Assembly: GCA_900539625.1 (NCBI GenBank)
Contig: UQCW01000002.1
Location: 74,455 to 138,454, forward strand
DNA: 64,000 nucleotides
Direction: 5' to 3'
Source of the DNA: an uncultured Prevotella sp.
GTDB lineage: Bacteria > Bacteroidota > Bacteroidia > Bacteroidales > Bacteroidaceae
Shown: one piece after another, positions 1 to 64,000 of the stretch
Layout: the number at the start of each line of letters is the position of its first letter
How positions within the stretch are numbered: position 1 is the first letter of the stretch
Position numbers and translations under genes: made by a program
Notes under the pieces: model-generated
What the model was told of the DNA's origin: nothing
Database searches by the model: none
What the model saw: only the letters and a program-made list of their open reading frames with translations

Positions 1-1066
1 TGTACACAATTTCGACCATTTGCTCTTCATGCCCTCCGACCTCACCATCGGTGCGGAGTATAACCACGATGGCTTGAAAGACGTCATTCTCGGTTACGAC
101 CGTCATTTCAAGCAAGACGTCAACATCGGCAGCTTCTTCTTCCAAAATGAATGGAAAAACAAGCAGTGGAGCTTCCTCCTCGGCGGCCGTTTCGACAAGC
201 ATAACCTTGTGGATCGCGTCATCTTCAGTCCGCGTGCCAACCTGCGTTTCAACCCCACGGAGAAAGTGAACCTGCGCATCACCTATGCCGGTGGATTCCG
301 TGCGCCACAAGCGTTTGATGAAGACCTGCACGTGGGCGTTGTGGGCGGCGAAAGACTTGTCACCGTCTTGGCCGACAATCTGAAGGAAGAACGCTCCAAC
401 AGTCTCAGCGTCTCTGCCGACCTCTATCGCAAGTTTGGCTCGGTGCAGACCAACCTCTTGATTGAAGGTTTTTACACCGACCTCAACAACGTTTTTGCCC
501 TCCGCAAGCTCGATCGCCCCGACGCACAAGGCAATACGGTGCAGGAGCGCTACAATGCCTATGGTGCTAAGGTCTTCGGATTGAACCTTGAAGGAAAAGC
601 GATGTTCACCCGTTGGTTTACGCTCCAGGCAGGCCTCACCTTGCAGCAGAGCCACTACGACGAGGCGATTGCATGGAACGACGAAGTGCCCGAGCAGAAA
701 TATAAGAAAATGATGCGCACGCCCAACGTCTATGGTTATTTCACGGCCTCCTTCACCCCAGTGAAGCAACTCACGGCTTCGCTCACGGGCAACTACACGG
801 GCAGCATGCTCGTGGGCCATTCAGCAGGCTCTGGCGTGGAGACCCCTGTGGCCGTGAATACGCCGAAGTTTATGGAAATGAATTTGAAACTGGCTTACGA
901 CTTCCCCGTCAGCAAGAGCTTCACGCTTCAAGTGAACGGTGGCATTCAGAACCTCACCAATTCATATCAGAAGGATTTCGACAAGTCGTGGAACCGTGAT
1001 TCCAATTATATCTACGGCCCTTCTCTGCCAAGAAGCTACTATGCAGGCGTGAAGGTGGTCTATTGA
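1..1066 (+). CDS. TonB-dependent outer-membrane receptor, C-terminal portion (5' end outside window)
   Basis: Reading frame is open from the window edge, so Met at 20 is not the true start. Composition is beta-barrel-like: alternating hydrophobic residues, Gly/Asn/Tyr/Thr-rich. Aromatic C-terminal residue (…YYAGVKVVY). A strong terminator follows directly. Confidence 0.5.
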   Translation, partial: VHNFDHLLFMPSDLTIGAEYNHDGLKDVILGYDRHFKQDVNIGSFFFQNEWKNKQWSFLLGGRFDKHNLVDRVIFSPRANLRFNPTEKVNLRITYAGGFRAPQAFDEDLHVGVVGGERLVTVLADNLKEERSNSLSVSADLYRKFGSVQTNLLIEGFYTDLNNVFALRKLDRPDAQGNTVQERYNAYGAKVFGLNLEGKAMFTRWFTLQAGLTLQQSHYDEAIAWNDEVPEQKYKKMMRTPNVYGYFTASFTPVKQLTASLTGNYTGSMLVGHSAGSGVETPVAVNTPKFMEMNLKLAYDFPVSKSFTLQVNGGIQNLTNSYQKDFDKSWNRDSNYIYGPSLPRSYYAGVKVVY

Positions 1067-1095
1067 TGCCGCTCTTCGTTCCATCATTCCCCGAT

Positions 1096-1199
1096 ACAAG
1101 TCATCTACTCGCGGCCGCCGGTAACGCTACTCGCGGCCGCAGGTAGCACGATTCGCGGCCGAGGGTAATGCTACTCGCGGCCGCGAATCGATGACTTGT
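1096..1199. repeat. GC-rich palindromic repeat element (MITE/REP-like)
   Basis: 10-bp terminal inverted repeats ACAAGTCATC / GATGACTTGT flank 3 direct ~22-bp repeats, each carrying GCGGCCGC (4 NotI-type sites in 100 bp). GC-rich island in an AT-rich convergent intergenic region. Confidence 0.5.
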
Positions 1200-1227
1200 C
1201 ATAGGAATCAGGGAAAGCGTATAAAAC

Positions 1228-1272
1228 AAATCCCCGCAGGCACCTGTTGTTCAGATGCCTGCGGGGATTTTT
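1228..1272. terminator. Bidirectional rho-independent terminator
   Basis: Perfect 14-bp stem AAATCCCCGCAGGC…GCCTGCGGGGATTT with T-runs on both sides, between the convergent TonB-receptor and manC genes. Confidence 0.75.
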
Positions 1273-1296
1273 CGTAAATGTCAAGCGGGGACGGGA

Positions 1297-2655
1297 TTAT
1301 TCGATGTTCGTGTTCCAGTCCCAATCAAAGCGTTCGATGTCCTCTTCGATGAGCGGGTTGCCCGTCTGCACCTCGATGAAGGTGAGGTCTGAAAGCGCTT
1401 TGATGGCGTGGAAGTGTTCCTTTTTGATGACCAGCACATCGCCCCTCGAAACGCGTTTTTGCACGCCGTCGAGCACGAAGATGCCTTCGCCGTCCACGAT
1501 GGTCCACACTTCTGCGCGGTGGTGGTGGATTTGGTAGCTGATGTTCTTCCCCGCTTTCAGCGTGATGCTCTTCGTGAGCGATTGCAATCCGTCGGGGTAG
1601 GTCACGCAGTCGAGCACGCGGTAAGTGCCCCAGCGGCGTTCTTCATACATGGGGCGCGTTGACAGTTCGCGAACGGCATTCTTGATGTTTTTCGATGCCG
1701 TTTTCTCACACACGAGAATGCCGTCGGGCGAGGCGGCAATTATGATGTCGCGCAGTCCGTCGCAGAAAACGGGAATGCCCAGTTCGTTCACCACGTGGGT
1801 GTTCTCGTTGTGTTCGCCCATCTTCACGTTGCCGATGTGCGTGCTCGGGAGCACGTCGCAGAGCGTGCTCCACGTGCCGAGGTCTTTCCATTCGCCGTAA
1901 AACGGCACCATGACCAGGGATTTCTCGCGCTCCACCACCTCATAGTCGAAACTGATTTTTGGGAAGGCGCCAAACGCCTTGCAGATGTCACCATAGCTCT
2001 CGCCTTGTGCGTACTTCCCGACGATGTCTGTCATGTAGCCCAGCCGGAAGGCAAAGACACCAGCGTTCCAGCAAGCCCCCATTCTGAGAAGGCGGCGCGC
2101 TGTCTCCGTGTCGGGTTTTTCGAAGAACAACTCCACCTCCTGCACTTCGCTGCCTGCCGCTGTGTCTTCTTTCGGCAGGATATATCCGAATTTGTCGCTG
2201 GCGTTTTTGGGCTTCACCCCCATGAGGACAAGGTCGGCCTTGTTCGCTTCCACCGCTTCCGCCATCCTCTTGATGATGTCGAAGTAGCTGTTTTCCGTGT
2301 AGACGTCGCAGGGCATAACGACGACCACTTCGTCTCTGCCACATCCCTTTTCCTTGGCCAAGAAACTCGAGGCAAGCGCAATGGCAGGGAACGTCCCCCT
2401 GCGCTCCGTTTCCGCAACGATGTTGATGTCGTTGCCCAGTTGGTTGATGATGTTGTCGCGCTGGGCGGTGTTGGTGGCCACGGTGATATCCTTCGTCTGG
2501 AGATTTTCGCGAATCTGCCGCACCAGTCGTTGCAGCATCGACTCCGTCCCTCCTGTTGGCGACGCGAGCAGGGGAAGAAACTGTTTGCTGCGCCCGTCGT
2601 TATTGAGCGGCCACAGTCTTTTGCCCGATCCTCCTGATAGTAATATGAGTTGCAT
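1297..2655 (-). CDS. manC: Mannose-1-phosphate guanylyltransferase (GDP-mannose pyrophosphorylase) with C-terminal cupin domain
   Basis: 452 aa. N-terminal nucleotidyltransferase motif MQLILLSGGSGKRLWPL; C-terminal cupin/mannose-6-P isomerase-like domain. ATG verified at 2655. Confidence 0.85.
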   Translation of the reverse strand: MQLILLSGGSGKRLWPLNNDGRSKQFLPLLASPTGGTESMLQRLVRQIRENLQTKDITVATNTAQRDNIINQLGNDINIVAETERRGTFPAIALASSFLAKEKGCGRDEVVVVMPCDVYTENSYFDIIKRMAEAVEANKADLVLMGVKPKNASDKFGYILPKEDTAAGSEVQEVELFFEKPDTETARRLLRMGACWNAGVFAFRLGYMTDIVGKYAQGESYGDICKAFGAFPKISFDYEVVEREKSLVMVPFYGEWKDLGTWSTLCDVLPSTHIGNVKMGEHNENTHVVNELGIPVFCDGLRDIIIAASPDGILVCEKTASKNIKNAVRELSTRPMYEERRWGTYRVLDCVTYPDGLQSLTKSITLKAGKNISYQIHHHRAEVWTIVDGEGIFVLDGVQKRVSRGDVLVIKKEHFHAIKALSDLTFIEVQTGNPLIEEDIERFDWDWNTNIE

Positions 2656-2743
2656 CTGTTGTTTTTATTTGTTATGTGGCAAAAGTAGCAATTTTTGTCA
2701 GGCGGCCAAAAGATATTTCTGCAAATCTTTGGTCACGGCAATG

Positions 2744-2797
2744 AAAAGCACGGATTGCCGCTGGCGCAGATGCCAGGCCAATCCGTGCTTTTTTATG
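2744..2797. terminator. Compound hairpin with T-run (terminator/attenuator-like) in the manC upstream region
   Basis: AAAAGCACGGATTG…CAATCCGTGCTTTTTT stem enclosing a smaller CTGGCGCAGATGCCAG hairpin. No plus-strand gene is upstream. Confidence 0.3.
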
Positions 2798-3095
2798 AGG
2801 TGTTTCGTCTTCGTTCCTTGCGAACCAACTGAGAGCCTTAGGCTGGTTCTGCAATCTGATGCATTTGCAACTCTCTTCAAAACCGCGTGTCGCATAAATC
2901 TCCTCGGTTCTGGCGAAAATCTTCTGTTTTGTGATGTCTCTGTGCTTGAAACCCATGAGATTGATGTATTGGAGCGAAATATCTGGTTGTGGATTTGTAG
3001 TTTTGGAAATAACTTCGTATTTTTGCAGCAACAGTTCCCACCACGCTTCCCGAAGAACAGCGAACCAGGGTGGGACTTTTGCTTTTTATACACCT

Positions 3096-3860
3096 ATGAG
3101 ATATTCAAAACAGCCATTAGATTTTACCGATATTCTCAAGCTCTTGAAATCACGTGGTCTTATCATCCGGGATGAAAGTAAAGCCATCGAATGTTTGAAT
3201 GTCATCAGCTATTTCCGTCTGGATAATTATTTTCACCCAATGGAAAGCGACAAAATTTTGCACACATTCAAATCTAATAGCTATTTTGAAAACGCAGTTA
3301 GTCTGTATGCGTTTGACTGCAAATTGCGTGTGCTTATATTTTCGGCTATCCAATCAGCAGAGATTGCCTTGCGTTCAAAGATGATACATCATTTTTCTTT
3401 GTGTTATGGTGCTTTCTGGTTTACAGACTATACATGCTTTAGAAACCGGGACATCTTTGACAAATGTCTGAGCCAAATCAAGCAAGAACTTTCTCGCACA
3501 AGAGAAGATTTCATTATCGAACATCAGAACAAATATTCAGACCCAGTTTTTCCTCCAGTGTGGAAAACTCTTGAGGTCACGTCGTTTGGAACGCTTTCAA
3601 AACTGTTCTGTAATTTCTCCGACAACCACGTAAAGAAAAGAATTGCTCGTGAATTTAATCTCCCCCAGCATCTCGTTCTTGAAAGTTGGATTAAGAGTGC
3701 TGTCGTCTTAAGGAATTGTCTTGCACACCATTCCAGGATTTGGAACAGGAAGTTTCCTGTCAGGCCGCAAGTCAATGTTGCTTTGCGTGGCAATTGGATT
3801 AAGCCGTTAGTGGGGAATGCAGATAAACTCTATCCGCAAGTCTATACTATGGTTTTGTAA
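3096..3860 (+). CDS. Abortive-infection protein, Abi_2 (AbiD/AbiF-like) family
   Basis: MRYSKQPLDFTDILKLLKSRGLII…SYFRLDNYF… is the N-terminal signature of Abi_2-family proteins. ATG at 3096 chosen; the ORF-track start 2931 adds 55 aa of implausible low-complexity leader. Confidence 0.65.
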   Translation: MRYSKQPLDFTDILKLLKSRGLIIRDESKAIECLNVISYFRLDNYFHPMESDKILHTFKSNSYFENAVSLYAFDCKLRVLIFSAIQSAEIALRSKMIHHFSLCYGAFWFTDYTCFRNRDIFDKCLSQIKQELSRTREDFIIEHQNKYSDPVFPPVWKTLEVTSFGTLSKLFCNFSDNHVKKRIAREFNLPQHLVLESWIKSAVVLRNCLAHHSRIWNRKFPVRPQVNVALRGNWIKPLVGNADKLYPQVYTMVL

Positions 3861-4205
3861 CCCTTTGAAAACCAGTTGATATATAAATATATGTCTTTTT
3901 CAAGAAACAATACAGAAACAAAATGTCAGAGAAACAACATTTTCGCATTTTCCTTGTTTCCTATTGTTTCTTTGGTTTCTGTTGGTTGCATTTTAAGGCT
4001 TAGCTGAAAAATTCATCAGTCTATTTCAACCGTATACAACCTTCAAACAATCCCAAATGATTTACAATTGACGGAATCATTGATATTTTCATGCTGGCAA
4101 AAAGAGAGATAGATTCCAAGAATCCTCTTGGTTTACGACAATAACAATGCCATTTCATATCTATGCTTCACTTGCCATACTGTTGCAAAGGTACATAAAT
4201 TTCTC

Positions 4206-4552
4206 CATATATACTTTACTTTGGTTTAGCCTATATATAAAGGCTAACCCGTAAAGTGAACTATTCCACATAAACCATACTGCCATTTGTGAGTCGCAGC
4301 CAAAAGAGAATATGCGCATAATGCTTGTGCGTACCTTTCTCTTTTCACTGCAATCATCCCATTTTACACCCTCATCCCCACATTTACAAAAATCACTTCA
4401 CATATATACTTTACTTCGGTTTAGCCTATATATAAGACTAACCACGTAAAGTGAACAATTCCATATAAACCAGATTGCCATTTGTAGGGTTACAGCCAAA
4501 AGAAAAAGCTGCACATAATGCTTGTGTGCAACTTTCTCTTTTGGCTGCAATC
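4206..4552. repeat. Two tandem copies of a ~150-bp unit (period ~195 bp) with nested hairpins
   Basis: Copy 1 at 4206-4355 and copy 2 at 4401-4552 are ~85% identical. Each contains CAGCCAAAAGA…TCTCTTTTGGCTG stems enclosing a TGCACATAATGCTTGTGTGCA hairpin. No ORF. Confidence 0.6.
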
Positions 4553-4844
4553 GTTCTGGTGTACGGTTGATATTCCATCTTTACACTGACCACCTTTCTT
4601 TTCGCTGCATACTTGGGGACTTGTAGATAATAATTGTGTTGCAAAGGTACTTCTCATGTCTTCTGCCTTGCAAGGTCTGCGCCTTGCGGTTCATCGGAAA
4701 AATCTCCACCTCGGTTGACACTGAGGTTGTATTTTACCATGAAACCTTGCATGCAGATACATGAGACCTTTTGAGGCAACATAATTTTATCAAATCCCCA
4801 AGTAGCTGTAGCTATAAGAGGGAAGTAACAAAACTTAAAAACAA

Positions 4845-5432
4845 ATGATTATGGCAAACTTATGCGACACACAGTACAAAATCACAGGTGAGAAGAAAGC
4901 CGTTGCCGACCTGTGGAACACGCTTCAAGAAATGAACGTAAACGAAAAGAATATCTGGCTCGGTGATTTGGCGAACCATTACGGCATCGACTACAAGGCA
5001 AAAGGCTTTTCCGTTCGTGGTGAAATCTATTGGGCGGAATATGAAGAATATAGTAACTATGCTTTGCTGTCGTTTGACACGGAAACGGCTTGGGCTGCTT
5101 GCAACGACTTCTTCGATGCGCTGAACGAGAAGTTTGACGGAGCGTTGTCTATCAGCTATCGGGAAATTGAATGTGGCTGTGGCATTTTCTATGTTCACGA
5201 CGAGGGTGAGCATTTTCCCGAAGAATGTTGCGTGAGTGCGTACGGAGAACCGTTTGAAGCAATGAATGAAGAACCTTTTGACACCGTGGCTGACGCAATA
5301 GAGGTATGGTGCGAGAAAACTGGCATCAAGCGTGGCAAACGCTCTGATGAAGAAATGTTGGAATACATTGCCCAGTACGAGTATGAAGACGATGAAACAT
5401 TCTTCTTTATCAATAAGTTTGAGTTTGAATAA
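4845..5432 (+). CDS. Hypothetical acidic protein
   Basis: 195-aa ORF with a clean ATG, no overlapping alternative and a Glu/Asp-rich C-terminus. No recognisable motif. Confidence 0.5.
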   Translation: MIMANLCDTQYKITGEKKAVADLWNTLQEMNVNEKNIWLGDLANHYGIDYKAKGFSVRGEIYWAEYEEYSNYALLSFDTETAWAACNDFFDALNEKFDGALSISYREIECGCGIFYVHDEGEHFPEECCVSAYGEPFEAMNEEPFDTVADAIEVWCEKTGIKRGKRSDEEMLEYIAQYEYEDDETFFFINKFEFE

Positions 5433-5452
5433 TATTATAGGAGGAACAAAAT

Positions 5453-5629
5453 ATGATTGATTATGATGATTTGGAAGGTATCGTAGGTTGCTATTGCACC
5501 TTAGTTTATCCGTATCGAGGACATTCAGAGGGTACGGTTGTTGCTGATTACGGACATGAGGTAATTGTCCGGCTGAATAACGGCAAGGAGCTGACCGAGT
5601 ATCGGAGTGACGTATTGATATACGAATAA
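5453..5629 (+). CDS. Small hypothetical protein (58 aa)
   Basis: ATG preceded by AGGAGGAACAAAAT, a strong SD that is unusual for Bacteroidales. Encodes MIDYDDLEGIVGCYCTLVYPYRGH… It is below the ORF-track cutoff; the frame was verified by hand. Confidence 0.35.
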   Translation: MIDYDDLEGIVGCYCTLVYPYRGHSEGTVVADYGHEVIVRLNNGKELTEYRSDVLIYE

Positions 5630-6378
5630 AATCTAAATGAATAGCCTGCTCACATTCTGTGGGCAGGTCTTATTATCCAAAGCAATAGCCTTTTTTATCC
5701 TAAGAAATTTGGGCAACGTTTGTCAGCGTCGCCTCTTCCTTTTATACTCATATCTGTCAATCCTTTAGCCAAACGCAAAAGCGTACAAAACCGCCTTATA
5801 CTTCTGGATGACATTCTTCTCTTTTTAATGCGGCTGCAGCTTGTTGCAACTCCACTTTTCCACGACGCTACTTGTTTTGTGAATCATACTTGCTTGATGT
5901 GCAATGCCAATGCTTACGTCTATTCATTATTGTACTTGTACGTCTCAACTGGAGTATCCCCATTTTCATGTCAGCACCAATGTGCTCTACGTCATGACTC
6001 ATGTTGATGATAAATATCTGCAATGGTTCTCTCCATTCTTCTGGTACGGCTGCTTTGATAACTGCTTTACGCTCCATAGTGTACGTCTTCCGCAAGCCTA
6101 CATTCCGTTACTTGTTGTTCATGCGCCTTTTCTGAATTTGTTCTTCCGAAGCCACTCATTTTTTCAGTGCAAATTTAGCGTGATGCTACGATAACTGCCA
6201 TTATCTTGTGAGGTCGCTTCGCTGTGACCAATAAAATAGTCGATAATCTTCCTTTTTCTCCTAACCGCCAACAGAAAACGAGTATTAAAGCCGATTTTCA
6301 TGGTGCTTTCCTCATGTGCCACATCTCTGCTTTGGGTTGCATGTAAAAATTAAGTTTAACTTCAAAAGCAAATTCAAA

Positions 6379-6765
6379 ATGAAAAAGATCGAGAACAACT
6401 TCACAGTAACAGGTTTCGTAGGCAACAATGCGGAAATCCGCCAGTTCACCACAGCAAGCGTAGCTCGCTTCTCATTGGCAGTAAGCCGTCAGGAGAAAAA
6501 CGGAGAGGAAACCAACCGTGTATCGGCTTTCATCAGCATGGAGGCATGGCGCAAGAACGAGCACACCGAGTCTTTTGACCAGCTGACAAAGGGAACACTC
6601 CTGACAGTTGAGGGTTACTTCAAGCCGGATGAATGGATTGATCAGCAAGGCACCAAGCACAATCGCATCGTTTTCATCGCCAACAAGTTCTATCCAGCTT
6701 TGGAAAAAGAGGAACCTGGTGCAGAAAGCACTGAGCAGCCTACCACTAAAACAAAGAAGAAATAG
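6379..6765 (+). CDS. ssb: Single-stranded DNA-binding protein (OB-fold SSB)
   Basis: MKKIENNFTVTGFVGNNAEIRQFTTASVARFSLAV… is the typical SSB N-terminus, and the tail is acidic/Lys-rich. ATG at 6379 rather than the 6316 ORF start. Confidence 0.7.
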   Translation: MKKIENNFTVTGFVGNNAEIRQFTTASVARFSLAVSRQEKNGEETNRVSAFISMEAWRKNEHTESFDQLTKGTLLTVEGYFKPDEWIDQQGTKHNRIVFIANKFYPALEKEEPGAESTEQPTTKTKKK

Positions 6766-6784
6766 TCTTCTTCCTGATCTACAG

Positions 6785-6814
6785 ACAAGGCGGTTTCGAC
6801 CGCTTTGTCTTTTC
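6785..6814 (+). terminator. Rho-independent terminator after ssb
   Basis: GACAAGGCGG-TTTCGA-CCGCTTTGTC hairpin followed by TTTTCT. Confidence 0.6.
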
Positions 6815-7591
6815 TCATGTTTGCATATTCCACTTTTATCAAATCTTTCTCCTCTTGTACATACCATGTACCTCCTTTTATAATCAGTCTGAAATATTTT
6901 GTCCCAACAGTCTTGGCTTCCGTGGCATCCACAACGGATGCTAATAAAGGCAAGACCTTTGCGCCAAAGGTATATGCGGAAACACACTTGCCGTAAACGT
7001 CAAGAGAGTTTCCTTAATGCATATACCGCATATTTCCAGCTGTCCTATCTTTTATATGCGGATAAACCGTAAGCCGATATTTATACAACTACGTCCCACA
7101 CCATAAGCGAAACCGCACATACTGTTTGTCAGAAAGGCTCAACAGCCACTCTTCCAAAGGCAAGCATGCACAGATTGTGGTTTTGTTGACAACGTGAAGC
7201 GGCATATGCCGTTTTCATGTCGCCAACAAACCACAAACAGTGCATCGAGAAGCTTGCTGGCAGTAGCGCAGTTTCACACCCGCCCTTTCCTCTTTTATAT
7301 TCTTCATCATCTTTTTTCTTTTTACAGTATTATACTTCTGTTGTAGCCATATTGGTTTCCTGTCAGCTTTGCCACTTCGGATATTTACCGCAAAGGTACA
7401 AGTTGTCAGGCATACGTCAAATCGGGCATCTATGGATGCTTTCGAAAAATCTTCCTCTGTATGTGCCATATAGAGCGTATTTTTCTCTTCCGATTTGTCT
7501 TAATGCTTTCCAACTCCTTTGCATGGCGGAAAAATATCCCTCGGACAAGCCGAAAGGCTCCGAAAAGAGGGAAATAAAAAATTCCAAGACT

Positions 7592-8170
7592 ATGGCAAAG
7601 GTAATAGACGAGAGTATCAAAAAACAACTTAGCAAGAGGATGGATTTCTTCTTGAAGTATTTTCCCGTAAGGGTTCGCAACGTCGGTAAGGATGCAGTGG
7701 AAGCACGCCAACTGATATGGGCTTTCAAGGATGCACGTGACAACGCTTTTGAGAAAGTGGCACAAATGACGGCTACACACCTTATCAAGATATGCGGTGA
7801 GAAGATTAAAGACATTGTGTTTGTGTGCGTCCCTGCAAGCACGCAAGATAAGAACGAGAGCCGTTACAAGGCTTTCTGCAATCGGGTAAGCGAGTTGTGC
7901 GGCATCCTTAATGGCTATACTCACGTTTCCGTTTCGGGGGAACGCCTCGCAGTGCATGAACACAGAAAGGATAAAGAAAAAACGCTCGTCAAAACACAAG
8001 TGATTGAGTTTGACAAAGATTTTTTCAAGGGCAAGGACATTTATGTCTTTGATGATGTGGTAACGACCGGCGCAAGCTATGTACTTTTCGCCAATCAGCT
8101 GGAAACATTTGGCGGAAACGTATTGGGAGGGTTGTTCTTAGGACGTACACACTATAAATACAACAAATAA
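7592..8170 (+). CDS. Phosphoribosyltransferase-fold (ComF/GntX-like PRTase) protein
   Basis: C-terminal type I PRTase motif IYVFDDVVTTGAS. ATG at 7592 (alternative 7523); the upstream 125 aa of the ORF track are low-complexity and unlikely to be coding. Ends 1 bp before the next gene. Confidence 0.55.
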   Translation: MAKVIDESIKKQLSKRMDFFLKYFPVRVRNVGKDAVEARQLIWAFKDARDNAFEKVAQMTATHLIKICGEKIKDIVFVCVPASTQDKNESRYKAFCNRVSELCGILNGYTHVSVSGERLAVHEHRKDKEKTLVKTQVIEFDKDFFKGKDIYVFDDVVTTGASYVLFANQLETFGGNVLGGLFLGRTHYKYNK

Positions 8171-8171
8171 C

Positions 8172-8660
8172 ATGGAACAGACTTTTTACATAAAAGCCAA
8201 TTCAGTAGCTTTTACGGGACATCGCTCAGTTCCCGAATCCAAGAAAGATAATTTGAAAAAGAAACTGAGGGGAAAGATTAGATTGCTTTATGCAATGGGT
8301 ATACGAAACTACTATTGTGGTATGGCTATCGGTTTCGATATGCTTGCAGCTGAGGTGGTTTTATCGCTAAGGTCGGAATTGCCATATCTGAAGCTTATCG
8401 CTGTTGTTCCGTTCAAGGAGCAGTCAGTGAGATGGAATTATCAGGAGCAAGCAAGGTATAAGAGATTACTTTCTCAATGTGATGATGCTATCACGTTGAG
8501 CCAAGTCTACTATAACGGTTGCTTGTTAAGACGCAATGACTATATGCTTTCCCATTCATGTGGCTTGATAGCGTTCTTTGATGGCAAACCGAAAGGCGGT
8601 ACGTTCTACACTTATCGAAAGGCAAAGTCATTGGGAATGGATATTATAAATCTGTTTTAG
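8172..8660 (+). CDS. DUF1273/YpsA-like SLOG-fold protein
   Basis: 162 aa with the pattern FTGHRS…GMAIGFD…FFDGKPKGGT, as in DUF1273 (SMF/DprA-LOG superfamily). Tightly coupled to the upstream PRTase gene. Confidence 0.55.
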   Translation: MEQTFYIKANSVAFTGHRSVPESKKDNLKKKLRGKIRLLYAMGIRNYYCGMAIGFDMLAAEVVLSLRSELPYLKLIAVVPFKEQSVRWNYQEQARYKRLLSQCDDAITLSQVYYNGCLLRRNDYMLSHSCGLIAFFDGKPKGGTFYTYRKAKSLGMDIINLF

Positions 8661-9035
8661 TTCATAAATTCATCTATGGAAGGTTCTTCGTCGTGAGATG
8701 CGGAGCCTTTTTTCTTTTCATCTTCACGATGACGCTTACATAGTCCACGTATACGTGGACATCCACACTTCTAACACAATAACCAGGGCATTGGTTGTTG
8801 TCTTGCCTATTTCAGCGGTCTCGTCTGTAGTCAGATGCCTTGAAACCGCCCCACAATGCACGAAGGACAATTTTGAGAACGTAAAAGACAACAAAAAAGA
8901 TAAGTAAATCTTTCATAAGATGAATTTTATTAGTTATTTAAAACGTTATATGTTATACAAAGGTACGAATATTTATTGAGAAAGATGAATTTTATACGTT
9001 AATATTCAATAAGTTAGACTTGATTTCTACAGTCA

Positions 9036-9383
9036 TCAAACCCTACTATAAGCCAAATCTGGCAATTCGGTCTTTACCAAATCGTATGACTCTTTTATCC
9101 ATTCTTCAATCATGTCGTTAGGGAAAGTCTCCTCAATAAAAATGTCATTCCAATGTTTCTCGCAAATGTGGTATGCTGGAGAAATGGCGTTGTATCGTTC
9201 ACGCAGCTCTTTACCACGCTCAGGCAACAACTTAACAGAAATAGAAGGGATAGGAGCTTTTAACCATACATACAGGTATATGTTTCCTTCCATATGGAAA
9301 ACCAACAAATTTTCTCCACATGGCATTGCTTTCTCTGTGTTTGGTAATGACTGACAGTAATCTTGTATCTCTTGAATGCTCAT
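9036..9383 (-). CDS. MmcQ/YjbR-family putative DNA-binding protein
   Basis: 115-aa ORF with length and motif pattern consistent with the YjbR family. Weak, sequence-only call. Confidence 0.4.
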   Translation of the reverse strand: MSIQEIQDYCQSLPNTEKAMPCGENLLVFHMEGNIYLYVWLKAPIPSISVKLLPERGKELRERYNAISPAYHICEKHWNDIFIEETFPNDMIEEWIKESYDLVKTELPDLAYSRV

Positions 9384-9391
9384 TGTTGTTT

Positions 9392-10036
9392 TTATTCTTT
9401 TGTATTATCGTCCTTGGGCTTCCTTTTTCCAAGAGGACCGCTGAAGTTACCACGATTGAGCTTCACCCCATACTTGTTGAGTATGCGGAATATGGAGCTT
9501 CTACTCTTAAAGCCGCATACCGAATATATGTCATCAAGCGTATGCCCATTGTTATACATGCTTACAATCATATTCTCACGTTCCGCTTTCTCCTTTGCGG
9601 TAAGCGTTTTGAACTTTGTGGGTTTCATATGTTGCTGCAAATACTGTACATGGGCTTCGGCACGACGCAAAACCATAACTTCTTCAGGTAATGCTCCAAA
9701 CATCTGTAATATTTGCATCGTACTTGTTTGTGGAAAGAGTTTATCCGCTGTATCAATCTGGTCTTTTATCGAAATTAAACGAATAACCTTGACACGGCAA
9801 TACTCGAACAAAGTGGATAGTTCACGTAGCCCTTGTACTGCATTGCTGAACTTAGAAACAACCAACTCGTCACCTCTATCCAGATTTGCCAACAGCTGCT
9901 TCCATTGCGGGCGTAGCTTCTCTTGTGCCGTTTCTTCCTCGACAATCTGTACACATCCATAATCAGACATCCAAGCCTTGACTTCGGCTAAGCTATCATC
10001 ATGCGATGTACAATATATATAACCTACTTTTGCCAT
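9392..10036 (-). CDS. Serine-recombinase (resolvase/invertase)-like protein with C-terminal HTH
   Basis: N-terminus MAKVGYIYCTSHDDS resembles the resolvase GYxRVSTxxQ block but is degenerate. C-terminal TLDDIYSVCGFKSRSSIFRILNKYGV is a resolvase-type HTH. Confidence 0.5.
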   Translation of the reverse strand: MAKVGYIYCTSHDDSLAEVKAWMSDYGCVQIVEEETAQEKLRPQWKQLLANLDRGDELVVSKFSNAVQGLRELSTLFEYCRVKVIRLISIKDQIDTADKLFPQTSTMQILQMFGALPEEVMVLRRAEAHVQYLQQHMKPTKFKTLTAKEKAERENMIVSMYNNGHTLDDIYSVCGFKSRSSIFRILNKYGVKLNRGNFSGPLGKRKPKDDNTKE

Positions 10037-10065
10037 TCTTTTCTATTAGTTTTGGAAAACAAACG

Positions 10066-10073
10066 CAAAGGTA
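10066..10073 (-). promoter_or_regulatory. Bacteroidetes-type -7 promoter element (TACCTTTG) for the resolvase-like gene
   Basis: Reverse complement of CAAAGGTA gives TAnnTTTG, about 30 bp upstream of the minus-strand start at 10036. Confidence 0.4.
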
Positions 10074-10240
10074 CTTGTTTTCTCCGTACTTCAATCATAC
10101 TTGCGATGAAATTATCAAAATCGCACTTGTTTCTCCCGATTTTTCTTCACTTGTTTTCAATGCAAATAATACTTGCAAGTATGATATAGAAATATGCTTA
10201 AAGTTTAGCAGAAATGACTTGAAATACAACTATGTATGCT

Positions 10241-10248
10241 TATCTTTG
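10241..10248 (+). promoter_or_regulatory. Bacteroidetes-type -7 promoter element (TATCTTTG) for the lipoprotein gene
   Basis: TAnnTTTG match upstream of the 10354 (or 10288) start, in a divergent intergenic region. Confidence 0.35.
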
Positions 10249-10353
10249 CAACGTTTAATTCCAATTTACAAGAAAAAATAAAGCATCATGCAAATGAACA
10301 TACACCACTTTCAAGTACGAAAAGGAACAAGTAGTACAGCTCATAAGCCAAGT

Positions 10354-11397
10354 ATGAAATCTGTTCGTTTCAACTTTTCTAAACGCATCACAGCAGCATC
10401 TGCCGTTTTTGCAATCATACTTGTGTGTACATCATGTGGCAGCAGCAACAAATCACAATCGTACAATACAAGCCAAGAGGCTGTCAACGCCTATAGTTCC
10501 TATCTGTCAGAAGTTAAAAACAAAAAGGAGCTGACTTCCGACAAACTATTTGTGGAAGTAGAAAAATGGCGAGTAATACGCGACTCTGTTGTTACATGTC
10601 TACGCAAAGACACCATGTCAACCTTACACCAGGACTGGCATCAGACCTATCAGGTGATTCACGATTCGTTACGGAAGGAGTTCTGCCGCGTCGTATTAAC
10701 CAAACCACGCACATACAATGATGTGCTTCAGCTGAAAGAGGTTGCTTCATCTTATATGCAGGACGAGGACTTGAAACAAGCAAGAATTGAGGCGCAGCCA
10801 TTCTTCGATTCATTGAACGCAACCCCAGTTTACGGCATCACTATGGTAAATCTGATGAATCGTTACCGCAACTTCTTGGCCCATGTGCAATCAAAAGGTA
10901 TTCACTGCAAGAATGACCTTTTGGACTTTATCAAAGAGGAGGATCGGCTTTTTCGTTCAGTACTATCGCATCTCAGTGAAAGTGACAAACAGAATATGCA
11001 GGACATCATTCAAGAAACCGACAGATGCTGTCTGCAAGTCTTCCGCTCAGCCAACCATAAGGAGTTGTCGCACCGTGATGCTTTAGTGTACATGGCTATG
11101 CGTACTAACCGTCGTCTTATATTGAACGCAGCCCAGTGTGTTGGCGATACCAAAGCTGGCAAGGTAAAGAACGAGAGAATTGCCCAGGCTTATCTTTGGA
11201 TGTTGGTGCAGCCTTACACTTCCATTGACGGTTTGAGTTTTGCCATATTGTCGGATAAGGACAAGAAACTCATTTACAAAGTAGCAGATGAAACACCTGC
11301 TACTATCGATAAACTGGGCAAGATTCTACGAATGAATAAAGAACGCACGAAAGAACTTCCTGCACTCTTCATGAAAATAATCGTCACAACTTTCTAA
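10354..11397 (+). CDS. Hypothetical lipoprotein
   Basis: Signal peptide with lipobox MKSVRFNFSKRITAASAVFAIILVCTSCGSS. ATG at 10354 preferred over 10288. Confidence 0.55.
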   Translation: MKSVRFNFSKRITAASAVFAIILVCTSCGSSNKSQSYNTSQEAVNAYSSYLSEVKNKKELTSDKLFVEVEKWRVIRDSVVTCLRKDTMSTLHQDWHQTYQVIHDSLRKEFCRVVLTKPRTYNDVLQLKEVASSYMQDEDLKQARIEAQPFFDSLNATPVYGITMVNLMNRYRNFLAHVQSKGIHCKNDLLDFIKEEDRLFRSVLSHLSESDKQNMQDIIQETDRCCLQVFRSANHKELSHRDALVYMAMRTNRRLILNAAQCVGDTKAGKVKNERIAQAYLWMLVQPYTSIDGLSFAILSDKDKKLIYKVADETPATIDKLGKILRMNKERTKELPALFMKIIVTTF

Positions 11398-11407
11398 AAT
11401 TGATAAT

Positions 11408-11854
11408 ATGCTTAGACACTTCTACAATGAATTCATGGCATTTGTCCCGTTGCAACTTCCGCAGTTACTCAATGTGGCGACAATGGAACAACCGCAGTTC
11501 TACAATGACTACGTATTACTTACATTTCCATTATCAACGCCGATTGATTTGGAAGAGGTGATGGATATATTGGAGGATGACATGGAGCTAATCATGTTGT
11601 ATCATCATATTCCGTCACAACACACCAAGTTTGGACAAGCCTCATGTGCTTATTCCAATCCTTCTTTCGGACAGATGTTCAAAGTAAATGTGATGACTGA
11701 CGGTAATGAAATGGTGAATGCCGTCAAGGTTACTATCTATGACTCACTTGAAAAAATGTGTGCGGATGTCAATCTTGATATACGTTTACATTCCAAAAGC
11801 GGACTCTTTCGTTACAAAAGAAATGACAGTGAGGTACTGATGGACTTTTTATGA
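11408..11854 (+). CDS. Hypothetical protein
   Basis: 148-aa ORF whose stop overlaps the next start (ATGA). Confidence 0.45.
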   Translation: MLRHFYNEFMAFVPLQLPQLLNVATMEQPQFYNDYVLLTFPLSTPIDLEEVMDILEDDMELIMLYHHIPSQHTKFGQASCAYSNPSFGQMFKVNVMTDGNEMVNAVKVTIYDSLEKMCADVNLDIRLHSKSGLFRYKRNDSEVLMDFL

Positions 11855-12213
11855 GAAGTGACATTTACCGCCGTATCGTCTTTCTGATTGACGAATACCG
11901 CACCTGGGTCAAGGTAGACAATGCCAATCATTACGAGGTCTGTTCCGTCAAACTGGACGAGCGTCAGTTTGCATGCGTATGCCGTACATTGGCTTTGCGC
12001 TCCATGTTCCGCTACCGACACTACCGCAAGGGAACCATTTGGCTAATCCCGGAAACGGAACTTGACCTTGCGTTGAACAGGCTCAAACTGCATGACATAA
12101 AATTTGCCAGACGCTTGAAACGTGGAGCTGAGAATATTGGCTACAATGATGTCAACGCCCTTATACAATATGCCACCTACGGCATCATCAATCTTGAACT
12201 CTCCGATTATTGA
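11851..12213 (+). CDS. Hypothetical protein
   Basis: 120-aa basic protein, translationally coupled to the upstream ORF. Confidence 0.45.
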   Translation: MRSDIYRRIVFLIDEYRTWVKVDNANHYEVCSVKLDERQFACVCRTLALRSMFRYRHYRKGTIWLIPETELDLALNRLKLHDIKFARRLKRGAENIGYNDVNALIQYATYGIINLELSDY

Positions 12214-12239
12214 CATAGCGACTATTCAAACAATCAATT

Positions 12240-12734
12240 ATGACATGGATTTTTCTTCAATTGGTTTTCCCGTTACTGCTTCTCATTGTACCAATCGTGT
12301 TGTACAAAAGCAGTAACAGCTATATGACAAGGTTTTATATAGCCATGCTCCGCAATAAAGCTGCACGTAGACTGTACTTGCAGACATTGCTCATTGTACT
12401 GCTGTTGTTCCACTATATTTATGTCAGTGGACATTTCGGTGAATTTGGAGTATTGTTCTCCACCATTCTCTGTGGCATACTCTTCTCACATAAACGTGCG
12501 GAGCGTTGGCTGCACTTGATGAAAGCACATCGGCAACTCTATTTCAGAATGGCGGTGCTATCAATGGCTATGGTAGCCATACCGCATCTGTATACAATGG
12601 CTGTAACTGTTGCATTTCTTCTTTGGGCTGCTACATTTTATCCGTCTGCTTCCATCTTGTACGAATGGAACGACAAGGAAAAACAGGAGAAATGGAGAGC
12701 CGACTCTCGTGCACTTGCCGAACATTATTTTTAA
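12240..12734 (+). CDS. Hypothetical integral membrane protein
   Basis: 164 aa with 4-5 hydrophobic helices. Confidence 0.45.
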   Translation: MTWIFLQLVFPLLLLIVPIVLYKSSNSYMTRFYIAMLRNKAARRLYLQTLLIVLLLFHYIYVSGHFGEFGVLFSTILCGILFSHKRAERWLHLMKAHRQLYFRMAVLSMAMVAIPHLYTMAVTVAFLLWAATFYPSASILYEWNDKEKQEKWRADSRALAEHYF

Positions 12735-12819
12735 CTCATCACTCTTTTGTGCCAGAAGATGTGGATAATGGCACTACTAATCAATCCACAGCATTATTCA
12801 ATAATACAGATAAAACAAC

Positions 12820-13665
12820 ATGAGGCATAACAAAGAAAAACCTACAACCGTATCGGTAGACATCGGCTTATTTATATATCTTCAGGAAAAGGTATGTGAA
12901 CGTAAAACAAAGACGGAAGCCTATTGTAATTTGTTGAAAAAGGCATCTGAGAATTTCGTATCACCCATTTTGAAGAACCGCAATCAAGAGCTCAACATAA
13001 ACCAATGTCATGTGACCATAACAGACCTGTCGGTGGAATGGCATTGGCATCGCTCCACTGTTCGCTCATTTCTGGAGACATTAGAGGAATATGGTCAGAT
13101 TGAAATCATCAGGCTTCCCAAAAGTTTTCTCATTACAATGCCTGTCGGTATCAACGGCAATGCCGATACAACCGACACAGAAGACTTTGTACTTACCAAC
13201 AAACTGCAAACGGTTCTGTCAAATTGGGAATCGGACAACATGTCAACTTTGGAGGCAGGAGAGAAATGCATGAATCTTCTTAAAGAGGACATTAAGCATT
13301 TCACCGAAGTTTATCATACGCAACAGACAGATGCTATCGGTAATCTTCAGCAAGCTAAAGAAGCCCATTTTAAGATTGCAAAGCAGCAGTATCTGGAAAG
13401 TATGGCTATGGCGGCATACCGCAAAGTCATCCGTCGTTCTGCGAATAGTTCAACAGATGCAATGGTTCAGTTCTACGACAATGACCTTGACGGTGACTCT
13501 TCTGCTCTTTTAGAGGCATCGCAAGTACTTGCTGAACTGCTTATATACGGTATGTCTTCGTCGTTGACGAATGAAACATCGCAAACCAAGGCGCAGTTCC
13601 GCAACCTGCTTGACGCATATCGTTCTCTTTTAGCCCAATCCGTTGGACAGGCAGACCATCTATAG
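12820..13665 (+). CDS. Hypothetical protein, possible winged-helix DNA-binding mobilisation accessory protein
   Basis: 281 aa located directly upstream of the relaxase. The segment ITDLSVEWHWHRSTVRSFLETLEEYGQIEI looks like an HTH. Confidence 0.45.
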   Translation: MRHNKEKPTTVSVDIGLFIYLQEKVCERKTKTEAYCNLLKKASENFVSPILKNRNQELNINQCHVTITDLSVEWHWHRSTVRSFLETLEEYGQIEIIRLPKSFLITMPVGINGNADTTDTEDFVLTNKLQTVLSNWESDNMSTLEAGEKCMNLLKEDIKHFTEVYHTQQTDAIGNLQQAKEAHFKIAKQQYLESMAMAAYRKVIRRSANSSTDAMVQFYDNDLDGDSSALLEASQVLAELLIYGMSSSLTNETSQTKAQFRNLLDAYRSLLAQSVGQADHL

Positions 13666-13866
13666 TTTGCATAACCAGTTATAGTACGTTACCGTCTTGC
13701 TGTTATACCATTCCAACACTCTTATACCACACCGGGCTTGCCCAGTGTCCAAATAGAGGGAAGTAGAGGTAGCCTAATACCCCATGCATCTGTCGATGAT
13801 GGGAGGGGTGTCCTCTTAACGGCAAGCCGGGACAAAATACATGTACAAACAAAAAATATAAAAGGT

Positions 13867-15324
13867 ATGGCGAATAATGCGAAACAGGTAATGGACATCC
13901 GTGTTTCCAAGGGCATAACAGTAGCACAGAGCAATGAGCATCTGCGCAACTGGACGGAGAACGGGTGGAACCATGCTACACAGACGGGTAATTACGACCC
14001 GACTCGTGAACATCTTAATTTTGAAATTGTCAAGGGGGGCTTGGTAGCTCCAATCAACAAGGCGAAGAGCATTCCAGAACGTATGGCTGAGAACTTACGT
14101 GAAAGAGGCATCAAAGATCCGAATGATGGACTTTTGGAGCCCAAATTCCGAACTGTCGTGAATTGCATTTTCGGTGGTTCAAGAGAACGTATGCACGAAC
14201 TTGCGTATGGTACCCAAAAGGTAAACTTCGAGCATGGAGCAGACAATAGCCACATTCAACGATGTGAGGACATAGAGAAATGGGCAAAGGATGTTTATTC
14301 CTTTGTCTGCGAAAAATATGGAGAAGAGAATATCGCTGCATTTATTGTACACTGCGATGAACTGAACCCTCATATACATTGCACTCTTTTGCCGATTAAG
14401 GATGGTCGTTTTGCGTTCAAGAAACTCTTTGCAGGAAAGGACAAATATGAATACAGTGCTAAGATGAAACAACTGCACAGTGACTTTGCAGAGGTCAACG
14501 CAAAGTGGGGAATGTCCAGAGGAACATCTGTTGCAGAAACTTGTGCTCGTCATAGAAGCACGGAGGAATACCGTCGGCATCTGTCTGAGCAATGTACAAC
14601 TATAGAGCAGCAAATAGTGCAACACAAGAAAGCTCTTTCAGACCTCAATAAGGAGATTGACATTGCACGAAGAAGAGTTAAAGGACTCTCTTCTATGGTG
14701 GAAAATCTACTTAGGGAGAAGGCTGAAAAGGAGGCACAGCTTGCTAACTTGCAGCAACAGATTCTTGAAGGAAAAGCAAATCCTGAAGCATTGAAGGAAG
14801 CTGTTGCTAAACTTGAAGACGAATTGACCATTGTACAAAACAAATTGGCAGACAAGCAAGAGAAACTGCTGATGGCTCACCAACAGCTTGAGGAACTGAA
14901 AAGTGATATGACCGACATTCAGCAACGTACAGACGATTTGAAATCGGAGGCGCAGGAATATGCCCGTGATGTTCATTCCAAAGTGGACAGTCTGTTGAAA
15001 GATGCATTGCTTGAAAATCTGGTAAACGAACAACAGCACAGATTGGCAATGCTCAACGAGGTCGATCTGAAAATGTTTGATGGTTCTCTTCTTCAAGACC
15101 TTGCAGAGCGAGGAACGGAAATCATGCATTGCGCTACACTTTTGTTCCTCGGTATGGTGGATAATGCCACAACTTTTGCCGAAGGAAATGGTGGTGGCGG
15201 TAGTGGTAATGATATGAAATGGGGACGTGATGATGACGAGGATAACCGGGCTTGGGCAAGGCGTTGCATGATGATGGCATGCAAAATGATGCGTCCATCA
15301 ATCGGCAAGAAGCCTAAACGCTAA
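13867..15324 (+). CDS. mob: MobV/Pre-family relaxase (plasmid recombination/mobilisation enzyme) with coiled-coil C-terminus
   Basis: Contains the HxDExxPHxH motif (FIVHCDELNPHIHCTLLP) of the Mob_Pre family and a long coiled-coil tail. ATG at 13867. Confidence 0.75.
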   Translation: MANNAKQVMDIRVSKGITVAQSNEHLRNWTENGWNHATQTGNYDPTREHLNFEIVKGGLVAPINKAKSIPERMAENLRERGIKDPNDGLLEPKFRTVVNCIFGGSRERMHELAYGTQKVNFEHGADNSHIQRCEDIEKWAKDVYSFVCEKYGEENIAAFIVHCDELNPHIHCTLLPIKDGRFAFKKLFAGKDKYEYSAKMKQLHSDFAEVNAKWGMSRGTSVAETCARHRSTEEYRRHLSEQCTTIEQQIVQHKKALSDLNKEIDIARRRVKGLSSMVENLLREKAEKEAQLANLQQQILEGKANPEALKEAVAKLEDELTIVQNKLADKQEKLLMAHQQLEELKSDMTDIQQRTDDLKSEAQEYARDVHSKVDSLLKDALLENLVNEQQHRLAMLNEVDLKMFDGSLLQDLAERGTEIMHCATLLFLGMVDNATTFAEGNGGGGSGNDMKWGRDDDEDNRAWARRCMMMACKMMRPSIGKKPKR

Positions 15325-15376
15325 TCGGCATGGTTTCCATTTCACTCCTTTTCTAATGACAAAATCAAATAAGAAC

Positions 15377-16636
15377 ATGAGAAAGAAATTTATACTTATG
15401 CTTGCAGTGGCGTGTACACTGCAGATGGAAGCAGGTGTGCTATCCACTTGCATGGATTCCACCAAAATAGAAACGAAGTATTGTACGAAGAGCTTGCCTT
15501 TTGGAAGTCCGTCAAATGAAGATGCCGTTGCTATTGGTTCTTTATGGTCAGACAATTGGTTTGTTGGTGTTTCTGGAGGAACGAATGCTTTCCTCGGCAA
15601 ACCATTAGGTTGTGAGGATTTGTTCGGACGTATCAAGCCGACATTCGGATTGACATTCGGCAAATGGATTACGCCATCTGTCGGTGGTCGCTTATATTAC
15701 CAAGGTGTGCAGTTCAAAGACTGTAATCTTGCCGTTCAAGACTATCAGCATCTTCACGCTGATTTTATGTGGAATGTGCTTGGAAACAGATACGGCAAAC
15801 AGGATGATGTCCGTTTGGGTATCGTTCCGTTTGTTGGTGTCGGTTTGCTCCACAATAAGAGTAATGGACAAAAGCCTTTTGCACTCTCTTACGGCATTCA
15901 AGGTCAGTATCGTCTAACGAAACGACTATCAGCTACTTTGGAGATTGGCAATACGACCACCTTTCAGGAGTTTGACGGCTATGGAAAAGTCGGCAGATTT
16001 GGCGATCATCTGATGTCTTTGACAGCAGGATTGTCCTTCAATATTGGTAAAGTTGGATGGAAGCGTATCGGCAAATCTGCTCACACGGATGTCGAATATG
16101 CACATTCTAATCATTGCCTAACTGCCAATAGCGATGTTGGTGACCACTACACTCGCAATGACTACAGTGGTTTGAATTCTCTTCGTGCAAGATTGAACAA
16201 CAAGCGTTGGGACGGTAAGACGCCTGTCCAAAATGATAGCACTTCCTTGTTCGATCGGAATGAACACGGAACCTCTGGCTATTTTTCTGAAATGCAAAAT
16301 GGCAATGTTTGCATTGGGACACCCGTATACTTCTTTTTCGAGCTTGGCACAACGCAGCTTGTCACTCCGTTGCAGTTACTGAACTTGGACGAGATTGCAC
16401 ACGTCGCCAACGAACATTGCTTAAGAGTAAAAGTCGTCGGGGCAGCTGATAGTGCTACTGGTTCGGCAGAAATAAACAAGAATCTTGGTACTTCCAGAGC
16501 AAAATTCATTGCCAAGGAATTGAATAAGAGAGGGGTGGCATCTGATTGTATCACTCTTATAAACGAAGGAGGAATATCCGATTATACTCCCAATGAGGCA
16601 AACCGACAGACAAAAGTGATGCTCTATCATAGATAG
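15377..16636 (+). CDS. OmpA-family outer-membrane protein
   Basis: Signal peptide MRKKFILMLAVACTLQ. The C-terminal OmpA-like peptidoglycan-binding domain is …RVKVVGAADSATGSAEINKNLGTSRAKFIAKEL…. Confidence 0.65.
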   Translation: MRKKFILMLAVACTLQMEAGVLSTCMDSTKIETKYCTKSLPFGSPSNEDAVAIGSLWSDNWFVGVSGGTNAFLGKPLGCEDLFGRIKPTFGLTFGKWITPSVGGRLYYQGVQFKDCNLAVQDYQHLHADFMWNVLGNRYGKQDDVRLGIVPFVGVGLLHNKSNGQKPFALSYGIQGQYRLTKRLSATLEIGNTTTFQEFDGYGKVGRFGDHLMSLTAGLSFNIGKVGWKRIGKSAHTDVEYAHSNHCLTANSDVGDHYTRNDYSGLNSLRARLNNKRWDGKTPVQNDSTSLFDRNEHGTSGYFSEMQNGNVCIGTPVYFFFELGTTQLVTPLQLLNLDEIAHVANEHCLRVKVVGAADSATGSAEINKNLGTSRAKFIAKELNKRGVASDCITLINEGGISDYTPNEANRQTKVMLYHR

Positions 16637-17020
16637 GCTTTTATAAATTCATACGACAAAACAATCAATTGAAGCAGTAGTCGGCTCGTGATGAGTCGGC
16701 TATTGCTGTTTCTATCCTCTTGTATTTCTGCGATATTCTTATTATTTCATCCAGCTAATACTTGTCAGCCCATCATTTTTCTATGCAAAGTTACTGCATT
16801 GAGTGAACGTCAAGCATCGCCTTTGGGCTAAGCACTTCGGAATGGAACGGCAGCCTTCCCAAATCAAAGATATTGGGTATTCCGTTCAATTCCTTGTCAT
16901 TTGCTTGCCTTATCACTCTTGTCATGCAGTTTAGAAATGCACGAAAAATCAAGTTCCCGACAAGCGAAGCTGATAAGGCTTCAATCAAAGGGAAGAAAAT
17001 AAAATTCAATTCAAACGGAT

Positions 17021-17212
17021 ATGAAAGTAAAAAGACTGACAAAAGAACAAGGCAAGCGGTTTGACATCTGCCGTTTCCCTAATTTCCACAAGACAGGCAG
17101 TGTGAAATGCATGAAAAGCCTTTATTATGGCAAGGACGCATTGTTAGTACGTTGTGGTGATTATATCTACAACGTGACAAGCGAACCGAACATTTATGAA
17201 CAAGCAAAATAG
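17021..17212 (+). CDS. Small hypothetical protein
   Basis: 63-aa basic ORF overlapping the start of the next gene. Low support. Confidence 0.25.
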   Translation: MKVKRLTKEQGKRFDICRFPNFHKTGSVKCMKSLYYGKDALLVRCGDYIYNVTSEPNIYEQAK

Positions 17213-17603
17213 TATTGATATGACGAACAAACTGATTACGCCTCAGTTTATGGAGGCAATAAAAAACTTTCCTCTTTACTCACAAGAGGAAAAAGGCAAA
17301 GACGCTATTTGTGTGGCTGTATTTACCATAGGACGCATCAGATGGTTTGTTCTTGAAGGACAGACTGAAGGAAATGACTTTATGTTATTCACTATTGTAT
17401 GTGGATTGTGCGAAACGGAATACGGCTATGTGTCAGCAAACGAATTGGAGAAAATAGAAATTGATGGCTCCAAGTATGGGATTAATGACAAGTTCCATGT
17501 ATGTCAGGTAAAAGGTTTTACACCAACCAAACTGAAGAACATACAAGACAATGAATTGCGTAGCTTTCTTCATCGCCTTTACTCAAAGCCCCAAAAGAGC
17601 TAA
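17196..17603 (+). CDS. DUF2958-like protein
   Basis: PLYSQEEKGKDAICVAVFTIGRIRWFVLEG…EYGYVSANELEKIEI matches my memory of the DUF2958 pattern (LYSQDGKGDDA…W..TE…G). I am not certain of this family assignment. Confidence 0.45.
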   Translation: MNKQNSIDMTNKLITPQFMEAIKNFPLYSQEEKGKDAICVAVFTIGRIRWFVLEGQTEGNDFMLFTIVCGLCETEYGYVSANELEKIEIDGSKYGINDKFHVCQVKGFTPTKLKNIQDNELRSFLHRLYSKPQKS

Positions 17604-17661
17604 TTTGTTACATCTGCCGTAGGCTGCTCAAACCAGTCTACGGCACAAAAACTATCACAAT

Positions 17662-18021
17662 ATGGAAAAGATACAAGACATGGTTATCAGTGTAGCCGAA
17701 AAAGAAGGTTGGGCTGTCACTATCGAGGAACAGAATGAATTACGCATCACTTTCAATTTTGCAAAGTTCACGCCCCAAGGACAGGATTTCTCTTTTTCTG
17801 CCAACACTTTTGACAATGACCACTATGTGCTTTTGGAAAACATCTTTGAATATTACCAGGACTACGACCCCGACTATGAAGCATATCTATGGATTGGTCC
17901 GAACGGACACGGACAGAATGGTGCGCCATACCACATTGCGGACATTGTGGAGGATATGAAAGCTGCCGAAGATATGGTGTTTCAGTTGCACACGGCACTC
18001 AGTAACGCTTTCAACGCTTAG
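17662..18021 (+). CDS. Hypothetical acidic protein
   Basis: 119-aa ORF followed by a bidirectional terminator. Confidence 0.45.
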   Translation: MEKIQDMVISVAEKEGWAVTIEEQNELRITFNFAKFTPQGQDFSFSANTFDNDHYVLLENIFEYYQDYDPDYEAYLWIGPNGHGQNGAPYHIADIVEDMKAAEDMVFQLHTALSNAFNA

Positions 18022-18023
18022 AC

Positions 18024-18072
18024 CAAACAAAAGCCAGCCGTAAGGAGAGGACAATAACTTCTCCCTACGGCT
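18024..18072. terminator. Bidirectional terminator hairpin
   Basis: AGCCGTAAGGAGAGG…CTTCTCCCTACGGCT stem between convergent genes. Confidence 0.55.
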
Positions 18073-18080
18073 GACTTCTC

Positions 18081-19811
18081 TTATCTGCGGAACGTAGCCT
18101 TTGCCACATTCTCTTCTTCCGCGTTTTCCTCTTGTAACTGATAGTCTGGCAACTCACAAAGCGTGTTATACACGTCCTCGATATTGTCTGCAAGTGACAG
18201 ACTGTGGTCATAACTGAGAATATGTTCCACCGCCAATCCTGCATTGGTTACTGTCCCGACCTCAAAACTGTCGTGCTCACGGTCGTATTGCAGATGCAGC
18301 ACATCGCCATTTGGCATTTCAAAGACTGGAGCTTTGCGCTTTGACAAATCAGAAAAGTCTTCGGCAATCATTGACTTGCCTACTTCTTCTACATCCTTTG
18401 ATGCCTCAGAAGGCAATCCGTATCGAGTAATACTGTCACGAACTTCTTCCTCTGTCACCTTGCGCATCACCTCATAGGTGCCGCCAACACTACCATTATA
18501 TACCACTGCGTAATGGGCGTCGTCTACCAAGACATCGTCACCACGGTTCTGCACGGCACTTTTATAGGTATGTTCCAAGTCTATGGCGTCGCCTTGGTCA
18601 TATTCCTTTGCCTCTTGCAGCAGACGGTCATAGTCACCTATATCTTTCAAACTATCCAATACACTTGTGTCATCGGTACTCTGCAGATAGGCAACAGAAG
18701 CGTAATATGGTGTAACAGTCTTATTATCTGCAACTTTCTGGTCTGCTTCTTTTACAACATCCTCCGTTTGTGGTTCTTCCAGTTCGAGCGACATCTTATC
18801 AATATGTTGATTGATGATTGATGTCGCTTTCTTCACATCAAGCAGCGTGGTCTTGATGAATTGTGGAGACTCCTTCAGACTTTCCAACCACGACTTCAAA
18901 TAAGCCGCACTGTCTTCCTTGATATGCTTTGCCATTCCATATCTTTGAGCGACAAGCGCACTGCCTAATTCAGCCACCAATTCCTCGCGTGCATACTCAG
19001 ATGAACCGAATGTTGTAGGTTTGAAACGGTCGAGTACTGTCTCATGTCCAGTCGAGTGTGCCATCTCATGAAACAAGGTTCCATAGAACGATTCTCCATC
19101 CACAAACTGTTGCTTCTCCGGCACTACAATCATATTCTTACTGATTGAGAAATATGCATTGTCTCCATATTGTGGTTTGATGGGACAAATCCAACGGTTG
19201 TCCTTTATCATTGCATCGATAGGAGCGAATGAGAATTGTTCACCTTGTTCCTGCGCCGGTTTTACATACTCTGTTTCCAACTTTGCCCACATCTCGGGAC
19301 GAGCTTCCTGCAAGTTGGTCTGCTGTACATTGAAAACTCTATAGACTTGTAGTTTCGGATATACATTGTACTGCTTCCGCATTTCTTCCGACAGTTGACG
19401 GTAGTCATCATATTTGATGCGTTCCTTGGTGTCCTTGTCCACGCAGGTAAAGGTGGTTATAAAAACAGGAAATGATCTCTCACCCTTCAACACAGACACA
19501 CGTGGCAATGCCTCTCCGTTGGCATCCTTTTTCTCCGTATTGTTCAACCGCTGCACACAGTCGAATGTACAGAAACGGGGTATCTTCCAACCTTGTTTCT
19601 CGCACTGAAGGAGCAGTACAAAGGCGTTCATACCGTTATAATCTCTACCATTAAGGTTCTTCGGCCATTGCAGTGCACCATCTGTAAACCAAGGCTTTTT
19701 CCAGTCTTTGTCAATGCTTTGGATTTTTTCGATCATCATCTCAGCAAACAGGTCCAAAGCTTTTTCCTCACTGCTCGGACCATCACTGGTTGGTTTGTTG
19801 TATCTTGCCAT
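18081..19811 (-). CDS. ardC: ArdC-like antirestriction protein (DUF1738 ssDNA-binding N-domain + zincin metallopeptidase)
   Basis: N-terminal ArdC-N pattern (…WKKPWF…NGMNAFVLLL…) and HEMAHSTGH zinc-binding motif. The ORF-track start 19820 is a TTG; ATG at 19811 (MARYNKP…) was chosen. Confidence 0.7.
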   Translation of the reverse strand: MARYNKPTSDGPSSEEKALDLFAEMMIEKIQSIDKDWKKPWFTDGALQWPKNLNGRDYNGMNAFVLLLQCEKQGWKIPRFCTFDCVQRLNNTEKKDANGEALPRVSVLKGERSFPVFITTFTCVDKDTKERIKYDDYRQLSEEMRKQYNVYPKLQVYRVFNVQQTNLQEARPEMWAKLETEYVKPAQEQGEQFSFAPIDAMIKDNRWICPIKPQYGDNAYFSISKNMIVVPEKQQFVDGESFYGTLFHEMAHSTGHETVLDRFKPTTFGSSEYAREELVAELGSALVAQRYGMAKHIKEDSAAYLKSWLESLKESPQFIKTTLLDVKKATSIINQHIDKMSLELEEPQTEDVVKEADQKVADNKTVTPYYASVAYLQSTDDTSVLDSLKDIGDYDRLLQEAKEYDQGDAIDLEHTYKSAVQNRGDDVLVDDAHYAVVYNGSVGGTYEVMRKVTEEEVRDSITRYGLPSEASKDVEEVGKSMIAEDFSDLSKRKAPVFEMPNGDVLHLQYDREHDSFEVGTVTNAGLAVEHILSYDHSLSLADNIEDVYNTLCELPDYQLQEENAEEENVAKATFRR

Positions 19812-19816
19812 AAGCG

Positions 19817-20428
19817 TCAAGCATTAGGGTTATACGGCTGGGGTACGTATTCCGCCAATTCGTCCACTTTACATGAGAATGTTAGTCGGTCGTTATAGAG
19901 TGACAACTCCAGTTCGCCCTTAGCTGTTATTCGGCATCCTGGTACTAACCACGCCTCACGCTCCTTATTGAAACGGACAAGTCGTACCCAGATATATTCA
20001 AAACCATTTTCTGCTTTAGTCGCTGAATAAGCTGAAAACATTTGGTACGGCTCACCCTTCTTGCTCTTTTTCTCGTCGATGGTTTTACCTATCTTTCCAC
20101 GGAACTCCAACTGTCCTACAATACTGTCTTCCTTTACTGTTGTATCGTTATGGATAGCTGTCGCATTCATGTTGTAATACATGTTCTCACCATGTTTCCT
20201 GGGGATAAGCACACCGACTGCTTCTATGCGCTGTCCCGTCACGATATTGCCCACTTCCGTCAGTGTTCCATCCTTCAACACGCTAACTTCAATTGTTTTA
20301 TTGATTCCGTTCTTGGCAGGGATGACCACTGCAACACTAAATGTTACGAACGGCTTCCCTTCTTTATTCGTGCGACATGTGGCAACTTTGCTCACCACAC
20401 CGCAAATAGTTACATTACATTTCATCAT
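19817..20428 (-). CDS. OB-fold, SSB-like protein
   Basis: The N-terminus MMKCNVTICGVVSKVATCRTNKEGKPFVTFSVAV resembles SSB OB-folds. It sits 5 nt upstream of ardC. Confidence 0.45.
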   Translation of the reverse strand: MMKCNVTICGVVSKVATCRTNKEGKPFVTFSVAVVIPAKNGINKTIEVSVLKDGTLTEVGNIVTGQRIEAVGVLIPRKHGENMYYNMNATAIHNDTTVKEDSIVGQLEFRGKIGKTIDEKKSKKGEPYQMFSAYSATKAENGFEYIWVRLVRFNKEREAWLVPGCRITAKGELELSLYNDRLTFSCKVDELAEYVPQPYNPNA

Positions 20429-20472
20429 AGTCTTTTACTTTTTAAAAAGTTATCTCAATCATCACACTTCAT

Positions 20473-22041
20473 TTATCTGTGCATGCTTTCGTTGCGTCCT
20501 TGCTGTTCCTGCATTCCTTGCTCAAAATTTTGCGAAGCCTGTTGACTGATGACAATGCTGTTTACCATTCCTGCTACTCGCAACCGTTTGGTATCTTCGC
20601 TCAATCCTTGGTCGTTCAAGGTGGCGGACAGTCTGCTCAATTCTGCTGATGTCAGTTCACGGCTTACTTTGACATTGCCATTGTCTGCCGTCAGTATCGC
20701 ACGACCATTGTCACCAATACTCAGACTGCACATTTTCATGCCTGATACCAGTGAAGTCAAATCTACAGACCATTCACTGACTGATTGACTGATAGCTGCC
20801 TTTTGTTCCTCGGCTTCTTTGTTATCTATTTTCACAGCCAATATCATCAACGATGAGAAAGCTGTCATTGCCATTTCCAATATAGGGTCACTGCCAACTG
20901 GTAATCCTACACCGCTATCTTCAGACGACAGCAACTTCTTCATCCATGCATCAGGTGACATGCTTTCTGTATTGCTTGGCACATCGGTTTTGTATTTTGC
21001 CAACAGGTCATTGCCATTATACAAGGCTTGCTGTTTGATGTTGCCTTTTTGTGCGATTTCTGCTAGATAACTGGATGGATCCACGTCCCGACTTGTCCCG
21101 TCTGCTGCAATTGTTTTTACTCCAAAATGCAGATGCTCTCCTGTGGTTCTTGTTCCAGTATTGCCTGTTACACCTATCTTTTGTCCAGCTGACACGGCAT
21201 CGCCCACTTTTACATTTACCTCCGACAAATGCATATAGGTAGTTTGCATCTTGCTGCCGTCCTCACGATTGTATTCCACCGTGATACTTTTTCCTCCTGC
21301 TGTATTCACATTCTGGTTGACGGCTACCACCTTACCGTCATTCTCGGTTGCTAATACGGCATCATGCTTACAACGGATGTCTATGCCTTTATGCATTTGC
21401 TGCTTGCTCTTGTCCATCGGATCTTGACGCATACCGAACGGAGAAGTGATGAATAGATAGGTTTCACGGAGCAAAGGGAATGAATACTTGCCATTTGGTC
21501 GTTTGTCTTGTACTCGTTCTTCGCTTGTTGCTTGTCTTGGATTGTTCTCCACTCCGAATGACTTCCCTTGCGCCTTCATCTCGCTCATCACTTGCTGGTC
21601 ATACTTCTGTAGCCCATTCCGCTCGATGATGTCCTGCAAATGTGCCGCATATCCCATACCTGATGCGTACCCGGCTTTGGCTATCCCTTTAGTCCAACCC
21701 TTATAGTCATCTGGTGACAGCTGAAAGCACTTGGCATAACGCTGATTATTAGCGAGGAACTTGGAATGATGCTCGTAGCTGTCTGCCACAGAACTGTATT
21801 TGCAAAACTTTTCATTGGGCTTATCATCCGTATATACCAGATATTCACCTCCGTTCTTCAACCACGAAGCTGTTGCTTTGATGCCAAAGTGATTATTTCC
21901 TAATCGAGACAGTTCACTCTCTCCATTACTGCTTTCCAGCATGCCTTGCGCTAAGGTAACGGAGGCAGGAATGCCATAACGCTTCATCTGCTCCATAGCC
22001 GCCTCTGCATATTTGTCGGCGTATGATTGGTTCTTGCTCAT
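20473..22041 (-). CDS. Bifunctional cell-wall hydrolase: N-acetylglucosaminidase (FlgJ/lysozyme-like) + M23 peptidase
   Basis: N-terminal glucosaminidase pattern (…GIPASVTLAQGMLESSNGES…NNHFGIK…). The M23 motifs are HKGIDIR (HxxxD) and HLHFGV (HxH). Confidence 0.7.
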   Translation of the reverse strand: MSKNQSYADKYAEAAMEQMKRYGIPASVTLAQGMLESSNGESELSRLGNNHFGIKATASWLKNGGEYLVYTDDKPNEKFCKYSSVADSYEHHSKFLANNQRYAKCFQLSPDDYKGWTKGIAKAGYASGMGYAAHLQDIIERNGLQKYDQQVMSEMKAQGKSFGVENNPRQATSEERVQDKRPNGKYSFPLLRETYLFITSPFGMRQDPMDKSKQQMHKGIDIRCKHDAVLATENDGKVVAVNQNVNTAGGKSITVEYNREDGSKMQTTYMHLSEVNVKVGDAVSAGQKIGVTGNTGTRTTGEHLHFGVKTIAADGTSRDVDPSSYLAEIAQKGNIKQQALYNGNDLLAKYKTDVPSNTESMSPDAWMKKLLSSEDSGVGLPVGSDPILEMAMTAFSSLMILAVKIDNKEAEEQKAAISQSVSEWSVDLTSLVSGMKMCSLSIGDNGRAILTADNGNVKVSRELTSAELSRLSATLNDQGLSEDTKRLRVAGMVNSIVISQQASQNFEQGMQEQQGRNESMHR

Positions 22042-22082
22042 TGTTCTTACTACTTTTTGTTATCCTTTTACTGTACTTAAAC

Positions 22083-24479
22083 CTACCGCTTCATACCTCT
22101 CGATGGTTCTACCAACTCTTTCACTTCCTCCTGCTTGTGCCGTTTGGGCTCTTCCAACATATCGCAGATGGCTACTCGTTGTCCTTCCCGTATCAGTTTA
22201 GGCAGGTAGGTGTCAAGGGCATGGTATGGAAATCCTGCCATTTCTTTGATATTGCCGTTTGCTCGTCTGGTCAGCGTGATACCTAATATCTCAGACCCTT
22301 TGCGTGCATCTTGATTGTACATCTCATAGAAATCACCAATGCGGAACAACAATAATGCATCTGGGTGCTTGGCTTTCAAGTCATCCCATTGCTTTTTTAT
22401 GCCAGATGCATTCTGCTCTTTCTTGCCTTGGGTTTCTTGTGCTTTCTTTTCCTCAGTTGCTTTTTCCTCCTTGACCTTCTCCTCGGATTTGTCTTGTTTG
22501 TCTTCTTCCTCGTGATATTCCCGGTGTTCCTCTTCATGCTTCTCTGTGGTTCCTTGCTGTTCCTGCTTCACCTCGGTCTCCACTTCCTGTTTCTCCGATG
22601 ATGTCTGTTCTTGTTTTTCTCCTGCTTTCAGCACGTCAGCAAACAGGGTTGCTGCCAAATGGGTTTTATAGCTGTTTCTGTCTTCTGCTACCCATAACCG
22701 CTGCCATTGCTGTGGGGTAATGCATCTGGGTTTCATCTTCTCTCCGTCGATGGTTGCTGAACAAAGAATGCCGTTTTCTTTGGTCTTGAACACGCACACA
22801 CGTTCTATGCGGTTCATATCAATGTCCTGGTCATTGCTTCCGAACAAGTCCACTTTCAAGTCAGGTTGTACGGCTGCACGATGGTGATACTTGTTTGCCA
22901 ACTCCATCTTTACTGCTTCAAAATTGTCCATCGACTGCTTCAGTGTACTAAAGAACTGGTTGATGTCTGCCTTGTCTGGATATATACTATATCCGTTCTG
23001 TCCCTCGGGCTTGATATACAATGCCCAACGGTTTTTGTCGTCTTGTATCATCTGTACTTGACTGAACCCAACATCCTTGGCTCGCTCTACAGCAGGACTG
23101 GCATCTAATGTGGATAGATGTTCTAACGACCAATTTTTCAGTCGGGCGATGTCCACTTGCTTGTCCGCAAAGTAACTGTCATCGGGGCGATACCCCAATA
23201 CTCCGTCAGAATTGTAGAAGCGTACGGTTTCGATGCCTTCACGTTCCAATGCTTTCTGGATGCGCTGCTTGCTCATGCCCTGTATCTCATTGTTTACTTC
23301 TAATGAGGCTCCTGACGGCATAACCACGTCGGCTGTCTTTCTCTCCTTGTCGATGACCAATACGATGGTCTTGTTGTCTTTGTCGGGATGCTGTTTGATT
23401 TCATCCGCTATGAGATAGTGTTTAGGCAACTGGTCCATCAGTTCTTTGGTCTCTCGCTGATTTCGCATGGTGGAGTATTCTATCTTTTCTCCTTGCTCTG
23501 CCTTGCGCATAACTAAAAGGGCATTGTTTACATCACTCTCTACAGCATCTATCAGGCAGGGATTTTCCTTCAACTCACGAACCCAGTAATCTGTCAGATG
23601 CAAGCCTTCTTCTGACAATCGCGCTGGCAGTCCCAACTCCAACATTTTCACTCCTGAAGCTAATTCTGCCACCAATCGTTCTCTTTTTATGGCATCCTCC
23701 GATGGGGCTGTACCATTTTTCATCACCATGCCTTCACGTGCCAACCGCTGCTGATGTCCTGTGGCAGAGACAATCTGGCGCAATGTTTCTTGCACATAGT
23801 CATTGTAATGTTCAAAGTCTTTTTGGCGTGGCATATACACTGCATCCTTTTCCGTGTCATAATGTGCGACGCCGCTGCCGTCCGTACGTATGGGTACCAG
23901 ATTGTCACGCATTTTCAATAGGAAGTCATTGAAACGAACATGCATGGCTCGCTCATCTCTTTCTCCCTGACCTCGCTCCTCAGCTGTGCCATAATCTGCC
24001 AACAGCTTTTTGTATTCTTTCTCATTGGCAAATGGCATTGTGGTCTGGTCAATGCAAAACAGTGTGCGTATCTCTCGATTGTGTACACCTTTATATTGCT
24101 TCTGCTGTTCTACATCCAATGCCTGATAGTCGTTTCGACTGATAATATCCTTTGGATTGTTACGATTGACGTATTGGTTCCAATTATAGAAAAGGAACGG
24201 TACTCCTCGTTCATGCTCCCTTACCGCCACTCCTTGTCTTTTTGCCTCACTGAAAGGCATAAAAAGGTTGGTCTTGCTACCAGACTTGTCCGAATGCAAT
24301 GACATGATCAATGCATTGAACGGACTTACTGTCAATCCCTTGGGATAGAAACTAGGATAGGTCTTACCCGATGCGTTCAACCAATATCCGTTTGCTGAAG
24401 GCGCACTGCCCAATGCAGTAGAGAGTAATTCCACTTGTCTCTCTGCTGCCGTTTTTTCTGCCAGACTCTTGTCTTTCAT
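22083..24479 (-). CDS. ArdC-N (DUF1738)-like domain protein with acidic linker and C-terminal MutS domain I (mismatch-binding)-like domain
   Basis: The N-terminus (…[21 protein letters not shown]…) resembles ArdC-N. A ~90-aa E/K/Q-rich low-complexity segment follows. The C-terminal [31 protein letters not shown]…[27 protein letters not shown] closely matches the MutS N-terminal domain I. Confidence 0.55.
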
Positions 24480-24499
24480 ATTGTGCTTTTATTATATTC

Positions 24500-26326
24500 T
24501 TATTGTATTCCTCTTGATCTGCTAACTGTCTCACGCTCCTCACGACCATTCTCATACTGCTGCATGGCCACAGATTGCATCTGCTCATTTTTTGCAAGTA
24601 TCGCATTGGCAAGGGTATTCAACGGCAACGCCCCTGCCTGATATGCATCCACCACGGTTTGTGGCAATTGAATGGTACAGGGCACCCGGTTGATATGTAC
24701 AATCAAACAACTGCCTTTTAACACTGGATTGCTTAAACGTGGATTCAATGGCTCGTCTGCATATTGCCTGTATGCGACTTGTCGATAGCTTGCTGCATAT
24801 CTATCTGGCACTACGCCTTCATTGGCTTTCCTCTCCAATGCTTCATGTCCGGCTTTATTTATCAGATTGGCTCCTCCCATACCTATCAATAACATTTTAA
24901 GTATCGGATTCTTCACGAACATTCCGGCCACAATACTTGCCAATGGTATCATGCTGTTGTCCATGTTCAAGGACTTTGTCTTGCCAGTAAGCAATCCTAC
25001 TAACATATCTGGCAACATGGCGAGCACATATCCAAGGTTATGGGTGATGTCGCCGAAACCGTCTAACCCGAAATTTGCCAACAGTCCTTCCCAACCGTTT
25101 TCATTGGCTTGCTGCAACTGATTGGCTTGATCTTCATCTGCTGATGCGTCAACAGATTGTGCTTCTCCAGAACTGTCAGTTCCTTGTTCTCTTTCCGTAC
25201 TTTTGCGCTCTGCCTCTTTTTGTTTTGCCGCTTCTTGCTGAGCTTTTTCCTTCAGATAGTCATCTTCCTTTCCTGGTGCTACAATCAACGGAACGTCCTT
25301 GTATTTTGGATCCTTACGTATGTCTTTGGGCTTCAGAAAGTCCGTATTGGGTGTAAACACCGGGAATGGGGATTTGTTATTGCTGTTTGTTGTCCATGTC
25401 ACAGGCTTGTATTTTTTTGTTGGTAACTTGATTTTATGTGATAACTGTCCGTTAAGCGTTTGCAGGAAACCTCCAGATTCTTCAAGTTCATTGGCATGTT
25501 TGCGAAAGCCGTTGAAGACATTGCCGTTACTGCCAAAGATTCCTTTGCTGATGCTTAGCTCCATTACCTGCTCCTTGCGTTGCTCCGTACTGCCAACGGT
25601 TTTGTCTAAGGCATATCCTAATGCTACATCGCAGCCAACGAACTTGGCGAAGGTTGTCCAACCATTAAAAGCTCCCATCGATACGGCATCTACCGCAGAA
25701 CCTGCCACTCGTCCCGTAACTTTCTCTGTGTTACTTGGCTTATAGGCTTTCTCGCTTCTTGCCTCAATCTCTTTGGTTAATGTGGACTTCATCAATTCCT
25801 CAGTAAATCCCCAGATACTTTGCTTGGCTGCCTTTCGCATGATGTATTCCATCGATGATTTGGGGATGTCATCCACAACCAATTTGTTGATCATCAGGTC
25901 TTCCATCCGCTGACCGATATAGGCATATGCCAAATCGCATCCTATTTGTTTGGATAGTGCATCGTATTTTGTACGTCCGATTTGTTCCACCACGGCTTTA
26001 CGCCATTCTGCTGACAACAATGCGAAGTCACGCTGCATCGCTTTGTCGTTTTGCATTTTCTCATTGCACATCTTGAGATAGTCCTCGGTGGTCTTGCTGT
26101 TCCACTCGCCAGCTGTGCGCACTGCTTGCCAACCCATGTCTATCAACATAGGATTGGATGATGCCATGATACCTGCCGGACTACGCTGGTAGTCTGCCAG
26201 TTCCTTGACTTGCTTGTCGTTCAATGTCTTTCTGACTTGTTTCATTACAGACAAGACACTGCCTTCAAAGTAATGTTGCAGACTATATTCTATCTCCGCA
26301 AATCGTTTGCTGTTCTTTATGCTCAT
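24500..26326 (-). CDS. Hypothetical protein with C-terminal membrane segments
   Basis: 608-aa ORF with hydrophobic helices near the C-terminus. No recognisable motif. Confidence 0.45.
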   Translation of the reverse strand: MSIKNSKRFAEIEYSLQHYFEGSVLSVMKQVRKTLNDKQVKELADYQRSPAGIMASSNPMLIDMGWQAVRTAGEWNSKTTEDYLKMCNEKMQNDKAMQRDFALLSAEWRKAVVEQIGRTKYDALSKQIGCDLAYAYIGQRMEDLMINKLVVDDIPKSSMEYIMRKAAKQSIWGFTEELMKSTLTKEIEARSEKAYKPSNTEKVTGRVAGSAVDAVSMGAFNGWTTFAKFVGCDVALGYALDKTVGSTEQRKEQVMELSISKGIFGSNGNVFNGFRKHANELEESGGFLQTLNGQLSHKIKLPTKKYKPVTWTTNSNNKSPFPVFTPNTDFLKPKDIRKDPKYKDVPLIVAPGKEDDYLKEKAQQEAAKQKEAERKSTEREQGTDSSGEAQSVDASADEDQANQLQQANENGWEGLLANFGLDGFGDITHNLGYVLAMLPDMLVGLLTGKTKSLNMDNSMIPLASIVAGMFVKNPILKMLLIGMGGANLINKAGHEALERKANEGVVPDRYAASYRQVAYRQYADEPLNPRLSNPVLKGSCLIVHINRVPCTIQLPQTVVDAYQAGALPLNTLANAILAKNEQMQSVAMQQYENGREERETVSRSRGIQ

Positions 26327-26337
26327 TGCTTTGTTAC

Positions 26338-26613
26338 TTACAGGGTTTGGTTCAACAGTTGCTCTTTGGTCTGCTCTATCGCATGATGGTATACTTCCAT
26401 CTGCTTTGGGAAATATTCAGTTAGCCACTCGTCTTTCTCTATGCGGTCAAGAATAAACAGAATGGCTTGCTGACGTTCTATCTCCACTGAACTCTCTCCG
26501 TTCTCATGATTGTTGAACCAGGCTTTGGTCCACCATCTTACTCCTGCGCGGTCGGGGTATACGCTGACTATTCTCGGTATGTCGAAGCTCTGAATGTCCA
26601 CTTCCAAATTCAT
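26338..26613 (-). CDS. Hypothetical protein
   Basis: 91-aa ORF in the same orientation as, and immediately downstream of, the 24500..26326 gene (12-bp gap). Confidence 0.35.
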   Translation of the reverse strand: MNLEVDIQSFDIPRIVSVYPDRAGVRWWTKAWFNNHENGESSVEIERQQAILFILDRIEKDEWLTEYFPKQMEVYHHAIEQTKEQLLNQTL

Positions 26614-26639
26614 TAATGGATCGACGACTCCACTACTGC

Positions 26640-27470
26640 TCAGGAGGTCGCTGTGGACTTTTTTTTTAATGCTTCATTCAATGTGGATAGGAACACATTG
26701 TGGCGCAACGCCAAATAGTCAAGAAAATCCCCAATTAGGAGATTCTGTACCTTACATGCCAATGGTACGCTTCTCTGACTGATACCCAACGGATTGCTCA
26801 TGCTTGGCATAACCTCAAAGAAGTAGCGTTTCATGGCTCCCAACGAGAAAATATTACGTAGCGATTGTTCCCGATGGGGCGACAATGCATATTGTCCATG
26901 CCGTAGGTCATCCATGTATAAAGGCAGATAACGCAGCATCAATGACTCGATTTCTTCTCTGTCGTTGTCATATTGTGTGGCGATATTCATGTCAAAATCG
27001 TCAATGTCTATCGCCCCGATCCTTCCTTGATGTTTCAATGCTTTAATATTGCCATAAAGCATGGTCATGAATTCCAACGGATTCAGCTCCTCTCCGTCGA
27101 ATTTTACACTGATATGCAATCGGTCGCTGCTCAGGCTTACTGCTTGTCCTGCTACTACTGGCTCTCCGAAGTTGGCATACACATTGGCAAGATGTCCGTA
27201 GATCACCTCGTATTTACCATATCGTATCGTTTGGTATATGCCGTGTATGCTGTCACTGCCAACTCCCGATACGGTGCCACTTGCCACTGCGGACAGAGGA
27301 TAATGGTTGACCATAAAGTCCAGTCCGTGATGAAAGAACTTTTCTCCTGTAGATGGATGTGTCTGTTCTCCATATCCCAATGTCATTGCCACTTCTTTAC
27401 CAGGCTGCTCCTCAAACGGCATACAATATCCGCTCTTGGACTGTAATATCATTTCTTCTGTATATTGCAT
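26640..27470 (-). CDS. M23-like peptidase domain protein
   Basis: HHGLDF (HxGxD) and LHISVKFDG…LNPLEF (HxH-block-like). An A9 tract lies 27 nt before the stop. Confidence 0.45.
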   Translation of the reverse strand: MQYTEEMILQSKSGYCMPFEEQPGKEVAMTLGYGEQTHPSTGEKFFHHGLDFMVNHYPLSAVASGTVSGVGSDSIHGIYQTIRYGKYEVIYGHLANVYANFGEPVVAGQAVSLSSDRLHISVKFDGEELNPLEFMTMLYGNIKALKHQGRIGAIDIDDFDMNIATQYDNDREEIESLMLRYLPLYMDDLRHGQYALSPHREQSLRNIFSLGAMKRYFFEVMPSMSNPLGISQRSVPLACKVQNLLIGDFLDYLALRHNVFLSTLNEALKKKSTATS

Positions 27471-27480
27471 ACTTTTTCTG

Positions 27481-28146
27481 TTATCTTCTCATTCCTCTTA
27501 CTTGTGCATCTTCGGCAGTAGCTACTGCTGCACTACGCCTTTCTCCTGCGCTGTCACTTCCCATCATCTGATTGAGGTTGGCATTATTGCCCACCAGCAT
27601 CATGCCGAGCATGGTTCCTGCTATTTTACCCAACCATCCGAAACGACCAAAGATGAGATAAGCTGCTGCCACCAGTCCCGCCAGACTCAATCCCGACACT
27701 TTGCCTTTGCCGAGGTTACTGAAGAAACTGCCGAACATATCCAGTCCGTTTCCATTGAAGATATTGCGGAAGAACTTGCTCATGCCGCTCCACTTGCTGT
27801 TGATGTCGCCCATGGCATTGTTCATGCTGTCTACCGCTTCTCCTGCCTTGTCTTTCAATTCCTTTACATCGCTGGCTGTTCCTGCAATGGCGTCGGTTGC
27901 TTCTTCTCCGATAACGGCATCGCTTACAATGCGTGTCACACTCTTGTCTGTGGTGAGTTTTTCCCAACCGACATATCCTACAGCTCCTCCTACTGTAGCT
28001 GTCTTTACCGCTTTGCCAGCGTGGTTCAGGGTTTGTGACGGATGAATCACAGAATTGCCTATAGACTTTGCAGAGGCTTTCGCTCCAGTCTTTGCGGCTC
28101 CCAATGCCTTACCACCTACTGTTAATAGTTTACTCCAAAATGACAT
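27481..28146 (-). CDS. Gly/Ala-rich hypothetical membrane-associated protein
   Basis: 221 aa with a GxxxG-rich, hydrophobic C-terminal half. Confidence 0.45.
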   Translation of the reverse strand: MSFWSKLLTVGGKALGAAKTGAKASAKSIGNSVIHPSQTLNHAGKAVKTATVGGAVGYVGWEKLTTDKSVTRIVSDAVIGEEATDAIAGTASDVKELKDKAGEAVDSMNNAMGDINSKWSGMSKFFRNIFNGNGLDMFGSFFSNLGKGKVSGLSLAGLVAAAYLIFGRFGWLGKIAGTMLGMMLVGNNANLNQMMGSDSAGERRSAAVATAEDAQVRGMRR

Positions 28147-28299
28147 ATTCTATCGTTTTTTGTTATTTCATTATTTATTTGACCTCATATCTGCCTTATC
28201 CGACCTACTATTAATAGCCTTACAATTCCCTATGAAACTACTATGCCTACCTTCATCCTCAACTTAGAAAGGCTTAAAGATGCTTATCTCTGCTTATTG

Positions 28300-28992
28300 C
28301 TAAGGCATCACGTTTCGTCCGGCTTGTTCCCATCTTCTTTTTGCAGCATTCACGATTTCTTGTTTGTTGGCTTTTTGTGGCTTTGATCCTTCGTCTATCT
28401 CCAACCATATATCACCCATACTTGTGTACTTCACAGCTTTTGTCAGTCGTTGCAGTTTCTTGTTCATCACTTTCAATTTCGGACGAATTCCAAACACTAC
28501 TTCCATACGTTCTTTCTCTGTCATCTTATTCTTTGACAGACATACTGTTCGTATGTCATTTACGATTTCTACGCTGTTCAGTATCAACTCACGATAGATC
28601 TTATTGCGCTTGGTGGATAACGCTACGGCCAATCCATTACTCGGATGGGTATCCAGTTGTTTGATTAATCCACCCATGTTATTTGTGAGCTGCGTCACCT
28701 CATGATAGAATCCGTATACCTGCGCTGCATAACATACAATCGAACGAAACGAGTCAAGGTAGTTGTTGAACTCTCGATGCAAGTCTGTAGTTGCCTTCAC
28801 TTCTTCCTTTGTCCAGATATGACCAGTGGTCATCATCAACATCACTTGTTCTTGGTTCTTCAACTGTTTCTCTGCCTTGTTGGTGTACATCAGTATCATT
28901 CCCGTCAACGTCGGGTCTGACTGGGCATAGGTTTTGGCAATGCTCAGTAGCATCACTATCACCATTGCTCCTATATATTTTACAACTCCCAT
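28300..28992 (-). CDS. Secreted hypothetical protein (paralog A)
   Basis: Signal peptide; helical. The C-terminal block AAKRRWEQAGRNV is shared with the next ORF. Confidence 0.45.
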   Translation of the reverse strand: MGVVKYIGAMVIVMLLSIAKTYAQSDPTLTGMILMYTNKAEKQLKNQEQVMLMMTTGHIWTKEEVKATTDLHREFNNYLDSFRSIVCYAAQVYGFYHEVTQLTNNMGGLIKQLDTHPSNGLAVALSTKRNKIYRELILNSVEIVNDIRTVCLSKNKMTEKERMEVVFGIRPKLKVMNKKLQRLTKAVKYTSMGDIWLEIDEGSKPQKANKQEIVNAAKRRWEQAGRNVMP

Positions 28993-29096
28993 TTATTCCA
29001 TTGCTCTTTTGTACAACATTGTATTTGTCCTAATCAACCTATAGCTTAGTTGCTTAGGAAATGGTCCAATAAGACTTATTCCTTATAATAGGAGTC

Positions 29097-29783
29097 TTAT
29101 TCTCCTGTCACTTGCGCTGCTCTTCGCCATCGTTCCATTGCTTGCCTTGCAACATCTGCATTGTTTCTGTCTATCATTCCTGCCGTAGCATTATTCCATA
29201 CGTCATTGAATGTATAGTAGCGTATGCTCAGATACAACCGATGGAGTTTCTTACTGAAACTGCTGAGTTTGTCATTCAAAGCCCAAAGGGTCTTGCTTCG
29301 GTCTGCTCCTGTTATCATGTTCTCGTTACCTCCTTGCGATACGGCATCGTTCAGCAAGGTAAAGACTGATACCAATTCTGTAGCTGTCTCAATATACAGG
29401 TTGTTCATTGACATATTCGCAACAATGCCTTGCGGATTATTGTTGATGGCTTTGCGCAACTTGCCCAAAGTAATGAAAATTCTCACTCCGTCATCATATA
29501 GATGGGTACAGGCTTTCAACGAAGAGGCGTAACCGCTGATGTCTTTCAAATAGCTGTTGTATTGTTTCTGCCATTTGTGCATTTGATTGAACTCGGCTGC
29601 AATGGTATTCTGTAATATGGCTGTTTTCTTCTGACCATTGATCTGACTGTCTATCTGCTTTTCCAACAGTTCATTACCCTCTGCCAGTGCCATCCATTCC
29701 AATGGATTTGATGCAGTTATCTGTGCCTTTCCATTCATGGCTGTTCCCAAAACTATTCCCATCACCAATATCATTCTTCTCAT
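29097..29783 (-). CDS. Secreted hypothetical protein (paralog B)
   Basis: Signal peptide MRRMILVMGIVLGTAMNGKAQ. Same architecture and C-terminal block (AMERWRRAAQVT) as 28300..28992. Confidence 0.45.
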   Translation of the reverse strand: MRRMILVMGIVLGTAMNGKAQITASNPLEWMALAEGNELLEKQIDSQINGQKKTAILQNTIAAEFNQMHKWQKQYNSYLKDISGYASSLKACTHLYDDGVRIFITLGKLRKAINNNPQGIVANMSMNNLYIETATELVSVFTLLNDAVSQGGNENMITGADRSKTLWALNDKLSSFSKKLHRLYLSIRYYTFNDVWNNATAGMIDRNNADVARQAMERWRRAAQVTGE

Positions 29784-29785
29784 TT

Positions 29786-30919
29786 TTACCTCCTCATTCC
29801 TCCTGATTTTCTTTCGTCTGGTACTCCCAATGGTTCGAATTCTCCTTCCAGTGATTTGATATGCTCCTCACTTGGTTTGTCCAACAACACATCATTCCAA
29901 TCTTTGGCCCACATGGGGATTGGCATGACTCTAACGTTGTCTGGATTTATACCTTGCTCTTTCGCAATTTGTTTGAATAGCTCCACAAATTCACGTCCTG
30001 CCTTATCGTTATCAAAGCATAGATAATGTTGAGCTTGCGGTGTGGCTTCCAACATTCCTTTTATTTGTCCTTTGGTTGGTGAACCGCCCGTAGATACGTA
30101 TATGCCCTTACGGGATAGCTCGGGATTTTGCTTTATTGCCTCACGGTGTATCTGATAAAATGACATTGCATCATAGGCACTCTCAAACCATCCGACACCA
30201 CCTACACGATCCAAAGGTTCGTTCTTCAAGTTGGCTATCCACAGACCTTCACTTCCATTGCTGCCTTCTGCCTTGCCTTTATATGTGCTGCTTCCATCCA
30301 TTCTTGGACGACCGCGTTCTTCCAGTCCGACAATGGTGTTGTCTCCCGGCTTGGTCAACGGAAAAGCCAAATTGGTATATTTCAGTCCATCGTTCCTGTG
30401 TTTGGTCGCAAGAACAAAGTGCTTGTTAAAGGCATACTGTGTATACAGGTCTATACCTCTTGGCTTGAAGTAGAAATAAAATGGCTTTTGGGTGTTTCTA
30501 TCTCCAGTGTCAAACTTCAACAAATCATAGTCTTTTAATGAGAATTGATTACTTGTTGCTTTTGGTGCCAATATCGGGTTGTAGTGCTCTTTCACTGGAT
30601 TGTTCAACAAGCGGTTGCATACCAAGTTTACCAATCTGTCCGTGGACATTCCTGCTCGATATTCGTCAAATTTTTCTGGATGTTCCTTGATGAAGGAGAT
30701 TACATTATACAGTTTCTGACGTGGTGGCTGAAAACAGCATTGACCGTTGGGTGTCACCAGAAATTTATCCCCATGCACACGCCTTCCGTCACTGTCTGTC
30801 CGCACATACGACGGATAGCGCAATCCATCTCGTTTATTCAGATGATAACCTGCATCCACGAGTACGTCTTGTATGCGCAATCGCTGCAAGAAGTCATTGT
30901 ATGTCAAATCTCCGTTCAT
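29786..30919 (-). CDS. Toprim domain protein (primase/topoisomerase-like)
   Basis: CFDNDKAGREF is the Toprim DxD motif, with an upstream acidic E (…GLEERG…). The N-terminal half is unknown. Confidence 0.65.
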   Translation of the reverse strand: MNGDLTYNDFLQRLRIQDVLVDAGYHLNKRDGLRYPSYVRTDSDGRRVHGDKFLVTPNGQCCFQPPRQKLYNVISFIKEHPEKFDEYRAGMSTDRLVNLVCNRLLNNPVKEHYNPILAPKATSNQFSLKDYDLLKFDTGDRNTQKPFYFYFKPRGIDLYTQYAFNKHFVLATKHRNDGLKYTNLAFPLTKPGDNTIVGLEERGRPRMDGSSTYKGKAEGSNGSEGLWIANLKNEPLDRVGGVGWFESAYDAMSFYQIHREAIKQNPELSRKGIYVSTGGSPTKGQIKGMLEATPQAQHYLCFDNDKAGREFVELFKQIAKEQGINPDNVRVMPIPMWAKDWNDVLLDKPSEEHIKSLEGEFEPLGVPDERKSGGMRR

Positions 30920-32562
30920 TAATATCCTCGTCGTATTTCTGTTATTTCCTGATTCATCTGTGCTTCGAAATTTCTCGCTGCCACCTCATTGGGCATGTCT
31001 ACTCCAGGCTTGAAGTAGGGGCGTGGGGGATGTCTTCCTTCCGTGCAATCTACATAGATTTCAGGATGGGGATGATGGCTCATTCCATGCGCTACTTCTG
31101 ATGTTACTACGGCTCCTGCGGCTAAAGCTGCAAAGATTTTGGTTCCCAATCCAGTGCTGGCTTCAGGACGTGACTTCATGTCCACTTCCTTAAAGATGTT
31201 GGAAAAGAGCTTCATACGGTGATAGTCATCCACTGCCATAAACTTGTCATATTGTTTCTGGCTTATTTCATGACTGATGGTTTCTCCGTTGATAATGGCT
31301 GTCATGCGGTATTTCACATCGCCCTTTTCTTGTTGCTTTGCTGATTGTCCCTGCTCTTTTGCTTGCTCGCTTGTTGCAACTGGTACTTCTGTATTCTGTA
31401 TCTTTTCGACATATATTTCGTCCACTTGCACCTCACGGCCGTTCTTTACTTCTCGGTACCAACCTTTACTTTCGTTCAATAGGTTCAGGTCTTGTCCGTT
31501 TACCGATGCGTCACCATGAATCTGTGGCTCTCGCTCCACAGTCTGTTCTTCGTCTTGTCCGGCTTCAACGACTGGTTGCTGTCGTTGCTCCATTTCTTGC
31601 TGCACTTCTGGACGCAATCCTATATTGATGCGCTCTTTGCTGTTCAGCATATCCATGGTAACCTTATCCGCAAAGTCATCTTTGATTACATTGTTCAGTA
31701 TGTCCAGTCGTTTGTCTATTGGCATTTGCTTGATGGAGTTGTTGGTCAACGCCTTCAACTCGTCTTCTTTCAAGTCATACACCATATCTACATTCGTGGC
31801 TTTTGACTGGATGGTAAGCGTTTTGCTCTGCTCATCAATGATGATACCATGCGATGAAAGACATTCCTGCCATTTCTCGTTGGAGAAATAGACTGGGGAT
31901 GTTATCAACTCCTTGTAGGGTTTGGCTGGTTCATTACTTCTTGGTCTGCTTACCACTGGTGTTACCACTGCTTGCAGATTTTGCAGTACATCTTGACTTA
32001 CAACAGGCTGTTGTGCCTGTCCCTTATAATAGAACCCATAACCGCCTGATTGCAGTTCGCCTGGATTCATTCTTCTGTCCCAACGTTCTGACACCATTGG
32101 GGCTTGCGGATAGAAAAGTTGACCGCCAACTCTTCGGAGATGCCAGCCATCCTGCATTCTCGGTGTCCATCCCAAAAAGTGAGGAGGGTGCATACAATAC
32201 CCTCCTGTTCGTCCATACTCACCAATTCCTACACGATACCCATGTAGTCCCATTGCTACACGTCCGTTGGCATTACGGGCATGCACGAAGTTTTTAGGCA
32301 GATAAAAGTCATTGTCTACAACACTCGTGAAGGTATTATAGGCTGTCTTGTTGGCATAGCTGGTTCCCCAGTCTGTCAATGCAAGCATTTGCTTCTCGGT
32401 GAGCCTGTAGGTGAGCAACGGACTGTCATGTCCCTGCACTGCCAACTGATACCCATTGCCATCGGCAATGATATGCGCTTGCATACCATTGCGCATAAGC
32501 AGATCACGCAACTCTGGGGATATGTCCATCTGCCTTGGATTCAATTGTTTTCTTATCGCCAT
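30919..32562 (-). CDS. Hypothetical protein
   Basis: 547-aa Gln/Gly-rich ORF, 1-nt overlap with the downstream gene. Confidence 0.45.
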   Translation of the reverse strand: MAIRKQLNPRQMDISPELRDLLMRNGMQAHIIADGNGYQLAVQGHDSPLLTYRLTEKQMLALTDWGTSYANKTAYNTFTSVVDNDFYLPKNFVHARNANGRVAMGLHGYRVGIGEYGRTGGYCMHPPHFLGWTPRMQDGWHLRRVGGQLFYPQAPMVSERWDRRMNPGELQSGGYGFYYKGQAQQPVVSQDVLQNLQAVVTPVVSRPRSNEPAKPYKELITSPVYFSNEKWQECLSSHGIIIDEQSKTLTIQSKATNVDMVYDLKEDELKALTNNSIKQMPIDKRLDILNNVIKDDFADKVTMDMLNSKERINIGLRPEVQQEMEQRQQPVVEAGQDEEQTVEREPQIHGDASVNGQDLNLLNESKGWYREVKNGREVQVDEIYVEKIQNTEVPVATSEQAKEQGQSAKQQEKGDVKYRMTAIINGETISHEISQKQYDKFMAVDDYHRMKLFSNIFKEVDMKSRPEASTGLGTKIFAALAAGAVVTSEVAHGMSHHPHPEIYVDCTEGRHPPRPYFKPGVDMPNEVAARNFEAQMNQEITEIRRGY

Positions 32563-32589
32563 TCTTTTCTCGTGTTTTTAGTGATACTT

Positions 32590-32814
32590 CTACGCATCCC
32601 CTCGCTCCAGTGCTTCTTCCAACAATTTGTCTTTATATGCTACAAACTGTCTCGCACTGTCCTCGCAGATGCACAATCCCTTGTTTAAGCAGTACTGTGT
32701 GTATTCTTCCTGCCATTCCTCTGAGTAATGGTTGACATAATCCAACCAACCATATTCTCCTTTCTGAACTTTTTCTACCAGTACTTCCTCTGGATAATAT
32801 TTGTTCTTTGCCAT
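32590..32814 (-). CDS. Small hypothetical protein
   Basis: 74 aa, acidic, Cys-containing. Confidence 0.35.
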   Translation of the reverse strand: MAKNKYYPEEVLVEKVQKGEYGWLDYVNHYSEEWQEEYTQYCLNKGLCICEDSARQFVAYKDKLLEEALERGDA

Positions 32815-32842
32815 TCTTCTTGTATTATTCTACTATTCTTTT

Positions 32843-33595
32843 TTAATGATGTCCGATTCTCGCAAGATGTCCCTCTCGCTTGCGTGACAACTCATTCCAC
32901 AACTCTTCCGTATAATCATCCTCACTGACATAGTCCAGATTACCGTCATCGTCCATCACCCAACAGCCATAACATCCGAATGTGTATTTATCCCATTCTC
33001 TTTTGGTCTGCTCTTGCCATTTCCGGTCATCACCTTGGCATAGTCTGATACCTGTGCTTTCATTCAGGTCAATGCCAACTGTAACAGGGTCTTCGTCCAT
33101 TACGAATGTAAGCGGTTCACCATGTTGGATGACTTTTACTTCTGCTGAACTCAGATGCATTTCTCCTGACAGAACTTGCAGGTTGCGACCAATGACTGGT
33201 GTGGGGGCATACATCACTTGGTTGGTCTCTGCATCCAACTGCACGAATGCTTTGCTCTGTTTTCCGTCCATCATCATGTCTGCAAGGATGGCTTTTCCTG
33301 ATAGCAACTGCTTCTGTTGTTCCTGGTCATATTGCGCCAAAGGTGCTTGGCTCAGTACTGGATAGAACATTACGTCTACCTTACCATCTTTCATGCGTAC
33401 AAAAGCGAAACGTGTTCGACTCTTGATAACATTCTCATTTTCATCCTCCACCTGTATGGGCAGTATAGGCGAACGTCTTCCCTGACCGATGTCTTCCAAT
33501 ACATGCATGGGCAGGTCTTCAATCATTTCTCGTGTCAATCCGTACTTGGCAAGTGTCTCATACGGCACTTCATGTTCTTCTATTCTTGCTTTCAT
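32843..33595 (-). CDS. Hypothetical protein
   Basis: 250-aa ORF, first gene of the leftward array that begins at the 33600-33850 divergent promoter region. Confidence 0.45.
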   Translation of the reverse strand: MKARIEEHEVPYETLAKYGLTREMIEDLPMHVLEDIGQGRRSPILPIQVEDENENVIKSRTRFAFVRMKDGKVDVMFYPVLSQAPLAQYDQEQQKQLLSGKAILADMMMDGKQSKAFVQLDAETNQVMYAPTPVIGRNLQVLSGEMHLSSAEVKVIQHGEPLTFVMDEDPVTVGIDLNESTGIRLCQGDDRKWQEQTKREWDKYTFGCYGCWVMDDDGNLDYVSEDDYTEELWNELSRKREGHLARIGHH

Positions 33596-33854
33596 ATTTG
33601 ATTGTATTTATTGATTTTCAACTGTGCAGTCTTTTGCCTTCAACACAAACATACGCCACACATCAGCAAAATTATATTGTAATGCGGCCACTGCAAGAAT
33701 ATCGCTCATTCTTGGAGCTTACATTTATGCTAATTTATAATTCAAGTATGATAATCAATGAATAATCATACTTGATTCTTATTTGATGTTATATTTTCGT
33801 TCCTTCAACCTTCTCTGTTTTGCCTTTCCTTTTCTTGATACTACTTTTGTCTAC

Positions 33855-34490
33855 ATGAAAAAGTTTTTATTGGTCTTCATAACTGCTGTCGGACTCTCTG
33901 CTTCTACAACAGTTCATGCACAGTTCTACTCCGTAGATAGTCATAATCGTCGTTACAAGGTTAAGGTCATAACACCACACACGAAAAAAGAGGCACCACT
34001 TTCTCGTGATACCTCTTCTATTAAGCTACCATCAGTCATTGACTCGACGGCTACCAATGATTTTACAACAAATAAGCCTGTTACAGCAAGCTCACAAATC
34101 TCGTTTCCTCTTCAAAATATCTATATTACGTCACCATATGGCTATCGCAATGATCCATTCACTGCCAAGAGAAAGTTTCATAACGGTATTGACCTGCGTG
34201 CCAACTATGAACCTTGTTATGCCATACTTGATGGTATTGTAGAACGCATCGGCAATGACAAACGTTCCGGCAATTTCATTACTCTTCGTCATGGTAACTA
34301 TACTATCAGCTACTGCCATCTCTCGCACATTCTCGTTCCCAAAGGTGCATCTATCCAATCGGGCACTCCAATCGCCATTACTGGTTCCTCTGGTCGCTCC
34401 ACCGCTCCCCATCTTCATTTGTCCATAAAATACAAGCGTAAGTCCGTAGATGCCAAGGTATTATTGGACTATATCGTCCAATCCAAATAG
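33855..34490 (+). CDS. M23-family metallopeptidase, secreted
   Basis: Signal peptide MKKFLLVFITAVGLSAS. M23 motifs HNGIDL (HxGxD) and APHLHLSI (HxH). ATG at 33855. Confidence 0.7.
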   Translation: MKKFLLVFITAVGLSASTTVHAQFYSVDSHNRRYKVKVITPHTKKEAPLSRDTSSIKLPSVIDSTATNDFTTNKPVTASSQISFPLQNIYITSPYGYRNDPFTAKRKFHNGIDLRANYEPCYAILDGIVERIGNDKRSGNFITLRHGNYTISYCHLSHILVPKGASIQSGTPIAITGSSGRSTAPHLHLSIKYKRKSVDAKVLLDYIVQSK

Positions 34491-34494
34491 CTCA

Positions 34495-34580
34495 AGATTT
34501 TGGTGTCAGGGTGTAAATCCGCTAAAAAGATTTTGGTATTAGGCAGTATTTTGGCAAAATAAATTTTGGTATCAGGGATT
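34495..34580. repeat. Four direct copies of ATTTTGG(T/C)… short repeat (iteron/arm-site-like)
   Basis: GATTTTGGTGTCAGGG, GATTTTGGTATTAGG, TATTTTGGCAAAA and AATTTTGGTATCAGGG occur within 85 bp. Confidence 0.45.
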
Positions 34581-34658
34581 TTCCATGTGACTCAGATAGG
34601 TTTCAACTCGATTATGTGTTACTATCGAGGCGACATTTTCATACCATGCTTCCCATAA

Positions 34659-34727
34659 ATTGAAAATCTTGGGAATTTTATATTGAAAATCTTGGGAATT
34701 TTATATTGAAAATCTTGGGAATTTTGT
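34659..34727. repeat. 3 x 23-bp perfect tandem repeat ATTGAAAATCTTGGGAATTTTAT
   Basis: Three head-to-tail copies (the last has 1 mismatch) lie immediately upstream of the AAA-ATPase gene. Confidence 0.8.
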
Positions 34728-34761
34728 AATTTTGCAGAAGCAAAACGTAAATAGGCATTTT

Positions 34762-36027
34762 ATGTATTACAATAGACTAGTAGAAAAAGAAATCGAGTTG
34801 AAGTTAAAAACTTCAGGAGCTGTCGTTGTTGCAGGACCTAAGTTCTGTGGCAAAACAACTACATGTATGCTTTATCAAAAAAGTTATGTAAAACTTAATA
34901 CGAAGCAGTCCATTACCATGGCACGAATGAACCCTAAAGGAGTGTTGGGTGGTGAGAAACCAAGGCTTATAGACGAATGGCAAAAAGCTCCAGATATTTG
35001 GAATCAAGTGAAAGATGATTTGGATTTTGAATATCAGTTTGGAAAATATATCCTTACGGGCAGTTCTACTCCTGCAGACAAAACGGAAGTTCACCACAGT
35101 GGAGCTGGCAGAATAACTCCAGTAAAGATGAGACCTATGAGTTTGTGGGAATCTAAAGAATCTAAAGGAACTATTTCTTTGATGGATTTGTTTGATGGAA
35201 AGAACAATTACCCATGGGATATGAATGACGAAATATCTCTTAATGACATAGCTTTCCTCATATGTAGAGGTGGTTGGCCTATATCTGTACAGGCTCCTAA
35301 GGAGATTGCTATAGAAATAACTAAGAATTATTATAATGGCTTGTTCGTATTTGAGGATTGCGAAAATGAAAGATTCAGGAACAAACGTCCTGATGTATTA
35401 AGAATGATATTGAGAAGTTATGCTCGACATATTTCAACAGAGGCTGCTGTTTCCACTATAATAGCTGATGTTCGTCAAAGTAATGAAAGGACAATGGACC
35501 CGAAGACTTTTGATGATTACATGGAGGCATTAAAAGATTTGTATATTCTTGAAGATTTACCAGCATGGAATCCAAACATTCGTTCGAAGACTTCTATAAG
35601 AGGAACTCCTACAAGACATTTCATAGATACGTCTATTGCTTGTCGTTCATTGGGAGTAAGTCCGAACGACTTGATGCACGATCTGGAAAGTTTTGGATTA
35701 TTCTTTGAAGATTTTGCTGTAAGAGACCTCTCTATATACGCTAATTCTATTGGTGGCTCAGTGTCTCATTACCGCGATAATACTGGTTTGGAATGTGATG
35801 CAATACTTCATCTTGAAGACGGAAGATGGGGGGCTATAGAAATCAAATTAGGGGGTGACGATTTGATTGAACACGGGGCTAATTCCCTTAAGACTCTGCG
35901 AAATAAAATAATAGAAAAGAGTGAGGAACAAGCACCTTCTTTTTTGATGGTACTTACTGCAACTGGTGGTGCTTATCAGCGTGAAGATGGTGTATATGTA
36001 GCTCCTATCAATTTGCTTAAACCATAA
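34762..36027 (+). CDS. AAA+ ATPase, DUF4143/COG1373-type
   Basis: Walker A VVAGPKFCGKTT; the size and C-terminal DUF4143-like region fit this family. The ORF-track start 34732 is TTG; ATG at 34762 (MYYNRLV) is preferred. Confidence 0.65.
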   Translation: MYYNRLVEKEIELKLKTSGAVVVAGPKFCGKTTTCMLYQKSYVKLNTKQSITMARMNPKGVLGGEKPRLIDEWQKAPDIWNQVKDDLDFEYQFGKYILTGSSTPADKTEVHHSGAGRITPVKMRPMSLWESKESKGTISLMDLFDGKNNYPWDMNDEISLNDIAFLICRGGWPISVQAPKEIAIEITKNYYNGLFVFEDCENERFRNKRPDVLRMILRSYARHISTEAAVSTIIADVRQSNERTMDPKTFDDYMEALKDLYILEDLPAWNPNIRSKTSIRGTPTRHFIDTSIACRSLGVSPNDLMHDLESFGLFFEDFAVRDLSIYANSIGGSVSHYRDNTGLECDAILHLEDGRWGAIEIKLGGDDLIEHGANSLKTLRNKIIEKSEEQAPSFLMVLTATGGAYQREDGVYVAPINLLKP

Positions 36028-36037
36028 CATAAACCTC

Positions 36038-36082
36038 AAAGGCGGATGCCCAAGACTCTTCATCTTGCACATCCGCCTTTGC
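36038..36082. terminator. Bidirectional terminator hairpin
   Basis: CAAAGGCGGATG…CATCCGCCTTTG perfect stem between convergent genes. Confidence 0.65.
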
Positions 36083-36101
36083 CTATACTCATTCTATGAA
36101 G

Positions 36102-38756
36102 CTACTTCTTCACTCCGTATATCTCATAATCCTTCTTTCGTCTTTCTACTATCGGAGGATTCTTCCCGTCGTAGTACATATCATACCATGTTGATGATTC
36201 TTTTGGCTTCATACTATCACTCAGCACAAAATGTTTGCCGTCCAATGACCGTTGCTGTATGTAATAATGGTGTAGTCTATATGCCGTCTTGACAAATACT
36301 TCTCTTGATCCCAAGAAGCAAATGTCGTCATACATCCTTATTTCTGCTTTTCTGTAAGTTTCACCATTGTTTCTTCCACGTCTCATATACACTCCACCTA
36401 TCTTCAGGAAGTTCATGAAACCGATGGTGACAAATTCCGGCTTACGGGTAAAGCATGTCATATTCTCCAAATATACCCAGTATTCCTTGCCTTGCTCCGT
36501 GAAATGAAGCAGGGCGTTGTCCTGAAGCTCTGCAAACTCATACGTCTGTTCTGGCTTTTCCATTGTTTTGTACAGTTCAGTGCGTACAAGGTATTTGCCT
36601 TCTCTGTTCTGCACTATTCTTATACCGTATGCCTGTGGGTATATCTTAGCATAACTGCCTAATGACTCCCATTTATCCAGCCAATTTCTTCGATAATATA
36701 CTTGGTAATTGTTCTTCGTGACGCAGGTGACTCTCAGATTGGCAGGTTCTTTATAGTCAGCTAACTGTGTTCTGCATCCGATGTAATCTATTTTTATTTC
36801 TGGTCTGAAAAACCTTATATATTGTTTCTTTTCCTCTTCGAACTGCTTGACTTCTTCTTCCCATGTGTTTCTCTTTTCTACTAATTCTTCAGCTGTCATA
36901 GGATGCAACATGGTATCCCAAGCCTTGCGCCAAGCCAAACCTCCTTGCTCGTCTTCCCAAATCGACAGGTCTTCTATTTTCTCCTTGAATATGTATAGTC
37001 TGTCTGGCTCTGATGGCTGCACAAAGAAATTGCGGAACCGCAGCCCTTCGTCTGTCCCATTATTCAACGCATTCCGCAATACAAAACTGTTCTCGTCCAT
37101 CCGACGTGTCTTTACTCTCGGATAGAGGCGCAACCCGTCTGTAGTGGAAAACTCCATAAAGCCATGTTTCTCGATTCTCGGACGCTTGAAGTATCGCACA
37201 CCATTACGCAAGTCCATCCAGGGGCGTTCTCTGTCTATCTTCCGTCGAGAATACAGTTTGGTTATTCCGTATGCTTTCAGTTCTACCTTATTATATTCAC
37301 AAGGCAGTATTTCCTTGCCGTCCTTATCCACAACACCAGACAGACCTTCCTTGTTGCTGACTATCTCGTAGCCGTATGCTTCCTCCAAGTCCATACGTTG
37401 CCCCTCATGTGTCATCACGGTGATTAACTCTGTTCGTGCGTCCGAAGTGATTCTCTCTTGTTCGTTGCAAATGGAATAGGCTATGTTATACAGCCCTTCC
37501 ACTTCCTCTGTCAGAATGCCTTTACCAGCGACACGTCCCTCAAACATGGCTTGCCAGTCTCTGTCATCTGACGGGAGTCCAAACAAACGGTACAGCCCGA
37601 CATTGTCCAATATCAAGCAATACTTCTTACCCTCAAACACACGCATGCCACGTCCTACTTGCTGCAGGTACTTTGCCAACGACAGTGTGGGTCTTGCCAA
37701 CTGGATAAACTCTACATCGGGACAGTCAAAACCTTCACCAAACAAATCTACATTAACCAACACTTGTATGTTATTTGTTTGCGCCAATGGAGTATCAGTA
37801 TTATCCGTACTATCAGCCTTATTGCTAACATCTGTATCTAACGGCTTAGTAAGGCTCAAAGAGGCATAGTTAGGCTTACTATCAATGCTTGTTTCCTTAA
37901 ACCTTTCAATGATCTCCTTTCTTTCTTCAAGCGGTGTCTTGCTGCTTATCGCCACTGCATTTATGCCATGCTGTCTGTATGCTTCTGCTATATGCTCCGC
38001 ATGGGCTATGTCTATGGCATAAGTGATGCCTTTCTTGTTAGCTGCATATCTCATCACCGTATCGCAAAGCCTCTCGATACTTGGCTGCACATTCATTTTC
38101 TCACTCATCTCTCTCAGCGAGAAGTCTCCGTCGGCACCTCTTTTCTTCAGCGAGTTCACCATGCGCCAGTCCTCGCTGTCCTCTCTGATGGACATATAGT
38201 CATACAGAGATAGCCACCCATCGGCAATAAACTTCTTTGCTGACCACGACTGCAGTAGCACGTCAAACAAATCGGTGAACCCTCGTTTGGTCAGTCGGCA
38301 GGGCGTGGCTGTCAGTCCCAGTTTCTTTGCCTCAGGATAAGCATCCATCACCTCCTTGTAGGTTTTCGCCACGGCATGATGCGCCTCGTCGATAACTATC
38401 AATGATGGAATTTCCTCCATTTCTTGATAGTGTCTCGACAGCCATTGTATCGACATTACTTTTATGCGAGAATCATCCAATAAAAGGGAAAGAGCAGTGC
38501 CAGAAGTAGAGCAAGGACTGCTTAGCATGGTTTCAAGCGTTTCTCTTATCTGTTCTACCAATTCACGCCGATGTACCACAATCCACACCCATGTATTTTT
38601 CCCTTTTAACTTTTCACTTTTCACTACTTCTGCAAGAAGTATCGTTTTACCCGTACCTGTCGGCATCTGCACCATCACGGACTGACACGACCGAAAAGCC
38701 GCCTCAATCCGTTCACTCATGTCTCTTTGATAGTCGTATAGCTGAATATCCTTCAT
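36102..38756 (-). CDS. SF2 DEAD/DEAH-box helicase (ResIII-like) with large C-terminal repeat-containing domain
   Basis: Motif I MPTGTGKT; motif II VIDEAHH; motif VI-like QQVGRGMR. The C-terminal ~450 aa carry repeated (K/R)DG…(L/I)…(Y/F)… units. ATG at 38756 is preferred; 38828 would overlap the upstream gene. Confidence 0.65.
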   Translation of the reverse strand: MKDIQLYDYQRDMSERIEAAFRSCQSVMVQMPTGTGKTILLAEVVKSEKLKGKNTWVWIVVHRRELVEQIRETLETMLSSPCSTSGTALSLLLDDSRIKVMSIQWLSRHYQEMEEIPSLIVIDEAHHAVAKTYKEVMDAYPEAKKLGLTATPCRLTKRGFTDLFDVLLQSWSAKKFIADGWLSLYDYMSIREDSEDWRMVNSLKKRGADGDFSLREMSEKMNVQPSIERLCDTVMRYAANKKGITYAIDIAHAEHIAEAYRQHGINAVAISSKTPLEERKEIIERFKETSIDSKPNYASLSLTKPLDTDVSNKADSTDNTDTPLAQTNNIQVLVNVDLFGEGFDCPDVEFIQLARPTLSLAKYLQQVGRGMRVFEGKKYCLILDNVGLYRLFGLPSDDRDWQAMFEGRVAGKGILTEEVEGLYNIAYSICNEQERITSDARTELITVMTHEGQRMDLEEAYGYEIVSNKEGLSGVVDKDGKEILPCEYNKVELKAYGITKLYSRRKIDRERPWMDLRNGVRYFKRPRIEKHGFMEFSTTDGLRLYPRVKTRRMDENSFVLRNALNNGTDEGLRFRNFFVQPSEPDRLYIFKEKIEDLSIWEDEQGGLAWRKAWDTMLHPMTAEELVEKRNTWEEEVKQFEEEKKQYIRFFRPEIKIDYIGCRTQLADYKEPANLRVTCVTKNNYQVYYRRNWLDKWESLGSYAKIYPQAYGIRIVQNREGKYLVRTELYKTMEKPEQTYEFAELQDNALLHFTEQGKEYWVYLENMTCFTRKPEFVTIGFMNFLKIGGVYMRRGRNNGETYRKAEIRMYDDICFLGSREVFVKTAYRLHHYYIQQRSLDGKHFVLSDSMKPKESSTWYDMYYDGKNPPIVERRKKDYEIYGVKK

Positions 38757-38757
38757 A

Positions 38758-39663
38758 TCAACTTCGTCTCGGTAACCACATCGAGGGTATTTCTTTACGA
38801 GTCTTCGAGTTGGCATTAGTAATGTCAATCAGTATCAGATACCACTGTTCCTTTCTTCGGTGCTCTCCAGATATATAGTAGACTTTATTGGGTTGGTCTC
38901 TAAGTATCATATACAGGTCCAAGAACTGGAATATTCTGTCATTTGCCACGCATTCCCGATGATGCATCGGTATGCCTGCCATGTCTCTGTTTTTATAGAA
39001 ATAATAGTTATAGCCAACTCTCAGCACGTCCATGAATCCCATATGCTCTACAATCGGACGCTCATCAAACTCCTGCATGGTGTACAGATTTACCCACGTG
39101 GTTTTGTCTTCTCCTGCAAACACTACTTCTGCGATATTGTCATCTGAGAGTTTTACGCTCTTTAATCCTTCCAGAATGATATGGTGGTCATTGTTGCTGA
39201 TGGCATACTCGTTGCGCATGAAATGTTCACAGACGTATGCGTCCTTACTGTTGTATTCCTTTCCTCTGTTCTTGTTGATAGCATAATAGGCGTATGTCAC
39301 AAGGCATTCTTCTCCATTGATGGTTTTATAGATGCTGAAGTTCTCCTGCTTGCGCTTCTTACCTGTAATATATTCTCTTTCATCGGTTGTCACTTCCTGC
39401 ATCGAACCTTGCGCATTATCCATATAGAGATATTGCTCCTTGGTGCCTACTGTCAGTGGTGACCATGGGTCTTTTCGTCCTACGTATTCAATGGCTTCAT
39501 TTTTATTGTTCAGCAGGTAGTACTTTGTTATGTCACCTTCTGTCTGACTGACTAACTGCCAGTTAAAACGCATATCATCGTAGGTCTTATATATCCCATG
39601 CATATTGTCACCAATACGGATATAATTCCCATCCTTTATATAGCCAAATTTTGTTTTTCGCAT
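38758..39663 (-). CDS. Hypothetical protein related to the helicase C-terminal repeat region (WG-repeat-like)
   Basis: Shares blocks with the helicase tail (…HMGFMDVLRVGYNYYFYKNRD vs …FMNFLKIGGVYMRRGRNNG). ATG at 39663. Confidence 0.45.
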   Translation of the reverse strand: MRKTKFGYIKDGNYIRIGDNMHGIYKTYDDMRFNWQLVSQTEGDITKYYLLNNKNEAIEYVGRKDPWSPLTVGTKEQYLYMDNAQGSMQEVTTDEREYITGKKRKQENFSIYKTINGEECLVTYAYYAINKNRGKEYNSKDAYVCEHFMRNEYAISNNDHHIILEGLKSVKLSDDNIAEVVFAGEDKTTWVNLYTMQEFDERPIVEHMGFMDVLRVGYNYYFYKNRDMAGIPMHHRECVANDRIFQFLDLYMILRDQPNKVYYISGEHRRKEQWYLILIDITNANSKTRKEIPSMWLPRRS

Positions 39664-39723
39664 AATGTAATTAGATAATCGAAATAATCTTAAATGGCAG
39701 TTCCACAAATAATTATCTACGCA

Positions 39724-39993
39724 TTAAATCAAATTCATGCGCTTTATCTCAGCAATGTTTTCCTTGATAAATTCACTGACTTTCTTGCCGTTGTTTGGGT
39801 ATATCACGGTTATTCGGATGCTGTCATCCAATGCCCCATGCACCTCGTCCACCAATTTATTGAATGGGCTATCTTTACATATATCCGGTAACCATAATAT
39901 CACGTCTCCACACTTCACGGTTACATGATAGTCCTTTATCAGATAGTGTCCCACCAATTCCCTTATTTTCTTTTCTATTTCAACACTATTCAT
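39724..39993 (-). CDS. Small hypothetical protein
   Basis: 89-aa ORF in the operon. Confidence 0.35.
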   Translation of the reverse strand: MNSVEIEKKIRELVGHYLIKDYHVTVKCGDVILWLPDICKDSPFNKLVDEVHGALDDSIRITVIYPNNGKKVSEFIKENIAEIKRMNLI

Positions 39994-40037
39994 AATTTTT
40001 CATAGATATATTTGATTCATCCGACACCTACTGCCCA

Positions 40038-41297
40038 CTAAAAGGGCAAAGCCCCTCTCGGCACCCCATAATCCGTACAACTCTCCGTTCCCTCAATCTC
40101 TTTCCACGCCTCATGCAAATAAGCATTCACATCCTCTGGCAGTTTTCCTTCTTTCGCCAACTTCTCAAACTCCTCTGTCAAGTCTCTTATGGCATATTCT
40201 GGACTGTACATATCATCAAAATACTCCCAGTGCCTGTCTATCACAAAGTGTCTGCACATGGATTTCGTCAGTTGTAGGAACATCAATGCTGCCGCCTGGT
40301 ATTCTCCAACAGCAAGCAACTTCTCGATATTCTTGTTCTCTTCCAACATCAGCTGCCAGATGCTATAACAGTCCCAATCCACATTTCTTCTGTTGAAGAT
40401 ACGCTGTTCATAGTCCTTGTTCAGTGGTATCAACGACTTGGCTTCTTTCTCTACCTCCAGCATCTGTCGCTCTTTCTCCCGTCGCCTACGCTCTGCTTCT
40501 CTTGCAGCGCGTTCTTCTTCGTCATTCATCTCTCGCTCGATCTTCACGGGCTCTCCCGTGAATTTCTTACTTGGTGCCAACATCTGTATATTGTTCTGCA
40601 CTCGTTTGAAATCATCAAACCGTGACAGATGCGTAAAGATATAGGTGAAGACCTCTTCTCGCTTCTCCTCGTTGTTCCATGCTGCCACACTGTCCACCAA
40701 TGCTGCAAAGCTCGCATATATCAGTTTGCCGATACGTAGTTTGTATTCATTTAGATAATCTCTAATGTCATCCCTATATATCAGCAACGGCAGATGTTCG
40801 CACAGTCCCATAGCAATGGCATACGCTGCGTCTGGTCGTCCTTTTGCCAACACTGCTGGTATCGACTTCTTCTCCCAACGCTCCAACAGTCGTAGCATAT
40901 ACATGAAGTCGTCTTTGTCATCAGGGAAGAAGGTCACCACTTGCTGAAAGTACTTGGCATATGCTTCCTCCAGGTCTATATACAATCCTTTGGGTATATA
41001 ATCTATCTTCGGACGTTCCATACAGCTTCTCCTTCTGCGCACCTCGGCTGCTTCATCCTGCTTTTTCTGATGGGCAAGTTGTTCTTCCTTGTCTCTACGA
41101 ACCGTCTCCAACTCTTCTTGAAACTCTGCTGCCTGCATGGTCTCCGCACATAGCAGCTTGTCTATCTTCTTTGACAGGTATCTGCTCCATGCCTGATAAT
41201 TACTTTCATCCACGCAATCGGGGCAGGATATACCACTCATGCTCCATGTATTTTCAGACAGGTAGAAAATCATGCTGTATCTTTTCTTTTTGCTCAT
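40038..41297 (-). CDS. Hypothetical protein with central coiled-coil/charged segment
   Basis: 419 aa with a central stretch of RREKERQMLEVEKEAK-type charged repeats. Confidence 0.45.
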   Translation of the reverse strand: MSKKKRYSMIFYLSENTWSMSGISCPDCVDESNYQAWSRYLSKKIDKLLCAETMQAAEFQEELETVRRDKEEQLAHQKKQDEAAEVRRRRSCMERPKIDYIPKGLYIDLEEAYAKYFQQVVTFFPDDKDDFMYMLRLLERWEKKSIPAVLAKGRPDAAYAIAMGLCEHLPLLIYRDDIRDYLNEYKLRIGKLIYASFAALVDSVAAWNNEEKREEVFTYIFTHLSRFDDFKRVQNNIQMLAPSKKFTGEPVKIEREMNDEEERAAREAERRRREKERQMLEVEKEAKSLIPLNKDYEQRIFNRRNVDWDCYSIWQLMLEENKNIEKLLAVGEYQAAALMFLQLTKSMCRHFVIDRHWEYFDDMYSPEYAIRDLTEEFEKLAKEGKLPEDVNAYLHEAWKEIEGTESCTDYGVPRGALPF

Positions 41298-41399
41298 ATT
41301 CTAAGTTTTTATAACGAATATGGGGTGATAGATTTTTCTTAGTGATTTGACATAAACCATAAAAACCGATTGTTGGCACAGTTTGCAAGTCCAAACGGT

Positions 41400-41610
41400 T
41401 TATCTCTGTTTATTGCCAGTTTGTTTTTCCGAGTGGCGTGTGCGCCACTACTGATGTGGGGCGGACTTTCCGTCGAGAGTTTACTCTCGTAAGGGAAGTG
41501 CGAACCACAGCAGTAAGCCGAAGGCTCGGAAAAACAGACTGGTGTTTTTACTCCGTTTTTGTTAAAGCCCACCCAGCAGCTGTTTTTGTTTAAACCCACT
41601 CAGCAGTAGG
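41400..41610. ncRNA. Candidate structured non-coding RNA (unknown family)
   Basis: 270-bp ORF-free gap. It has a 10-bp closing stem TTTTTCCGAG…CTCGGAAAAA (41424-41534) enclosing GTGGCG-TGTG-CGCCAC and CGAGAG-TTTA-CTCTCG hairpins. Duplicated CCCAC(C/T)CAGCAG motifs lie downstream. Confidence 0.25.
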
Positions 41611-41612
41611 TT

Positions 41613-42473
41613 TTATCGGTTTTTGTTTTTATCCATCTCCACCAAATAGTCGTACCCAAACACAAACGTGTCCCTCTTTGCATCCCCATACAGAAAATCC
41701 TCAAAACTGGTGAATGAAGACTGAAACATCTGCCCATACAGCATATCAATCGTGTTAATATGCCAAACCATAGCATTACTATATCGCTGCTCTGTACGCT
41801 TGTCTTTCATAACAAGTGTCAGAATATAACATACAGCCTCCAATAGAAACTCATAATACGAGCAATGACTCTCTCTGTCTGGCTCAAAGTAATCCACATC
41901 TTTACAGTGTAGCCTTGCAAGTCGTTCAAGAAGATAAAAAGCATTTCCTGCCGCCTCCTCATTCTTGCCTTCTTCATATTGCTTCATAAAGACTTCAAGC
42001 AATGGAATATATGCCATAGCTGCCTTTTTACCATCATTCCACGTGCTCGGTTCTATCCAAACCTTGTCAATTTCTTCACGCATGGTTGGAGTGAACCCTA
42101 TAAAACTATAGTTCTTCCATGACTTCACCGTGCGCATAGCTGCAGGATACTTGTTCGGATGATTATACTTAATGTCTTGCAGCATATGTCCAAGTGTCTC
42201 TGCCATACACTTGGCATGCATATACCGTTCTTCATCTGTCTCACTGGCAGCATAGTCGCAACAGTCTGTGTACCATTCTTCATGCGGAAGGTCACTCTCC
42301 ACTACATATTTACGGCTATCAATAGCTTCTGACCAATAGGTCAAGTAGCGGATTAGCACGCCATGAGGCAATGCCTTCAGCTCTTCTACGACTTTCTGTA
42401 TTTTCTTGTCTACAACCAAATCGTAATAATCGCCTTCGGCGTTGTAGACGAAATCGAATGGTTCGTTATACAT
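41613..42473 (-). CDS. Hypothetical protein (downstream partner of SIR2 gene)
   Basis: 286-aa ORF, 29 bp after the SIR2-like gene. Cys/His-containing, no known motif. Confidence 0.45.
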   Translation of the reverse strand: MYNEPFDFVYNAEGDYYDLVVDKKIQKVVEELKALPHGVLIRYLTYWSEAIDSRKYVVESDLPHEEWYTDCCDYAASETDEERYMHAKCMAETLGHMLQDIKYNHPNKYPAAMRTVKSWKNYSFIGFTPTMREEIDKVWIEPSTWNDGKKAAMAYIPLLEVFMKQYEEGKNEEAAGNAFYLLERLARLHCKDVDYFEPDRESHCSYYEFLLEAVCYILTLVMKDKRTEQRYSNAMVWHINTIDMLYGQMFQSSFTSFEDFLYGDAKRDTFVFGYDYLVEMDKNKNR

Positions 42474-42502
42474 ATTCCCTTATTGTTTATTACATTCATT
42501 AA

Positions 42503-44278
42503 TCAACCAGGAATCCTGTTCTCACTGTAATACTTTTGTGCATTATCATATAACCTTTTGTATTTTTGATAATCACTTCCAAACATCCCATGTTTCAAAG
42601 GTTTCCAATTGTCCTGTACTTTTTCTGCCTCTTCAAAAAATCGCCAATATGAATTTTTTCTTAATTCTTGATAACGATAATAAGATGCAGCTCTAACAAA
42701 ATCGCCTGTTGGGAAATACTCACGACCTTCCCAACAACATCCATGTGCAACATAACTCAACGACAAGATTTGTTCCCAGATGTAAAAATAGTTTTCGAAT
42801 TCACTTTCCGCATAAAAAACATTCTTAAAGAATGGCTTTAAAGTATCCTTAAAGAAAATACTCCTTGGATAGTAATAATTCTGCTGCAAAAGTGCATTCC
42901 ACAAGTCTTTGTCCCAGTGAGTCATTCCTACAATGGATAGGAATTTTTCTGGATGTACACTTACAAAATTAAATGGTGGCACCTCCAATGACAAAATATC
43001 TTCCAACTCTTTAAATCTTTCGTATTTTACACATGCAACACCTATTGCATAGAATAGTATTTCTACAGCTAATGCATGGATATAAGATGTATTTTGGGTT
43101 TCTGTTCGACCATTTTCTAATGGACGAAGACAAAGTTTTATTAGAATATCTTTGAATATGGCTATATGCTCGGATTTTCCCCATCTTGCTGCAAGAGTAA
43201 AAGCATCAATCAATGGAGCTACCGCTTCTTTATGTATTTCTGCATATTGCTGAAATGACGTAACGGATAACGTAAAGTTGTAATAGGCATACTCTTGTAT
43301 AGTGTTATAAGCCTTCCGACCTAATGTCTCTATAAGGTCTGCATATTCAATGGAGTAATTGTCTGATGATAGAAATTTCTTTATTTTAGCAATGAACAAG
43401 TCATGACTCATGGTACGTGACACATTGACTTTTTCTAATGCTTGTACTTGCTCCAATAGAGAGGTGAACATTTCATCTGCACCTAAAATCCTTAGAAGTT
43501 CGCCATCTCGTGATTCAGATAAGTTCTGTAGTTCTTCGCTAAATTTCCCAACTTCCGCAAAGAATGATGTGTAACGAGGTCGTTGGCTTTCTGTGATAAT
43601 CTCGATGAGTCCTTTATCCCATTTGGCAGACCATCCACAGGTCACCAGTCCAAAATCCGAGAAAATCCCATGAAGATGTCCTTTCAATATCTGTGGATAA
43701 TCATCAAGTTCTTTTGTTGTGTTCCTAAACTGACAATCAAGATAGTCACCATTTACTTTTATGATTGTTGGCTCTTTGCTATGGATAATCGGTGTCGCCG
43801 TGTTCCAATCACTTTCGTTCTTAATAACTTGTGGGTGTACTCCAATCTCCTCTAAAGCATTCTCTAACAGCCTATCAAAATTCGTTGTTACCACAACTTT
43901 TACATATCCTTCTCTAATCAGATTAGCAATCGCTCTATGTGCTTTTGTAGGCAATTTCCATCCCAACTCTTTTTCATCTGTTGTTGGTTCGAAGAAATTC
44001 TGCATTAGCCGCACACGCTCTGTCGGAGTTTTCACCATTTCTTCTAATAAATCAGAATAATTGGCTTGCTTTCCATATTGTTTAAGATACCATTGATGCC
44101 AATCGTTCGTTTCTGATACGTTTTGCGTCGCAGCTATTTGCTCTATAAGTCGCTCCTCGACCTCCCATCCTGTTGGTATATGCGCTTTTCTTGATATTCC
44201 AGAACCAAGCAATAGGGCATATGCTCCTTTATTGCTATATATGGACAATGCCAATGTTGTTAGTTTCTCAATTTTCAT
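42503..44278 (-). CDS. SIR2-like (defense-type sirtuin, SIR2_2) domain protein
   Basis: N-terminus ALLLGSGISRKAHIPTGWEV… and VVTTNFDRLLE match the GxG…TTN(Y/F)D signature of defense-associated SIR2 domains. The C-terminal ~300 aa are unknown. Confidence 0.65.
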   Translation of the reverse strand: MKIEKLTTLALSIYSNKGAYALLLGSGISRKAHIPTGWEVEERLIEQIAATQNVSETNDWHQWYLKQYGKQANYSDLLEEMVKTPTERVRLMQNFFEPTTDEKELGWKLPTKAHRAIANLIREGYVKVVVTTNFDRLLENALEEIGVHPQVIKNESDWNTATPIIHSKEPTIIKVNGDYLDCQFRNTTKELDDYPQILKGHLHGIFSDFGLVTCGWSAKWDKGLIEIITESQRPRYTSFFAEVGKFSEELQNLSESRDGELLRILGADEMFTSLLEQVQALEKVNVSRTMSHDLFIAKIKKFLSSDNYSIEYADLIETLGRKAYNTIQEYAYYNFTLSVTSFQQYAEIHKEAVAPLIDAFTLAARWGKSEHIAIFKDILIKLCLRPLENGRTETQNTSYIHALAVEILFYAIGVACVKYERFKELEDILSLEVPPFNFVSVHPEKFLSIVGMTHWDKDLWNALLQQNYYYPRSIFFKDTLKPFFKNVFYAESEFENYFYIWEQILSLSYVAHGCCWEGREYFPTGDFVRAASYYRYQELRKNSYWRFFEEAEKVQDNWKPLKHGMFGSDYQKYKRLYDNAQKYYSENRIPG

Positions 44279-46166
44279 AGTATGATTTCTTATGTATACT
44301 AGAATCTTTGATTACGTATGTCCCATTTTCGACTAGAATGTGATATACGACTCTTGAAGCAATTACATCAAGGTTTGAGAATAACTTTTCTAAAGTGCAT
44401 TTCTCAAATGGTGTCCCTTTTCGTAGCTCTCTCATATTTGTTTCAGAATGATGCAATGCGAAAGCCAATAAAACATCTCTAAGCTGATAATGAAAAGAAA
44501 ATGACATACCATCAGCATTATTTGTAAAATGAACATAATCGGCAAAATTATCAATATGTACATTAATAGCAAAAGAACACTTGAAATATTTTATTGTGTT
44601 AGTTGTGTCATTCGCTTCAATATTCATACTTACAGTTATCAGTTCTTTATCTTCAATTATTTCAAATGTAGGTCCTGTTATTTGCATCGTAATATCACGC
44701 AAGTCCCTGTCGTTTATTGAACCATAATAAAGCGATTCAAAATGAATCTTTTCCATTTTTACAACAGATAAATACTCAGGTTTAAACTCAGGCATTACAA
44801 CATCTTTGAGCTCTGATTTCTTAGTCAGACATTCGCTGAATATATCATCACTCTTTGGTTGTATCACTACATCATCCGCTATAGGATTCACAATCCAGTC
44901 TATCCATGGAGTTGACAAATCCCTGTTAGTTGTGTCTTGCCGCTGCCATTTGTCAAATCCCATCCATTGTTTTATTTTTTCCCAATGGTCGCTTAAGTCG
45001 CTATCATATTTGTATGCACCATTGTCAATGTCCACGAATGGAATGATAAAAACATAGGCTATATCGTAAATCCAAATAATGCCAGTACAATATGGTGCTT
45101 TTAAATCTTCTTGGCGGTTGTTTATGAAAACATCCAATACTGGTTGTTTGAATGGTATATAGTTTTTGTCGGCATCTGTTAGCACAACCAACCATATTGA
45201 GGGCAATGTGTCAGGTATAAAGTCTTTGGACTTAATCCACTTGATTGTGTTTTGAAAATGCGACAACTCCCTTGTAGGTAACATATCTATTACCATTTTG
45301 CACAAGGCTTTGTACATTTGCTCATTGACAATCGGTGATTTCAGTTCAAAATGATGTGCAAATGGCTTTTGGTCACTTACGCTCAGTGGTATTGCCTCCT
45401 TCATCAGATGCAGTATTGGATCTCCGTTTTTATCTGGGACAATGATGAAATCTTTTCCGACAACCTTGGCAGCCTTGGTTGTTCCTTTCCTTGGTATGCG
45501 AAAGATGGAACGACGGAAATCCATCATAACTCTAAACTGATCTTCTACTACAGCTAAGTCATGATTGCAAGTATCGCACTCTTCATAACAGAAAAGTAGC
45601 TTGTTGCCCAATGCATCCTGTATAGCATGGGCTACTTTCTTAAACGATACATCTGGTACTGACTTGCCGCAAAACCTACACACTCGCTTTTTTTCATCTG
45701 CTTCGCCAATCCATTCTTCTAATCCGTCAAAACCATATGAATGGTATTCGAATAGCAGATTCATGATGCAGAAATGCTCAAAGATATTGTTATGGAGCAT
45801 TACTGAGAACTTATTTGTCATATTTTCAATAGTTAAACAGGCTATAGCTGTTCTCCGTTCTGCTACAGAAGTTTTCTCTTCATTAAAGTAATAGAAATAC
45901 TCACCCATAGACAAGTTTCTTACAAATCCGAGCAGTTTCCTAATATGAAACCCTGTAGCATGATCATACTTTGCTTGTAGAACTTGCAAAGCATCAATCG
46001 TCTTGTCACTGACATTGATTCTTGCTCCTGTATGACGCAAAGACAAGACATCACAATGGTTCATAAACGTTTGTTCTATTTCAGTCGTCATCACGCTGTC
46101 ATTGTCTGAAAATAGTATTCTTTGTTTCTTAGACTTAGAATATAATAACATTCTGAGTTCCGTCAT
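44268..46166 (-). CDS. HNH-motif nuclease-like protein
   Basis: CRFCGK…AHAIQDALGNKLLFCYEECDTCNHD fits the zinc-knuckle + H…N…LL.C..CN.H HNH pattern. The N- and C-terminal regions are unknown. Overlaps the SIR2 gene by 11 bp. Confidence 0.5.
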   Translation of the reverse strand: MTELRMLLYSKSKKQRILFSDNDSVMTTEIEQTFMNHCDVLSLRHTGARINVSDKTIDALQVLQAKYDHATGFHIRKLLGFVRNLSMGEYFYYFNEEKTSVAERRTAIACLTIENMTNKFSVMLHNNIFEHFCIMNLLFEYHSYGFDGLEEWIGEADEKKRVCRFCGKSVPDVSFKKVAHAIQDALGNKLLFCYEECDTCNHDLAVVEDQFRVMMDFRRSIFRIPRKGTTKAAKVVGKDFIIVPDKNGDPILHLMKEAIPLSVSDQKPFAHHFELKSPIVNEQMYKALCKMVIDMLPTRELSHFQNTIKWIKSKDFIPDTLPSIWLVVLTDADKNYIPFKQPVLDVFINNRQEDLKAPYCTGIIWIYDIAYVFIIPFVDIDNGAYKYDSDLSDHWEKIKQWMGFDKWQRQDTTNRDLSTPWIDWIVNPIADDVVIQPKSDDIFSECLTKKSELKDVVMPEFKPEYLSVVKMEKIHFESLYYGSINDRDLRDITMQITGPTFEIIEDKELITVSMNIEANDTTNTIKYFKCSFAINVHIDNFADYVHFTNNADGMSFSFHYQLRDVLLAFALHHSETNMRELRKGTPFEKCTLEKLFSNLDVIASRVVYHILVENGTYVIKDSSIHKKSYYEN

Positions 46167-46275
46167 AAGCTATTAAATGATTTACATTAAATCTACCATT
46201 CTATAAACATTATTCATAATTAATGTTTGAAGGCTACATGTGTCTTTTTTGTAAAACCATAAGGTTCGATAGAAT

Positions 46276-47670
46276 CTATTTTGACACATATTTTAGCATA
46301 CATTCTATTATCGCCGCAAAGTCCGTTTCATTCTCTCTTCCTGATGATTCGAATAATCCTCCTATTTCCCCTTTTCCTGTTTTTTCATCAATAACAACAT
46401 CTTGGCGGTAATATATCCCATCTTGACCTTTGGAGAAAACGGAAACACCCAATCTTTGGCATTCTTCAAATGACAATAACATATAGGGAGCAAAATAAGT
46501 AAAGAAATCTTTCGGACTTTTCTGATAAACATTTCGAGCTATATTTTTCATACTGTCATCTGTCCATCCCAACCGTCTCATAACAGACAAAACTCTAAGC
46601 ATTACTGTACACAACACTATCGTATGCCCATTATAATCAACCGTTATACTGTCTTGTTTCTTTTCTTCTGTTATAATCACATGTACAACATCACGGATTG
46701 TTTTACTGTAAAAGTAGTCTTTTCCTATAAGGTCTCGTAATAGAGGAACAGGACATTCTGTAATAACGGCTAATTGTTCAAATATGTATTTTGTACGTTC
46801 CTCTTGAAGCGAGTAGTTGAATGGTATGCTTGACAGGAACTTGCCAATATATCCGCTGAAGTCTGTTTCTCTACCATAGAAATGTTTGAATATTTTTCTC
46901 ACATTTGAATAATCACATACAAGAACTATATTATCAAGATTGAATTTGTTACCAACAAGTGTGCAATCAGGCTTTACGAAACACTTGTAACAATAGTCAA
47001 TATGAGCAGAAAACACATTGAGTATTCTAAATAGATGTGCAGGATCTATCCTATCCAAATCTTCTACGACAAGAACAACTTCTTTATGGGTACGTTGCTT
47101 GTAATTTCCAATTGACCTCTTAATAATAGCTGTTATAATGTCATCCTCATAAATGGTTTTGTTGTCAACCTTACTAAGAAAGTCGTCTAAGAGGGCATTT
47201 TCGTCATAATTCACTTTGAACTTTTCAAATTTGACTTTCATGTCCTTAAACAGTTTCAATGACTTCATACAACTCATTATTAACGGCTTGTATTCATTGG
47301 GAACCGCAATGGCAGACAAGTAAGAAAGCAAATCTGAAAGTAAAGACTTACCATTGTTTTGGAGATAAAACCATAAGGCTATATCGTTAGGAACAACGAC
47401 TTGGTCACTTATCATACTATTCAACATCAACTGAAACAATATGTCCCGTTTGATTAGACTGAATATGTCCTCATTTGATGCGACTTGATAGTTGACTGGG
47501 TATATGGTAAGAAACATGAAGTGTTCACTGACAAAATCTGTCTTTTTATATTTGTCCAAGAAATAGGATTTTCCGTCACCAAACTTTGATGAAAGTATCG
47601 TTCTTGGATTTACCTTCATATGCTCAAAGAACCCTTTTATTGCACTGTCTATTGGTATGACAAAATCCAT
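46276..47670 (-). CDS. KAP-family-like P-loop NTPase
   Basis: Walker A KFGDGKSYFL and the KAP-characteristic Walker B VLVVEDLDRIDP. Confidence 0.55.
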   Translation of the reverse strand: MDFVIPIDSAIKGFFEHMKVNPRTILSSKFGDGKSYFLDKYKKTDFVSEHFMFLTIYPVNYQVASNEDIFSLIKRDILFQLMLNSMISDQVVVPNDIALWFYLQNNGKSLLSDLLSYLSAIAVPNEYKPLIMSCMKSLKLFKDMKVKFEKFKVNYDENALLDDFLSKVDNKTIYEDDIITAIIKRSIGNYKQRTHKEVVLVVEDLDRIDPAHLFRILNVFSAHIDYCYKCFVKPDCTLVGNKFNLDNIVLVCDYSNVRKIFKHFYGRETDFSGYIGKFLSSIPFNYSLQEERTKYIFEQLAVITECPVPLLRDLIGKDYFYSKTIRDVVHVIITEEKKQDSITVDYNGHTIVLCTVMLRVLSVMRRLGWTDDSMKNIARNVYQKSPKDFFTYFAPYMLLSFEECQRLGVSVFSKGQDGIYYRQDVVIDEKTGKGEIGGLFESSGRENETDFAAIIECMLKYVSK

Positions 47671-47901
47671 TTACTCCTCTATTTTTGATTTCACAAATGA
47701 ATAAGACTCAGCAACCTCTTCTCGTTGCCAATAACTTGAAATATCAGAAAGACTATTTCCGCAACTGCTGCTCGATATTCTCTGATTTAAGAAGTTCACA
47801 TAAACACGCCCATTGTCATTTTCCACAAAGGCAATGGAATCAGTATTTATGTATACCGGATTTCCGTTATGTTTGATGTGTAATTCTATAAAGTGTGCCA
47901 T
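47671..47901 (-). CDS. Small hypothetical protein (76 aa)
   Basis: Its start is 17 bp after the stop of the 1034-aa gene, and its stop abuts the KAP-like gene start. Confidence 0.35.
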   Translation of the reverse strand: MAHFIELHIKHNGNPVYINTDSIAFVENDNGRVYVNFLNQRISSSSCGNSLSDISSYWQREEVAESYSFVKSKIEE

Positions 47902-47917
47902 ATAACAATGCTTCTTA

Positions 47918-50900
47918 TCATTTACCTAAATTGCGCTTCGCAATAGCCACTTCTGGTGTGTCCAACAATTTCATTCCTGTAATAGAACCATATTCAGCTA
48001 ACTTGTCATGCGACAATTCGTGATTATAGACATAGTTACGAACGCGAGCATTTATTAATCTGAGAATTACAGGATTATTCTTATAGGTTTTCACCATTGC
48101 TCTCAAATCATTGGCTCTCATAGTTCCATAATATGTATTAATAGTGAAAGAGATGATGGCAGCAGCTGGAGTACCGATTTTTTCAGCTACCTTTTCATAG
48201 ATTTCTGGCATTCCTGTTCCGCCAGTTCCTACCGATAAAGATAATCTTGCAAATGAAAACAGGCAGAATTTCATCAAAACCATTTGAAGCAAACGATTTA
48301 GACGTTCTTGGATTTTCTTTTCATTTGTTCCCTTTATCAAGTTCGGATTCTTTGTTATCTCCTCAACAAAAGATTTCCTGTCATCTTCGATTATCTTGGT
48401 AATAAAAGATAATGAGCGGAATGTCGCGTAATATGCATCTTCAATCAACCCCATCAATTCGTCCTTTCGGAGCGTGTCACGTTGATTCTTTACGATTTGC
48501 CCCATTATTTGTGTCACAAATAGTGAGTTCCTGAAATCTATCAGATCTTGATTTTGCTCATATTCTTCATTGTCTGGCAGTGCTTCAGCAGAACTTGCCT
48601 TTCGTATCGCCATGTCTTCCTTATCATGGGCGGCCAAACGTTTGTATCTTTCCTTCCTGTAATCTACACCCTCTCTCAAGACATCTTCTTTAAAGGAATT
48701 AACCAAGTCAGCCAAACGACTATATAATTTATCATCTGTATTAAGAGTAATAGGGTCCAATTTCTCGAAAGGCAACCAACTGATAAATTTTATTTCTGTA
48801 AGGAGTGTGTCACTATTGTCCAAATAAGCAAGGAATAATAATATGTTGGCATTGTTTTCTTTATGCAGTGAATTGCAGAGTTCTTTTACTTCCCTTTCAC
48901 CTTCTTCCGTGTTAATGATTCGAGACAACTTTAATGCAGTTAGATAGAAAAACAAATATTTATATGAGAATTGGTAAACTTTATCCTCTTGTTCCTTAAT
49001 AATAGCGGATTCTTTCAACTTGGCTAAGAATGTTTCTTTAGTCGCAACAACATTTCTTTCTTTAGAGTATTCTGCATAAAAGTCATTATAGTTTACAGCA
49101 TCTTTTATGTCACATTCTGCAAACGAACTTACTTTCTTCTTGTACATTTCGTAAGACAATTCCGACAAGAACATACTATATCCATCTAATTTACCTTGTT
49201 GAACCCCAGATCTAATAAGAGATGCAAACAATAGACTTTGATATAATGCAGCGTATGAAGTTGGCGAGACATCAAAAGTATTAACACCTGTGTCGATATT
49301 TTGCAACAGCGTAAGCAAGAATATTGGATTTGACGGCAACAACTGTTTGCCTAATATGTTTGCGACTTGATCATAAGCTGTTTTTACTGCTTCTGCCAAC
49401 TTGTTATTGTCAACGGTATATATATCAGAGCCTAACATTATCCATCTTTCTATCAACAGATTACGCTTTACATATCCAAGAGAATGTACAGAATAATATA
49501 TCACATCCATATTGTCAGCAGTAGACAAGAATCCCCTAATATCTATATTCTCTGATGTAGTAATTATAACCTTGTCATAAACTTTCAATAATGATGAGAT
49601 AAGTTCCTTCATTCCCGATTTATTGAGAGAAGACTTATCCATATTATCTATAAAGACAATTCGTTTTGACCTTTCAATGGTATAATACTCTTGAAATTTC
49701 TTTTTGGATTTGTCATATTGATTGTCATACGCTCTGTTCAATAAATGCTTGATGTTGACCTTCGTGATATCTTTTCCATGAAGCAATATTGGATAGATTG
49801 AGCGATGATAGCATTGAGATATGAGCATCTTTAGCAATGCTGTTTTCCCACACTGGCTTTCTCCTTCCAAGATTATCACTTTCGTCGCTTCGTTATACGA
49901 AAAAATTTCCTTTGAGTCTATATATGTATAAACCCTGTCATCATCTACGTTTCCATTCAATGGTTCCAAATCAGGATATACATATATATCATCCAATAAC
50001 AGAGGGTCTTTACGTGGATGCTTAATTGGAGCATCCAAGCTATGAAGATATGTATAAAATTGCTCTGTAAAGTCAAAAGAATGACCATGATAAGTAATCG
50101 GAACATTCTTTTCTGCAATAGGTAGGCAAACATCTTTCTTTGCGTCAATAGAAATTGTATATAATACAGCATTTGTTAAATCCGTATCATCAAATACAAG
50201 AACAGAAAAGGATTGTTCTTCACCCTGTTGCAAAGAATCATTCTCTAAATATAAAATTGCAGCTCTATTGTCCAAATCCGAAATTTGCTTTCCACGATGT
50301 TGATGTTCGTGACCACACATCAATATTTGCGATTGCTTTTGAATGTGCTCACTAAATAAATGGTTGTTATTTTTCGTTCCGCGTGTTGCTAACCAACCTG
50401 TCTTGTGGTGAAAAACGGATATGACAATATCATTTCTTCCATTGTCATCATTGTACGTTATGAAATTTGCTTCTGGAACAATTAGGCTTTGTGGTTGTTC
50501 ATTTATGGTGGACAATAAAGCTGTATTATAGCAATGAAATATCAGAGAACTGTTATTGTTGATTTTTATTTGTTTCTCGTAAGAAATTCGATTCAGGTGT
50601 TCTTCTTCACTTAATTCAGCATAAAATTTCCAAAACTCATATTGAGGTTTCAGGGCCTCGCTTTCATATTCATTACGTTTAAAAGCTCCATTATCCAAGA
50701 CATCTTTTAGTACGAAGTCACGAAAAGGCACATCCATTCCAAAATCCAAGTCGTGATTACCTGGAACAAAAACGTACTCCCAAGAGTCAAACTTTCTCTC
50801 CTTTTCAATTTCATTCTTGAAATCTTGAAACATTTTCTTCGCAAATTGGTAGTTTGCGACATTCCCTTTATCAACGATGTCTCCAGTGACAACGACTGCC

Positions 50901-51022
50901 ACTTTTGAACACTCATTTAGAATAGAAGCAGTGGCACGTGCAAGATTTCTTGATTTTTCCACAATATAGTCTGTTCCCGATGTTATGTGAAGATCAGACA
51001 TTTGAATAACTGCTAATTTCAT
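47918..51022 (-). CDS. Calcineurin-like metallophosphoesterase – STAND-type P-loop NTPase fusion protein
   Basis: The N-terminal 290 aa carry the full metallophosphoesterase motif set: SDLHI, VVTGDIVDKG, GNHD, FHHK, CGHEHQH. These are followed by Walker A GESQCGKTALL and Walker B RIVFIDNMD, then ~550 aa of helical C-terminal region. Confidence 0.65.
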   Translation of the reverse strand: MKLAVIQMSDLHITSGTDYIVEKSRNLARATASILNECSKVAVVVTGDIVDKGNVANYQFAKKMFQDFKNEIEKERKFDSWEYVFVPGNHDLDFGMDVPFRDFVLKDVLDNGAFKRNEYESEALKPQYEFWKFYAELSEEEHLNRISYEKQIKINNNSSLIFHCYNTALLSTINEQPQSLIVPEANFITYNDDNGRNDIVISVFHHKTGWLATRGTKNNNHLFSEHIQKQSQILMCGHEHQHRGKQISDLDNRAAILYLENDSLQQGEEQSFSVLVFDDTDLTNAVLYTISIDAKKDVCLPIAEKNVPITYHGHSFDFTEQFYTYLHSLDAPIKHPRKDPLLLDDIYVYPDLEPLNGNVDDDRVYTYIDSKEIFSYNEATKVIILEGESQCGKTALLKMLISQCYHRSIYPILLHGKDITKVNIKHLLNRAYDNQYDKSKKKFQEYYTIERSKRIVFIDNMDKSSLNKSGMKELISSLLKVYDKVIITTSENIDIRGFLSTADNMDVIYYSVHSLGYVKRNLLIERWIMLGSDIYTVDNNKLAEAVKTAYDQVANILGKQLLPSNPIFLLTLLQNIDTGVNTFDVSPTSYAALYQSLLFASLIRSGVQQGKLDGYSMFLSELSYEMYKKKVSSFAECDIKDAVNYNDFYAEYSKERNVVATKETFLAKLKESAIIKEQEDKVYQFSYKYLFFYLTALKLSRIINTEEGEREVKELCNSLHKENNANILLFLAYLDNSDTLLTEIKFISWLPFEKLDPITLNTDDKLYSRLADLVNSFKEDVLREGVDYRKERYKRLAAHDKEDMAIRKASSAEALPDNEEYEQNQDLIDFRNSLFVTQIMGQIVKNQRDTLRKDELMGLIEDAYYATFRSLSFITKIIEDDRKSFVEEITKNPNLIKGTNEKKIQERLNRLLQMVLMKFCLFSFARLSLSVGTGGTGMPEIYEKVAEKIGTPAAAIISFTINTYYGTMRANDLRAMVKTYKNNPVILRLINARVRNYVYNHELSHDKLAEYGSITGMKLLDTPEVAIAKRNLGK

Positions 51023-51044
51023 ACGTTACAATTATTTCTTGATA

Positions 51045-51491
51045 CTATCCTTTATACGCCCCATCCTTTGCTTCAAATATCACACTCGGCTCTATCACTT
51101 CCACCGTGTGCCATGCCCCTTTTGGTATCTGACATCCATACTTTGCCTCCGCTGGGCAAAGATGAATGCGTTGCACCTCACGATACTCTACTTTCCGTAT
51201 TACATCCTGCGTATCTATACCCATAGGCAGGGCTTCAGATGCAGCATTCTCGTATGTCACTACCTCCTCATATATAATTTCATCCATTTTTCCACACAAG
51301 CAAACAACTGTTTCTGTCGTGTTCTCATGCCTGTGGATAGGCACAACCGTACCAGGAAGTAATGCATTTAAGATACGCTGACTATTATCAGCCGAAGATG
51401 TACGCAAATCAAAACTCTGACGTAATCTTGGGTTTATTGTGGCTTGCTCAAAGAGCTTACCTAAAAAGTCTTTATCAAATTCCATAGTCAT
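51045..51491 (-). CDS. wbuC: WbuC-family cupin-fold protein
   Basis: 148 aa with a cupin His cluster (…VVPIHRHENTTE…); terminal gene of the polysaccharide locus. Confidence 0.55.
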   Translation of the reverse strand: MTMEFDKDFLGKLFEQATINPRLRQSFDLRTSSADNSQRILNALLPGTVVPIHRHENTTETVVCLCGKMDEIIYEEVVTYENAASEALPMGIDTQDVIRKVEYREVQRIHLCPAEAKYGCQIPKGAWHTVEVIEPSVIFEAKDGAYKG

Positions 51492-51570
51492 TAATCATTT
51501 GGTAGGTGATGTGCCTTTCTTGGCACGAACAAATATTTGCAGAATTGCCAAACAGCATATAGTAATCTTC

Positions 51571-52209
51571 TCATCGTTCTGTGACAATAACCTTGAATGT
51601 CTCGAAGATTAGCTTTACATCATACCAGAACGAGCTATTCTTCACATACTCCAAGTACAGCTTTATCTTCTCCTGCATAATCACATGGATATAGTAATCC
51701 TCAGGATCCTCAGCCTTTTCCATCAGTTCGTTCTCGTTGCGGAACTTGATGCTGGCAGGGTCGGTGATTCCTGGACGAACATCCAATACGTGCATCTGTT
51801 CGAGTGTCCAGTAATTCACATAGTGACGCACTTCAGGACGAGGACCAACCAAACTCATATCTCCAATAAACACGTTTATAAGCTGGGGGAGTTCATCAAA
51901 CTTATATTTACGGATATAATATCCCGAACGGGTCACACGAGGATCACGACCACCAATGGTTACTAAAGAACCCTTATCTGCTCCTACACGCATAGATCGG
52001 AATTTGAATATTCTGAAATCCTTATTTCCACGTCCCACACGCACTTGTCTATAAAACACGGGACCTTTAGAATCAAATTTGATCCAAATAGCCAATATTA
52101 TAAACAATGGGCTTAAAACTATTAATCCACAACCAGATGCAACTATGTCAAATAATCTTTTCATACTTTTAGGGTAAGAAAAACCTGAAGATAAAGATAT
52201 TGTCTTCAT
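51571..52209 (-). CDS. Initiating sugar-1-phosphate transferase (bacterial sugar transferase family, PglC/WbaP C-terminal type)
   Basis: One N-terminal TM helix, then …FYRQVRVGRGNKDFRIFKFRSM…DELPQLINVFIGDMSLVGPRP, the conserved PF02397 core. Confidence 0.8.
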   Translation of the reverse strand: MKTISLSSGFSYPKSMKRLFDIVASGCGLIVLSPLFIILAIWIKFDSKGPVFYRQVRVGRGNKDFRIFKFRSMRVGADKGSLVTIGGRDPRVTRSGYYIRKYKFDELPQLINVFIGDMSLVGPRPEVRHYVNYWTLEQMHVLDVRPGITDPASIKFRNENELMEKAEDPEDYYIHVIMQEKIKLYLEYVKNSSFWYDVKLIFETFKVIVTER

Positions 52210-52233
52210 CTCCAGGCCTTTGATAATTAATGA

Positions 52234-53523
52234 TTACAATTCAGATACTATCTCTACGAAATTCTCTATCACATACTCCAAATCCTCGTCTGTCATCTTT
52301 GTGTTCAACGGCAGAGTAACCTCATTAACAAACATATTATAAGCGTTAGGAAAATCTTTAATGTCGAAGCCCAACTTCTTATAGGCCGTCATCATGGGTA
52401 GTGGTTTGTAGTGAACATTTGTAGCAATGCCACGTTCCGCCATCTTTTCTATCACCTTGTTTGTTTCCTCACGAGTCTTACCCAACAGACGAACCAAATA
52501 CAAGTGTCCCGATGAAGTATGCTCCTCGTCATAATGGTTCAGCACAGCCACGTTCAAGGGTTTCAAAGCCTCATCATAACGCTCAATCATCTTGCGTCTG
52601 TGCTCCAGCATACCCTTATAACGTTGCATCTGCACCAGTCCGATAGCAGCCACCACGTCAGTCATATTACATTTATACCAAGTGCCAATGATGTCATACT
52701 CCCAAGCACCCAGCTTAGTCTTAGCCAGAGCATCCTTGTTCTGTCCATGCAGACTCAACAGCTGTACCTTACGATAAAGATTCTCATTCCAAGTCTCTCC
52801 CTCAATCTCAGGCACACCACTAAATGTATTATCCACATTCTTGTCCAAGTCCTTCACCACCTTCTCATTACCGAAAGGCAGATTCCACGACAAGGCACCA
52901 CCCTCAGCAGTTGTGAAATTCTTCACAGCATGGAACGAGAAAGACGAGAAGTCGGCAATTGCTCCCACCATCTTTCCCTTGCGTGATGCACCAAAGGCAT
53001 GTGCGGCATCACAGCAAATGGCAACACGTCCAAGCATCTTCTGCAAGTCGGTCTTAGGAGTAAACATCTCCTTCTTGCCTTCCACGATACTATACAGTCT
53101 GTCGTAGTCGCAAGGAATACCAGCCAAGTCAACTGGAATGATAGCCTTAGTATTAGGAGTGATAGCCTTCTCCACAGCCTCATAGTCCATTTCAAGGCAA
53201 TCCTTCTGCACATCCACAAACACTAACTTGGCACCCACATGCTCCACAATAGAAGCACTTGCTGTATATGTATAGGCAGGCACAATCACCTCGTCGCCCT
53301 CACCAACGCCCAACAGTCTAAGAGCCATTTCACCACAAGCAGTTTGCGAGTTAAGGCATACAGCCTTTTGCACACCCACAAACTCAGCAACTTCTTTCTC
53401 TAACTTTTTTGTGCGTGGTCCAGTTGTAATCCAACCAGACAAAATAGCATCACGCACTTCTGCAGCCTCAGCCTCCGTCATATCAGGCGGAGAGAAAGGC
53501 ACATTACGCAATTTCATTGTCAT
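52234..53523 (-). CDS. DegT/DnrJ/EryC1/StrS-family PLP-dependent sugar aminotransferase
   Basis: The motifs and length (429 aa) fit the family; the conserved PLP-lysine region SFSFHAVKNFTTAEGGAL is present. Confidence 0.8.
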   Translation of the reverse strand: MTMKLRNVPFSPPDMTEAEAAEVRDAILSGWITTGPRTKKLEKEVAEFVGVQKAVCLNSQTACGEMALRLLGVGEGDEVIVPAYTYTASASIVEHVGAKLVFVDVQKDCLEMDYEAVEKAITPNTKAIIPVDLAGIPCDYDRLYSIVEGKKEMFTPKTDLQKMLGRVAICCDAAHAFGASRKGKMVGAIADFSSFSFHAVKNFTTAEGGALSWNLPFGNEKVVKDLDKNVDNTFSGVPEIEGETWNENLYRKVQLLSLHGQNKDALAKTKLGAWEYDIIGTWYKCNMTDVVAAIGLVQMQRYKGMLEHRRKMIERYDEALKPLNVAVLNHYDEEHTSSGHLYLVRLLGKTREETNKVIEKMAERGIATNVHYKPLPMMTAYKKLGFDIKDFPNAYNMFVNEVTLPLNTKMTDEDLEYVIENFVEIVSEL

Positions 53524-53756
53524 AATATGATTATAAAATGTTTAATTGATTAAATTATTTATTTAGATAAGTTCAATTCTACTATCTTTATTGCTGAAAT
53601 TCAGCACTTTACAGATGGGCAAGAAAATACTTCATCCAAACCTCCATAAGGTTTGAGTGTAAATAAAATTTATGAGTAATTTATGGATAATTTATGGAAA
53701 TTCGTGTTTAAAAATGACACGATAGTCTATTGTAAAGGCGGTAAATATTATAATGT

Positions 53757-54857
53757 CTATTTACGATTCCACACACTCTTTTTTCCCCACTTCCAATTCA
53801 CCCAAGAGCGAATTCTCAACAAGAATCCCATTAAGTGATTTTCTTTGCTATACACCAACTGATACTTCCAACGGTTCTTGAAGTATCGTTTTATCTTACT
53901 TGGCAAAGAATGTACATCCACAGATGTTGGATTTAGAATTTCAGCTAATATCCGTTCTTCTATATCCTTATACCTTGGCCAGTCAGGGAAACAATCAGAA
54001 GGAATACCAATATGGTCCATACATATTCCATTCAAGCAGCATAGGAATTTGAAATAACCTCCTTCAATAGCCAATGCCTTAATCTTCTCCCAATCTATCT
54101 GATTAGTATCAGAGTTAAGGTTTGCATTTTTCACCACCAAAGCATAGTCAACTATTTGCCTTAGATTAGCTCCACCATACACAAAGTGTCCAGCAAAATG
54201 TAAGGGTAAAAAAACAACATTAAACATTGTAGAAGGTAACCAACATCCAGATTCCTCATCAAGATGAAGATTTCTTTCAAGGTCATCCTTTAAGAACTCT
54301 TCCACCTTCAATAGCGAGAGGTGTTCTTGCTCACAAATCATAGAAGCGTGGTTCTCTACGTGAAAGCCATTAATGCTATATACACTATGCTTTTCCTCAT
54401 TCTGTTTTACTTCAATGCCCTTCTCCTTTATCAGTTCATCAGCATACTGCCCTTTTCCACAGAAGTAAACATCCAAATCACCACTCCCTCGATGTTTAGG
54501 AATAGGATATAACTTCGACAGACCATATCCCTTCATCAACACCATCTTCAAGCCATGTTTAGAGAAGAAGGAAGCAAGTTCTTTTATGAACACCTTTTGA
54601 CGTTCATACTCTTTCTCTAACGTCATCACACTGCCAATCCACTTTATCAATACATTTCGTGGTGGCATAGCCCCATTAGATTTTAATTTATCAAGAGCAT
54701 CTAAACATAATCCAAGAACCGATTGCTGTCCTGCTATCCGCATCAGCTTAAACCAATCGTTTTCGGATAGTGAAGAAAATAAAGTTGAATCTGTAGGTTG
54801 AGTGTTTAGACTATAATGTAGGAGTAATAAAATACGTTTACGATTCATTTGTATCAT
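53757..54857 (-). CDS. Uncharacterised nucleotidyltransferase-fold protein (polysaccharide-locus type)
   Basis: HRGSGDLDVYF is a nucleotidyltransferase hG[GS]…D.D motif. ATG at 54857 overlaps the GT2 stop as ATGA. The ORF-track start 54956 is TTG and would overlap the GT2 gene by 100 bp. Confidence 0.5.
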   Translation of the reverse strand: MIQMNRKRILLLLHYSLNTQPTDSTLFSSLSENDWFKLMRIAGQQSVLGLCLDALDKLKSNGAMPPRNVLIKWIGSVMTLEKEYERQKVFIKELASFFSKHGLKMVLMKGYGLSKLYPIPKHRGSGDLDVYFCGKGQYADELIKEKGIEVKQNEEKHSVYSINGFHVENHASMICEQEHLSLLKVEEFLKDDLERNLHLDEESGCWLPSTMFNVVFLPLHFAGHFVYGGANLRQIVDYALVVKNANLNSDTNQIDWEKIKALAIEGGYFKFLCCLNGICMDHIGIPSDCFPDWPRYKDIEERILAEILNPTSVDVHSLPSKIKRYFKNRWKYQLVYSKENHLMGFLLRIRSWVNWKWGKKSVWNRK

Positions 54858-55846
54858 TTCAATCTTCTTCCAGTGAAGAAACCTACTATCGTACCCCATC
54901 CATACGAGATATGCACACAGAAGAACATCAAGAACAATGGTAACAGATATTTCCAACCATGTTTTTTAGCTGCCATTACTGAAGCCAATAAGTCACATGC
55001 AAAATACAAGCACAAACAGGCTAATAATGCAAAGAAGAAAGGCAACCATACGAATGACAAAAAGACACCACATATAATACCTATTACGAACAATAGAGGC
55101 ACAAGATGACGTAAACCTATAGATTCTCTGTCTACATAAAACAAATGACCGATAGATTCACCATTGGCATACATCTGCTTGCAAGATGTGCGTAAAGTGG
55201 GACGAGCATAATAAGAACTCACAATCTCAGGGTCAAAGTATACTTTATATCCAGCTTTGCGAATACGAGAATTGTATTCGTTATCTTCTGCACGAGGAAG
55301 ATCTTCACGCATACCTCCTACATTATTAAACACAGTACGAGGGAATGCACCAAACGGAACAGAGTCAACATAGTCTGGTTTCATTCCTACACGAAAAGCA
55401 GAACCTCCTATACCAAAGCGAGAATAGTTCAAAATGGCATTAGTTTTCGCCCATAACGTTTCCTTAAAAGGCAGAATTATACAACGACCACCCACGTTGC
55501 CTCTTTCACTATCAGTTTCCAATCCTTTGATACACTTTTCTATATAATCATTATTATATAATGCGTGTGCATCCAAACGTACAATATAAGGTGCATCAGA
55601 TGACTTCACACCGATATTAAAGGCTATTGATTGTATTCTACCTGGATTATTGAGGAATCGTATATTCTGATATTTACGTTTATACTCCTCCACTATATTC
55701 TTTGTTCTATCCTTACTTCCACCATCAACCACCATCACATCCATATCATTAAACGGATAAGACTGAGCAATAACGGAATCAAGACAACGGGCTATAAACT
55801 TCTCCTCGTTTAAGGTAGGGATAACTACTGCTACTTTATAATTCAT
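54854..55846 (-). CDS. Family 2 glycosyltransferase with C-terminal membrane helices
   Basis: N-terminus VVIPTLNEEKFIARCLDSVIAQSY…; DxD-like RAEDNEY; hydrophobic C-terminus. Confidence 0.75.
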   Translation of the reverse strand: MNYKVAVVIPTLNEEKFIARCLDSVIAQSYPFNDMDVMVVDGGSKDRTKNIVEEYKRKYQNIRFLNNPGRIQSIAFNIGVKSSDAPYIVRLDAHALYNNDYIEKCIKGLETDSERGNVGGRCIILPFKETLWAKTNAILNYSRFGIGGSAFRVGMKPDYVDSVPFGAFPRTVFNNVGGMREDLPRAEDNEYNSRIRKAGYKVYFDPEIVSSYYARPTLRTSCKQMYANGESIGHLFYVDRESIGLRHLVPLLFVIGIICGVFLSFVWLPFFFALLACLCLYFACDLLASVMAAKKHGWKYLLPLFLMFFCVHISYGWGTIVGFFTGRRLK

Positions 55847-55849
55847 ATA

Positions 55850-57040
55850 TCAACGTTTTCCTAATAATAATCTGATTTTATGCTGTAAACTCACTGGTAT
55901 GGAACTCCAAATCAAGTATGACAATTTGAAATCGTGTTTCTTCCAATACTGATTAACTTCTGCCCAGTTCATTCTCTTTCTCCATTCAGAAAGGATAACA
56001 CTACGTTTATCAGTATGCCTTGACGGATGATTCAGTGGCTCATTACCGTCTTTTATATCTTCATACGATACAGTATATTGCTCTATACCACAAGAGTCAA
56101 CAACTGTTTTTCCTCTATCCGAATTGACTAAAAGACAGGATACACCTTTCTCTATATCTATTTTTTCTTTTAAATCTGCCCTTCTTCCTACAACGCCCCA
56201 AAAGTCACCAATAGTGATATCTGCACCACGTTCAGGTTTTGCATAAGGACATTCATAGCAGGAGTCTCTATAAGTCTCACCCTCGAGGAAATAAGTCATA
56301 TACGAAGACAAACGATGATTTATCTTCTTTACACTACCGTTTTTATAGACTATCAAATTGTTGAAAGTCCAACCCTGGCCTTTATCCCTGAATAAGAAGT
56401 CCTTTATTGAGGCTTTATTGTAAAGTGTCAACGAGGAATGAAACATCTTAACATTAGGAACACCATGACAGATTACCTCAATAGTTAGCAGATTCTCATT
56501 ACTCTTTGTATATCTCTTAACAGCAGCCACTTGGCAAGGAGTTCCTGAAAAGAGAACTTTTCTTCCTGACTTTAGAGCATCTTTTACCGATTTATAAATG
56601 CCATTTGTATCACTTTGAACATATTTCGACCCATACATTCTACGCAACTCTTTGACATTGTCTGTAAGAATATGACGTGGATTAAGGTCTGCATCGATAA
56701 TACAACCTGCAACCATCCAGCCTTTAGAAATAAGATACTCTGCTATAGCTGCAAATACTCCACCAGACGATGACATTTTTATTTTATCCTTATCCGAACG
56801 AACAGCAGCAGAAGTTGATATTGGAGCTGTCGTTTCTGTCGGATGCACTATTACACATTGTTTTGAGCACAACCCACAATCAATGCAATTAGAATCGTCA
56901 ATAATAGGTCTTTTATATCCAAGAGAATCCTCAGACATCGTTATGCATCCTTTTGGGCACACATTTTCGCATAACCCACAACCTGAACATTCTTTGCTTT
57001 CAAAATCTGTTACTCTTTGTTTTTCGAAAACCTTTTTCAT
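55850..57040 (-). CDS. FrhB-like (coenzyme F420 hydrogenase/dehydrogenase beta-subunit family) oxidoreductase with N-terminal 2x[4Fe-4S] ferredoxin domain
   Basis: CSGCGLCENVCP and CIDCGLCSKQC cluster motifs. It directly precedes a pyruvyl-transferase gene, a recognised pairing. Confidence 0.65.
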   Translation of the reverse strand: MKKVFEKQRVTDFESKECSGCGLCENVCPKGCITMSEDSLGYKRPIIDDSNCIDCGLCSKQCVIVHPTETTAPISTSAAVRSDKDKIKMSSSGGVFAAIAEYLISKGWMVAGCIIDADLNPRHILTDNVKELRRMYGSKYVQSDTNGIYKSVKDALKSGRKVLFSGTPCQVAAVKRYTKSNENLLTIEVICHGVPNVKMFHSSLTLYNKASIKDFLFRDKGQGWTFNNLIVYKNGSVKKINHRLSSYMTYFLEGETYRDSCYECPYAKPERGADITIGDFWGVVGRRADLKEKIDIEKGVSCLLVNSDRGKTVVDSCGIEQYTVSYEDIKDGNEPLNHPSRHTDKRSVILSEWRKRMNWAEVNQYWKKHDFKLSYLIWSSIPVSLQHKIRLLLGKR

Positions 57041-57067
57041 TATAATGGTTTTATTTTTTTTATTCCA

Positions 57068-58207
57068 TCATTTTTTACGACAAGACATTACAGACTCTTG
57101 TAAATACCTCTTTGCTATTTCTCTTTCAGCAGTTAGTATCTCATCAGAATGTGTAAAGTCTAAGTTTATCTCTGTATTTGCTTCTTCACTTGGTTCATAC
57201 CTCTCCATCAGTCCAACTTTCTTCAATAAAGAGATCACACGGCTACTCTGCGAATGTGCGGCACCATAATTTCTATCAAATACAAAGAAAGGAGTATGCA
57301 AGTTTATTGAGAAGGCTGTACCGTGAAAAGAGTCTGTAACAACAGCTACAGCATTATCTACCAAACTTAGAAACTCAAGTGGACCTGTTGGCACTACGTT
57401 TGTGGCATAACTCATATCCTCATGTTCATAAGGAATGGCAATAACGTCACATTGGTATTTCTTTTTGAGATTGTTTATACAACACTTTGCTTGTCGAGAT
57501 GGAGCATCAAGGAAATATGCTAATATGTATTTATTATTTTGATTCTGTATCTCAAGCTTTTTTCTCCATGTCTCTCCATTCAGCAATAGTGTTGGATCAA
57601 GAAGATGTAGAGCTTCTCTACCACACAGTTCCTTTATTAACTTTACGCCACTATCCTCTCTAACAGAAAGGTGTTTTACCTCTGAAATCCACTTTCTTAG
57701 TTTCTTCTCGTTATATTTTGCCACAAAGTCATGTCCCATACTTGTGGCAAATGATATACGTTTATCTTTTGGAGCAAATCTAAGATAATACATAGGGTCT
57801 ACATAAAGCGTTGTTGGATCCCACAGTTGGTCACTTCCTGCAACACAAGCAACAGAATCCTTTGCCTCCTTTTGCAACTCCGACCATCCCATTCTCTTCG
57901 GTTGTAGATATTTATCTTCAAAATCAGAGAACCTTTTTACTGAATCACCTATCAAGGTTTTCTGATATGAGCTTTTGTATGCTTTTAGAGTTTTTGTATC
58001 AACCGTAAGCAACGTTCTCCATAGTATCGTGAATAATTTACCCAATCTTATATCACGTCCTTTAACTATGCTTTTTCTTGCAACCAATTCACACTCACAT
58101 CCCAATTCTTCTATTATGGATTTTGTTGCAAACGTCTGCAATGACGACCCGTAATTATAACCAGAAAAAAGGGTTGTTAATAATATCTTGTTCATCGTAT
58201 ATTTCAT
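57068..58207 (-). CDS. Polysaccharide pyruvyl transferase
   Basis: GSDQLWDP motif (PS_pyruv_trans family). Confidence 0.75.
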   Translation of the reverse strand: MKYTMNKILLTTLFSGYNYGSSLQTFATKSIIEELGCECELVARKSIVKGRDIRLGKLFTILWRTLLTVDTKTLKAYKSSYQKTLIGDSVKRFSDFEDKYLQPKRMGWSELQKEAKDSVACVAGSDQLWDPTTLYVDPMYYLRFAPKDKRISFATSMGHDFVAKYNEKKLRKWISEVKHLSVREDSGVKLIKELCGREALHLLDPTLLLNGETWRKKLEIQNQNNKYILAYFLDAPSRQAKCCINNLKKKYQCDVIAIPYEHEDMSYATNVVPTGPLEFLSLVDNAVAVVTDSFHGTAFSINLHTPFFVFDRNYGAAHSQSSRVISLLKKVGLMERYEPSEEANTEINLDFTHSDEILTAEREIAKRYLQESVMSCRKK

Positions 58208-58486
58208 TATAAATCCTCTAAAGTAATATCAGGAGCATAAGTTGTTTCTATTTTATTTCCATACAACAAGAAGCCATCAATATGTGCGAATTCTTTTAGA
58301 TCAAACTCGGCATCACCCCAAAACTGATTGGCCCATTATTGTGTATGTTCTTTGGTTATCGGATTCCGTTATCATTACGATAATCCTTTATGGTTTCATC
58401 GATGTCTTCTATTAAGCTCTTCATTTTATAACTTTATTATGTTTGCATGCAATTAAGGGCTTAACAGAGAGACTTATATCTGAATG

Positions 58487-59278
58487 TTAACGAAGCGTCC
58501 CTAATAATCTTGTTATAAAAAAAAACAACGAATATTTTTGAGGCTTTTTCAAATAAATTGAGATGTAGGCTCTTATCATACTCATTTTATTTGAAATTAT
58601 TTCTCTTTTTGTCTTACCTCTTGTATAAGCACTATTATCTCTGTATCTACGGTAATAGGTAGCATCTTTAGATGTAAAAGCGACCTTCTTTATTTTATCT
58701 GATATTAAGAACATAAACAAGCTATCTTCTCCATTCTTAAATCTCACGTCGTACCTCCTATCATGTATGAAGCTCATTGGAATGAGCTTCATACATGGTC
58801 CGGAAAAATATTTCCGGACCATGGATGATAATTTTTTACATTTGTGTTTACAAATATATTCATATGCTTTTGTTATACTATATGGCAATTGTTTTTCAAT
58901 ATGTCCATCATTGAAAGCATAAGGATAGCACAACGAAACAGTATCAGGAGTCGCCTTTTCATATAATTCTTTCAGATATGCAGTGGAAATAAGGTCATCA
59001 TCATCAATGAACGTCACATATTCTCCTCTTGCATTGTCAAGTGCTATATTGCGAGCATTAGAAACTCCGCCCGTTTCTGTCTGAAAGAACTGTACGTTCA
59101 GATCTTTGTGTTTTGAAAGCCAATCTAATATTTGGGTATTATATGGCTCATTGCAACCATTTAAAACAAGCACAAGTTCATAATCTGACTTTGGTAATAT
59201 TTGATTGTATATAGAATCAAGACACTCCCATAAATATACCTGAGGTTTATAAGTAGGAACTATAACTGAAATCTTCAT
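58487..59278 (-). CDS. Family 2 glycosyltransferase
   Basis: N-terminus MKISVIVPTYKPQVYLWECLDSIYNQ and DDD motif (FIDDDDLI). Confidence 0.75.
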   Translation of the reverse strand: MKISVIVPTYKPQVYLWECLDSIYNQILPKSDYELVLVLNGCNEPYNTQILDWLSKHKDLNVQFFQTETGGVSNARNIALDNARGEYVTFIDDDDLISTAYLKELYEKATPDTVSLCYPYAFNDGHIEKQLPYSITKAYEYICKHKCKKLSSMVRKYFSGPCMKLIPMSFIHDRRYDVRFKNGEDSLFMFLISDKIKKVAFTSKDATYYRRYRDNSAYTRGKTKREIISNKMSMIRAYISIYLKKPQKYSLFFFITRLLGTLR

Positions 59279-59287
59279 ATATTGTTT

Positions 59288-60505
59288 TTATTGATAAGAT
59301 TGTATCATTTTGATTACACGTTCCATTTGGATTTTGGAATTCTTTTTTTCAATTATGAACCGTCTTCCTGATTCCGAACGTTTTTCACGAATATCCTTAT
59401 CTATGTGAATAACGTTAGAAATACATTCAGCAAATGCGTCCACACTTTCATCTTTTGGAGTATATACATAATCGTAATATTCTTCAGGAATGCCGGGCAA
59501 ACGATTAATTATAACACTTCGCCCTGCAAGTAGATATTCCATTGTTTTTGATGGAAATGAATATCTTGTATATTTCCCTTCACTAGTTCGAGGATTTACG
59601 AGAATTGTTGCTTTATGCTGCATCTCAAGAGCAGTCTTGCTATCCACTAGTCCGAAGAACTTTATACGCGAATCTTTTCTTGCCGCTTCTTCAATTGCTT
59701 CTTCAGAGTCTCCAGACCCGCATATCCACAATTCTACATTTTTATCATGAACCATTCTGAAAGCATTAACAAGATTCATAACGCCAAATATCTTGCGAAG
59801 TGTTCCAGTATAGAGTATAACTTCCTTATTTGTTACTATTGGAACCTGTTTCATATCCATTGTTGAGACATCGACAATCCCCTCCATTACTATGTGTTTG
59901 ACTGGTTTGGAAACATAATCCATCATAGCCTCTGTTAGCAATACTAGGCCATTGCTATTTGCAGTATACTCCATAACCTTGAAATCTCTTTTTGCTAATA
60001 GGTAAGCTTTAATAGGATTTTGTTTATCCATAGCTGTTACCATTGATGGTATATCTGGAATAATGACCGTTTTTGTGAAACGTTTTTTTGTTTTCCTTTC
60101 TGCCATTCTAACAGCGTCAAACAATCGAATATCAGGAGTGTTAATTATAATATGCAAGTCATCTCCTACAAATGAGTTCGTAGCTTTTACAATCAAACGA
60201 GCGCATGAACGAGCTGCACATTTTTCTTTTATGCCCACAAGATTACAAAAACCCGCTGAATCAATATGGGTATTTTTATAATCATAACTTTCCGGTTTCG
60301 TGTATAAATTCTTATTATTATGAGGATAAGAATAAACGCCTGGGATCGTAATACATTTCAAATCTATTCCTTCTTGTTGACAAAGTCCATTAAGTATTGA
60401 CATCTCAAAGTTATGATTTGACATTCCCATTTTCACTTTACAATCTTCGTTTATTGTTCTCAATAAAGTTTGAGGGAAGAATTTTCCTAAATAAATGATA
60501 TTCAT
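59288..60505 (-). CDS. Family 4 (GT-B, group 1) glycosyltransferase
   Basis: C-terminal EX7E-type region …EGKYTRYSFPSKTMEYLLAGRSVII…. Confidence 0.7.
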   Translation of the reverse strand: MNIIYLGKFFPQTLLRTINEDCKVKMGMSNHNFEMSILNGLCQQEGIDLKCITIPGVYSYPHNNKNLYTKPESYDYKNTHIDSAGFCNLVGIKEKCAARSCARLIVKATNSFVGDDLHIIINTPDIRLFDAVRMAERKTKKRFTKTVIIPDIPSMVTAMDKQNPIKAYLLAKRDFKVMEYTANSNGLVLLTEAMMDYVSKPVKHIVMEGIVDVSTMDMKQVPIVTNKEVILYTGTLRKIFGVMNLVNAFRMVHDKNVELWICGSGDSEEAIEEAARKDSRIKFFGLVDSKTALEMQHKATILVNPRTSEGKYTRYSFPSKTMEYLLAGRSVIINRLPGIPEEYYDYVYTPKDESVDAFAECISNVIHIDKDIREKRSESGRRFIIEKKNSKIQMERVIKMIQSYQ

Positions 60506-60521
60506 ATATTATAATATTTTT

Positions 60522-61661
60522 CTATATTCTTTTTGATGCGGAAATAACCATACTCCATATTAATATTAACAAAACGAAGAATAATAACGATCCTTCTATT
60601 ACGGGTTCATCCATAGAATTTAGCATCATGGATAGATACACAGTTAATAATACTGACTTGAAAGGCGTAAGCTTTTGATGCATTGTTTTAAAAAAACATT
60701 TAATAGATACTAACGTTGTTGTAAAGAAAAAGACAAGTGAAATCCATCCTCCAACAGCAGCTAGGTCAAGCCATAAATTATGTGCGTATTTTAATCTTTT
60801 CCAACCAAATGGATGAGTTAAGATATTTGATAAGGCATCACTCCATAATACCGTTCGTCCACCAAATTCAGAAGCATTAGTTGTTGCACTATCTTCTCGC
60901 ATTGAATAAGCGTCTATAACGTCCTTAGGTATAAGCCCAGATTTTATAATAACAAAAAAAACAATTAATAATAAAAGTGTAGTTATTATAAGTTTTGATG
61001 GTTTGAATCGCGTTGAATTGACAAATGAAAAAAGTATACATAATGCCAATAATACAAGCCCTGTACGATTTGCAAGGTGTATAATAATGAGAACCGAAAT
61101 GACACAAATAGAAAAATATAAGATTTTTTTAAATATTTTCAATCTTGAAGAGAATAATATTGAAACAAAACCAATACCTGTTGAACCCATAAGCCCATAT
61201 AAGGTAGCGGCAAGTGTTGTGTCTTCTTTTCCTATATCCGAGAGTAGGCGCCTGCTTTCATTAATAAAACCAACCAAAATCATATCTTGAATTGTCAGTA
61301 GTAATGCTGGCAACAAATAGCATAAAAACATACAAAATAGAAAATTCAATCGTTGTCTGTCTTCTTGCATCCAATCCATAAGCCAACATCCAAATTTATA
61401 AAAAGAGATAGGTGCTATTAAGGTAGATAAAAATACAAAACCACTACCAGTTCCAACTGTTGCATATTGGTTTAGACAATAAAAGCACGAAAAGAGAAAA
61501 AGACAAAAGAAAGCTTTATCATTTTTTAAATTTGTATTTATCAAAAAAAGATTAGCCAAGGAAAAAGTAAACAATAAATATATATTATCTGGCCATAACG
61601 ATGTTATCATTGTAGCAAAAAACAAAGCCAAAACAATATAATGTCTTATAGTTAATTTCAT
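60522..61661 (-). CDS. wzy: O-antigen/capsule repeat-unit polymerase (Wzy, O-antigen ligase family)
   Basis: About 10 TM helices and a periplasmic loop with RTVLWSDA…HNLWLDLAAVGGW, resembling the Wzy_C motif. Confidence 0.6.
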   Translation of the reverse strand: MKLTIRHYIVLALFFATMITSLWPDNIYLLFTFSLANLFLINTNLKNDKAFFCLFLFSCFYCLNQYATVGTGSGFVFLSTLIAPISFYKFGCWLMDWMQEDRQRLNFLFCMFLCYLLPALLLTIQDMILVGFINESRRLLSDIGKEDTTLAATLYGLMGSTGIGFVSILFSSRLKIFKKILYFSICVISVLIIIHLANRTGLVLLALCILFSFVNSTRFKPSKLIITTLLLLIVFFVIIKSGLIPKDVIDAYSMREDSATTNASEFGGRTVLWSDALSNILTHPFGWKRLKYAHNLWLDLAAVGGWISLVFFFTTTLVSIKCFFKTMHQKLTPFKSVLLTVYLSMMLNSMDEPVIEGSLLFFVLLILIWSMVISASKRI

Positions 61662-62917
61662 TATCTTTTACTATTAATGATGGTTTTATATATTGAAAAT
61701 AAGATACTACAATTTAAATTTGGAGAATGACGTTCTGCTGCTATAACATGCATATCAACCTGTTTCTCTGCATCTGCAAAAACCCTACATACCTTCTCCG
61801 CCAACATTTCCACTTCTTCAAAGCGATAAAGGTTTTCTTCATTTCCTTTCATCATATCTGGAATACCACCTACATAACTTGCAATACATGGAGTTCCAAG
61901 AATCTGTGCTTCACCAAGTGAATTAGGACTATTCTCTATGGTTGATGGACAAACAAACACATTCGTACGAAGATATTCTTGCTTCATTTGCTCTCCATTA
62001 AGGCTACCAGTAAATGTGACTTTATCTTCGAGAGCATTTTTATTTATCAGTCTCTTAATGTATCTTCCATATCCTGAGAGACGAAGCTTCTCTGATAAAG
62101 TGCTCGATTTTGTAATATCGGTACCTGCAATTCTAATTGATGTGTCAGGGTAATGACGCAAGATAAAAGGCATAGCCTTAAGAACTTGATGCAATCCCTT
62201 TATCGGATATCCTGCTTGGCTTAAAAAAATGGAATGTTTATTACACTTATTGTAAATCCATCTACTACCATCATAGAAATCAGAACGTAAAGTTTCATTG
62301 CAAAAATGATATTCTGCATTAGGGTTTATAGCCCAAACTCTTGCTTTATCCCATGAGGTGCGACCAATTATGTGTTTAGCATTCTTTATCACCTCTATTT
62401 CATAAGCAGCTCTTTGCTTGAATTGTTTTTGTCCACTCAATATACTTCCTCTAATAATATCTCTAAAGGTCAGATTTCTATATATGTCCTTTTTAGTCAT
62501 TCCGTAGTAGTAGTAGTAGTAGGCAGAAGTAAGACCTTGAATAGAAATAACAACATTGTCACAACCACATGCACTCATATAGGCATATCCATGTGAACAC
62601 TCTGTTCCATGAATGTGAACGACATCTGGATTCACGTCGTTATTCACTTGCTGCCAATATTTGCAATATTCCATATTAAAATTCATATTGCCTTTTCCCA
62701 TCGGAAGGATATAATATAATATATCATGTCCTTCCAATTTAGTAAGTTTATGAACCTTTGTTGAAACTGAAGCAACAGTTAGTTTTACTTCCTTATTCTG
62801 TAGCAAAGCATTCGCCGCTCCAAGCATCCAACCACCAGTTGCTTTAAGTTCACCCGTTCCATTCAAAAGTTGTTCTGCCTCAGGAAATAATATATTAGTA
62901 ATCCAAAGAATTTTCAT
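61661..62917 (-). CDS. Family 4 (group 1) glycosyltransferase
   Basis: N-terminus MKILWITN…; C-terminus …ENSPNSLGEAQILGTPCIASYVGGIPDMM (GT-B E…G…P motif). Confidence 0.7.
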   Translation of the reverse strand: MKILWITNILFPEAEQLLNGTGELKATGGWMLGAANALLQNKEVKLTVASVSTKVHKLTKLEGHDILYYILPMGKGNMNFNMEYCKYWQQVNNDVNPDVVHIHGTECSHGYAYMSACGCDNVVISIQGLTSAYYYYYYGMTKKDIYRNLTFRDIIRGSILSGQKQFKQRAAYEIEVIKNAKHIIGRTSWDKARVWAINPNAEYHFCNETLRSDFYDGSRWIYNKCNKHSIFLSQAGYPIKGLHQVLKAMPFILRHYPDTSIRIAGTDITKSSTLSEKLRLSGYGRYIKRLINKNALEDKVTFTGSLNGEQMKQEYLRTNVFVCPSTIENSPNSLGEAQILGTPCIASYVGGIPDMMKGNEENLYRFEEVEMLAEKVCRVFADAEKQVDMHVIAAERHSPNLNCSILFSIYKTIINSKR

Positions 62918-64000
62918 TGTCTTTATTTTTTATTATTTTTTTATTATATGTCGGTATTAAAAATAATAGTAGATTTATTATACTTAATATCACAAATGAT
63001 AGTACAGTCATTATTGCTCCACCACTATAAGAATATTGATGAACAAATATTGGCATAGCTAAGACAATAGCTATACTGCCTAAAATTGTAGTTATTAGAT
63101 AAAAATGGGGTTTACCTCTTGCTATTGAATAATCATTAATAATATAATATATTGAATTAGTCAAACTGACTAAAGCAAAAATCCTCGCATACGGAACTGA
63201 TTCCATATATTTTCCTGCGGTCAATAACATAACAACAAATGGACAAAGTATAATAAATACTAAGACTACAGAGAATGTCAGTCCCCAACGTATCGCCACA
63301 ACTCTGGCTAATTTCTTTTTGTTATTACTTATGATAGCCTCATAAGTATCTGGTTGGAATGTAGAGCTTATAGAGTTGGTAAATACTCCGAGATATGCAG
63401 CAATACTCGTTCCAACACAATAATAGCCAAACTCTGTGGTATTTCCAATACTCTCAAGAACTGATTTATCATAACCATTAGAATAATATCCAAGTGCAGC
63501 CCCTAATGCAAGAGGCCAACAAAATTGAAGGACAGGCCATAATTCGGACCTTGATGTTTCTATCTTCCAAATGTCTGAATGTTTTATGAGAATATAAATA
63601 AAAATACAAATTTCAACAAGTAAAGGTGCTAACAGTTTTCCAAAAGCTCCCCATTTTATGAAAACAACAAATAGCAACGTGCAACATACTACAACAATTC
63701 CCCTTGTCACAGAAATATTCATATACTCTTTACTTTTTCTTTGCATCTTATAATCTGCTAATTCCAAGTTATAGATGCCTGTAAACGGAATAGTCATTAC
63801 AGCCATATACAAGTATGGGAAAGTAGCCAATGAAGTGTCTGAAATACATTTAACATATATCAGTAGTCCCACAAGACACAATATAGACACGCCAAACGAG
63901 AAGAAAATTAAAGCTTTAAATAAAACTGCATACAAATGTCTCCTTCCATCTTCGTCAAGTTCAAAATAGCGTTTGTTATAATAATGAATCATATAAAAAG
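62895..64000 (-). CDS. wzx: Polysaccharide flippase (Wzx/MOP family), probably 5'-truncated by window edge
   Basis: Multi-TM protein with Wzx-like topology. ATG at 63992 gives only 365 aa, and the frame stays open to the window end, so the true start may lie beyond 64000. Confidence 0.55.
   Translation of the reverse strand, partial: FYMIHYYNKRYFELDEDGRRHLYAVLFKALIFFSFGVSILCLVGLLIYVKCISDTSLATFPYLYMAVMTIPFTGIYNLELADYKMQRKSKEYMNISVTRGIVVVCCTLLFVVFIKWGAFGKLLAPLLVEICIFIYILIKHSDIWKIETSRSELWPVLQFCWPLALGAALGYYSNGYDKSVLESIGNTTEFGYYCVGTSIAAYLGVFTNSISSTFQPDTYEAIISNNKKKLARVVAIRWGLTFSVVLVFIILCPFVVMLLTAGKYMESVPYARIFALVSLTNSIYYIINDYSIARGKPHFYLITTILGSIAIVLAMPIFVHQYSYSGGAIMTVLSFVILSIINLLLFLIPTYNKKIIKNKDNENSLDY

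What the first reader, a model, noticed from the sequence alone, without database searches (positions are those of the whole stretch)
36102..51491. 15-kb all-minus-strand gene array begins 22 bp after the capsular-polysaccharide operon on the same strand
From the WbuC stop (51045) to the metallophosphoesterase-STAND start (51022) there are only 22 bp and no recognisable terminator. Genes then run uninterrupted on the minus strand to 36102. Bacteroidales capsule loci are commonly driven by invertible, phase-variable promoters. Read-through would place this defense island under capsule phase variation, which links surface variation and phage defense, both anti-phage strategies. Alternatively the capsule-locus 3' end is an insertion hotspot.
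Basis: inference. Interest (0 to 1): 0.55.

Follow-up and report, generated by a model that had tools for sequence, protein, structure and literature searches.

The report
Defence-gene cassette slot behind a capsule operon
A gut Prevotella-type bacterium keeps a swappable block of anti-phage defence genes directly behind the last gene of a capsule operon, with no promoter or terminator of its own at the join, so switching the capsule on and off may also switch part of its internal immunity.

Summary
The WbuC-like gene stops at 51045 and a metallophosphatase-NACHT gene starts at 51022. The 22-nt spacer holds no hairpin and no Bacteroidetes -7 box. Eleven genes then run on the minus strand to 36102 and end at the strongest hairpin in 28 kb.

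The array has two layers. A conserved distal module (p286, p419, p89, p301, SF2 helicase; 36.1-42.5 kb) also follows WbuC in other Prevotella. An 8.6-kb low-GC cassette (42.5-51.0 kb) holds a DS-8-like gene, p76, p464, HNH and SIR2. A related strain with the same flanks carries five different genes there. In about 16 WbuC-ending loci from Prevotella and Bacteroides, the next genes are defence-type or island genes. These include RADAR, Qat, KAP, PLD, HNH and FRG. All are co-oriented with WbuC, and often only 10-30 nt away.

Read-through is plausible but unproven. The same spacer follows three different WbuC alleles, and stand-alone DS-8 homologues carry their own -7 box. Homologous capsule-locus heads have a recombinase-adjacent invertible promoter, seen in both orientations. 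However, a conserved terminator-like hairpin lies 1.1 kb upstream, and the head of this locus lies outside the available sequence.

The parts
53757..64000 (-). Body of the capsule locus (NTP_transf_5, GT2, F420-type Fe-S protein, pyruvyl transferase, GT2, GT1, Wzy, GT1, flippase). It continues beyond the window end.
   Evidence: Pfam hits. A 99.97% identical contig (L004) shows FnlA/B/C-type genes and a 262-aa SAM_5 gene further upstream.
52234..53523 (-). DegT-type aminotransferase. It is the first gene of the conserved 3' module of the locus (GC 0.42).
   Evidence: Pfam 1e-87. It is 89-97% identical in related loci.
52176..52225 (-). Terminator-like hairpin with a U-tract between the DegT stop (52234) and the likely Bac_transf ATG (52164). 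It is a candidate attenuator.
   Evidence: -23.5 kcal/mol. A hairpin plus T-run at the same position but with different sequence occurs in L013, L017, L019, L021, L022 and L064.
51571..52209 (-). Initiating sugar-phosphate transferase (Bac_transf). The true start is probably 52164 (197 aa).
   Evidence: Pfam 1e-60. Called as 197 aa in L002. Sequence.
51045..51491 (-). WbuC-like cupin (DUF6016). It is the last capsule gene and the left anchor of the cassette slot.
   Evidence: Pfam 1e-82. The recombination breakpoint in L060 lies inside it at 51179.
51023..51044 (-). 22-nt spacer TATCAAGAAATAATTGTAACGT.
   Evidence: It is identical in L059 and L060 behind WbuC alleles of 93% and 68% aa identity.
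47918..51022 (-). DS-8-like metallophosphatase-NACHT/STAND protein (1034 aa).
   Evidence: NCBIfam NF053861 DS8_antiphage 3e-224, 747 bits, positions 1-988 of 994. PADLOC PDC-S60 4e-47. Motifs SDLH, GDIVD, GNHD, GHEHQH and Walker A GESQCGKT are present.
47671..47901 (-). 76-aa protein of unknown function. It abuts p464 with 0 nt between them.
   Evidence: Called in L001-L003. Conserved in L059, L060 and L064.
46276..47670 (-). 464-aa protein of unknown function.
   Evidence: No Pfam, NCBIfam or PDB match. It travels with the cassette.
44268..46166 (-). 632-aa HNH_5 nuclease-domain protein. It overlaps the SIR2 gene by 11 nt.
   Evidence: Pfam HNH_5 2.7e-6.
42503..44278 (-). 591-aa SIR2-domain protein (PADLOC candidate PDC-S65). 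It is the last gene of the variable cassette.
   Evidence: PADLOC 2e-184 over the full length. Pfam SIR2_2.
41613..42473 (-). p286, the first gene of the conserved distal module and the right anchor of the slot.
   Evidence: Homology with L079, L039 and L059 begins at its ATG, with unrelated sequence upstream.
41410..41548 (-). 138-nt structured repeat element (three-way junction) in the p286-p419 spacer.
   Evidence: -62.8 kcal/mol, z -7.9. 19 of 38 pairs show compensatory changes in 4 copies. The covariance model finds it only beside p419. No Rfam match.
40038..41297 (-). p419, a very abundant conserved all-alpha protein of unknown function.
   Evidence: 961 clusters. Homologues lie after WbuC in L012 (12 nt), L009, L018, L039 and L041. 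The AF2 model gave no significant fold match.
39724..39993 (-). p89, unknown function.
   Evidence: Conserved in L079, L080 and L002.
38758..39663 (-). p301 (the 316-aa ORF), a helicase-associated protein.
   Evidence: Fused to a helicase core in L040, L041 and L019. No family match.
36102..38756 (-). SF2 helicase (884-908 aa) of the restriction-enzyme type.
   Evidence: ResIII 6e-29. PADLOC mREase_IV 7e-30, helicase core only. RadD and SauUSI (7clg) cores. Homologues lie 118 nt after WbuC in L010 and L019.
36036..36085 (.). Long-stem hairpin ending the array. It is shared with the convergent AAA_14/DUF4143 gene.
   Evidence: -33.3 kcal/mol, the strongest in 36-64 kb. Inverted repeat I9.

Best explanation
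The 15-kb array is a two-layer anti-phage defence island lodged in a recombination-exchangeable slot at the 3' tail of a capsule operon of a Prevotella/Segatella-type gut bacterium.

Layer 1 (36.1-42.5 kb, GC about 0.44) is a conserved module: p286, p419, p89, p301 and a restriction-type SF2 helicase. It ends at a very strong hairpin. It serves as the right-hand anchor of the slot.

Layer 2 (42.5-51.0 kb, GC about 0.35) is a variable cassette: a DS-8-like metallophosphatase-NACHT gene, p76, p464, and an HNH plus SIR2 pair. It is exchanged by homologous recombination that uses the conserved WbuC gene on the left and p286 on the right.

Cassettes are promoterless at their 5' end and always point the same way as the operon. 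The first defence gene is therefore most likely transcribed as a continuation of the Bac_transf-WbuC transcript. It would inherit, at least in part, the ON/OFF state of the invertible promoter at the head of the locus.

My estimates for the separate steps:
- Hotspot or cassette slot: about 0.85 (shown by comparison).
- Co-transcription of the first gene with WbuC: about 0.65 (inferred).
- The whole 15 kb following capsule phase variation: about 0.35 (inferred).
For: Defence identity:
- The first gene matches the DS-8 family, which is experimentally validated (PMC13092281).
- The SIR2 protein matches PDC-S65 at 2e-184, and the helicase matches restriction-type models.

Cassette slot:
- L079/L080 share window 42476-36029 and 34588-31313 at 88-98% nt identity. 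Between WbuC and p286 they carry five unrelated genes (DUF6602 ... DUF2971).
- L059 has the same cassette at 98.8% nt identity, with flanks at 88% and 81%. L060 has it behind a WbuC allele of 68% identity, with the breakpoint inside WbuC.
- L039 has a third filling.

Census of WbuC-ending loci:
- Defence-type or island genes follow WbuC in L010-13, L018 (QatC 2e-87, KAP), L019 (PLD-SNF2), L025 (RdrA plus deaminase), L039-41, L055, L056 and L057.
- 16 of 16 are co-oriented with WbuC, against 4 of 11 for other neighbours. Fisher p = 4e-4. The 16 loci represent 12 distinct first-gene families.
- Gaps are 10-30 nt in seven of them.

No own signals at the junction:
- No hairpin at the junction.
- No TAnnTTTG on the minus strand between 49281 and 51896 or in the island's intergenic gaps. 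The motif does sit 25-50 nt upstream of leader genes elsewhere in the window.
- The spacer is identical in three backgrounds.
- Homology starts at the p286 ATG.
- Stand-alone homologues L063 and L061 have -7 boxes just upstream of their ATG.

Phase variation of the locus family:
- The head is integrase, then perfect IRs flanking 153-162 nt that contain TACCTTTG, then a 387-aa gene, a 262-aa gene and the capsule genes.
- L070 and L072 carry the segment in opposite orientations.
- The L004 head is 98.5-98.8% identical to L074 and L076.

The array ends at the strongest hairpin in 28 kb.
Against: - There are no transcript data.
- A terminator-like hairpin with a U-tract, conserved in position, lies between DegT and Bac_transf, 1.1 kb upstream of the junction. 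It could stop or attenuate transcription from the capsule promoter.
- A 37-kb transcript is long. The 109-nt and 315-nt gaps, and the -62.8 kcal/mol structured element at 41.4-41.5 kb, could terminate or restart transcription.
- Full -33/-7 matches lie inside the HNH gene (44543-44573) and the SIR2 gene (42964-42995). They may be internal promoters for downstream genes.
- Absence of a perfect TAnnTTTG does not exclude weaker promoters.
- The invertible promoter was shown only in homologous heads. All contigs of this locus break 106 nt upstream of the 262-aa gene.
- Several island genes (p76, p464, p286, p419, p89, p301) have no demonstrated defence role.
- The census covers only loci found with this WbuC as query. 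Some neighbours were classified from sequence features alone.
Confidence: 0.6

Rival explanations
1. The site is a hotspot only. The island sits behind WbuC because the conserved WbuC and p286/p419/helicase sequences serve as homology arms. Its genes are expressed from their own non-consensus or intragenic promoters, independently of capsule phase variation. The tight spacing is just compact packing.
For: The conserved terminator-like hairpin before Bac_transf. Full promoter-motif matches inside the HNH and SIR2 genes. The 109-nt and 315-nt gaps. Defence genes are usually constitutively expressed (general knowledge). L009 has a clear terminator after WbuC, followed by a p419 homologue.
Against: There is no room for a promoter and no motif in the 22-nt spacer or in WbuC. 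Homology starts at the ATG of p286 in three contexts, so no conserved promoter precedes the distal module. Strict co-orientation across 12 independent first-gene families is not required by a pure recombination model. Stand-alone DS-8 homologues do carry -7 boxes.
Confidence: 0.3
2. The array is terminal cargo of the neighbouring conjugative or mobilisable element (window about 3-36 kb: Mob_Pre relaxase, two ArdC, Toprim, DUF4099, resolvase). That element integrated at the 3' end of WbuC and brought the last ~130 nt of WbuC with it.
For: The block helicase / AAA_14-DUF4143 / M23 / DUF4099 / 547-aa is syntenic in the window, L079/80 and L083/84. In L060, nucleotide identity starts inside WbuC at 51179. 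GC drops from 0.53-0.55 to about 0.4 at 3 kb.
Against: Helicase homologues follow WbuC with core genes (PPDK, efflux pump) on the other side and no element genes in L010 and L011. The cassette changes while the element-side flank stays 88-98% identical. No direct repeat of the WbuC 3' end was found elsewhere in the window. There is no integrase at the junction. There is no PLSDB plasmid match.
Confidence: 0.08
3. The adjacency is chance and has no functional or evolutionary meaning.
For: None specific. A single locus could arise by chance.
Against: The arrangement recurs in four WbuC backgrounds for the same cassette and in more than 12 other loci with other defence genes.
Confidence: 0.02

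Closest known systems
Defence islands at conserved chromosomal hotspots (variable defence content between conserved flanking genes)
   Same: Conserved flanks (WbuC; p286-p419-helicase). Unrelated defence-type cassettes in the same slot in related strains. Mosaic identity and a GC shift.
   Different: The left flank is the last gene of a capsule operon. Cassettes are promoterless at the 5' end and strictly co-oriented with that operon. No integrase or mobile-element genes lie inside the slot.
E. coli group 2 capsule locus with the AbiEi/AbiEii toxin-antitoxin system, reported as co-transcribed with capsule genes (PMC12488582)
   Same: A phage-defence module is physically linked to, and expressed with, capsule biosynthesis genes.
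   Different: That case is a single conserved TA pair in Enterobacteria without phase variation. Here there is a multi-system exchangeable cassette behind a capsule operon, in a family whose heads carry invertible promoters.
Bacteroides phase-variable capsule operons (invertible promoter, UpxY NusG-like antiterminator, UpxZ; PMC11685472)
   Same: A long single-strand capsule operon. Homologous heads have a tyrosine recombinase next to an IR-flanked promoter segment that occurs in both orientations.
   Different: The first genes are a 387-aa protein and a 262-aa SAM_5 protein, not recognisable UpxY/UpxZ. NusG-likeness of the 387-aa protein is only a lead. Defence genes as operon tails are not part of the described model, as far as my searches show.
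DS-8 single-gene anti-phage system (DefensePredictor, PMC13092281)
   Same: Near full-length match to NF053861. Intact metallophosphatase motifs and P-loop.
   Different: The score of 747 bits is below the curated 790-bit cut-off. The host is a Bacteroidota organism. The gene is embedded as the first gene of a cassette rather than standing alone.
Integron-like cassette arrays (promoterless co-oriented cassettes read from one upstream promoter)
   Same: Co-oriented, tightly packed, exchangeable genes that lack their own upstream promoter region.
   Different: There is no IntI integrase and no attC-type site between cassettes. The only repeated structured element flanks p419. Exchange appears to occur by homologous recombination in the flanking genes.

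Membership tests
DS-8 anti-phage protein (NCBIfam NF053861) | Whole-protein score at or above the curated cut-off (790 bits) | tested here: not met
   746.9 bits, E 3e-224, covering profile positions 1-988 of 994. It is a close relative that falls just below the equivalog threshold.
DS-8 anti-phage protein (NCBIfam NF053861) | N-terminal metallophosphatase with catalytic residues, plus a NACHT-type P-loop NTPase. Both are essential in the validated system (PMC13092281). | tested here: met
   Motifs SDLH, GDIVD, GNHD, GHEHQH and Walker A GESQCGKT. Pfam Metallophos 9e-11 and AAA/NACHT/nSTAND hits.
DS-8 anti-phage protein (NCBIfam NF053861) | Protection against phage | not testable with these tools
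   Needs a plaque assay.
PADLOC candidate PDC-S65 (SIR2 protein) | Full-length match to the PDC-S65 model | tested here: met
   2e-184, residues 1-587 against profile positions 12-589 of 592.
Phase-variable Bacteroidales capsule operon | Promoter on a segment flanked by inverted repeats, next to a tyrosine recombinase, and found in both orientations | tested here: inconclusive
   Met in homologous heads: L072 and L070 are inverted relative to each other, and L068 and L075 have perfect 20-21-nt IRs. For this locus every contig stops 106 nt upstream of the 262-aa gene. That stretch is 98.5-98.8% identical to L074 and L076.
Phase-variable Bacteroidales capsule operon | UpxY (NusG-like) and UpxZ as the first two genes | tested here: inconclusive
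   The first genes are a 387-aa protein and a 262-aa SAM_5 protein. The 387-aa protein has NGN-like and KOW-like sequence motifs. The AF2 model has pLDDT 41. No Pfam domain is on record.
Phase-variable Bacteroidales capsule operon | Single-strand array of glycosyltransferases, flippase, polymerase and initiating transferase | tested here: met
Defence-island hotspot | Different gene content between the same conserved flanks in related genomes, enriched in defence genes | tested here: met
   Window versus L079/L080, L059, L039 and L083. Defence annotations.
SauUSI-type type IV restriction enzyme | N-terminal PLD nuclease fused to the helicase and a target-recognition domain | tested here: not met
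   The PADLOC mREase_IV match covers only profile positions 217-503. There is no PLD hit in Pfam. The PDB 7clg match covers the helicase core only.
Hachiman (HamA + HamB) | A DUF1837 protein next to a HamB helicase | tested here: not met
   p301/p316 has no family hit. HamB models match only weakly (2e-6, N-terminal part).
Integron / attC cassette array | IntI integrase and attC sites between cassettes | tested here: not met
   No integrase lies in 36-51 kb. The repeated structured element occurs only beside p419.

The most novel reading that the evidence does not exclude
In Prevotella and Bacteroides, the 3' tails of phase-variable capsule operons act as docking slots for promoterless defence cassettes. 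Each capsule ON state would then bring up its own set of intracellular anti-phage systems, so surface variation and internal immunity would switch together within a clonal population.
Probability: 0.3. Interest if true: 0.8.

Novelty: new variant of a known kind. Interest (0 to 1): 0.6.

Why it matters
Capsule phase variation is the best-documented route by which gut Bacteroidales escape phages. Intracellular defence systems are usually treated as separate and constitutive.

If defence cassettes are read as tails of capsule operons, three things follow:
- A clonal population would consist of subpopulations that differ at once in receptor display and in intracellular immunity.
- The cost of carrying many systems would be spread across cells.
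- Capsule-locus exchange and defence exchange would be evolutionarily linked.

Even without co-transcription, the WbuC-to-p286 slot is a practical place to mine new defence genes in Prevotella/Segatella, a poorly studied and very abundant gut group. Candidates include p76/p464, the HNH-SIR2 pair, DUF6602...DUF2971 and the 791/644/341-aa set.

Tried and rejected
- p419 function: an AF2 model from 26 sequences (pLDDT 68.7, all-alpha) gave no Foldseek PDB match below E 0.1. phmmer against PDB found nothing.
- PDB sequence searches for p316 and p464 gave only noise.
- NusG-likeness of the 387-aa head protein: hhalign gave E 0.099. The AF2 model has pLDDT 41 and is too poor for a fold search. PDB phmmer found nothing.
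- Sigma-70-type promoter and terminator scans were at shuffle level and do not suit Bacteroidota.
- A search for att-like direct repeats or invertible segments within 2.4-52 kb found only short matches at chance level.
- No tRNA and no Rfam family occurs in the window. An E-value-mode Rfam scan of the structured element gave only a spurious miRNA hit.
- There is no PLSDB plasmid match for the island, and only a 72% match over 1.8 kb for the element region.
- The TAnnTTTG in the DegT 3' end (52329-52336) was considered as an internal promoter. I rejected it as incidental, because it arises from the codons for NMFV and is absent where the protein reads HMFE.
- Names from source databases gave only 'hypothetical protein [Prevotella sp.]'.
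- Literature searches found no description of defence islands as capsule-operon tails in Bacteroidales.
- The upstream end of this locus could not be reached. All 16 contigs carrying it break at the same place.

Full report
**1. Observation**

The window region is as described.
- ORF 51045-51491 (-) is a full-length DUF6016/WbuC-type cupin (Pfam 1e-82). It ends with TAG at 51047-51045.
- ORF 47918-51022 (-) starts with ATG at 51022. It carries Metallophos plus AAA/NACHT/STAND domains.
- The spacer is TATCAAGAAATAATTGTAACGT, 22 nt.
- Upstream lies a typical capsule locus: Bac_transf, DegT, NTP_transf_5, GT2, pyruvyl transferase, GT1, Wzy and a flippase.
- Downstream, all genes are on the minus strand as far as 36102. 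The gaps are 22, 16, 0, 109, -11, 29, 315, 44, 60 and 1 nt.
- A 76-aa gene called in identical metagenome contigs fills the apparent 247-nt gap.
- The 86-aa GTG ORF at 41339-41599 is probably spurious.

**2. What the genes are**

- The first gene matches NCBIfam NF053861 'DS8_antiphage' almost end to end: 3e-224 and 747 bits, against a cut-off of 790.
  - It keeps the metallophosphatase motifs and the P-loop.
  - DS-8 is an experimentally validated single-gene system whose phosphatase and NACHT residues are both required (PMC13092281).
- The 591-aa SIR2 protein matches PADLOC candidate PDC-S65 over its full length (2e-184).
- The SIR2 gene overlaps by 11 nt the end of a 632-aa HNH_5 gene.
- The last gene is an SF2 helicase related to RadD and to the helicase cores of type I and type IV restriction enzymes, including SauUSI (7clg). 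It lacks a PLD nuclease.
- The 301-aa protein in front of the helicase is fused to helicase cores in L019, L040 and L041.
- p76, p464, p286, p419 and p89 have no family match.

**3. Two layers**

GC is about 0.35 from 42.5 to 51 kb and about 0.44 from 36 to 42.5 kb.

Homologues of the helicase, p301/p316, p419 and p286 lie directly after WbuC-like genes in other Prevotella genomes:
- The helicase lies 118 nt after WbuC in L010 and L019.
- p419 lies 12 nt after WbuC in L012.
- Further cases are L009, L011, L018, L039, L040 and L041.

Contigs L079/L080 share window 42476-40017, 40024-36029 and 34588-31313 at 88-98% nt identity. Between WbuC (14-nt gap) and p286 they carry five unrelated genes: DUF6602, 193 aa, 539 aa, 132 aa and DUF2971.

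L083/L084 keep the same framework, with an FRG-domain gene after WbuC.

In three contexts, similarity begins at the p286 ATG and the sequence upstream is unrelated.

**4. The same cassette in other backgrounds**

- L059 carries WbuC to p286 at 98.8% nt identity, while its DegT side is 88% and its helicase side is 81% identical.
- L060 has a WbuC allele of only 68% aa identity. Nucleotide identity to the window begins inside WbuC at 51179.
- Both L059 and L060 have the identical 22-nt spacer.
- L064 shows decay. A deletion joins the WbuC 3' end to residue 221 of the DS-8-like protein.
- More distant DS-8 homologues (60-78% identity) were not found next to WbuC. L061 has only 198 nt of upstream sequence and L062 only 160 nt.
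- L063 carries TACCTTTG and L061 carries TAAATTTG just upstream of the ATG.

**5. Census of loci ending in WbuC**

About 41 WbuC-containing loci from species-representative genomes had usable downstream sequence. Many have defence-type genes immediately after WbuC:
- an unknown set plus an AAA_15/21 protein (L013);
- a P-loop protein, LRR, KAP NTPase and QatC at 2e-87 (L018);
- a PLD-SNF2 helicase (L019);
- RdrA plus an adenosine deaminase in Bacteroides congonensis (L025);
- FRG/PDC-S15 (L041);
- KAP (L055);
- HNH at 10 nt (L056);
- PLD at 11 nt plus AAA_15 (L057).

Other loci are followed by core genes (PurL, glycosidases, transporters, SusC/D), by Amidase_3, or by more capsule genes.

All 16 defence-type or island neighbours are co-oriented with WbuC, against 4 of 11 for the other neighbours (Fisher p = 4e-4). 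The 16 represent 12 distinct first-gene families.

Caveats: the sample is defined by similarity to this WbuC.

**6. Transcription signals**

- Folding 50985-51105 is no better than shuffles (z = 0.36).
- The Bacteroidetes -7 motif TAnnTTTG sits 25-50 nt upstream of several leader genes in this window (ManC, the resolvase, the 10288 gene, the DUF4099 gene). It is absent from the minus strand between 49281 and 51896 and from the island's intergenic gaps. Minus-strand matches in 36-64 kb all fall inside coding sequence, at background frequency.
- The strongest hairpin of the 28-kb minus-strand stretch follows the helicase stop (36036-36085, -33.3 kcal/mol). Long-stem terminators are what stop antitermination-proficient polymerase in other systems (PMC10325885). 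This link is an inference.
- Against simple read-through, a hairpin plus U-tract lies between DegT and Bac_transf (52176-52225). A hairpin at the same position but with different sequence occurs in six related loci.
  - Only about 15-25 nt separate this hairpin from the Bac_transf ATG.
  - The TAnnTTTG in the DegT 3' end is not conserved.
  - Bac_transf and WbuC must therefore themselves be read through this hairpin. It is more likely an attenuator than a full stop.
- Full -33/-7 matches inside the HNH and SIR2 genes could be internal promoters.

**7. Head of the locus**

A 99.97% identical contig extends 7.5 kb beyond the window. It shows FnlA/B/C-type genes preceded by a 262-aa SAM_5 protein and by the last 24 codons of another gene. 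All contigs end there.

The 262-aa protein belongs to a large family of constant length.

In homologous heads the order is: tyrosine integrase; a 430-470-nt gap with perfect inverted repeats (13, 20 or 21 nt) flanking 153-162 nt; a 228/366/387-aa gene; the 262-aa gene; then the capsule genes.

The segment contains TACCTTTG. L070 and L072, from different samples, carry it in opposite orientations (97% identity in reverse). This is direct evidence of promoter inversion in this locus family.

The L004 head is 98.5-98.8% identical to L074 and L076. For this exact locus the invertible promoter is therefore inferred, not seen.

The 387-aa protein has NGN-like and KOW-like motifs. The hhalign result (E 0.099) and the AF2 model (pLDDT 41) leave this open.

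**8. Interpretation**

- The hotspot reading is well supported.
- Co-transcription of at least the first defence gene with Bac_transf-WbuC is the most economical reading of the sequence.
- Extension of that control over the whole 15 kb is uncertain.
- The rival that the array is cargo of the neighbouring conjugative-type element is weakened in two ways. L010 and L011 have the helicase between WbuC and core genes. The cassette also turns over while the element-side flank stays constant.

**9. Comparison with what is known**

- Defence islands at conserved hotspots are well known.
- Capsule phase variation as phage escape is well known in Bacteroides (for example 10.1101/521070, listed).
- Co-transcription of an AbiE toxin-antitoxin pair with E. 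coli group 2 capsule genes has been reported (PMC12488582).
- I found no report of exchangeable defence cassettes as tails of phase-variable capsule operons in Bacteroidales.
- I therefore rate this as a new variant of a known kind, with interest 0.6.

Noticed in passing
window 41410-41548 (-); L079 8751-8888 and 10322-10459; L083 10303-10441; ends of L081/L082: A 138-nt three-way-junction structured element (-62.8 kcal/mol, z -7.9). 19 of 38 pairs show compensatory changes among 4 copies. It is found only beside p419 (before it, after it, or on both sides). Short metagenome contigs break in it. There is no Rfam match. It could be a small mobile element, an RNA regulator or a terminator.
   Followed up: partly
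window 52176-52225; L013, L017, L019, L021, L022, L064 at the same position: A terminator-like hairpin plus U-tract between DegT and the initiating transferase. Its position and structure are conserved but its sequence is not. It is a possible attenuator inside the capsule operon.
   Followed up: partly
L070 4486-4673 versus L072 4489-4676; L068 4896-5090; L075 6602-6798: Prevotella-type capsule-locus heads have the order tyrosine integrase, IR-flanked ~190-nt promoter segment (TACCTTTG), 228/366/387-aa gene, 262-aa SAM_5 gene. The segment occurs in both orientations in two samples. The 387-aa protein has NusG-like NGN and KOW motifs but no Pfam hit.
   Followed up: partly
window 58756-58805: A perfect 16-bp hairpin (-26.8 kcal/mol) lies inside the GT2 coding sequence (58487-59278).
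   Followed up: no
window 34656-34728: Three tandem 23-nt repeats (TATATTGAAAATCTTGGGAATTT) lie directly upstream of the AAA_14/DUF4143 ATPase gene. They are iteron-like or operator-like.
   Followed up: no
window 4206-4552: A ~195-nt tandem duplication (80-86% identity) in an intergenic region. Each copy is near a TACCTTTG motif.
   Followed up: no
window ~3000-36000: A region resembling a conjugative or mobilisable element: Abi_2, YpsA-SLOG, resolvase, Mob_Pre relaxase, two ArdC-type proteins (one fused to MutS domain I), Toprim, DUF4099 and several M23 peptidases. GC drops from 0.53-0.55 (TonB receptor, ManC at 1-3 kb) to about 0.4. The part next to the helicase is syntenic in L079 and L083.
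   Followed up: partly
L064 9940-10070: A decayed copy. A deletion joins the 3' end of a frameshifted WbuC to residue 221 of the DS-8-like gene and removes the phosphatase domain.
   Followed up: partly
L083/L084 1340-7589: PIN_12 and a 1151-aa YobI-type ATPase lie directly upstream of Glycos_transf_4-WbuC. Defence-type genes can therefore also precede the initiating-transferase/WbuC pair.
   Followed up: no
L070-L073 6915-7569 and ~10990-11200: A nucleotidyltransferase/HepT-like (MNT-HEPN) pair and AbiH fragments are embedded inside capsule loci, just after the 262-aa gene.
   Followed up: no
L025 11169-16469 (Bacteroides congonensis): A RADAR-like pair (RdrA 3e-29, plus a 788-aa adenosine deaminase protein) follows WbuC on the same strand.
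   Followed up: partly
L061 199-12256: A 78%-identical DS-8 homologue with its own -7 box is followed by duplicated IS66-type genes and then polysaccharide genes (flippase, Glf, GT2) on the same strand.
   Followed up: no

Follow-up and report, generated by a model that had tools for sequence, protein, structure and literature searches.

A PDC-S65 SIR2 protein as a candidate single-polypeptide anti-phage system in a Bacteroidales defence hotspot

SIR2-591, encoded within the 64,000-nucleotide stretch of an uncultured Prevotella sp. contig analysed here (hereafter the window), is judged on balance likely to be an anti-phage candidate of the PDC-S65 family that is complete in a single polypeptide, residing in a defence hotspot of Bacteroidales. 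By profile comparison it is a member of this single-gene candidate family already catalogued in PADLOC, the PDC-S65 HMM (PDLC05061) being matched with an E-value of 2e-184 and 613 bits, and residues 1-587 aligning to model positions 12-589 of 592. The possibility of a new SIR2 system, raised by an earlier note on this DNA, is thus superseded. PDC-S65 reportedly stems from the guilt-by-embedding set of Payne et al., and is said to denote a "phage defence candidate". SIR2-591 shares its length, two-domain architecture, and single-gene behaviour, and structurally nothing differs; in the clade of SIR2-591, an HNH gene accompanies the SIR2 gene. The PDC systems of PADLOC are predictions (10.1101/2024.01.29.577857), and the literature search found no paper mentioning PDC-S65, nor any mention under the term "bSEFIR".

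The architecture of approximately 590 residues is constant across more than 2000 clusters of SIR2-591 homologues. The 77 species-level loci, with identities of 27-55%, reach from Bacteroidota as far as Methanothrix and Haloferax, the closest species-level relative being 55% identical, and the family is scattered over Bacteroidota, Proteobacteria, Acidobacteria, archaea, and some viral contigs (nine with a PDC-S65-type SIR2). Neighbour clustering revealed no conserved neighbour, every neighbour family being confined to 6 or fewer of 82 loci; restriction-modification genes of types I and III were found among the neighbours. As none recurs more widely, and neither of the genes adjoining SIR2-591 in the window (HNH-632 and the 286-aa gene, Table 1) is present at the 77 loci, the family behaves as a single-gene unit.

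The open reading frames described by the earlier note are real, as is the 11-bp overlap (ATGAAAATTGA, read directly from the sequence) shared by the stop of HNH-632 and the start of SIR2-591. Scans for promoters and terminators between 36 and 52 kb gave nothing beyond shuffled expectation, the sigma-70 consensus used being ill-suited to Bacteroidota.

Table 1. Features of the SIR2-591 locus (positions in the window unless given as residues)
Feature	Position	Strand	Description
SIR2-591	42503..44278	-	591 aa; SIR2 and helical domain; PADLOC candidate family PDC-S65
SIR2 Rossmann domain of SIR2-591	residues 1-286		G25-x-G27-x-S29, T131-T-N133-F-D135, H166, K174-V-N176-G-D-Y
C-terminal helical module of SIR2-591	42503..43420	-	residues ~287-591, ~300 aa
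HNH-632	44268..46166	-	632 aa; HNH_5-containing
286-aa gene	41613..42473	-	alpha-helical repeats and N-terminal beta-hairpin; opens the hotspot's constant right flank
Remaining constant flank	36102..41599	-	ORFs of 86 aa, 419 aa, and 89 aa; 316-aa helicase A remnant; 908-aa helicase B
Additional hotspot cargo	46276..51022	-	1034-aa metallophosphatase and STAND/NACHT protein; 464-aa protein without assigned function
WbuC-family cupin (DUF6016)	51045..51491	-	NCBIfam cupin_WbuC E 1e-29; left hotspot border

The GSGIS and TTNFD motifs claimed for the N-terminus were located at residues 25-29 and 131-135 and are invariant across 117 homologues, as are the NAD-pocket residues G25, G27, S29, T131-D135, and K174-Y179 in the homologue alignment. 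The SIR2 domain is nearest to those of the defence sirtuins. Of the features that mark a defence SIR2 NADase (the class of ThsA, DSR, KomC, SIR2-APAZ, SIR2-HerA, and Avs5), the protein has the SIR2 Rossmann fold, the GxGxS and TTN(F/Y)D motifs, and no zinc ribbon, the SIR2 domain containing only two cysteines (C182 and C214) and hence no Cys4 cluster; the catalytic His is lacking. This residue is ThsA H152, DSR2 H171, GsSir2 H186, and KomC H146 elsewhere, within a strand-x-H-G motif, and to our knowledge it is needed by every characterised defence sirtuin. At this position SIR2-591 has KVNGDY as against the canonical KxHGD, a feature absent from the earlier note. N176 aligns with GsSir2 H186 and KomC H146, and Asn is invariant in the 117 close homologues and found in 22 of 24 distant family members. 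Depletion of NAD+ by SIR2-591 is therefore plausible, not assured.

That the SIR2 domain is no NAD+-depleting hydrolase, and is instead a SirTM-like ADP-ribosyltransferase acting on a phage or host target or a non-catalytic binder of NAD or an NAD derivative, is a less probable reading that nevertheless deserves weight. The substitution and its conservation speak for it, as does the requirement for H146 of KomC in defence and NADase activity, the H146A variant being inactive (PMC13454610). SirTM, of the class M ADP-ribosylating sirtuins, has an amide side chain in place of the catalytic His just as SIR2-591 does (Gln137 and Asn176, respectively), and ADP-ribosylates proteins (PMC4518038). Against this stand the integrity of N133 and the rest of the SIR2 pocket, and the retention of KLHGDY in two of the distant PDC-S65 members, which indicates that the catalytic site is homologous and that either His or Asn is tolerated. 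Furthermore, among proteins with a common C-terminal module, SIR2 occupies the position filled in others by TIR/SEFIR domains, themselves typical NADases. The invariant H166 could also act as the base; covariation gives no support to its substituting for the lost His, both KLHGDY members retaining the H166 equivalent as well. A bolder and equally tentative proposition would make PDC-S65 a clade of defence sirtuins in which His has naturally given way to Asn and whose members are not simple NAD+ hydrolases, but might ADP-ribosylate a target or rely on another catalytic base. They would be placed under an undescribed helical sensor module of ~300 residues, which bacteria and archaea would combine with five or more types of effector (SIR2, TIR/SEFIR, caspase, kinase, and ParA-type ATPase). 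A widespread SIR2 candidate family devoid of the catalytic His merits wet-lab attention, as does its unnamed C-terminal module.

The C-terminal half of SIR2-591, in which the earlier note recognised no motif, comprises an all-alpha domain (residues ~292-586) and has no family of its own in Pfam, NCBIfam, or PADLOC; no relative of the module was found in the PDB. The module is found by itself as well as in fusions with TIR/SEFIR, caspase, protein-kinase, and ParA-type domains, and this swapping of domain partners, a pattern typical of sensors and regulators, suggests that the module is probably one of these. Many effectors may thus share a single mechanism of trigger sensing. Proteins of the bSEFIR type, which match the PADLOC bSEFIR model at their N-terminus (E ~1e-57), carry the C-terminal module of SIR2-591 (phmmer E to 5e-44), and the SIR2-591 family may therefore be regarded as their effector-swapped sibling. 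bSEFIR itself is said to be an experimentally validated Bacillus protein from Millman et al. 2022. An identity of the module with the C-terminal part of this validated protein was not supported, as module-only fragments, including those of SEFIR fusions, miss the PADLOC bSEFIR model even at E 10, and the link to that model runs through the SEFIR domain only.

In the mechanism proposed for SIR2-591 as a stand-alone system, the C-terminal module would restrain the SIR2 domain until it detects an infection cue. Activation, probably by oligomerisation as in ThsA, DSR2, or KomC, would lead the SIR2 domain to consume NAD+, with growth arrest and abortive infection as the expected outcome. As Asn176 stands where the catalytic His is usual, the reaction may depart from the canonical one, involving either another base (e.g. 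the invariant H166) or ADP-ribosyl transfer. HNH-632, although co-transcribed here, makes most sense as an independent second cassette.

The resemblance to the DSR1/DSR2, ThsA, and HerA systems put forward in the earlier note was checked and did not amount to membership in any of them. The combination proposed for SIR2-591, of an N-terminal SIR2 effector and a C-terminal helical sensor in one polypeptide, is also that of DSR2 and DSR1, and DSR2 provided the top Foldseek matches (E ~2e-8, over the SIR2 domain). However, DSR2 is ~1000 residues long and binds the phage tail tube through a HEAT-like C-terminal region, whereas the module of SIR2-591 is ~300 residues long and unrelated; DSR2 also retains its catalytic His171 where SIR2-591 has Asn. 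The NCBIfam Dsr1 model, whose cut-off is 1400 bits, scored 19 bits and covered only residues 23-145, and no PADLOC Dsr model was matched. By sequence, the nearest SIR2 domain is that of SIR2-APAZ, a protein of similar total length (~585 aa) from the short pAgo systems (SPARSA; PDB 8jkz and 8in8; PDB profile E 6e-8), and PADLOC Aga_SIR2 is matched with an E-value of 3e-23. This match is confined to the SIR2 domain (residues 18-279), whereas the C-terminal half is not APAZ; His186 of GsSir2 corresponds to Asn176, and no Argonaute (pAgo) gene lies among the neighbours of SIR2-591. As for Thoeris, the ThsA HMM matches residues 110-183 only (E 2e-7) and there is no TIR gene at the locus. ThsA and KomC (of the Kongming system) are triggered by small-molecule signals from partner genes (ThsB and KomA/KomB, respectively) and carry SLOG or partner subunits, whereas no such partners occur at the SIR2-591 locus, and their catalytic His (H152 and H146) is Asn in SIR2-591. 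With respect to SIR2-HerA (Nezha), no HerA was found in the 36-52 kb region of the window.

The locus is part of a human-gut Bacteroidales genome and lies in a defence hotspot between the WbuC gene, the last of a capsule/O-antigen-type locus, and a constant 286-86-419-89-helicase block, the related loci (numbered with L below) being human-gut metagenome contigs. The order of the block is kept in most of the 80 loci and WbuC precedes the variable region in 43 of them, with at least 23 distinct cargos in between, including QatABCD-like and RT-based systems. Neither the Rfam nor the tRNA scan of the window gave a hit, so no attachment-site tRNA accounts for the hotspot. Within the window, the 1034-aa protein matches NCBIfam DS8_antiphage (E 3e-224; 746.9 bits, under the cut-off of 790) and PADLOC PDC-S60 (E 4e-47), and DS-8 is a validated single-protein system (PMC13092281). 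The 1034-aa/464-aa cargo is absent in L001, L005, L007, and L147, where the HNH and SIR2 genes directly follow WbuC. The suggestion of a SIR2 effector recruited to a larger multi-gene system is not supported, given the homology of the upstream 1034-aa gene to single-protein DS-8 and the solitary occurrence of HNH-632 outside this clade. What appeared to be a multi-gene SIR2 system is thereby redrawn as a row of independent cassettes (DS-8-like, the 464-aa gene, HNH-632, and PDC-S65) in one hotspot, with the capsule locus and the constant helicase block on either side, and the site offers a handy place for mining new Bacteroidales defence genes.

HNH-632 matches Pfam HNH_5 weakly (E 2.7e-6, residues 163-206) and has no match in PADLOC or NCBIfam; its homologues form 186 clusters. 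A two-gene system, in which one of HNH-632 and SIR2-591 would sense or cut invading DNA and the other deplete NAD+ under translational coupling, is considered doubtful. It draws on the inseparability of the pair inside the hotspot, whatever other cargo is carried, from which a dependence of SIR2 on HNH in this clade is conceivable, and on the 11-bp overlap, which recurs in L001, L093, L111, L119, and L126. Although the overlap itself stands, the meaning of a conserved system given to it does not, since a gap of 30 bp replaces it in L005, L007, and L008 and either gene is found alone elsewhere: an HNH-632 homologue is present at none of the 77 species-level SIR2 loci, nor at the Hoylesella locus, and SIR2 is missing from all five loci outside the clade with more distant HNH-632 homologues (39-61% identical). 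SIR2 genes of 91-99% identity adjoin HNH alleles of 60% to 97% identity, and such near-identical SIR2 genes beside divergent HNH alleles imply that the two do not share one common history. The PADLOC model of the SIR2 family is also single-gene. Comparison of these loci thus describes HNH-632 as co-inherited with SIR2 in this clade and as an independent gene family elsewhere.

A two-gene system of SIR2-591 and the 286-aa protein, the partnership proposed by the earlier note, is highly improbable. The genes are adjacent on the same strand with a 29-bp spacer, and the pair occurs in L001, L005, L007, L093, L111, L119, L126, and L147. However, SIR2 adjoins the 286-aa gene in just 5 of 65 loci (the human-gut loci carrying the 286-aa gene with sufficient upstream DNA), the 286-aa gene is found at 0 of the 77 species-level SIR2 loci, and it directly follows WbuC in empty sites and the other hotspot cargos elsewhere. 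In L005 it has a premature stop beside an intact SIR2, while L006 has it without SIR2, and its 90%-identity cluster holds 3749 members as against 427 for SIR2. This comparison assigns the 286-aa gene to the constant flank of the hotspot and refutes a partnership with SIR2. Its product indeed lacks a recognisable motif, with no Pfam, NCBIfam, or PADLOC family. The suggestion that it represents a stand-alone form of the SIR2 C-terminal module, both being helical and of similar size, was rejected (hhalign probability 0.3%), and it proved unrelated to the 419-aa protein on comparison.

A housekeeping role as an NAD-dependent protein deacylase of the classical sirtuin type is virtually precluded: SIR2-591 does give weak matches to the CobB (NCBIfam) and Sir2 (Pfam) models over residues 94-141 only, at 21 bits against a cut-off of 320 and 16.8 bits against 24, but it has neither the Cys4 zinc ribbon nor the catalytic His of such enzymes, and its surroundings are those of defence genes. 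The full PDC-S65 match, the missing zinc ribbon, the sporadic, HGT-like distribution, and the position in a defence hotspot together bear out the defence-type assignment of the earlier note.

Lastly, the helicases of the constant flank belong to the Pfam ResIII/SWI2_SNF2/Helicase_C families, helicase B being of the ResIII/SNF2 type. The 316-aa ORF corresponds to the C-terminal part of the 759-aa helicase of L001 ("helicase A"), whose N-terminal part is in turn matched by that of the 908-aa protein.

SIR2-591, the 591-aa product of the middle one of three adjacent genes, is indeed a SIR2 protein of the defence type. It belongs as an ordinary member to PDC-S65, an already listed candidate family whose PADLOC model covers it end to end (residues 1-587, E 2e-184). 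The PDC-S systems, each of one gene, were predicted as "phage defence candidates" through guilt by embedding (10.1101/2024.01.29.577857), and no mention of PDC-S65 was found in a literature search; given this listing, the new SIR2 system suggested in the earlier note was not borne out. The family comprises >2000 clusters at 90% identity with a constant length of ~590 aa, and 77 species-representative genomes carry a full-length member (27-55% identity), among them genomes of Bacteroidota, Bdellovibrio, Acidobacteriota, Gallionella, Methanothrix, Methanoculleus, and Haloferax. Full-length genes (40-45% identity) were also present on nine viral contigs of IMG/VR (L173-L181), six of them from one sample, which suggests prophage-borne copies. 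Such a patchy distribution fits a mobile defence gene and not a housekeeping gene.

In the AlphaFold2 model (mean pLDDT 85.9), a Rossmann SIR2 domain (residues 1-286) is followed by an all-helical domain (292-586). Foldseek returned the defence sirtuins DSR2 and SPARSA SIR2-APAZ as the best structural matches of the SIR2 domain, and the closest solved protein by sequence was the SIR2-APAZ subunit of a short-pAgo system (E 6e-8, SIR2 domain only). The SIR2 domain holds two cysteines and is devoid of a zinc ribbon. With neither the zinc ribbon of a classical sirtuin nor a housekeeping distribution found, the defence-type assignment first made from the sequence stands. Direct reading and alignment also confirmed the reading frames, the 11-bp overlap with the upstream HNH-632 gene (ATGAAAATTGA), and the motifs GSGIS (residues 25-29) and TTNFD (131-135), both invariant in 117 homologues. 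Every gene in the region lies on the minus strand, with 29 bp separating SIR2-591 from the 286-aa ORF.

Coordinates of features in the window and in homologous comparison loci (L numbers)
Feature	Locus	Position	Strand	Remarks
286-aa gene	window	41613-42473	minus	286-aa ORF
SIR2-591	window	42503-44278	minus	591-aa ORF; Pfam SIR2_2 match
HNH-632	window	44268-46166	minus	632-aa ORF; weak Pfam HNH_5 match
464-aa protein	window	46276-47670	minus	no family; marginal PDC-S20 matches only (E ~0.007)
DS-8 homologue	window	47918-51022	minus	1034-aa metallophosphatase + STAND/NACHT; NCBIfam DS8_antiphage, PADLOC PDC-S60
Defence hotspot	window	41613-51491		also loci L093-L172
Tandem helicase paralogues	window	36102-39708	minus	
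Tandem helicase paralogues	L001	10853-13132		
Tandem helicase paralogues	L006	10023-15382		
Tandem helicase paralogues	L007	10654-13330		
Tandem helicase paralogues	L169-L171			
Conjugative/mobilisable-element genes	window	20473-34490		downstream of helicase block
Damaged 286-aa gene	L009	583-1140		286 N-terminal part (49 aa) fused to 419 C-terminal part (140 aa)
Damaged 286-aa gene	L005	11806-12663		premature TAG
Damaged 286-aa gene	L007	8001-8696		55-codon in-frame deletion, 231 aa left; also in L008
259-aa gene region	L003	9773-11485		

To our knowledge, every characterised sirtuin or defence SIR2 NADase has its catalytic histidine within a strand-x-H-G motif. A point missed by the earlier note is that SIR2-591 has K174-V-N176-G-D-Y where this motif is expected. 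HMMER alignments placed N176 opposite H186 of GsSir2 and residue 146 of KomC, and the engineered H146N chain of KomC matched better (E 0.032) than the wild type (E 0.16). Both NADase activity and defence were abolished in KomC H146A (PMC13454610). Asn176 is invariant across 117 close homologues and recurs in 22 of 24 distant representatives that combine SIR2 with the same C-terminal module, the other two keeping KLHGDY; these 24 are unbiased for the KxNGD/KxHGD motif because they were retrieved by their C-terminal domain. H166 is almost invariant, also in both KLHGDY members. The only sirtuin class known to us without the histidine is SirTM. Its members are protein ADP-ribosyltransferases with glutamine at the catalytic position (PMC4518038). 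The remaining NAD-pocket residues are strictly conserved, indicating that the SIR2 domain is under selection. We infer an NAD+-depleting hydrolase with a real caveat, the His to Asn replacement, and this family-wide loss of the canonical residue lifts SIR2-591 slightly above routine.

The helical C-terminal module (residues ~287-591) is found alone in proteins of ~290-310 aa, and C-terminal to SIR2 (about 24 among the listed representatives), TIR/SEFIR (seven to eight), caspase Peptidase_C14 (ten), protein kinase (two), ParA/CbiA-type ATPase (two), and N-terminal domains without an assigned family. In defence proteins, exchange of toxic or enzymatic domains in front of an unchanging C-terminal module usually marks that module as a sensor or regulator, and this swapping forms the basis of the mechanism proposed here, whereby the C-terminal sensor would free or assemble the SIR2 effector, the effector would then consume NAD+, and infection would abort. 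SEFIR-fused relatives gave strong matches (E ~1e-57) to the bSEFIR model of PADLOC, and a bSEFIR protein has been experimentally validated (10.1101/2022.05.11.491447). The module alone did not match the bSEFIR model and is thus not assignable to the validated protein, the link being the SEFIR domain. This unnamed, promiscuous module is the second point raising SIR2-591 somewhat above the ordinary.

The 11-bp overlap is real, but the coupling of HNH-632 to SIR2 is local to one clade. Within the hotspot, HNH-632 is always accompanied by SIR2 and vice versa (the window, L001, L005, L007, L093, L111, L119, L126, and L147), and this constant pairing, often with the same overlap, makes co-transcription there very probable from the gene arrangement. 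That the two form a clade-specific functional pair, as the exceptionless pairing and the often kept overlap might indicate, is nevertheless unlikely: a 30-bp gap replaces the overlap in L005, L007, and L008, SIR2 genes of 91-99% identity adjoin HNH alleles of only 60% to 97% identity, HNH-632 homologues (39-61% identity) are without SIR2 in all five loci examined, the HNH gene never accompanies SIR2 relatives at ≤55% identity, and at most 6 of 82 loci share any one SIR2 neighbour. HNH-632 reads rather as an independent cassette of one gene whose linkage to SIR2 arose in a single lineage. In its family (~630 aa, 186 clusters), a weak HNH_5 motif spans residues 163-206, and the ~420 C-terminal residues are uncharacterised. 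Neither PADLOC nor NCBIfam gave a matching model, and the family is possibly a single-gene defence candidate not yet catalogued. SIR2-less homologues stand alone in defence-like settings, beside an MmeI-type R-M gene (L183) and, with YaaC, AAA_15, and PIN genes, in a capsule-end hotspot of the same kind (L092).

In a SIR2 sub-clade of 53-55% identity, SIR2 is followed after 3 bp by a 259-aa gene in six loci (L003, L004, L012, L015, L016, and L022), possibly a clade-specific accessory gene; BLASTP showed no relation between it and the 286-aa gene. A 300-aa gene comes next in L003 and L004 (Hoylesella nanceiensis), and L003 is situated within a conjugative transposon.

A WbuC-family cupin gene closes the capsule locus, and the variable segment upstream of the 286-aa gene starts behind it. 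In human-gut metagenome contigs, the interval from the cupin gene to the 286-aa gene is a defence hotspot; five loci are "empty", with 308-351 bp, and the others reach up to 8.5 kb. At least 23 co-oriented gene arrangements and 53 protein clusters make up its cargo, with homologues of QatA (in a conserved five-gene cassette), reverse-transcriptase-based systems, PifA, and PDC-M01B. The 1034-aa protein of the window, encoded upstream of HNH+SIR2, is closely homologous to DS-8: it scored just below the 790-bit cut-off of DS8_antiphage (746.9 bits, E 3e-224) and matched PDC-S60 (E 4e-47); DS-8 is a validated single-protein metallophosphatase-NACHT anti-phage system (PMC13092281). The 464-aa gene is an independent cassette, flanked in L126 by a 455-aa cargo gene and by HNH+SIR2, with the DS-8 homologue absent. 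Since both genes are missing from several loci that retain HNH+SIR2, the larger multi-gene system once envisaged resolves into a row of independent cassettes.

The proposal that the 286-aa protein partners SIR2 is refuted. Scanning metagenomes with the 286-aa gene at the centre gave 80 human-gut loci; among the 65 with ≥1.9 kb upstream, SIR2 adjoins the gene in only 5 (8/80 counting partial contigs), and all 77 species-level SIR2 loci lack it. The 286-aa protein gave no Pfam match, and its family, small and of little depth (67 clusters, nearly all >60% identity), includes a homologue (71% identity) in L006, a locus with neither SIR2 nor HNH gene; the 90%-identity clusters hold 3749 members for the 286-aa gene as against 427 for SIR2 and 204 for HNH. 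Downstream, genes of 86, 419, and 89 aa almost always follow, and after them come one or two helicases of the ResIII/SNF2 type; this constant flank may represent one end of an integrated element. Damage to the 286-aa gene is frequent, and many clusters in its family are truncated. The tandem helicase paralogues share a ~430-aa core with differing C-terminal domains. Of "helicase A", the window retains only the C-terminal part as an orphaned 316-aa ORF (TTG start), the N-terminal part being deleted, and L007 has helicase A split (525 + 245 aa). Three helicases stand in a row in L169-L171, with a second 286-like paralogue (44% identity) in L169 and L170. Below 36 kb, the window has genes of the conjugative-transposon type, which encode a DUF4099 protein, a Toprim-like protein, a 798-aa ArdC-N/zincin (MPTase-PolyVal)/MutS_I fusion, and M23 peptidase/glucosaminidase proteins.

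Follow-up and report, generated by a model that had tools for sequence, protein, structure and literature searches.

DS-8 is a single-protein metallophosphatase-NACHT anti-phage system (E. coli WP_032203427.1) that has been validated in E. coli (DeWeirdt, Mahoney & Laub, Science 2026, PMC13092281). In the primary screen, it produced an ~2-log drop in the EOP of SECphi17, and defence was abolished in the mutants D52A, N84A, and K375A; HHpred relates DS-8 to SMPDL3B, and HHblits matches it to bNACHT01 with 99.8% probability (PMC13092281). Calcineurin-like phosphoesterases had been listed among bacterial NACHT effectors earlier (Kibby et al. 2022). The calcineurin-CE domain of another system, DS-9A/PUA-Cal, converts dNDP to dNMP and NAD+ to NMN and AMP, dNTP pools collapse, and DS-9A requires a HAD partner to attack dNTPs (bioRxiv 10.64898/2026.01.15.699771). 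Phosphatase effectors are not mentioned in the main text of a Nature 2026 survey of STAND sensors.

Here, we analysed a 64,000-nucleotide stretch of DNA from an uncultured Prevotella sp. (“the window”), in which positions 47918-51022 of the minus strand hold an intact open reading frame of 1034 aa with an ATG start. The first-pass annotation had described its product as a candidate antiviral STAND (Avs-like) protein, in which a calcineurin-type metallophosphoesterase is directly fused to a Walker A/B NTPase and a long helical C-terminal region. The described layout holds in each of its parts. All five metallophosphoesterase motifs are present, with coordinates checked on the translation, the Walker A and Walker B motifs follow in the same chain (Table 1), and the C-terminus is all-helical in the AlphaFold2 (AF2) model. 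The order of effector, NTPase, and sensor that is typical of antiviral STAND proteins is shown by the models and the fold searches. The antiviral-STAND reading is therefore supported, and the architecture is not new: the class recognised from the sequence alone had already been described in 2022, with validation following in 2025-26. We consider the gene to be real, probably functional, and of a kind already known.

Table 1. Features of the gene and its product, in coordinates of the window.
Feature	Position	Strand	Basis
DS-8-family metallophosphatase-NACHT-solenoid protein, complete gene, 1034 aa	47918..51022	(-)	ORF; NCBIfam NF053861; AF2 model
Calcineurin-like metallophosphatase effector domain, N-terminal, aa 1-310, including beta-sandwich cap at ~aa 257-308	50093..51022	(-)	
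Metallophosphatase motif I, S-D10-L-H12 (SDLH, aa 9-12)	50987..50998	(-)	Translation; D10 and H12 in 63/64 sequences
Motif II, G-D48-I-V-D (GDIVD, aa 47-51)	50870..50884	(-)	D48 aligned to DS-8 D52
Motif III, G-N89-H-D (GNHD, aa 88-91)	50750..50761	(-)	N89 aligned to DS-8 N84
Motif IV, H205-H206	50405..50410	(-)	Invariant, 64/64 sequences
Motif V, G-H238-E-H240 (GHEH, aa 237-240)	50303..50314	(-)	Invariant, 64/64 sequences
Effector-NTPase linker, aa 311-375, with conserved PIKHP...DIYVYPDLEP segment	49898..50092	(-)	Alignment consensus; lower pLDDT
P-loop nucleotide-binding domain of NACHT-type module, aa 376-535	49418..49897	(-)	
Walker A, GESQCG-K393-T (GESQCGKT, aa 387-394)	49841..49864	(-)	K393 aligned to DS-8 K375
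Walker B, IVFI-D459-N (IVFIDN, aa 455-460)	49643..49660	(-)	D459 invariant; next residue N or D
Helical and winged-helix part of NACHT module, aa 536-702	48917..49417	(-)	Below-cutoff nSTAND_NTPase4, secondary structure, NLR alignments spanning region
C-terminal alpha-solenoid, presumed sensor, aa 703-1034	47921..48916	(-)	

Among the Pfam families, Metallophos covers aa 5-241 (E 9e-11) and AAA/AAA_14 covers aa 380-500, and the matches to NACHT, nSTAND3, and nSTAND_NTPase4 are weak and under cutoff. Specifically, NACHT (PF05729) gives E 0.003 and 17.9 bits, which misses the gathering cutoff of 26.7 bits, and nSTAND_NTPase4 falls at aa 646-694; some homologues carry a precomputed PF05729 match. 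In an alignment of 64 family sequences, the residues D10, H12, D48, N89, H90, D91, H205, H206, H238, H240, G387, G392, and D459 are fully or almost fully conserved. Both D48 and N89 are found in all 64, and the residue at K393 is a lysine in 53 sequences and an arginine in 11.

The AF2 model of the whole protein (pLDDT 83.3, pTM 0.75) consists of three parts, i.e., a metallophosphatase, a NACHT-type module, and a HEAT-like alpha-solenoid. The folds nearest to the first part are purple acid phosphatase (PAP), SMPDL3B, and Rv0805, and also GpdQ; those nearest to the second, which has the NACHT fold (NBD-HD-WHD), are NLRC4, NOD2, and NLRP3. No specific structural match was found for the C-terminal domain, and a sequence search of the PDB returned no solved relative. 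By fold, the NACHT-type NBD and the helical and winged-helix core are common to this protein, the bNACHT proteins (Kibby et al. 2022/2023), and the animal NLRs. In contrast to animal NLRs and bNACHT01, however, the C-terminus here is a conserved HEAT-like solenoid, and neither an LRR nor the SNaCT domain of bNACHT01, which diversifies rapidly. In the comparison with close relatives, the C-terminus is the most conserved part of the protein, and the idea of a hypervariable sensor was rejected on these grounds.

Avs1-5 reportedly follow the same single-gene logic of effector, NTPase, and sensor, with modular effectors; our protein shares this tripartite architecture and differs from them in effector type and sensor fold. 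None of the PADLOC Avs profiles matches it at E<=0.01, and the scan returns only PDC-S60. A calcineurin-CE effector clade is said to have been defined, and the five calcineurin-superfamily metal-binding motifs are present here as they are in that clade. The DS-9 (PUA-Cal-HAD) system, which is activated by higher-order assembly, also uses a related calcineurin-type phosphatase as its defence effector. It differs in its PUA-like sensor, its obligatory HAD partner, and its lack of an NTPase, whereas our protein has no HAD partner. The DS9_1 profile matches aa 5-174 only (E 2.7e-11, 43 bits versus a cutoff of 420), and a weak pairwise match links it to the phosphatase of DS-9A (E 7e-5 over 57 aa).

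The comparison with DS-8 extends over nearly the whole chain. The NCBIfam model NF053861 (“DS8_antiphage”) aligns with aa 7-1011 over profile positions 1-988 of 994, in a single collinear stretch (E 3.1e-224). Since the score of 746.9 bits is 43 bits short of the curated equivalog cutoff of 790, we regard the protein as a divergent member of the DS-8 family and not as an NCBI equivalog. A sister protein (L001) scores 715 bits, and the gut/rumen Bacteroidales sub-clade that the two represent is not captured by NCBI's DS-8 model. Relatives that are at most 38% identical do pass the cutoff (Prevotella, 903 bits; Arenibacter, 919; Akkermansia, 976; Novimethylophilus, 1203), and the scores of homologues from other Bacteroidota and from Verrucomicrobiota, Bacillota, and Proteobacteria range overall from 793 to 1203 bits.

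The direct comparison covers the first 399 aa of DS-8 (from Table S8 of PMC13092281), over which BLASTP gives ~25% identity (E 1e-19) and aligns D48, N89, and K393 with D52, N84, and K375, respectively. Both proteins are the product of a single gene of ~1000 aa, in which a metallophosphatase is followed by a NACHT NTPase and a helical C-terminus; the E. coli host and phages of DS-8 are entirely unlike those of this protein. E. coli DS-8 was not among the top 120 matches in two word-index searches, nor among the plasmids and phages, and blastn with the DNA of the closest homologue gave no match in complete E. coli genomes. Judged by these alignments, the gene product is a divergent Bacteroidales member of the known DS-8 family. 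The sub-clade lies under the DS-8 equivalog cutoff, and its trigger or substrate might conceivably differ from that of E. coli DS-8.

The family comprises 1312 representatives at E<=1e-30 (clusters at 50% identity), the word-index search found 294 homologues, and the architecture is kept across the members. With so many homologues, the combination of motifs goes well past anything chance would produce. Homologues are patchily distributed over many phyla and also occur on plasmids, prophages, and mobile elements, and a related genome holds a truncated remnant of the gene. The match to PDC-S60 joins aa 315-1005 to profile positions 189-872 of 906 (E 4e-47), which leaves the N-terminal ~188 profile positions unmatched. 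Similarly, relatives on Vibrio, Streptococcus, and Lactococcus plasmids (24-27% identity) can be aligned over the NTPase and sensor body (aa 315-1007), and alignments to PDC-S60 or the TIR relatives begin at aa 315-319. In these plasmid-borne TIR-STAND proteins and PDC-S60, a TIR domain takes up the N-terminal 170-190 residues, in place of the 310-aa metallophosphatase found here. The difference between TIR and phosphatase is an effector swap on a common NTPase-sensor chassis.

Altogether, we favour a reading in which the protein is probably a stand-alone DS-8-family anti-phage receptor with an NLR-like NTPase, a metallophosphatase effector, and a HEAT-like solenoid sensor, and in which it works by nucleotide depletion. 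The parts of this reading carry different weight: a role of this Bacteroidales protein in anti-phage defence is very likely, activation by oligomerisation is likely, and depletion of free nucleotides as the output is proposed tentatively. In an uninfected cell, the protein would be a closed, inactive monomer. The cue that the solenoid binds upon infection would most likely be either a conserved phage protein or a host change caused by the infection; this trigger is a guess, since the structure searches gave no specific match for the C-terminal domain. Nucleotide bound at Walker A would then lead to oligomerisation, and clustering would turn on the two-metal phosphatase, which would hydrolyse the phosphoanhydride or phosphodiester bonds of free nucleotides ((d)NDP/(d)NTP or NAD+). 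As a result, phage replication would be starved, and the cell would be arrested or killed (abortive infection).

The substrate is the step at which other readings diverge from nucleotide depletion. The small-molecule metallophosphoesterases SMPDL3A/B, purple acid phosphatase, GpdQ, Rv0805, and Lmo2642 are 12-19% identical to our protein, and none of them is fused to an NTPase; because their substrates differ widely, the substrate of our protein cannot be read off from them. With the same activation logic, the phosphatase could degrade a cyclic (oligo)nucleotide or another second messenger, and not bulk nucleotide pools. The authors of DS-8 favour a cyclic nucleotide as its substrate, based on a resemblance to the cGAMP-degrading SMPDL3A (PMC13092281). 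However, no neighbouring cyclase or messenger-dependent effector is conserved in the 79 species-level loci that we compared, which leaves such an enzyme with no evident signal to act on. Moreover, in a system made up of one gene, the loss of a signal alone would not block a phage, and NDPs and NAD+ are the substrates of the one defence calcineurin-CE domain that has been characterised biochemically. We therefore consider a signalling phosphodiesterase rather unlikely.

Avs1-4 have nucleases as effectors, and the domain could likewise be a metallophosphoesterase of the Mre11/SbcD type whose activation leads to cleavage of DNA or RNA from the phage or the host. The structural comparison argues against such a nuclease, since Mre11/SbcD score 3-6 Z units under PAP, SMPDL3, GpdQ, and Rv0805 and do not appear among the 50 best Foldseek matches. 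In addition, the protein matches neither an Mre11 DNA-binding nor an SbcD profile, and DS-8 itself is related to SMPDL3B by HHpred. These observations make a nuclease effector quite improbable.

Our preferred reading of a stand-alone receptor also has to be weighed against a multi-gene system, given that the first-pass annotation had placed the gene at the head of one tightly packed array with KAP-NTPase, HNH, and SIR2 genes. The same strand and the tight packing are borne out: a gap of 16 nt separates the gene from a downstream 76-aa ORF, a 464-aa gene abuts on that ORF, and the pair of 76-aa and 464/467-aa genes also follows a homologue that is 79% identical. Such an arrangement would suit a system in which our gene encodes one subunit alongside the 76-aa gene, the KAP-like NTPase, HNH, and SIR2. 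Nevertheless, neither this pair nor HNH/SIR2 stands beside any homologue in 79 other species, and HNH and SIR2 are absent even from the locus of the 79%-identical homologue. The SIR2 neighbour by itself is a full-length match to the PADLOC single-gene candidate PDC-S65 (E 2e-184), and a single gene suffices for DS-8. Across the 79 species-level loci, we found no recurring neighbour family; those shared most widely occur in at most 10 loci, and they are ABC ATPases of a generic kind or integrases whose distance from the gene varies. Since no neighbour is conserved, the protein is expected to work alone. The neighbouring KAP-like, HNH, and SIR2 genes are modules of their own, one large operon system that unites them is rejected on this comparison, and the multi-gene explanation as a whole is very improbable. 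The KAP label of the gene at 46276-47670 is weak, with a match to Pfam KAP_NTPase that lies under cutoff (E 0.077).

The same annotation had located this array in an AT-rich island. The low-GC block (~35-36%) also spans the whole capsule locus at 51-64 kb, and therefore AT-richness marks no discrete island; we found no tRNA genes, Rfam families, or long repeats that mark island borders. Homologues elsewhere occur as prophage cargo adjoining an integrase, on a mobilisable element, on an integrative element, and directly downstream of type III Res genes. Such mobile or accessory settings speak for the defence reading. Their 142 immediate neighbours, counted per family with PADLOC and Pfam, include type I/II/III RM systems, integrases, and transposases.

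A housekeeping enzyme that just happens to lie where the capsule operon ends (for SbcCD-like repair, or an LpxH-like lipid A or capsule-related phosphatase) could be read from the start of the gene 22 bp behind wbuC, which closes the capsular polysaccharide locus, and from one JGI record that calls a homologue LpxH, but it is effectively refuted and deserves next to no credence, given that we found neither an LpxH nor an SbcD profile match, that the NTPase is of NACHT type with no SMC-type (SbcC/Rad50) or ABC ATPase as partner, that the family is patchy and mobile with a truncated remnant, and that most homologues do not adjoin capsule genes.

The junction of wbuC and the DS-8-type gene is kept in the 79%-identical relative, where QatABCD is also inserted in the capsule locus, and another homologue lies inside a different capsule locus. 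Capsule promoters are often phase-variable and anti-terminated. It is a doubtful and improbable suggestion that a DS-8-type gene is wired into capsule biology in gut Bacteroidales by read-through from a capsule promoter. A Bacteroides-type promoter pattern gave 8 matches versus 4 expected, none of them upstream of the gene, and a scan for sigma-70 promoters and terminators was uninformative for a Bacteroidales genome. If such read-through were true, immunity would switch with the capsule type, which sets the phages that can adsorb. That these genes repeatedly lie in or beside capsule loci of Bacteroidales suggests that intracellular immunity may be connected to the switching of capsules.

For the family, our assignment extends DS-8 to a gut/rumen Bacteroidales sub-clade so far annotated only as “metallophosphoesterase”. 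The family has more than 1300 clusters and is unusually uniform in architecture. Any tractable member could reveal what a calcineurin-type effector destroys once an NLR-like switch has fired, and the swap of TIR for phosphatase provides a natural control for such experiments.

The NCBIfam model NF053861 ("DS8_antiphage"), an equivalog-type model with the product name "anti-phage protein", aligns with the 1034-aa window protein in one stretch (aa 7-1011 to profile positions 1-988 of 994, E 3e-224), with a score of 746.9 bits that lies below the curated cutoff of 790. DS-8 belongs to the "DefensePredictor discovered systems" and consists of one E. coli protein of 1014 aa (WP_032203427.1) with metallophosphatase and NACHT domains. 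When cloned into MG1655, it lowers phage plating, and this defence is lost in the D52A and N84A (phosphatase) and K375A (NTPase) mutants (DeWeirdt, Mahoney & Laub, Science 2026, PMC13092281). Our direct comparison with DS-8 covered its first 399 of 1014 residues (Table S8, PMC13092281), to which BLASTP aligned the window protein collinearly at 25% identity over 372 residues (E 1e-19). In this alignment, D48, N89, and K393 of the window protein correspond to the mutated residues D52, N84, and K375, respectively.

The first-pass annotation had listed complete metallophosphoesterase and NTPase motif sets, and every listed motif was found by coordinate in an intact reading frame (see table). We further used an alignment of 64 homologue sequences (31-79% identical), in which the residues that bind metal, the glycines of the P-loop, and the Asp of Walker B show no or almost no variation. 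The Walker A Lys position holds K in 53/64 and R in 11/64 Bacteroidota homologues of the family alignment. Some proteobacterial members carry Cys or Ser there (GEEKAGCT, GEEKAGST) and have a conserved Lys three positions before it, an unusual P-loop variant seeing that K375A destroys DS-8 defence. Pfam returned Metallophos (E 9e-11) and AAA-type matches on the window protein, together with weak matches under the cutoff to NACHT, nSTAND3, and nSTAND_NTPase4.

We used the alignment to build an AlphaFold2 model (mean pLDDT 83, pTM 0.75). Its predicted NTPase core resembles the NACHT modules of NLRC4, NOD2, NLRP3, and NAIP5 (Foldseek against the PDB, E 5e-11 to 1e-6), and the N-terminus resembles B. 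subtilis YydB, SMPDL3B, GpdQ, purple acid phosphatase, and Rv0805. The top match of the entire model is 9a6c_B (E 2e-11, target-normalised TM-score 0.52), which is YydB in an integrative model of the YydD-YydB complex. The structure entry describes YydB by name only, and a literature search for its function found no paper on it; by analogy, this metallophosphoesterase and its separate partner could be a split counterpart of the fusion seen here. The end-to-end NF053861 match, the conserved essential residues, and the predicted NACHT-type fold all argue for the antiviral STAND reading of the first-pass annotation. Its further claim that the effector falls outside described families is out of date, because Kibby et al. 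2022 had already counted calcineurin-like phosphoesterases among the enzymes that bacterial NACHT proteins carry as N-terminal effectors, the DS-8 experiments provided validation, and a named NCBI model now exists. In addition, the PUA-Cal-HAD preprint (bioRxiv 10.64898/2026.01.15.699771) credits a "Calcineurin-CE" effector family to Nicastro et al. 2023. Judged by sequence, the window protein adds a divergent member to an already known phosphatase-NACHT class, and the functions given for it here are inferred.

To place it within this class, we compared NF053861 scores. Homologues no more than 38% identical to the window protein pass the cutoff (Prevotella histicola, 903 bits; Arenibacter, 919; Akkermansia, 976; Novimethylophilus, 1203), while the nearest species-level relative of the window protein reaches 715. 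E. coli DS-8 is itself an outlier: of 360 family members matching at E<=1e-5, even the best shares only 27-30% identity with it. The window protein thus belongs to a divergent sub-clade from gut/rumen Bacteroidales, which is part of one continuous DS-8 family but falls slightly short of the curated equivalog limit.

HMMER, run exhaustively over 1.84 billion representatives, returned 1312 proteins at E<=1e-30. Among the best 150, nearly all have 1000-1060 residues and align collinearly over their whole length. Taking one genome per species gave 79 loci, spanning Bacteroidota, Verrucomicrobiota, Acidobacteriota, Proteobacteria, Bacillota, Chloroflexota, Planctomycetota, and one Thorarchaeota MAG, and all their ORFs were clustered jointly with the window. 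No neighbour family was common to more than 10 loci; those that were shared are generic (ABC ATPases, tyrosine recombinases, SDRs, and type I methyltransferases) and lie at distances that differ between loci. The KAP-like, HNH, and SIR2 genes of the window do not recur beside homologues in these 79 loci. Since no neighbour family recurs, the DS-8-type gene is a stand-alone unit, a status that the window protein keeps along with the catalytic and P-loop residues and the architecture of DS-8. Single loci show settings characteristic of accessory DNA: prophage cargo between lysis genes and integrase, a mobilisable element that carries relaxase, MobC, and integrases, an integrative element, and immediate neighbours that include RM enzymes, integrases, and transposases. 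In two Bacteroidales lineages (L003, 6874-9990; L031, 6781-9900), the gene sits immediately downstream of one for a ~1040-aa Res subunit of type III restriction (ResIII + RE_endonuc). Some copies stand alone between housekeeping genes, which fits the remark of the DefensePredictor authors that many systems are located away from defence islands (PMC13092281).

Features of the window protein and its surroundings
Feature	Position	Strand	Remarks
Capsular polysaccharide locus	51045-64000		Upstream of window gene; ends in WbuC-family cupin
Window protein gene	47918-51022	-	Unbroken 1034-codon ORF, ATG start
Metallophosphoesterase motifs	SDLH aa 9-12, GDIVD 47-51, GNHD 88-91, HH 205-206, GHEH 237-240		Checked by coordinate
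NTPase motifs	Walker A GESQCGKT aa 387-394; Walker B IVFIDN aa 455-460		Checked by coordinate
76-aa ORF	47671-47901	-	First gene downstream; directly abuts 464-aa gene
464-aa divergent KAP-like P-loop protein	46276-47670	-	Motifs FGDGKS and VVEDLDR; weak Pfam KAP_NTPase match, E 0.077
HNH_5 protein, 632 aa	44268-46166	-	Overlaps SIR2 gene by 11 nt
SIR2 protein	42503-44278	-	Full-length match to PADLOC candidate PDC-S65, E 2e-184
286-aa gene	41613-42473		Absent, like HNH and SIR2, from otherwise syntenic L082/L083
PDC-S01-type AAA_14/DUF4143 ATPase gene	34732-36027	+	Pfam, PADLOC
Bacteroidales conjugative/integrative-element genes	about 20400-34500		DUF4099, Toprim, ArdC-N/zincin/MutS_I fusion, M23 peptidases

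The gene had been described as heading an array of KAP-NTPase, HNH, and SIR2 genes in an AT-rich island. Such genes do lie downstream, but they form independent modules, and the low GC (35%) is common to the gene block and the entire capsule locus. The "KAP-NTPase" is a divergent P-loop protein whose Pfam match is marginal. The locus of a 79%-identical homologue keeps the order wbuC, DS-8-like gene, 76-aa, 467-aa, and 419-aa genes, and helicases, with HNH and SIR2 missing. There, a QatABCD system is inserted within the capsule locus. The array is therefore a mosaic. Because the HNH, SIR2, and 286-aa genes are missing from the otherwise syntenic L082 and L083, they look like a separate insertion. 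The 76-aa and 464-aa pair also comes after the DS-8-like gene of the 79%-identical relative (L082-L084) but was found next to none of the homologues at the 79 species-level loci, and it may be a separate two-gene module. Beyond HNH and SIR2 lie unannotated genes and a ResIII helicase, then the PDC-S01 (PADLOC candidate system) ATPase on the opposite strand. Immediately upstream of the latter, three tandem copies of the 23-nt unit TATATTGAAAATCTTGGGAATTT (34656-34728) may be a regulatory repeat. The defence block may be cargo at the end of a conjugative/integrative element, since L003, the locus of a 39%-identical homologue, has homologues of two of the window's element-type genes ~10 genes away.

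On its other side, the window gene begins 22 bp past wbuC (gap 51023-51044), a junction also present in the 79%-identical relative. In the UMGS464 genome, a 614-bp remnant (L038, 9845-10492; 95% DNA identity) comprises the wbuC 3' end and the first ~152 codons, followed by unrelated sequence and stop codons, which is evidence of turnover, by recent loss or replacement, at the wbuC-adjacent site. Defence genes are also embedded in or abut capsular-polysaccharide loci elsewhere in gut Bacteroidales: a complete QatABCD lies between Bac_transf and DegT genes inside the capsule locus (L082, 2280-6848; L083, 3369-7945), and another DS-8 homologue (L087, 9001-12093) lies within a different capsule locus, followed by a 68-aa epimerase fragment. 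A crude, weakly informative pattern scan found no Bacteroides-type promoter consensus upstream of the window gene. The kept junction, the homologue and Qat in capsule loci, and the scan are what speaks for a functional link with the capsule operon, which we consider improbable. Capsule loci may serve as landing pads for defence genes, or these genes may be expressed together with the capsule.

Only for DS-8 has activity against phages been shown, together with its dependence on the active site of the phosphatase and on the lysine of Walker A (PMC13092281). By analogy with NLRC4, Avs, and bNACHT, the C-terminal repeat domain would recognise a cue, nucleotide-dependent oligomerisation would follow, and the N-terminal enzyme would be activated by proximity. 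As its substrate, we tentatively propose free nucleotides, although this assignment could well be wrong. The single defence effector of calcineurin type that has been characterised is PUA-Cal, the component of PUA-Cal-HAD related to DS-9A; it turns dNDP into dNMP, splits NAD+ into NMN+AMP, and makes dNTP pools collapse (bioRxiv 10.64898/2026.01.15.699771). This precedent, the match of the DS-9A profile to the N-terminus of the window protein (E 2.7e-11), and the small-molecule phosphoesterase folds point to nucleotide hydrolysis, as does the need of a single-gene system for an output harmful on its own. However, pairwise similarity to DS-9A is weak, and PUA-Cal requires its HAD partner to act on dNTPs (bioRxiv 10.64898/2026.01.15.699771). 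The DS-8 authors prefer a cyclic nucleotide as substrate (PMC13092281). The domain could conceivably be a nuclease, but in model comparison its nearest folds are small-molecule phosphoesterases rather than Mre11/SbcD.

The effector is not the only one found on this scaffold. The sole PADLOC match of the window protein is the candidate defence system PDC-S60 (aa 315-1005 to profile 189-872 of 906). In tblastn searches against plasmids, full-length metallophosphoesterase versions occur in Paenisporosarcina and Clostridium botulinum, whereas proteins of Vibrio parahaemolyticus, Streptococcus, and Lactococcus, annotated as TIR-domain, align only at aa ~319-1007; in the Vibrio record, the match starts ~168 residues into an 873-residue protein. 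The NTPase and solenoid are thus common to both, with TIR at the N-terminus in one and metallophosphatase in the other. The NTPase-plus-solenoid chassis therefore occurs with either effector N-terminally, and such exchange of effectors is characteristic of immune proteins of the STAND type.
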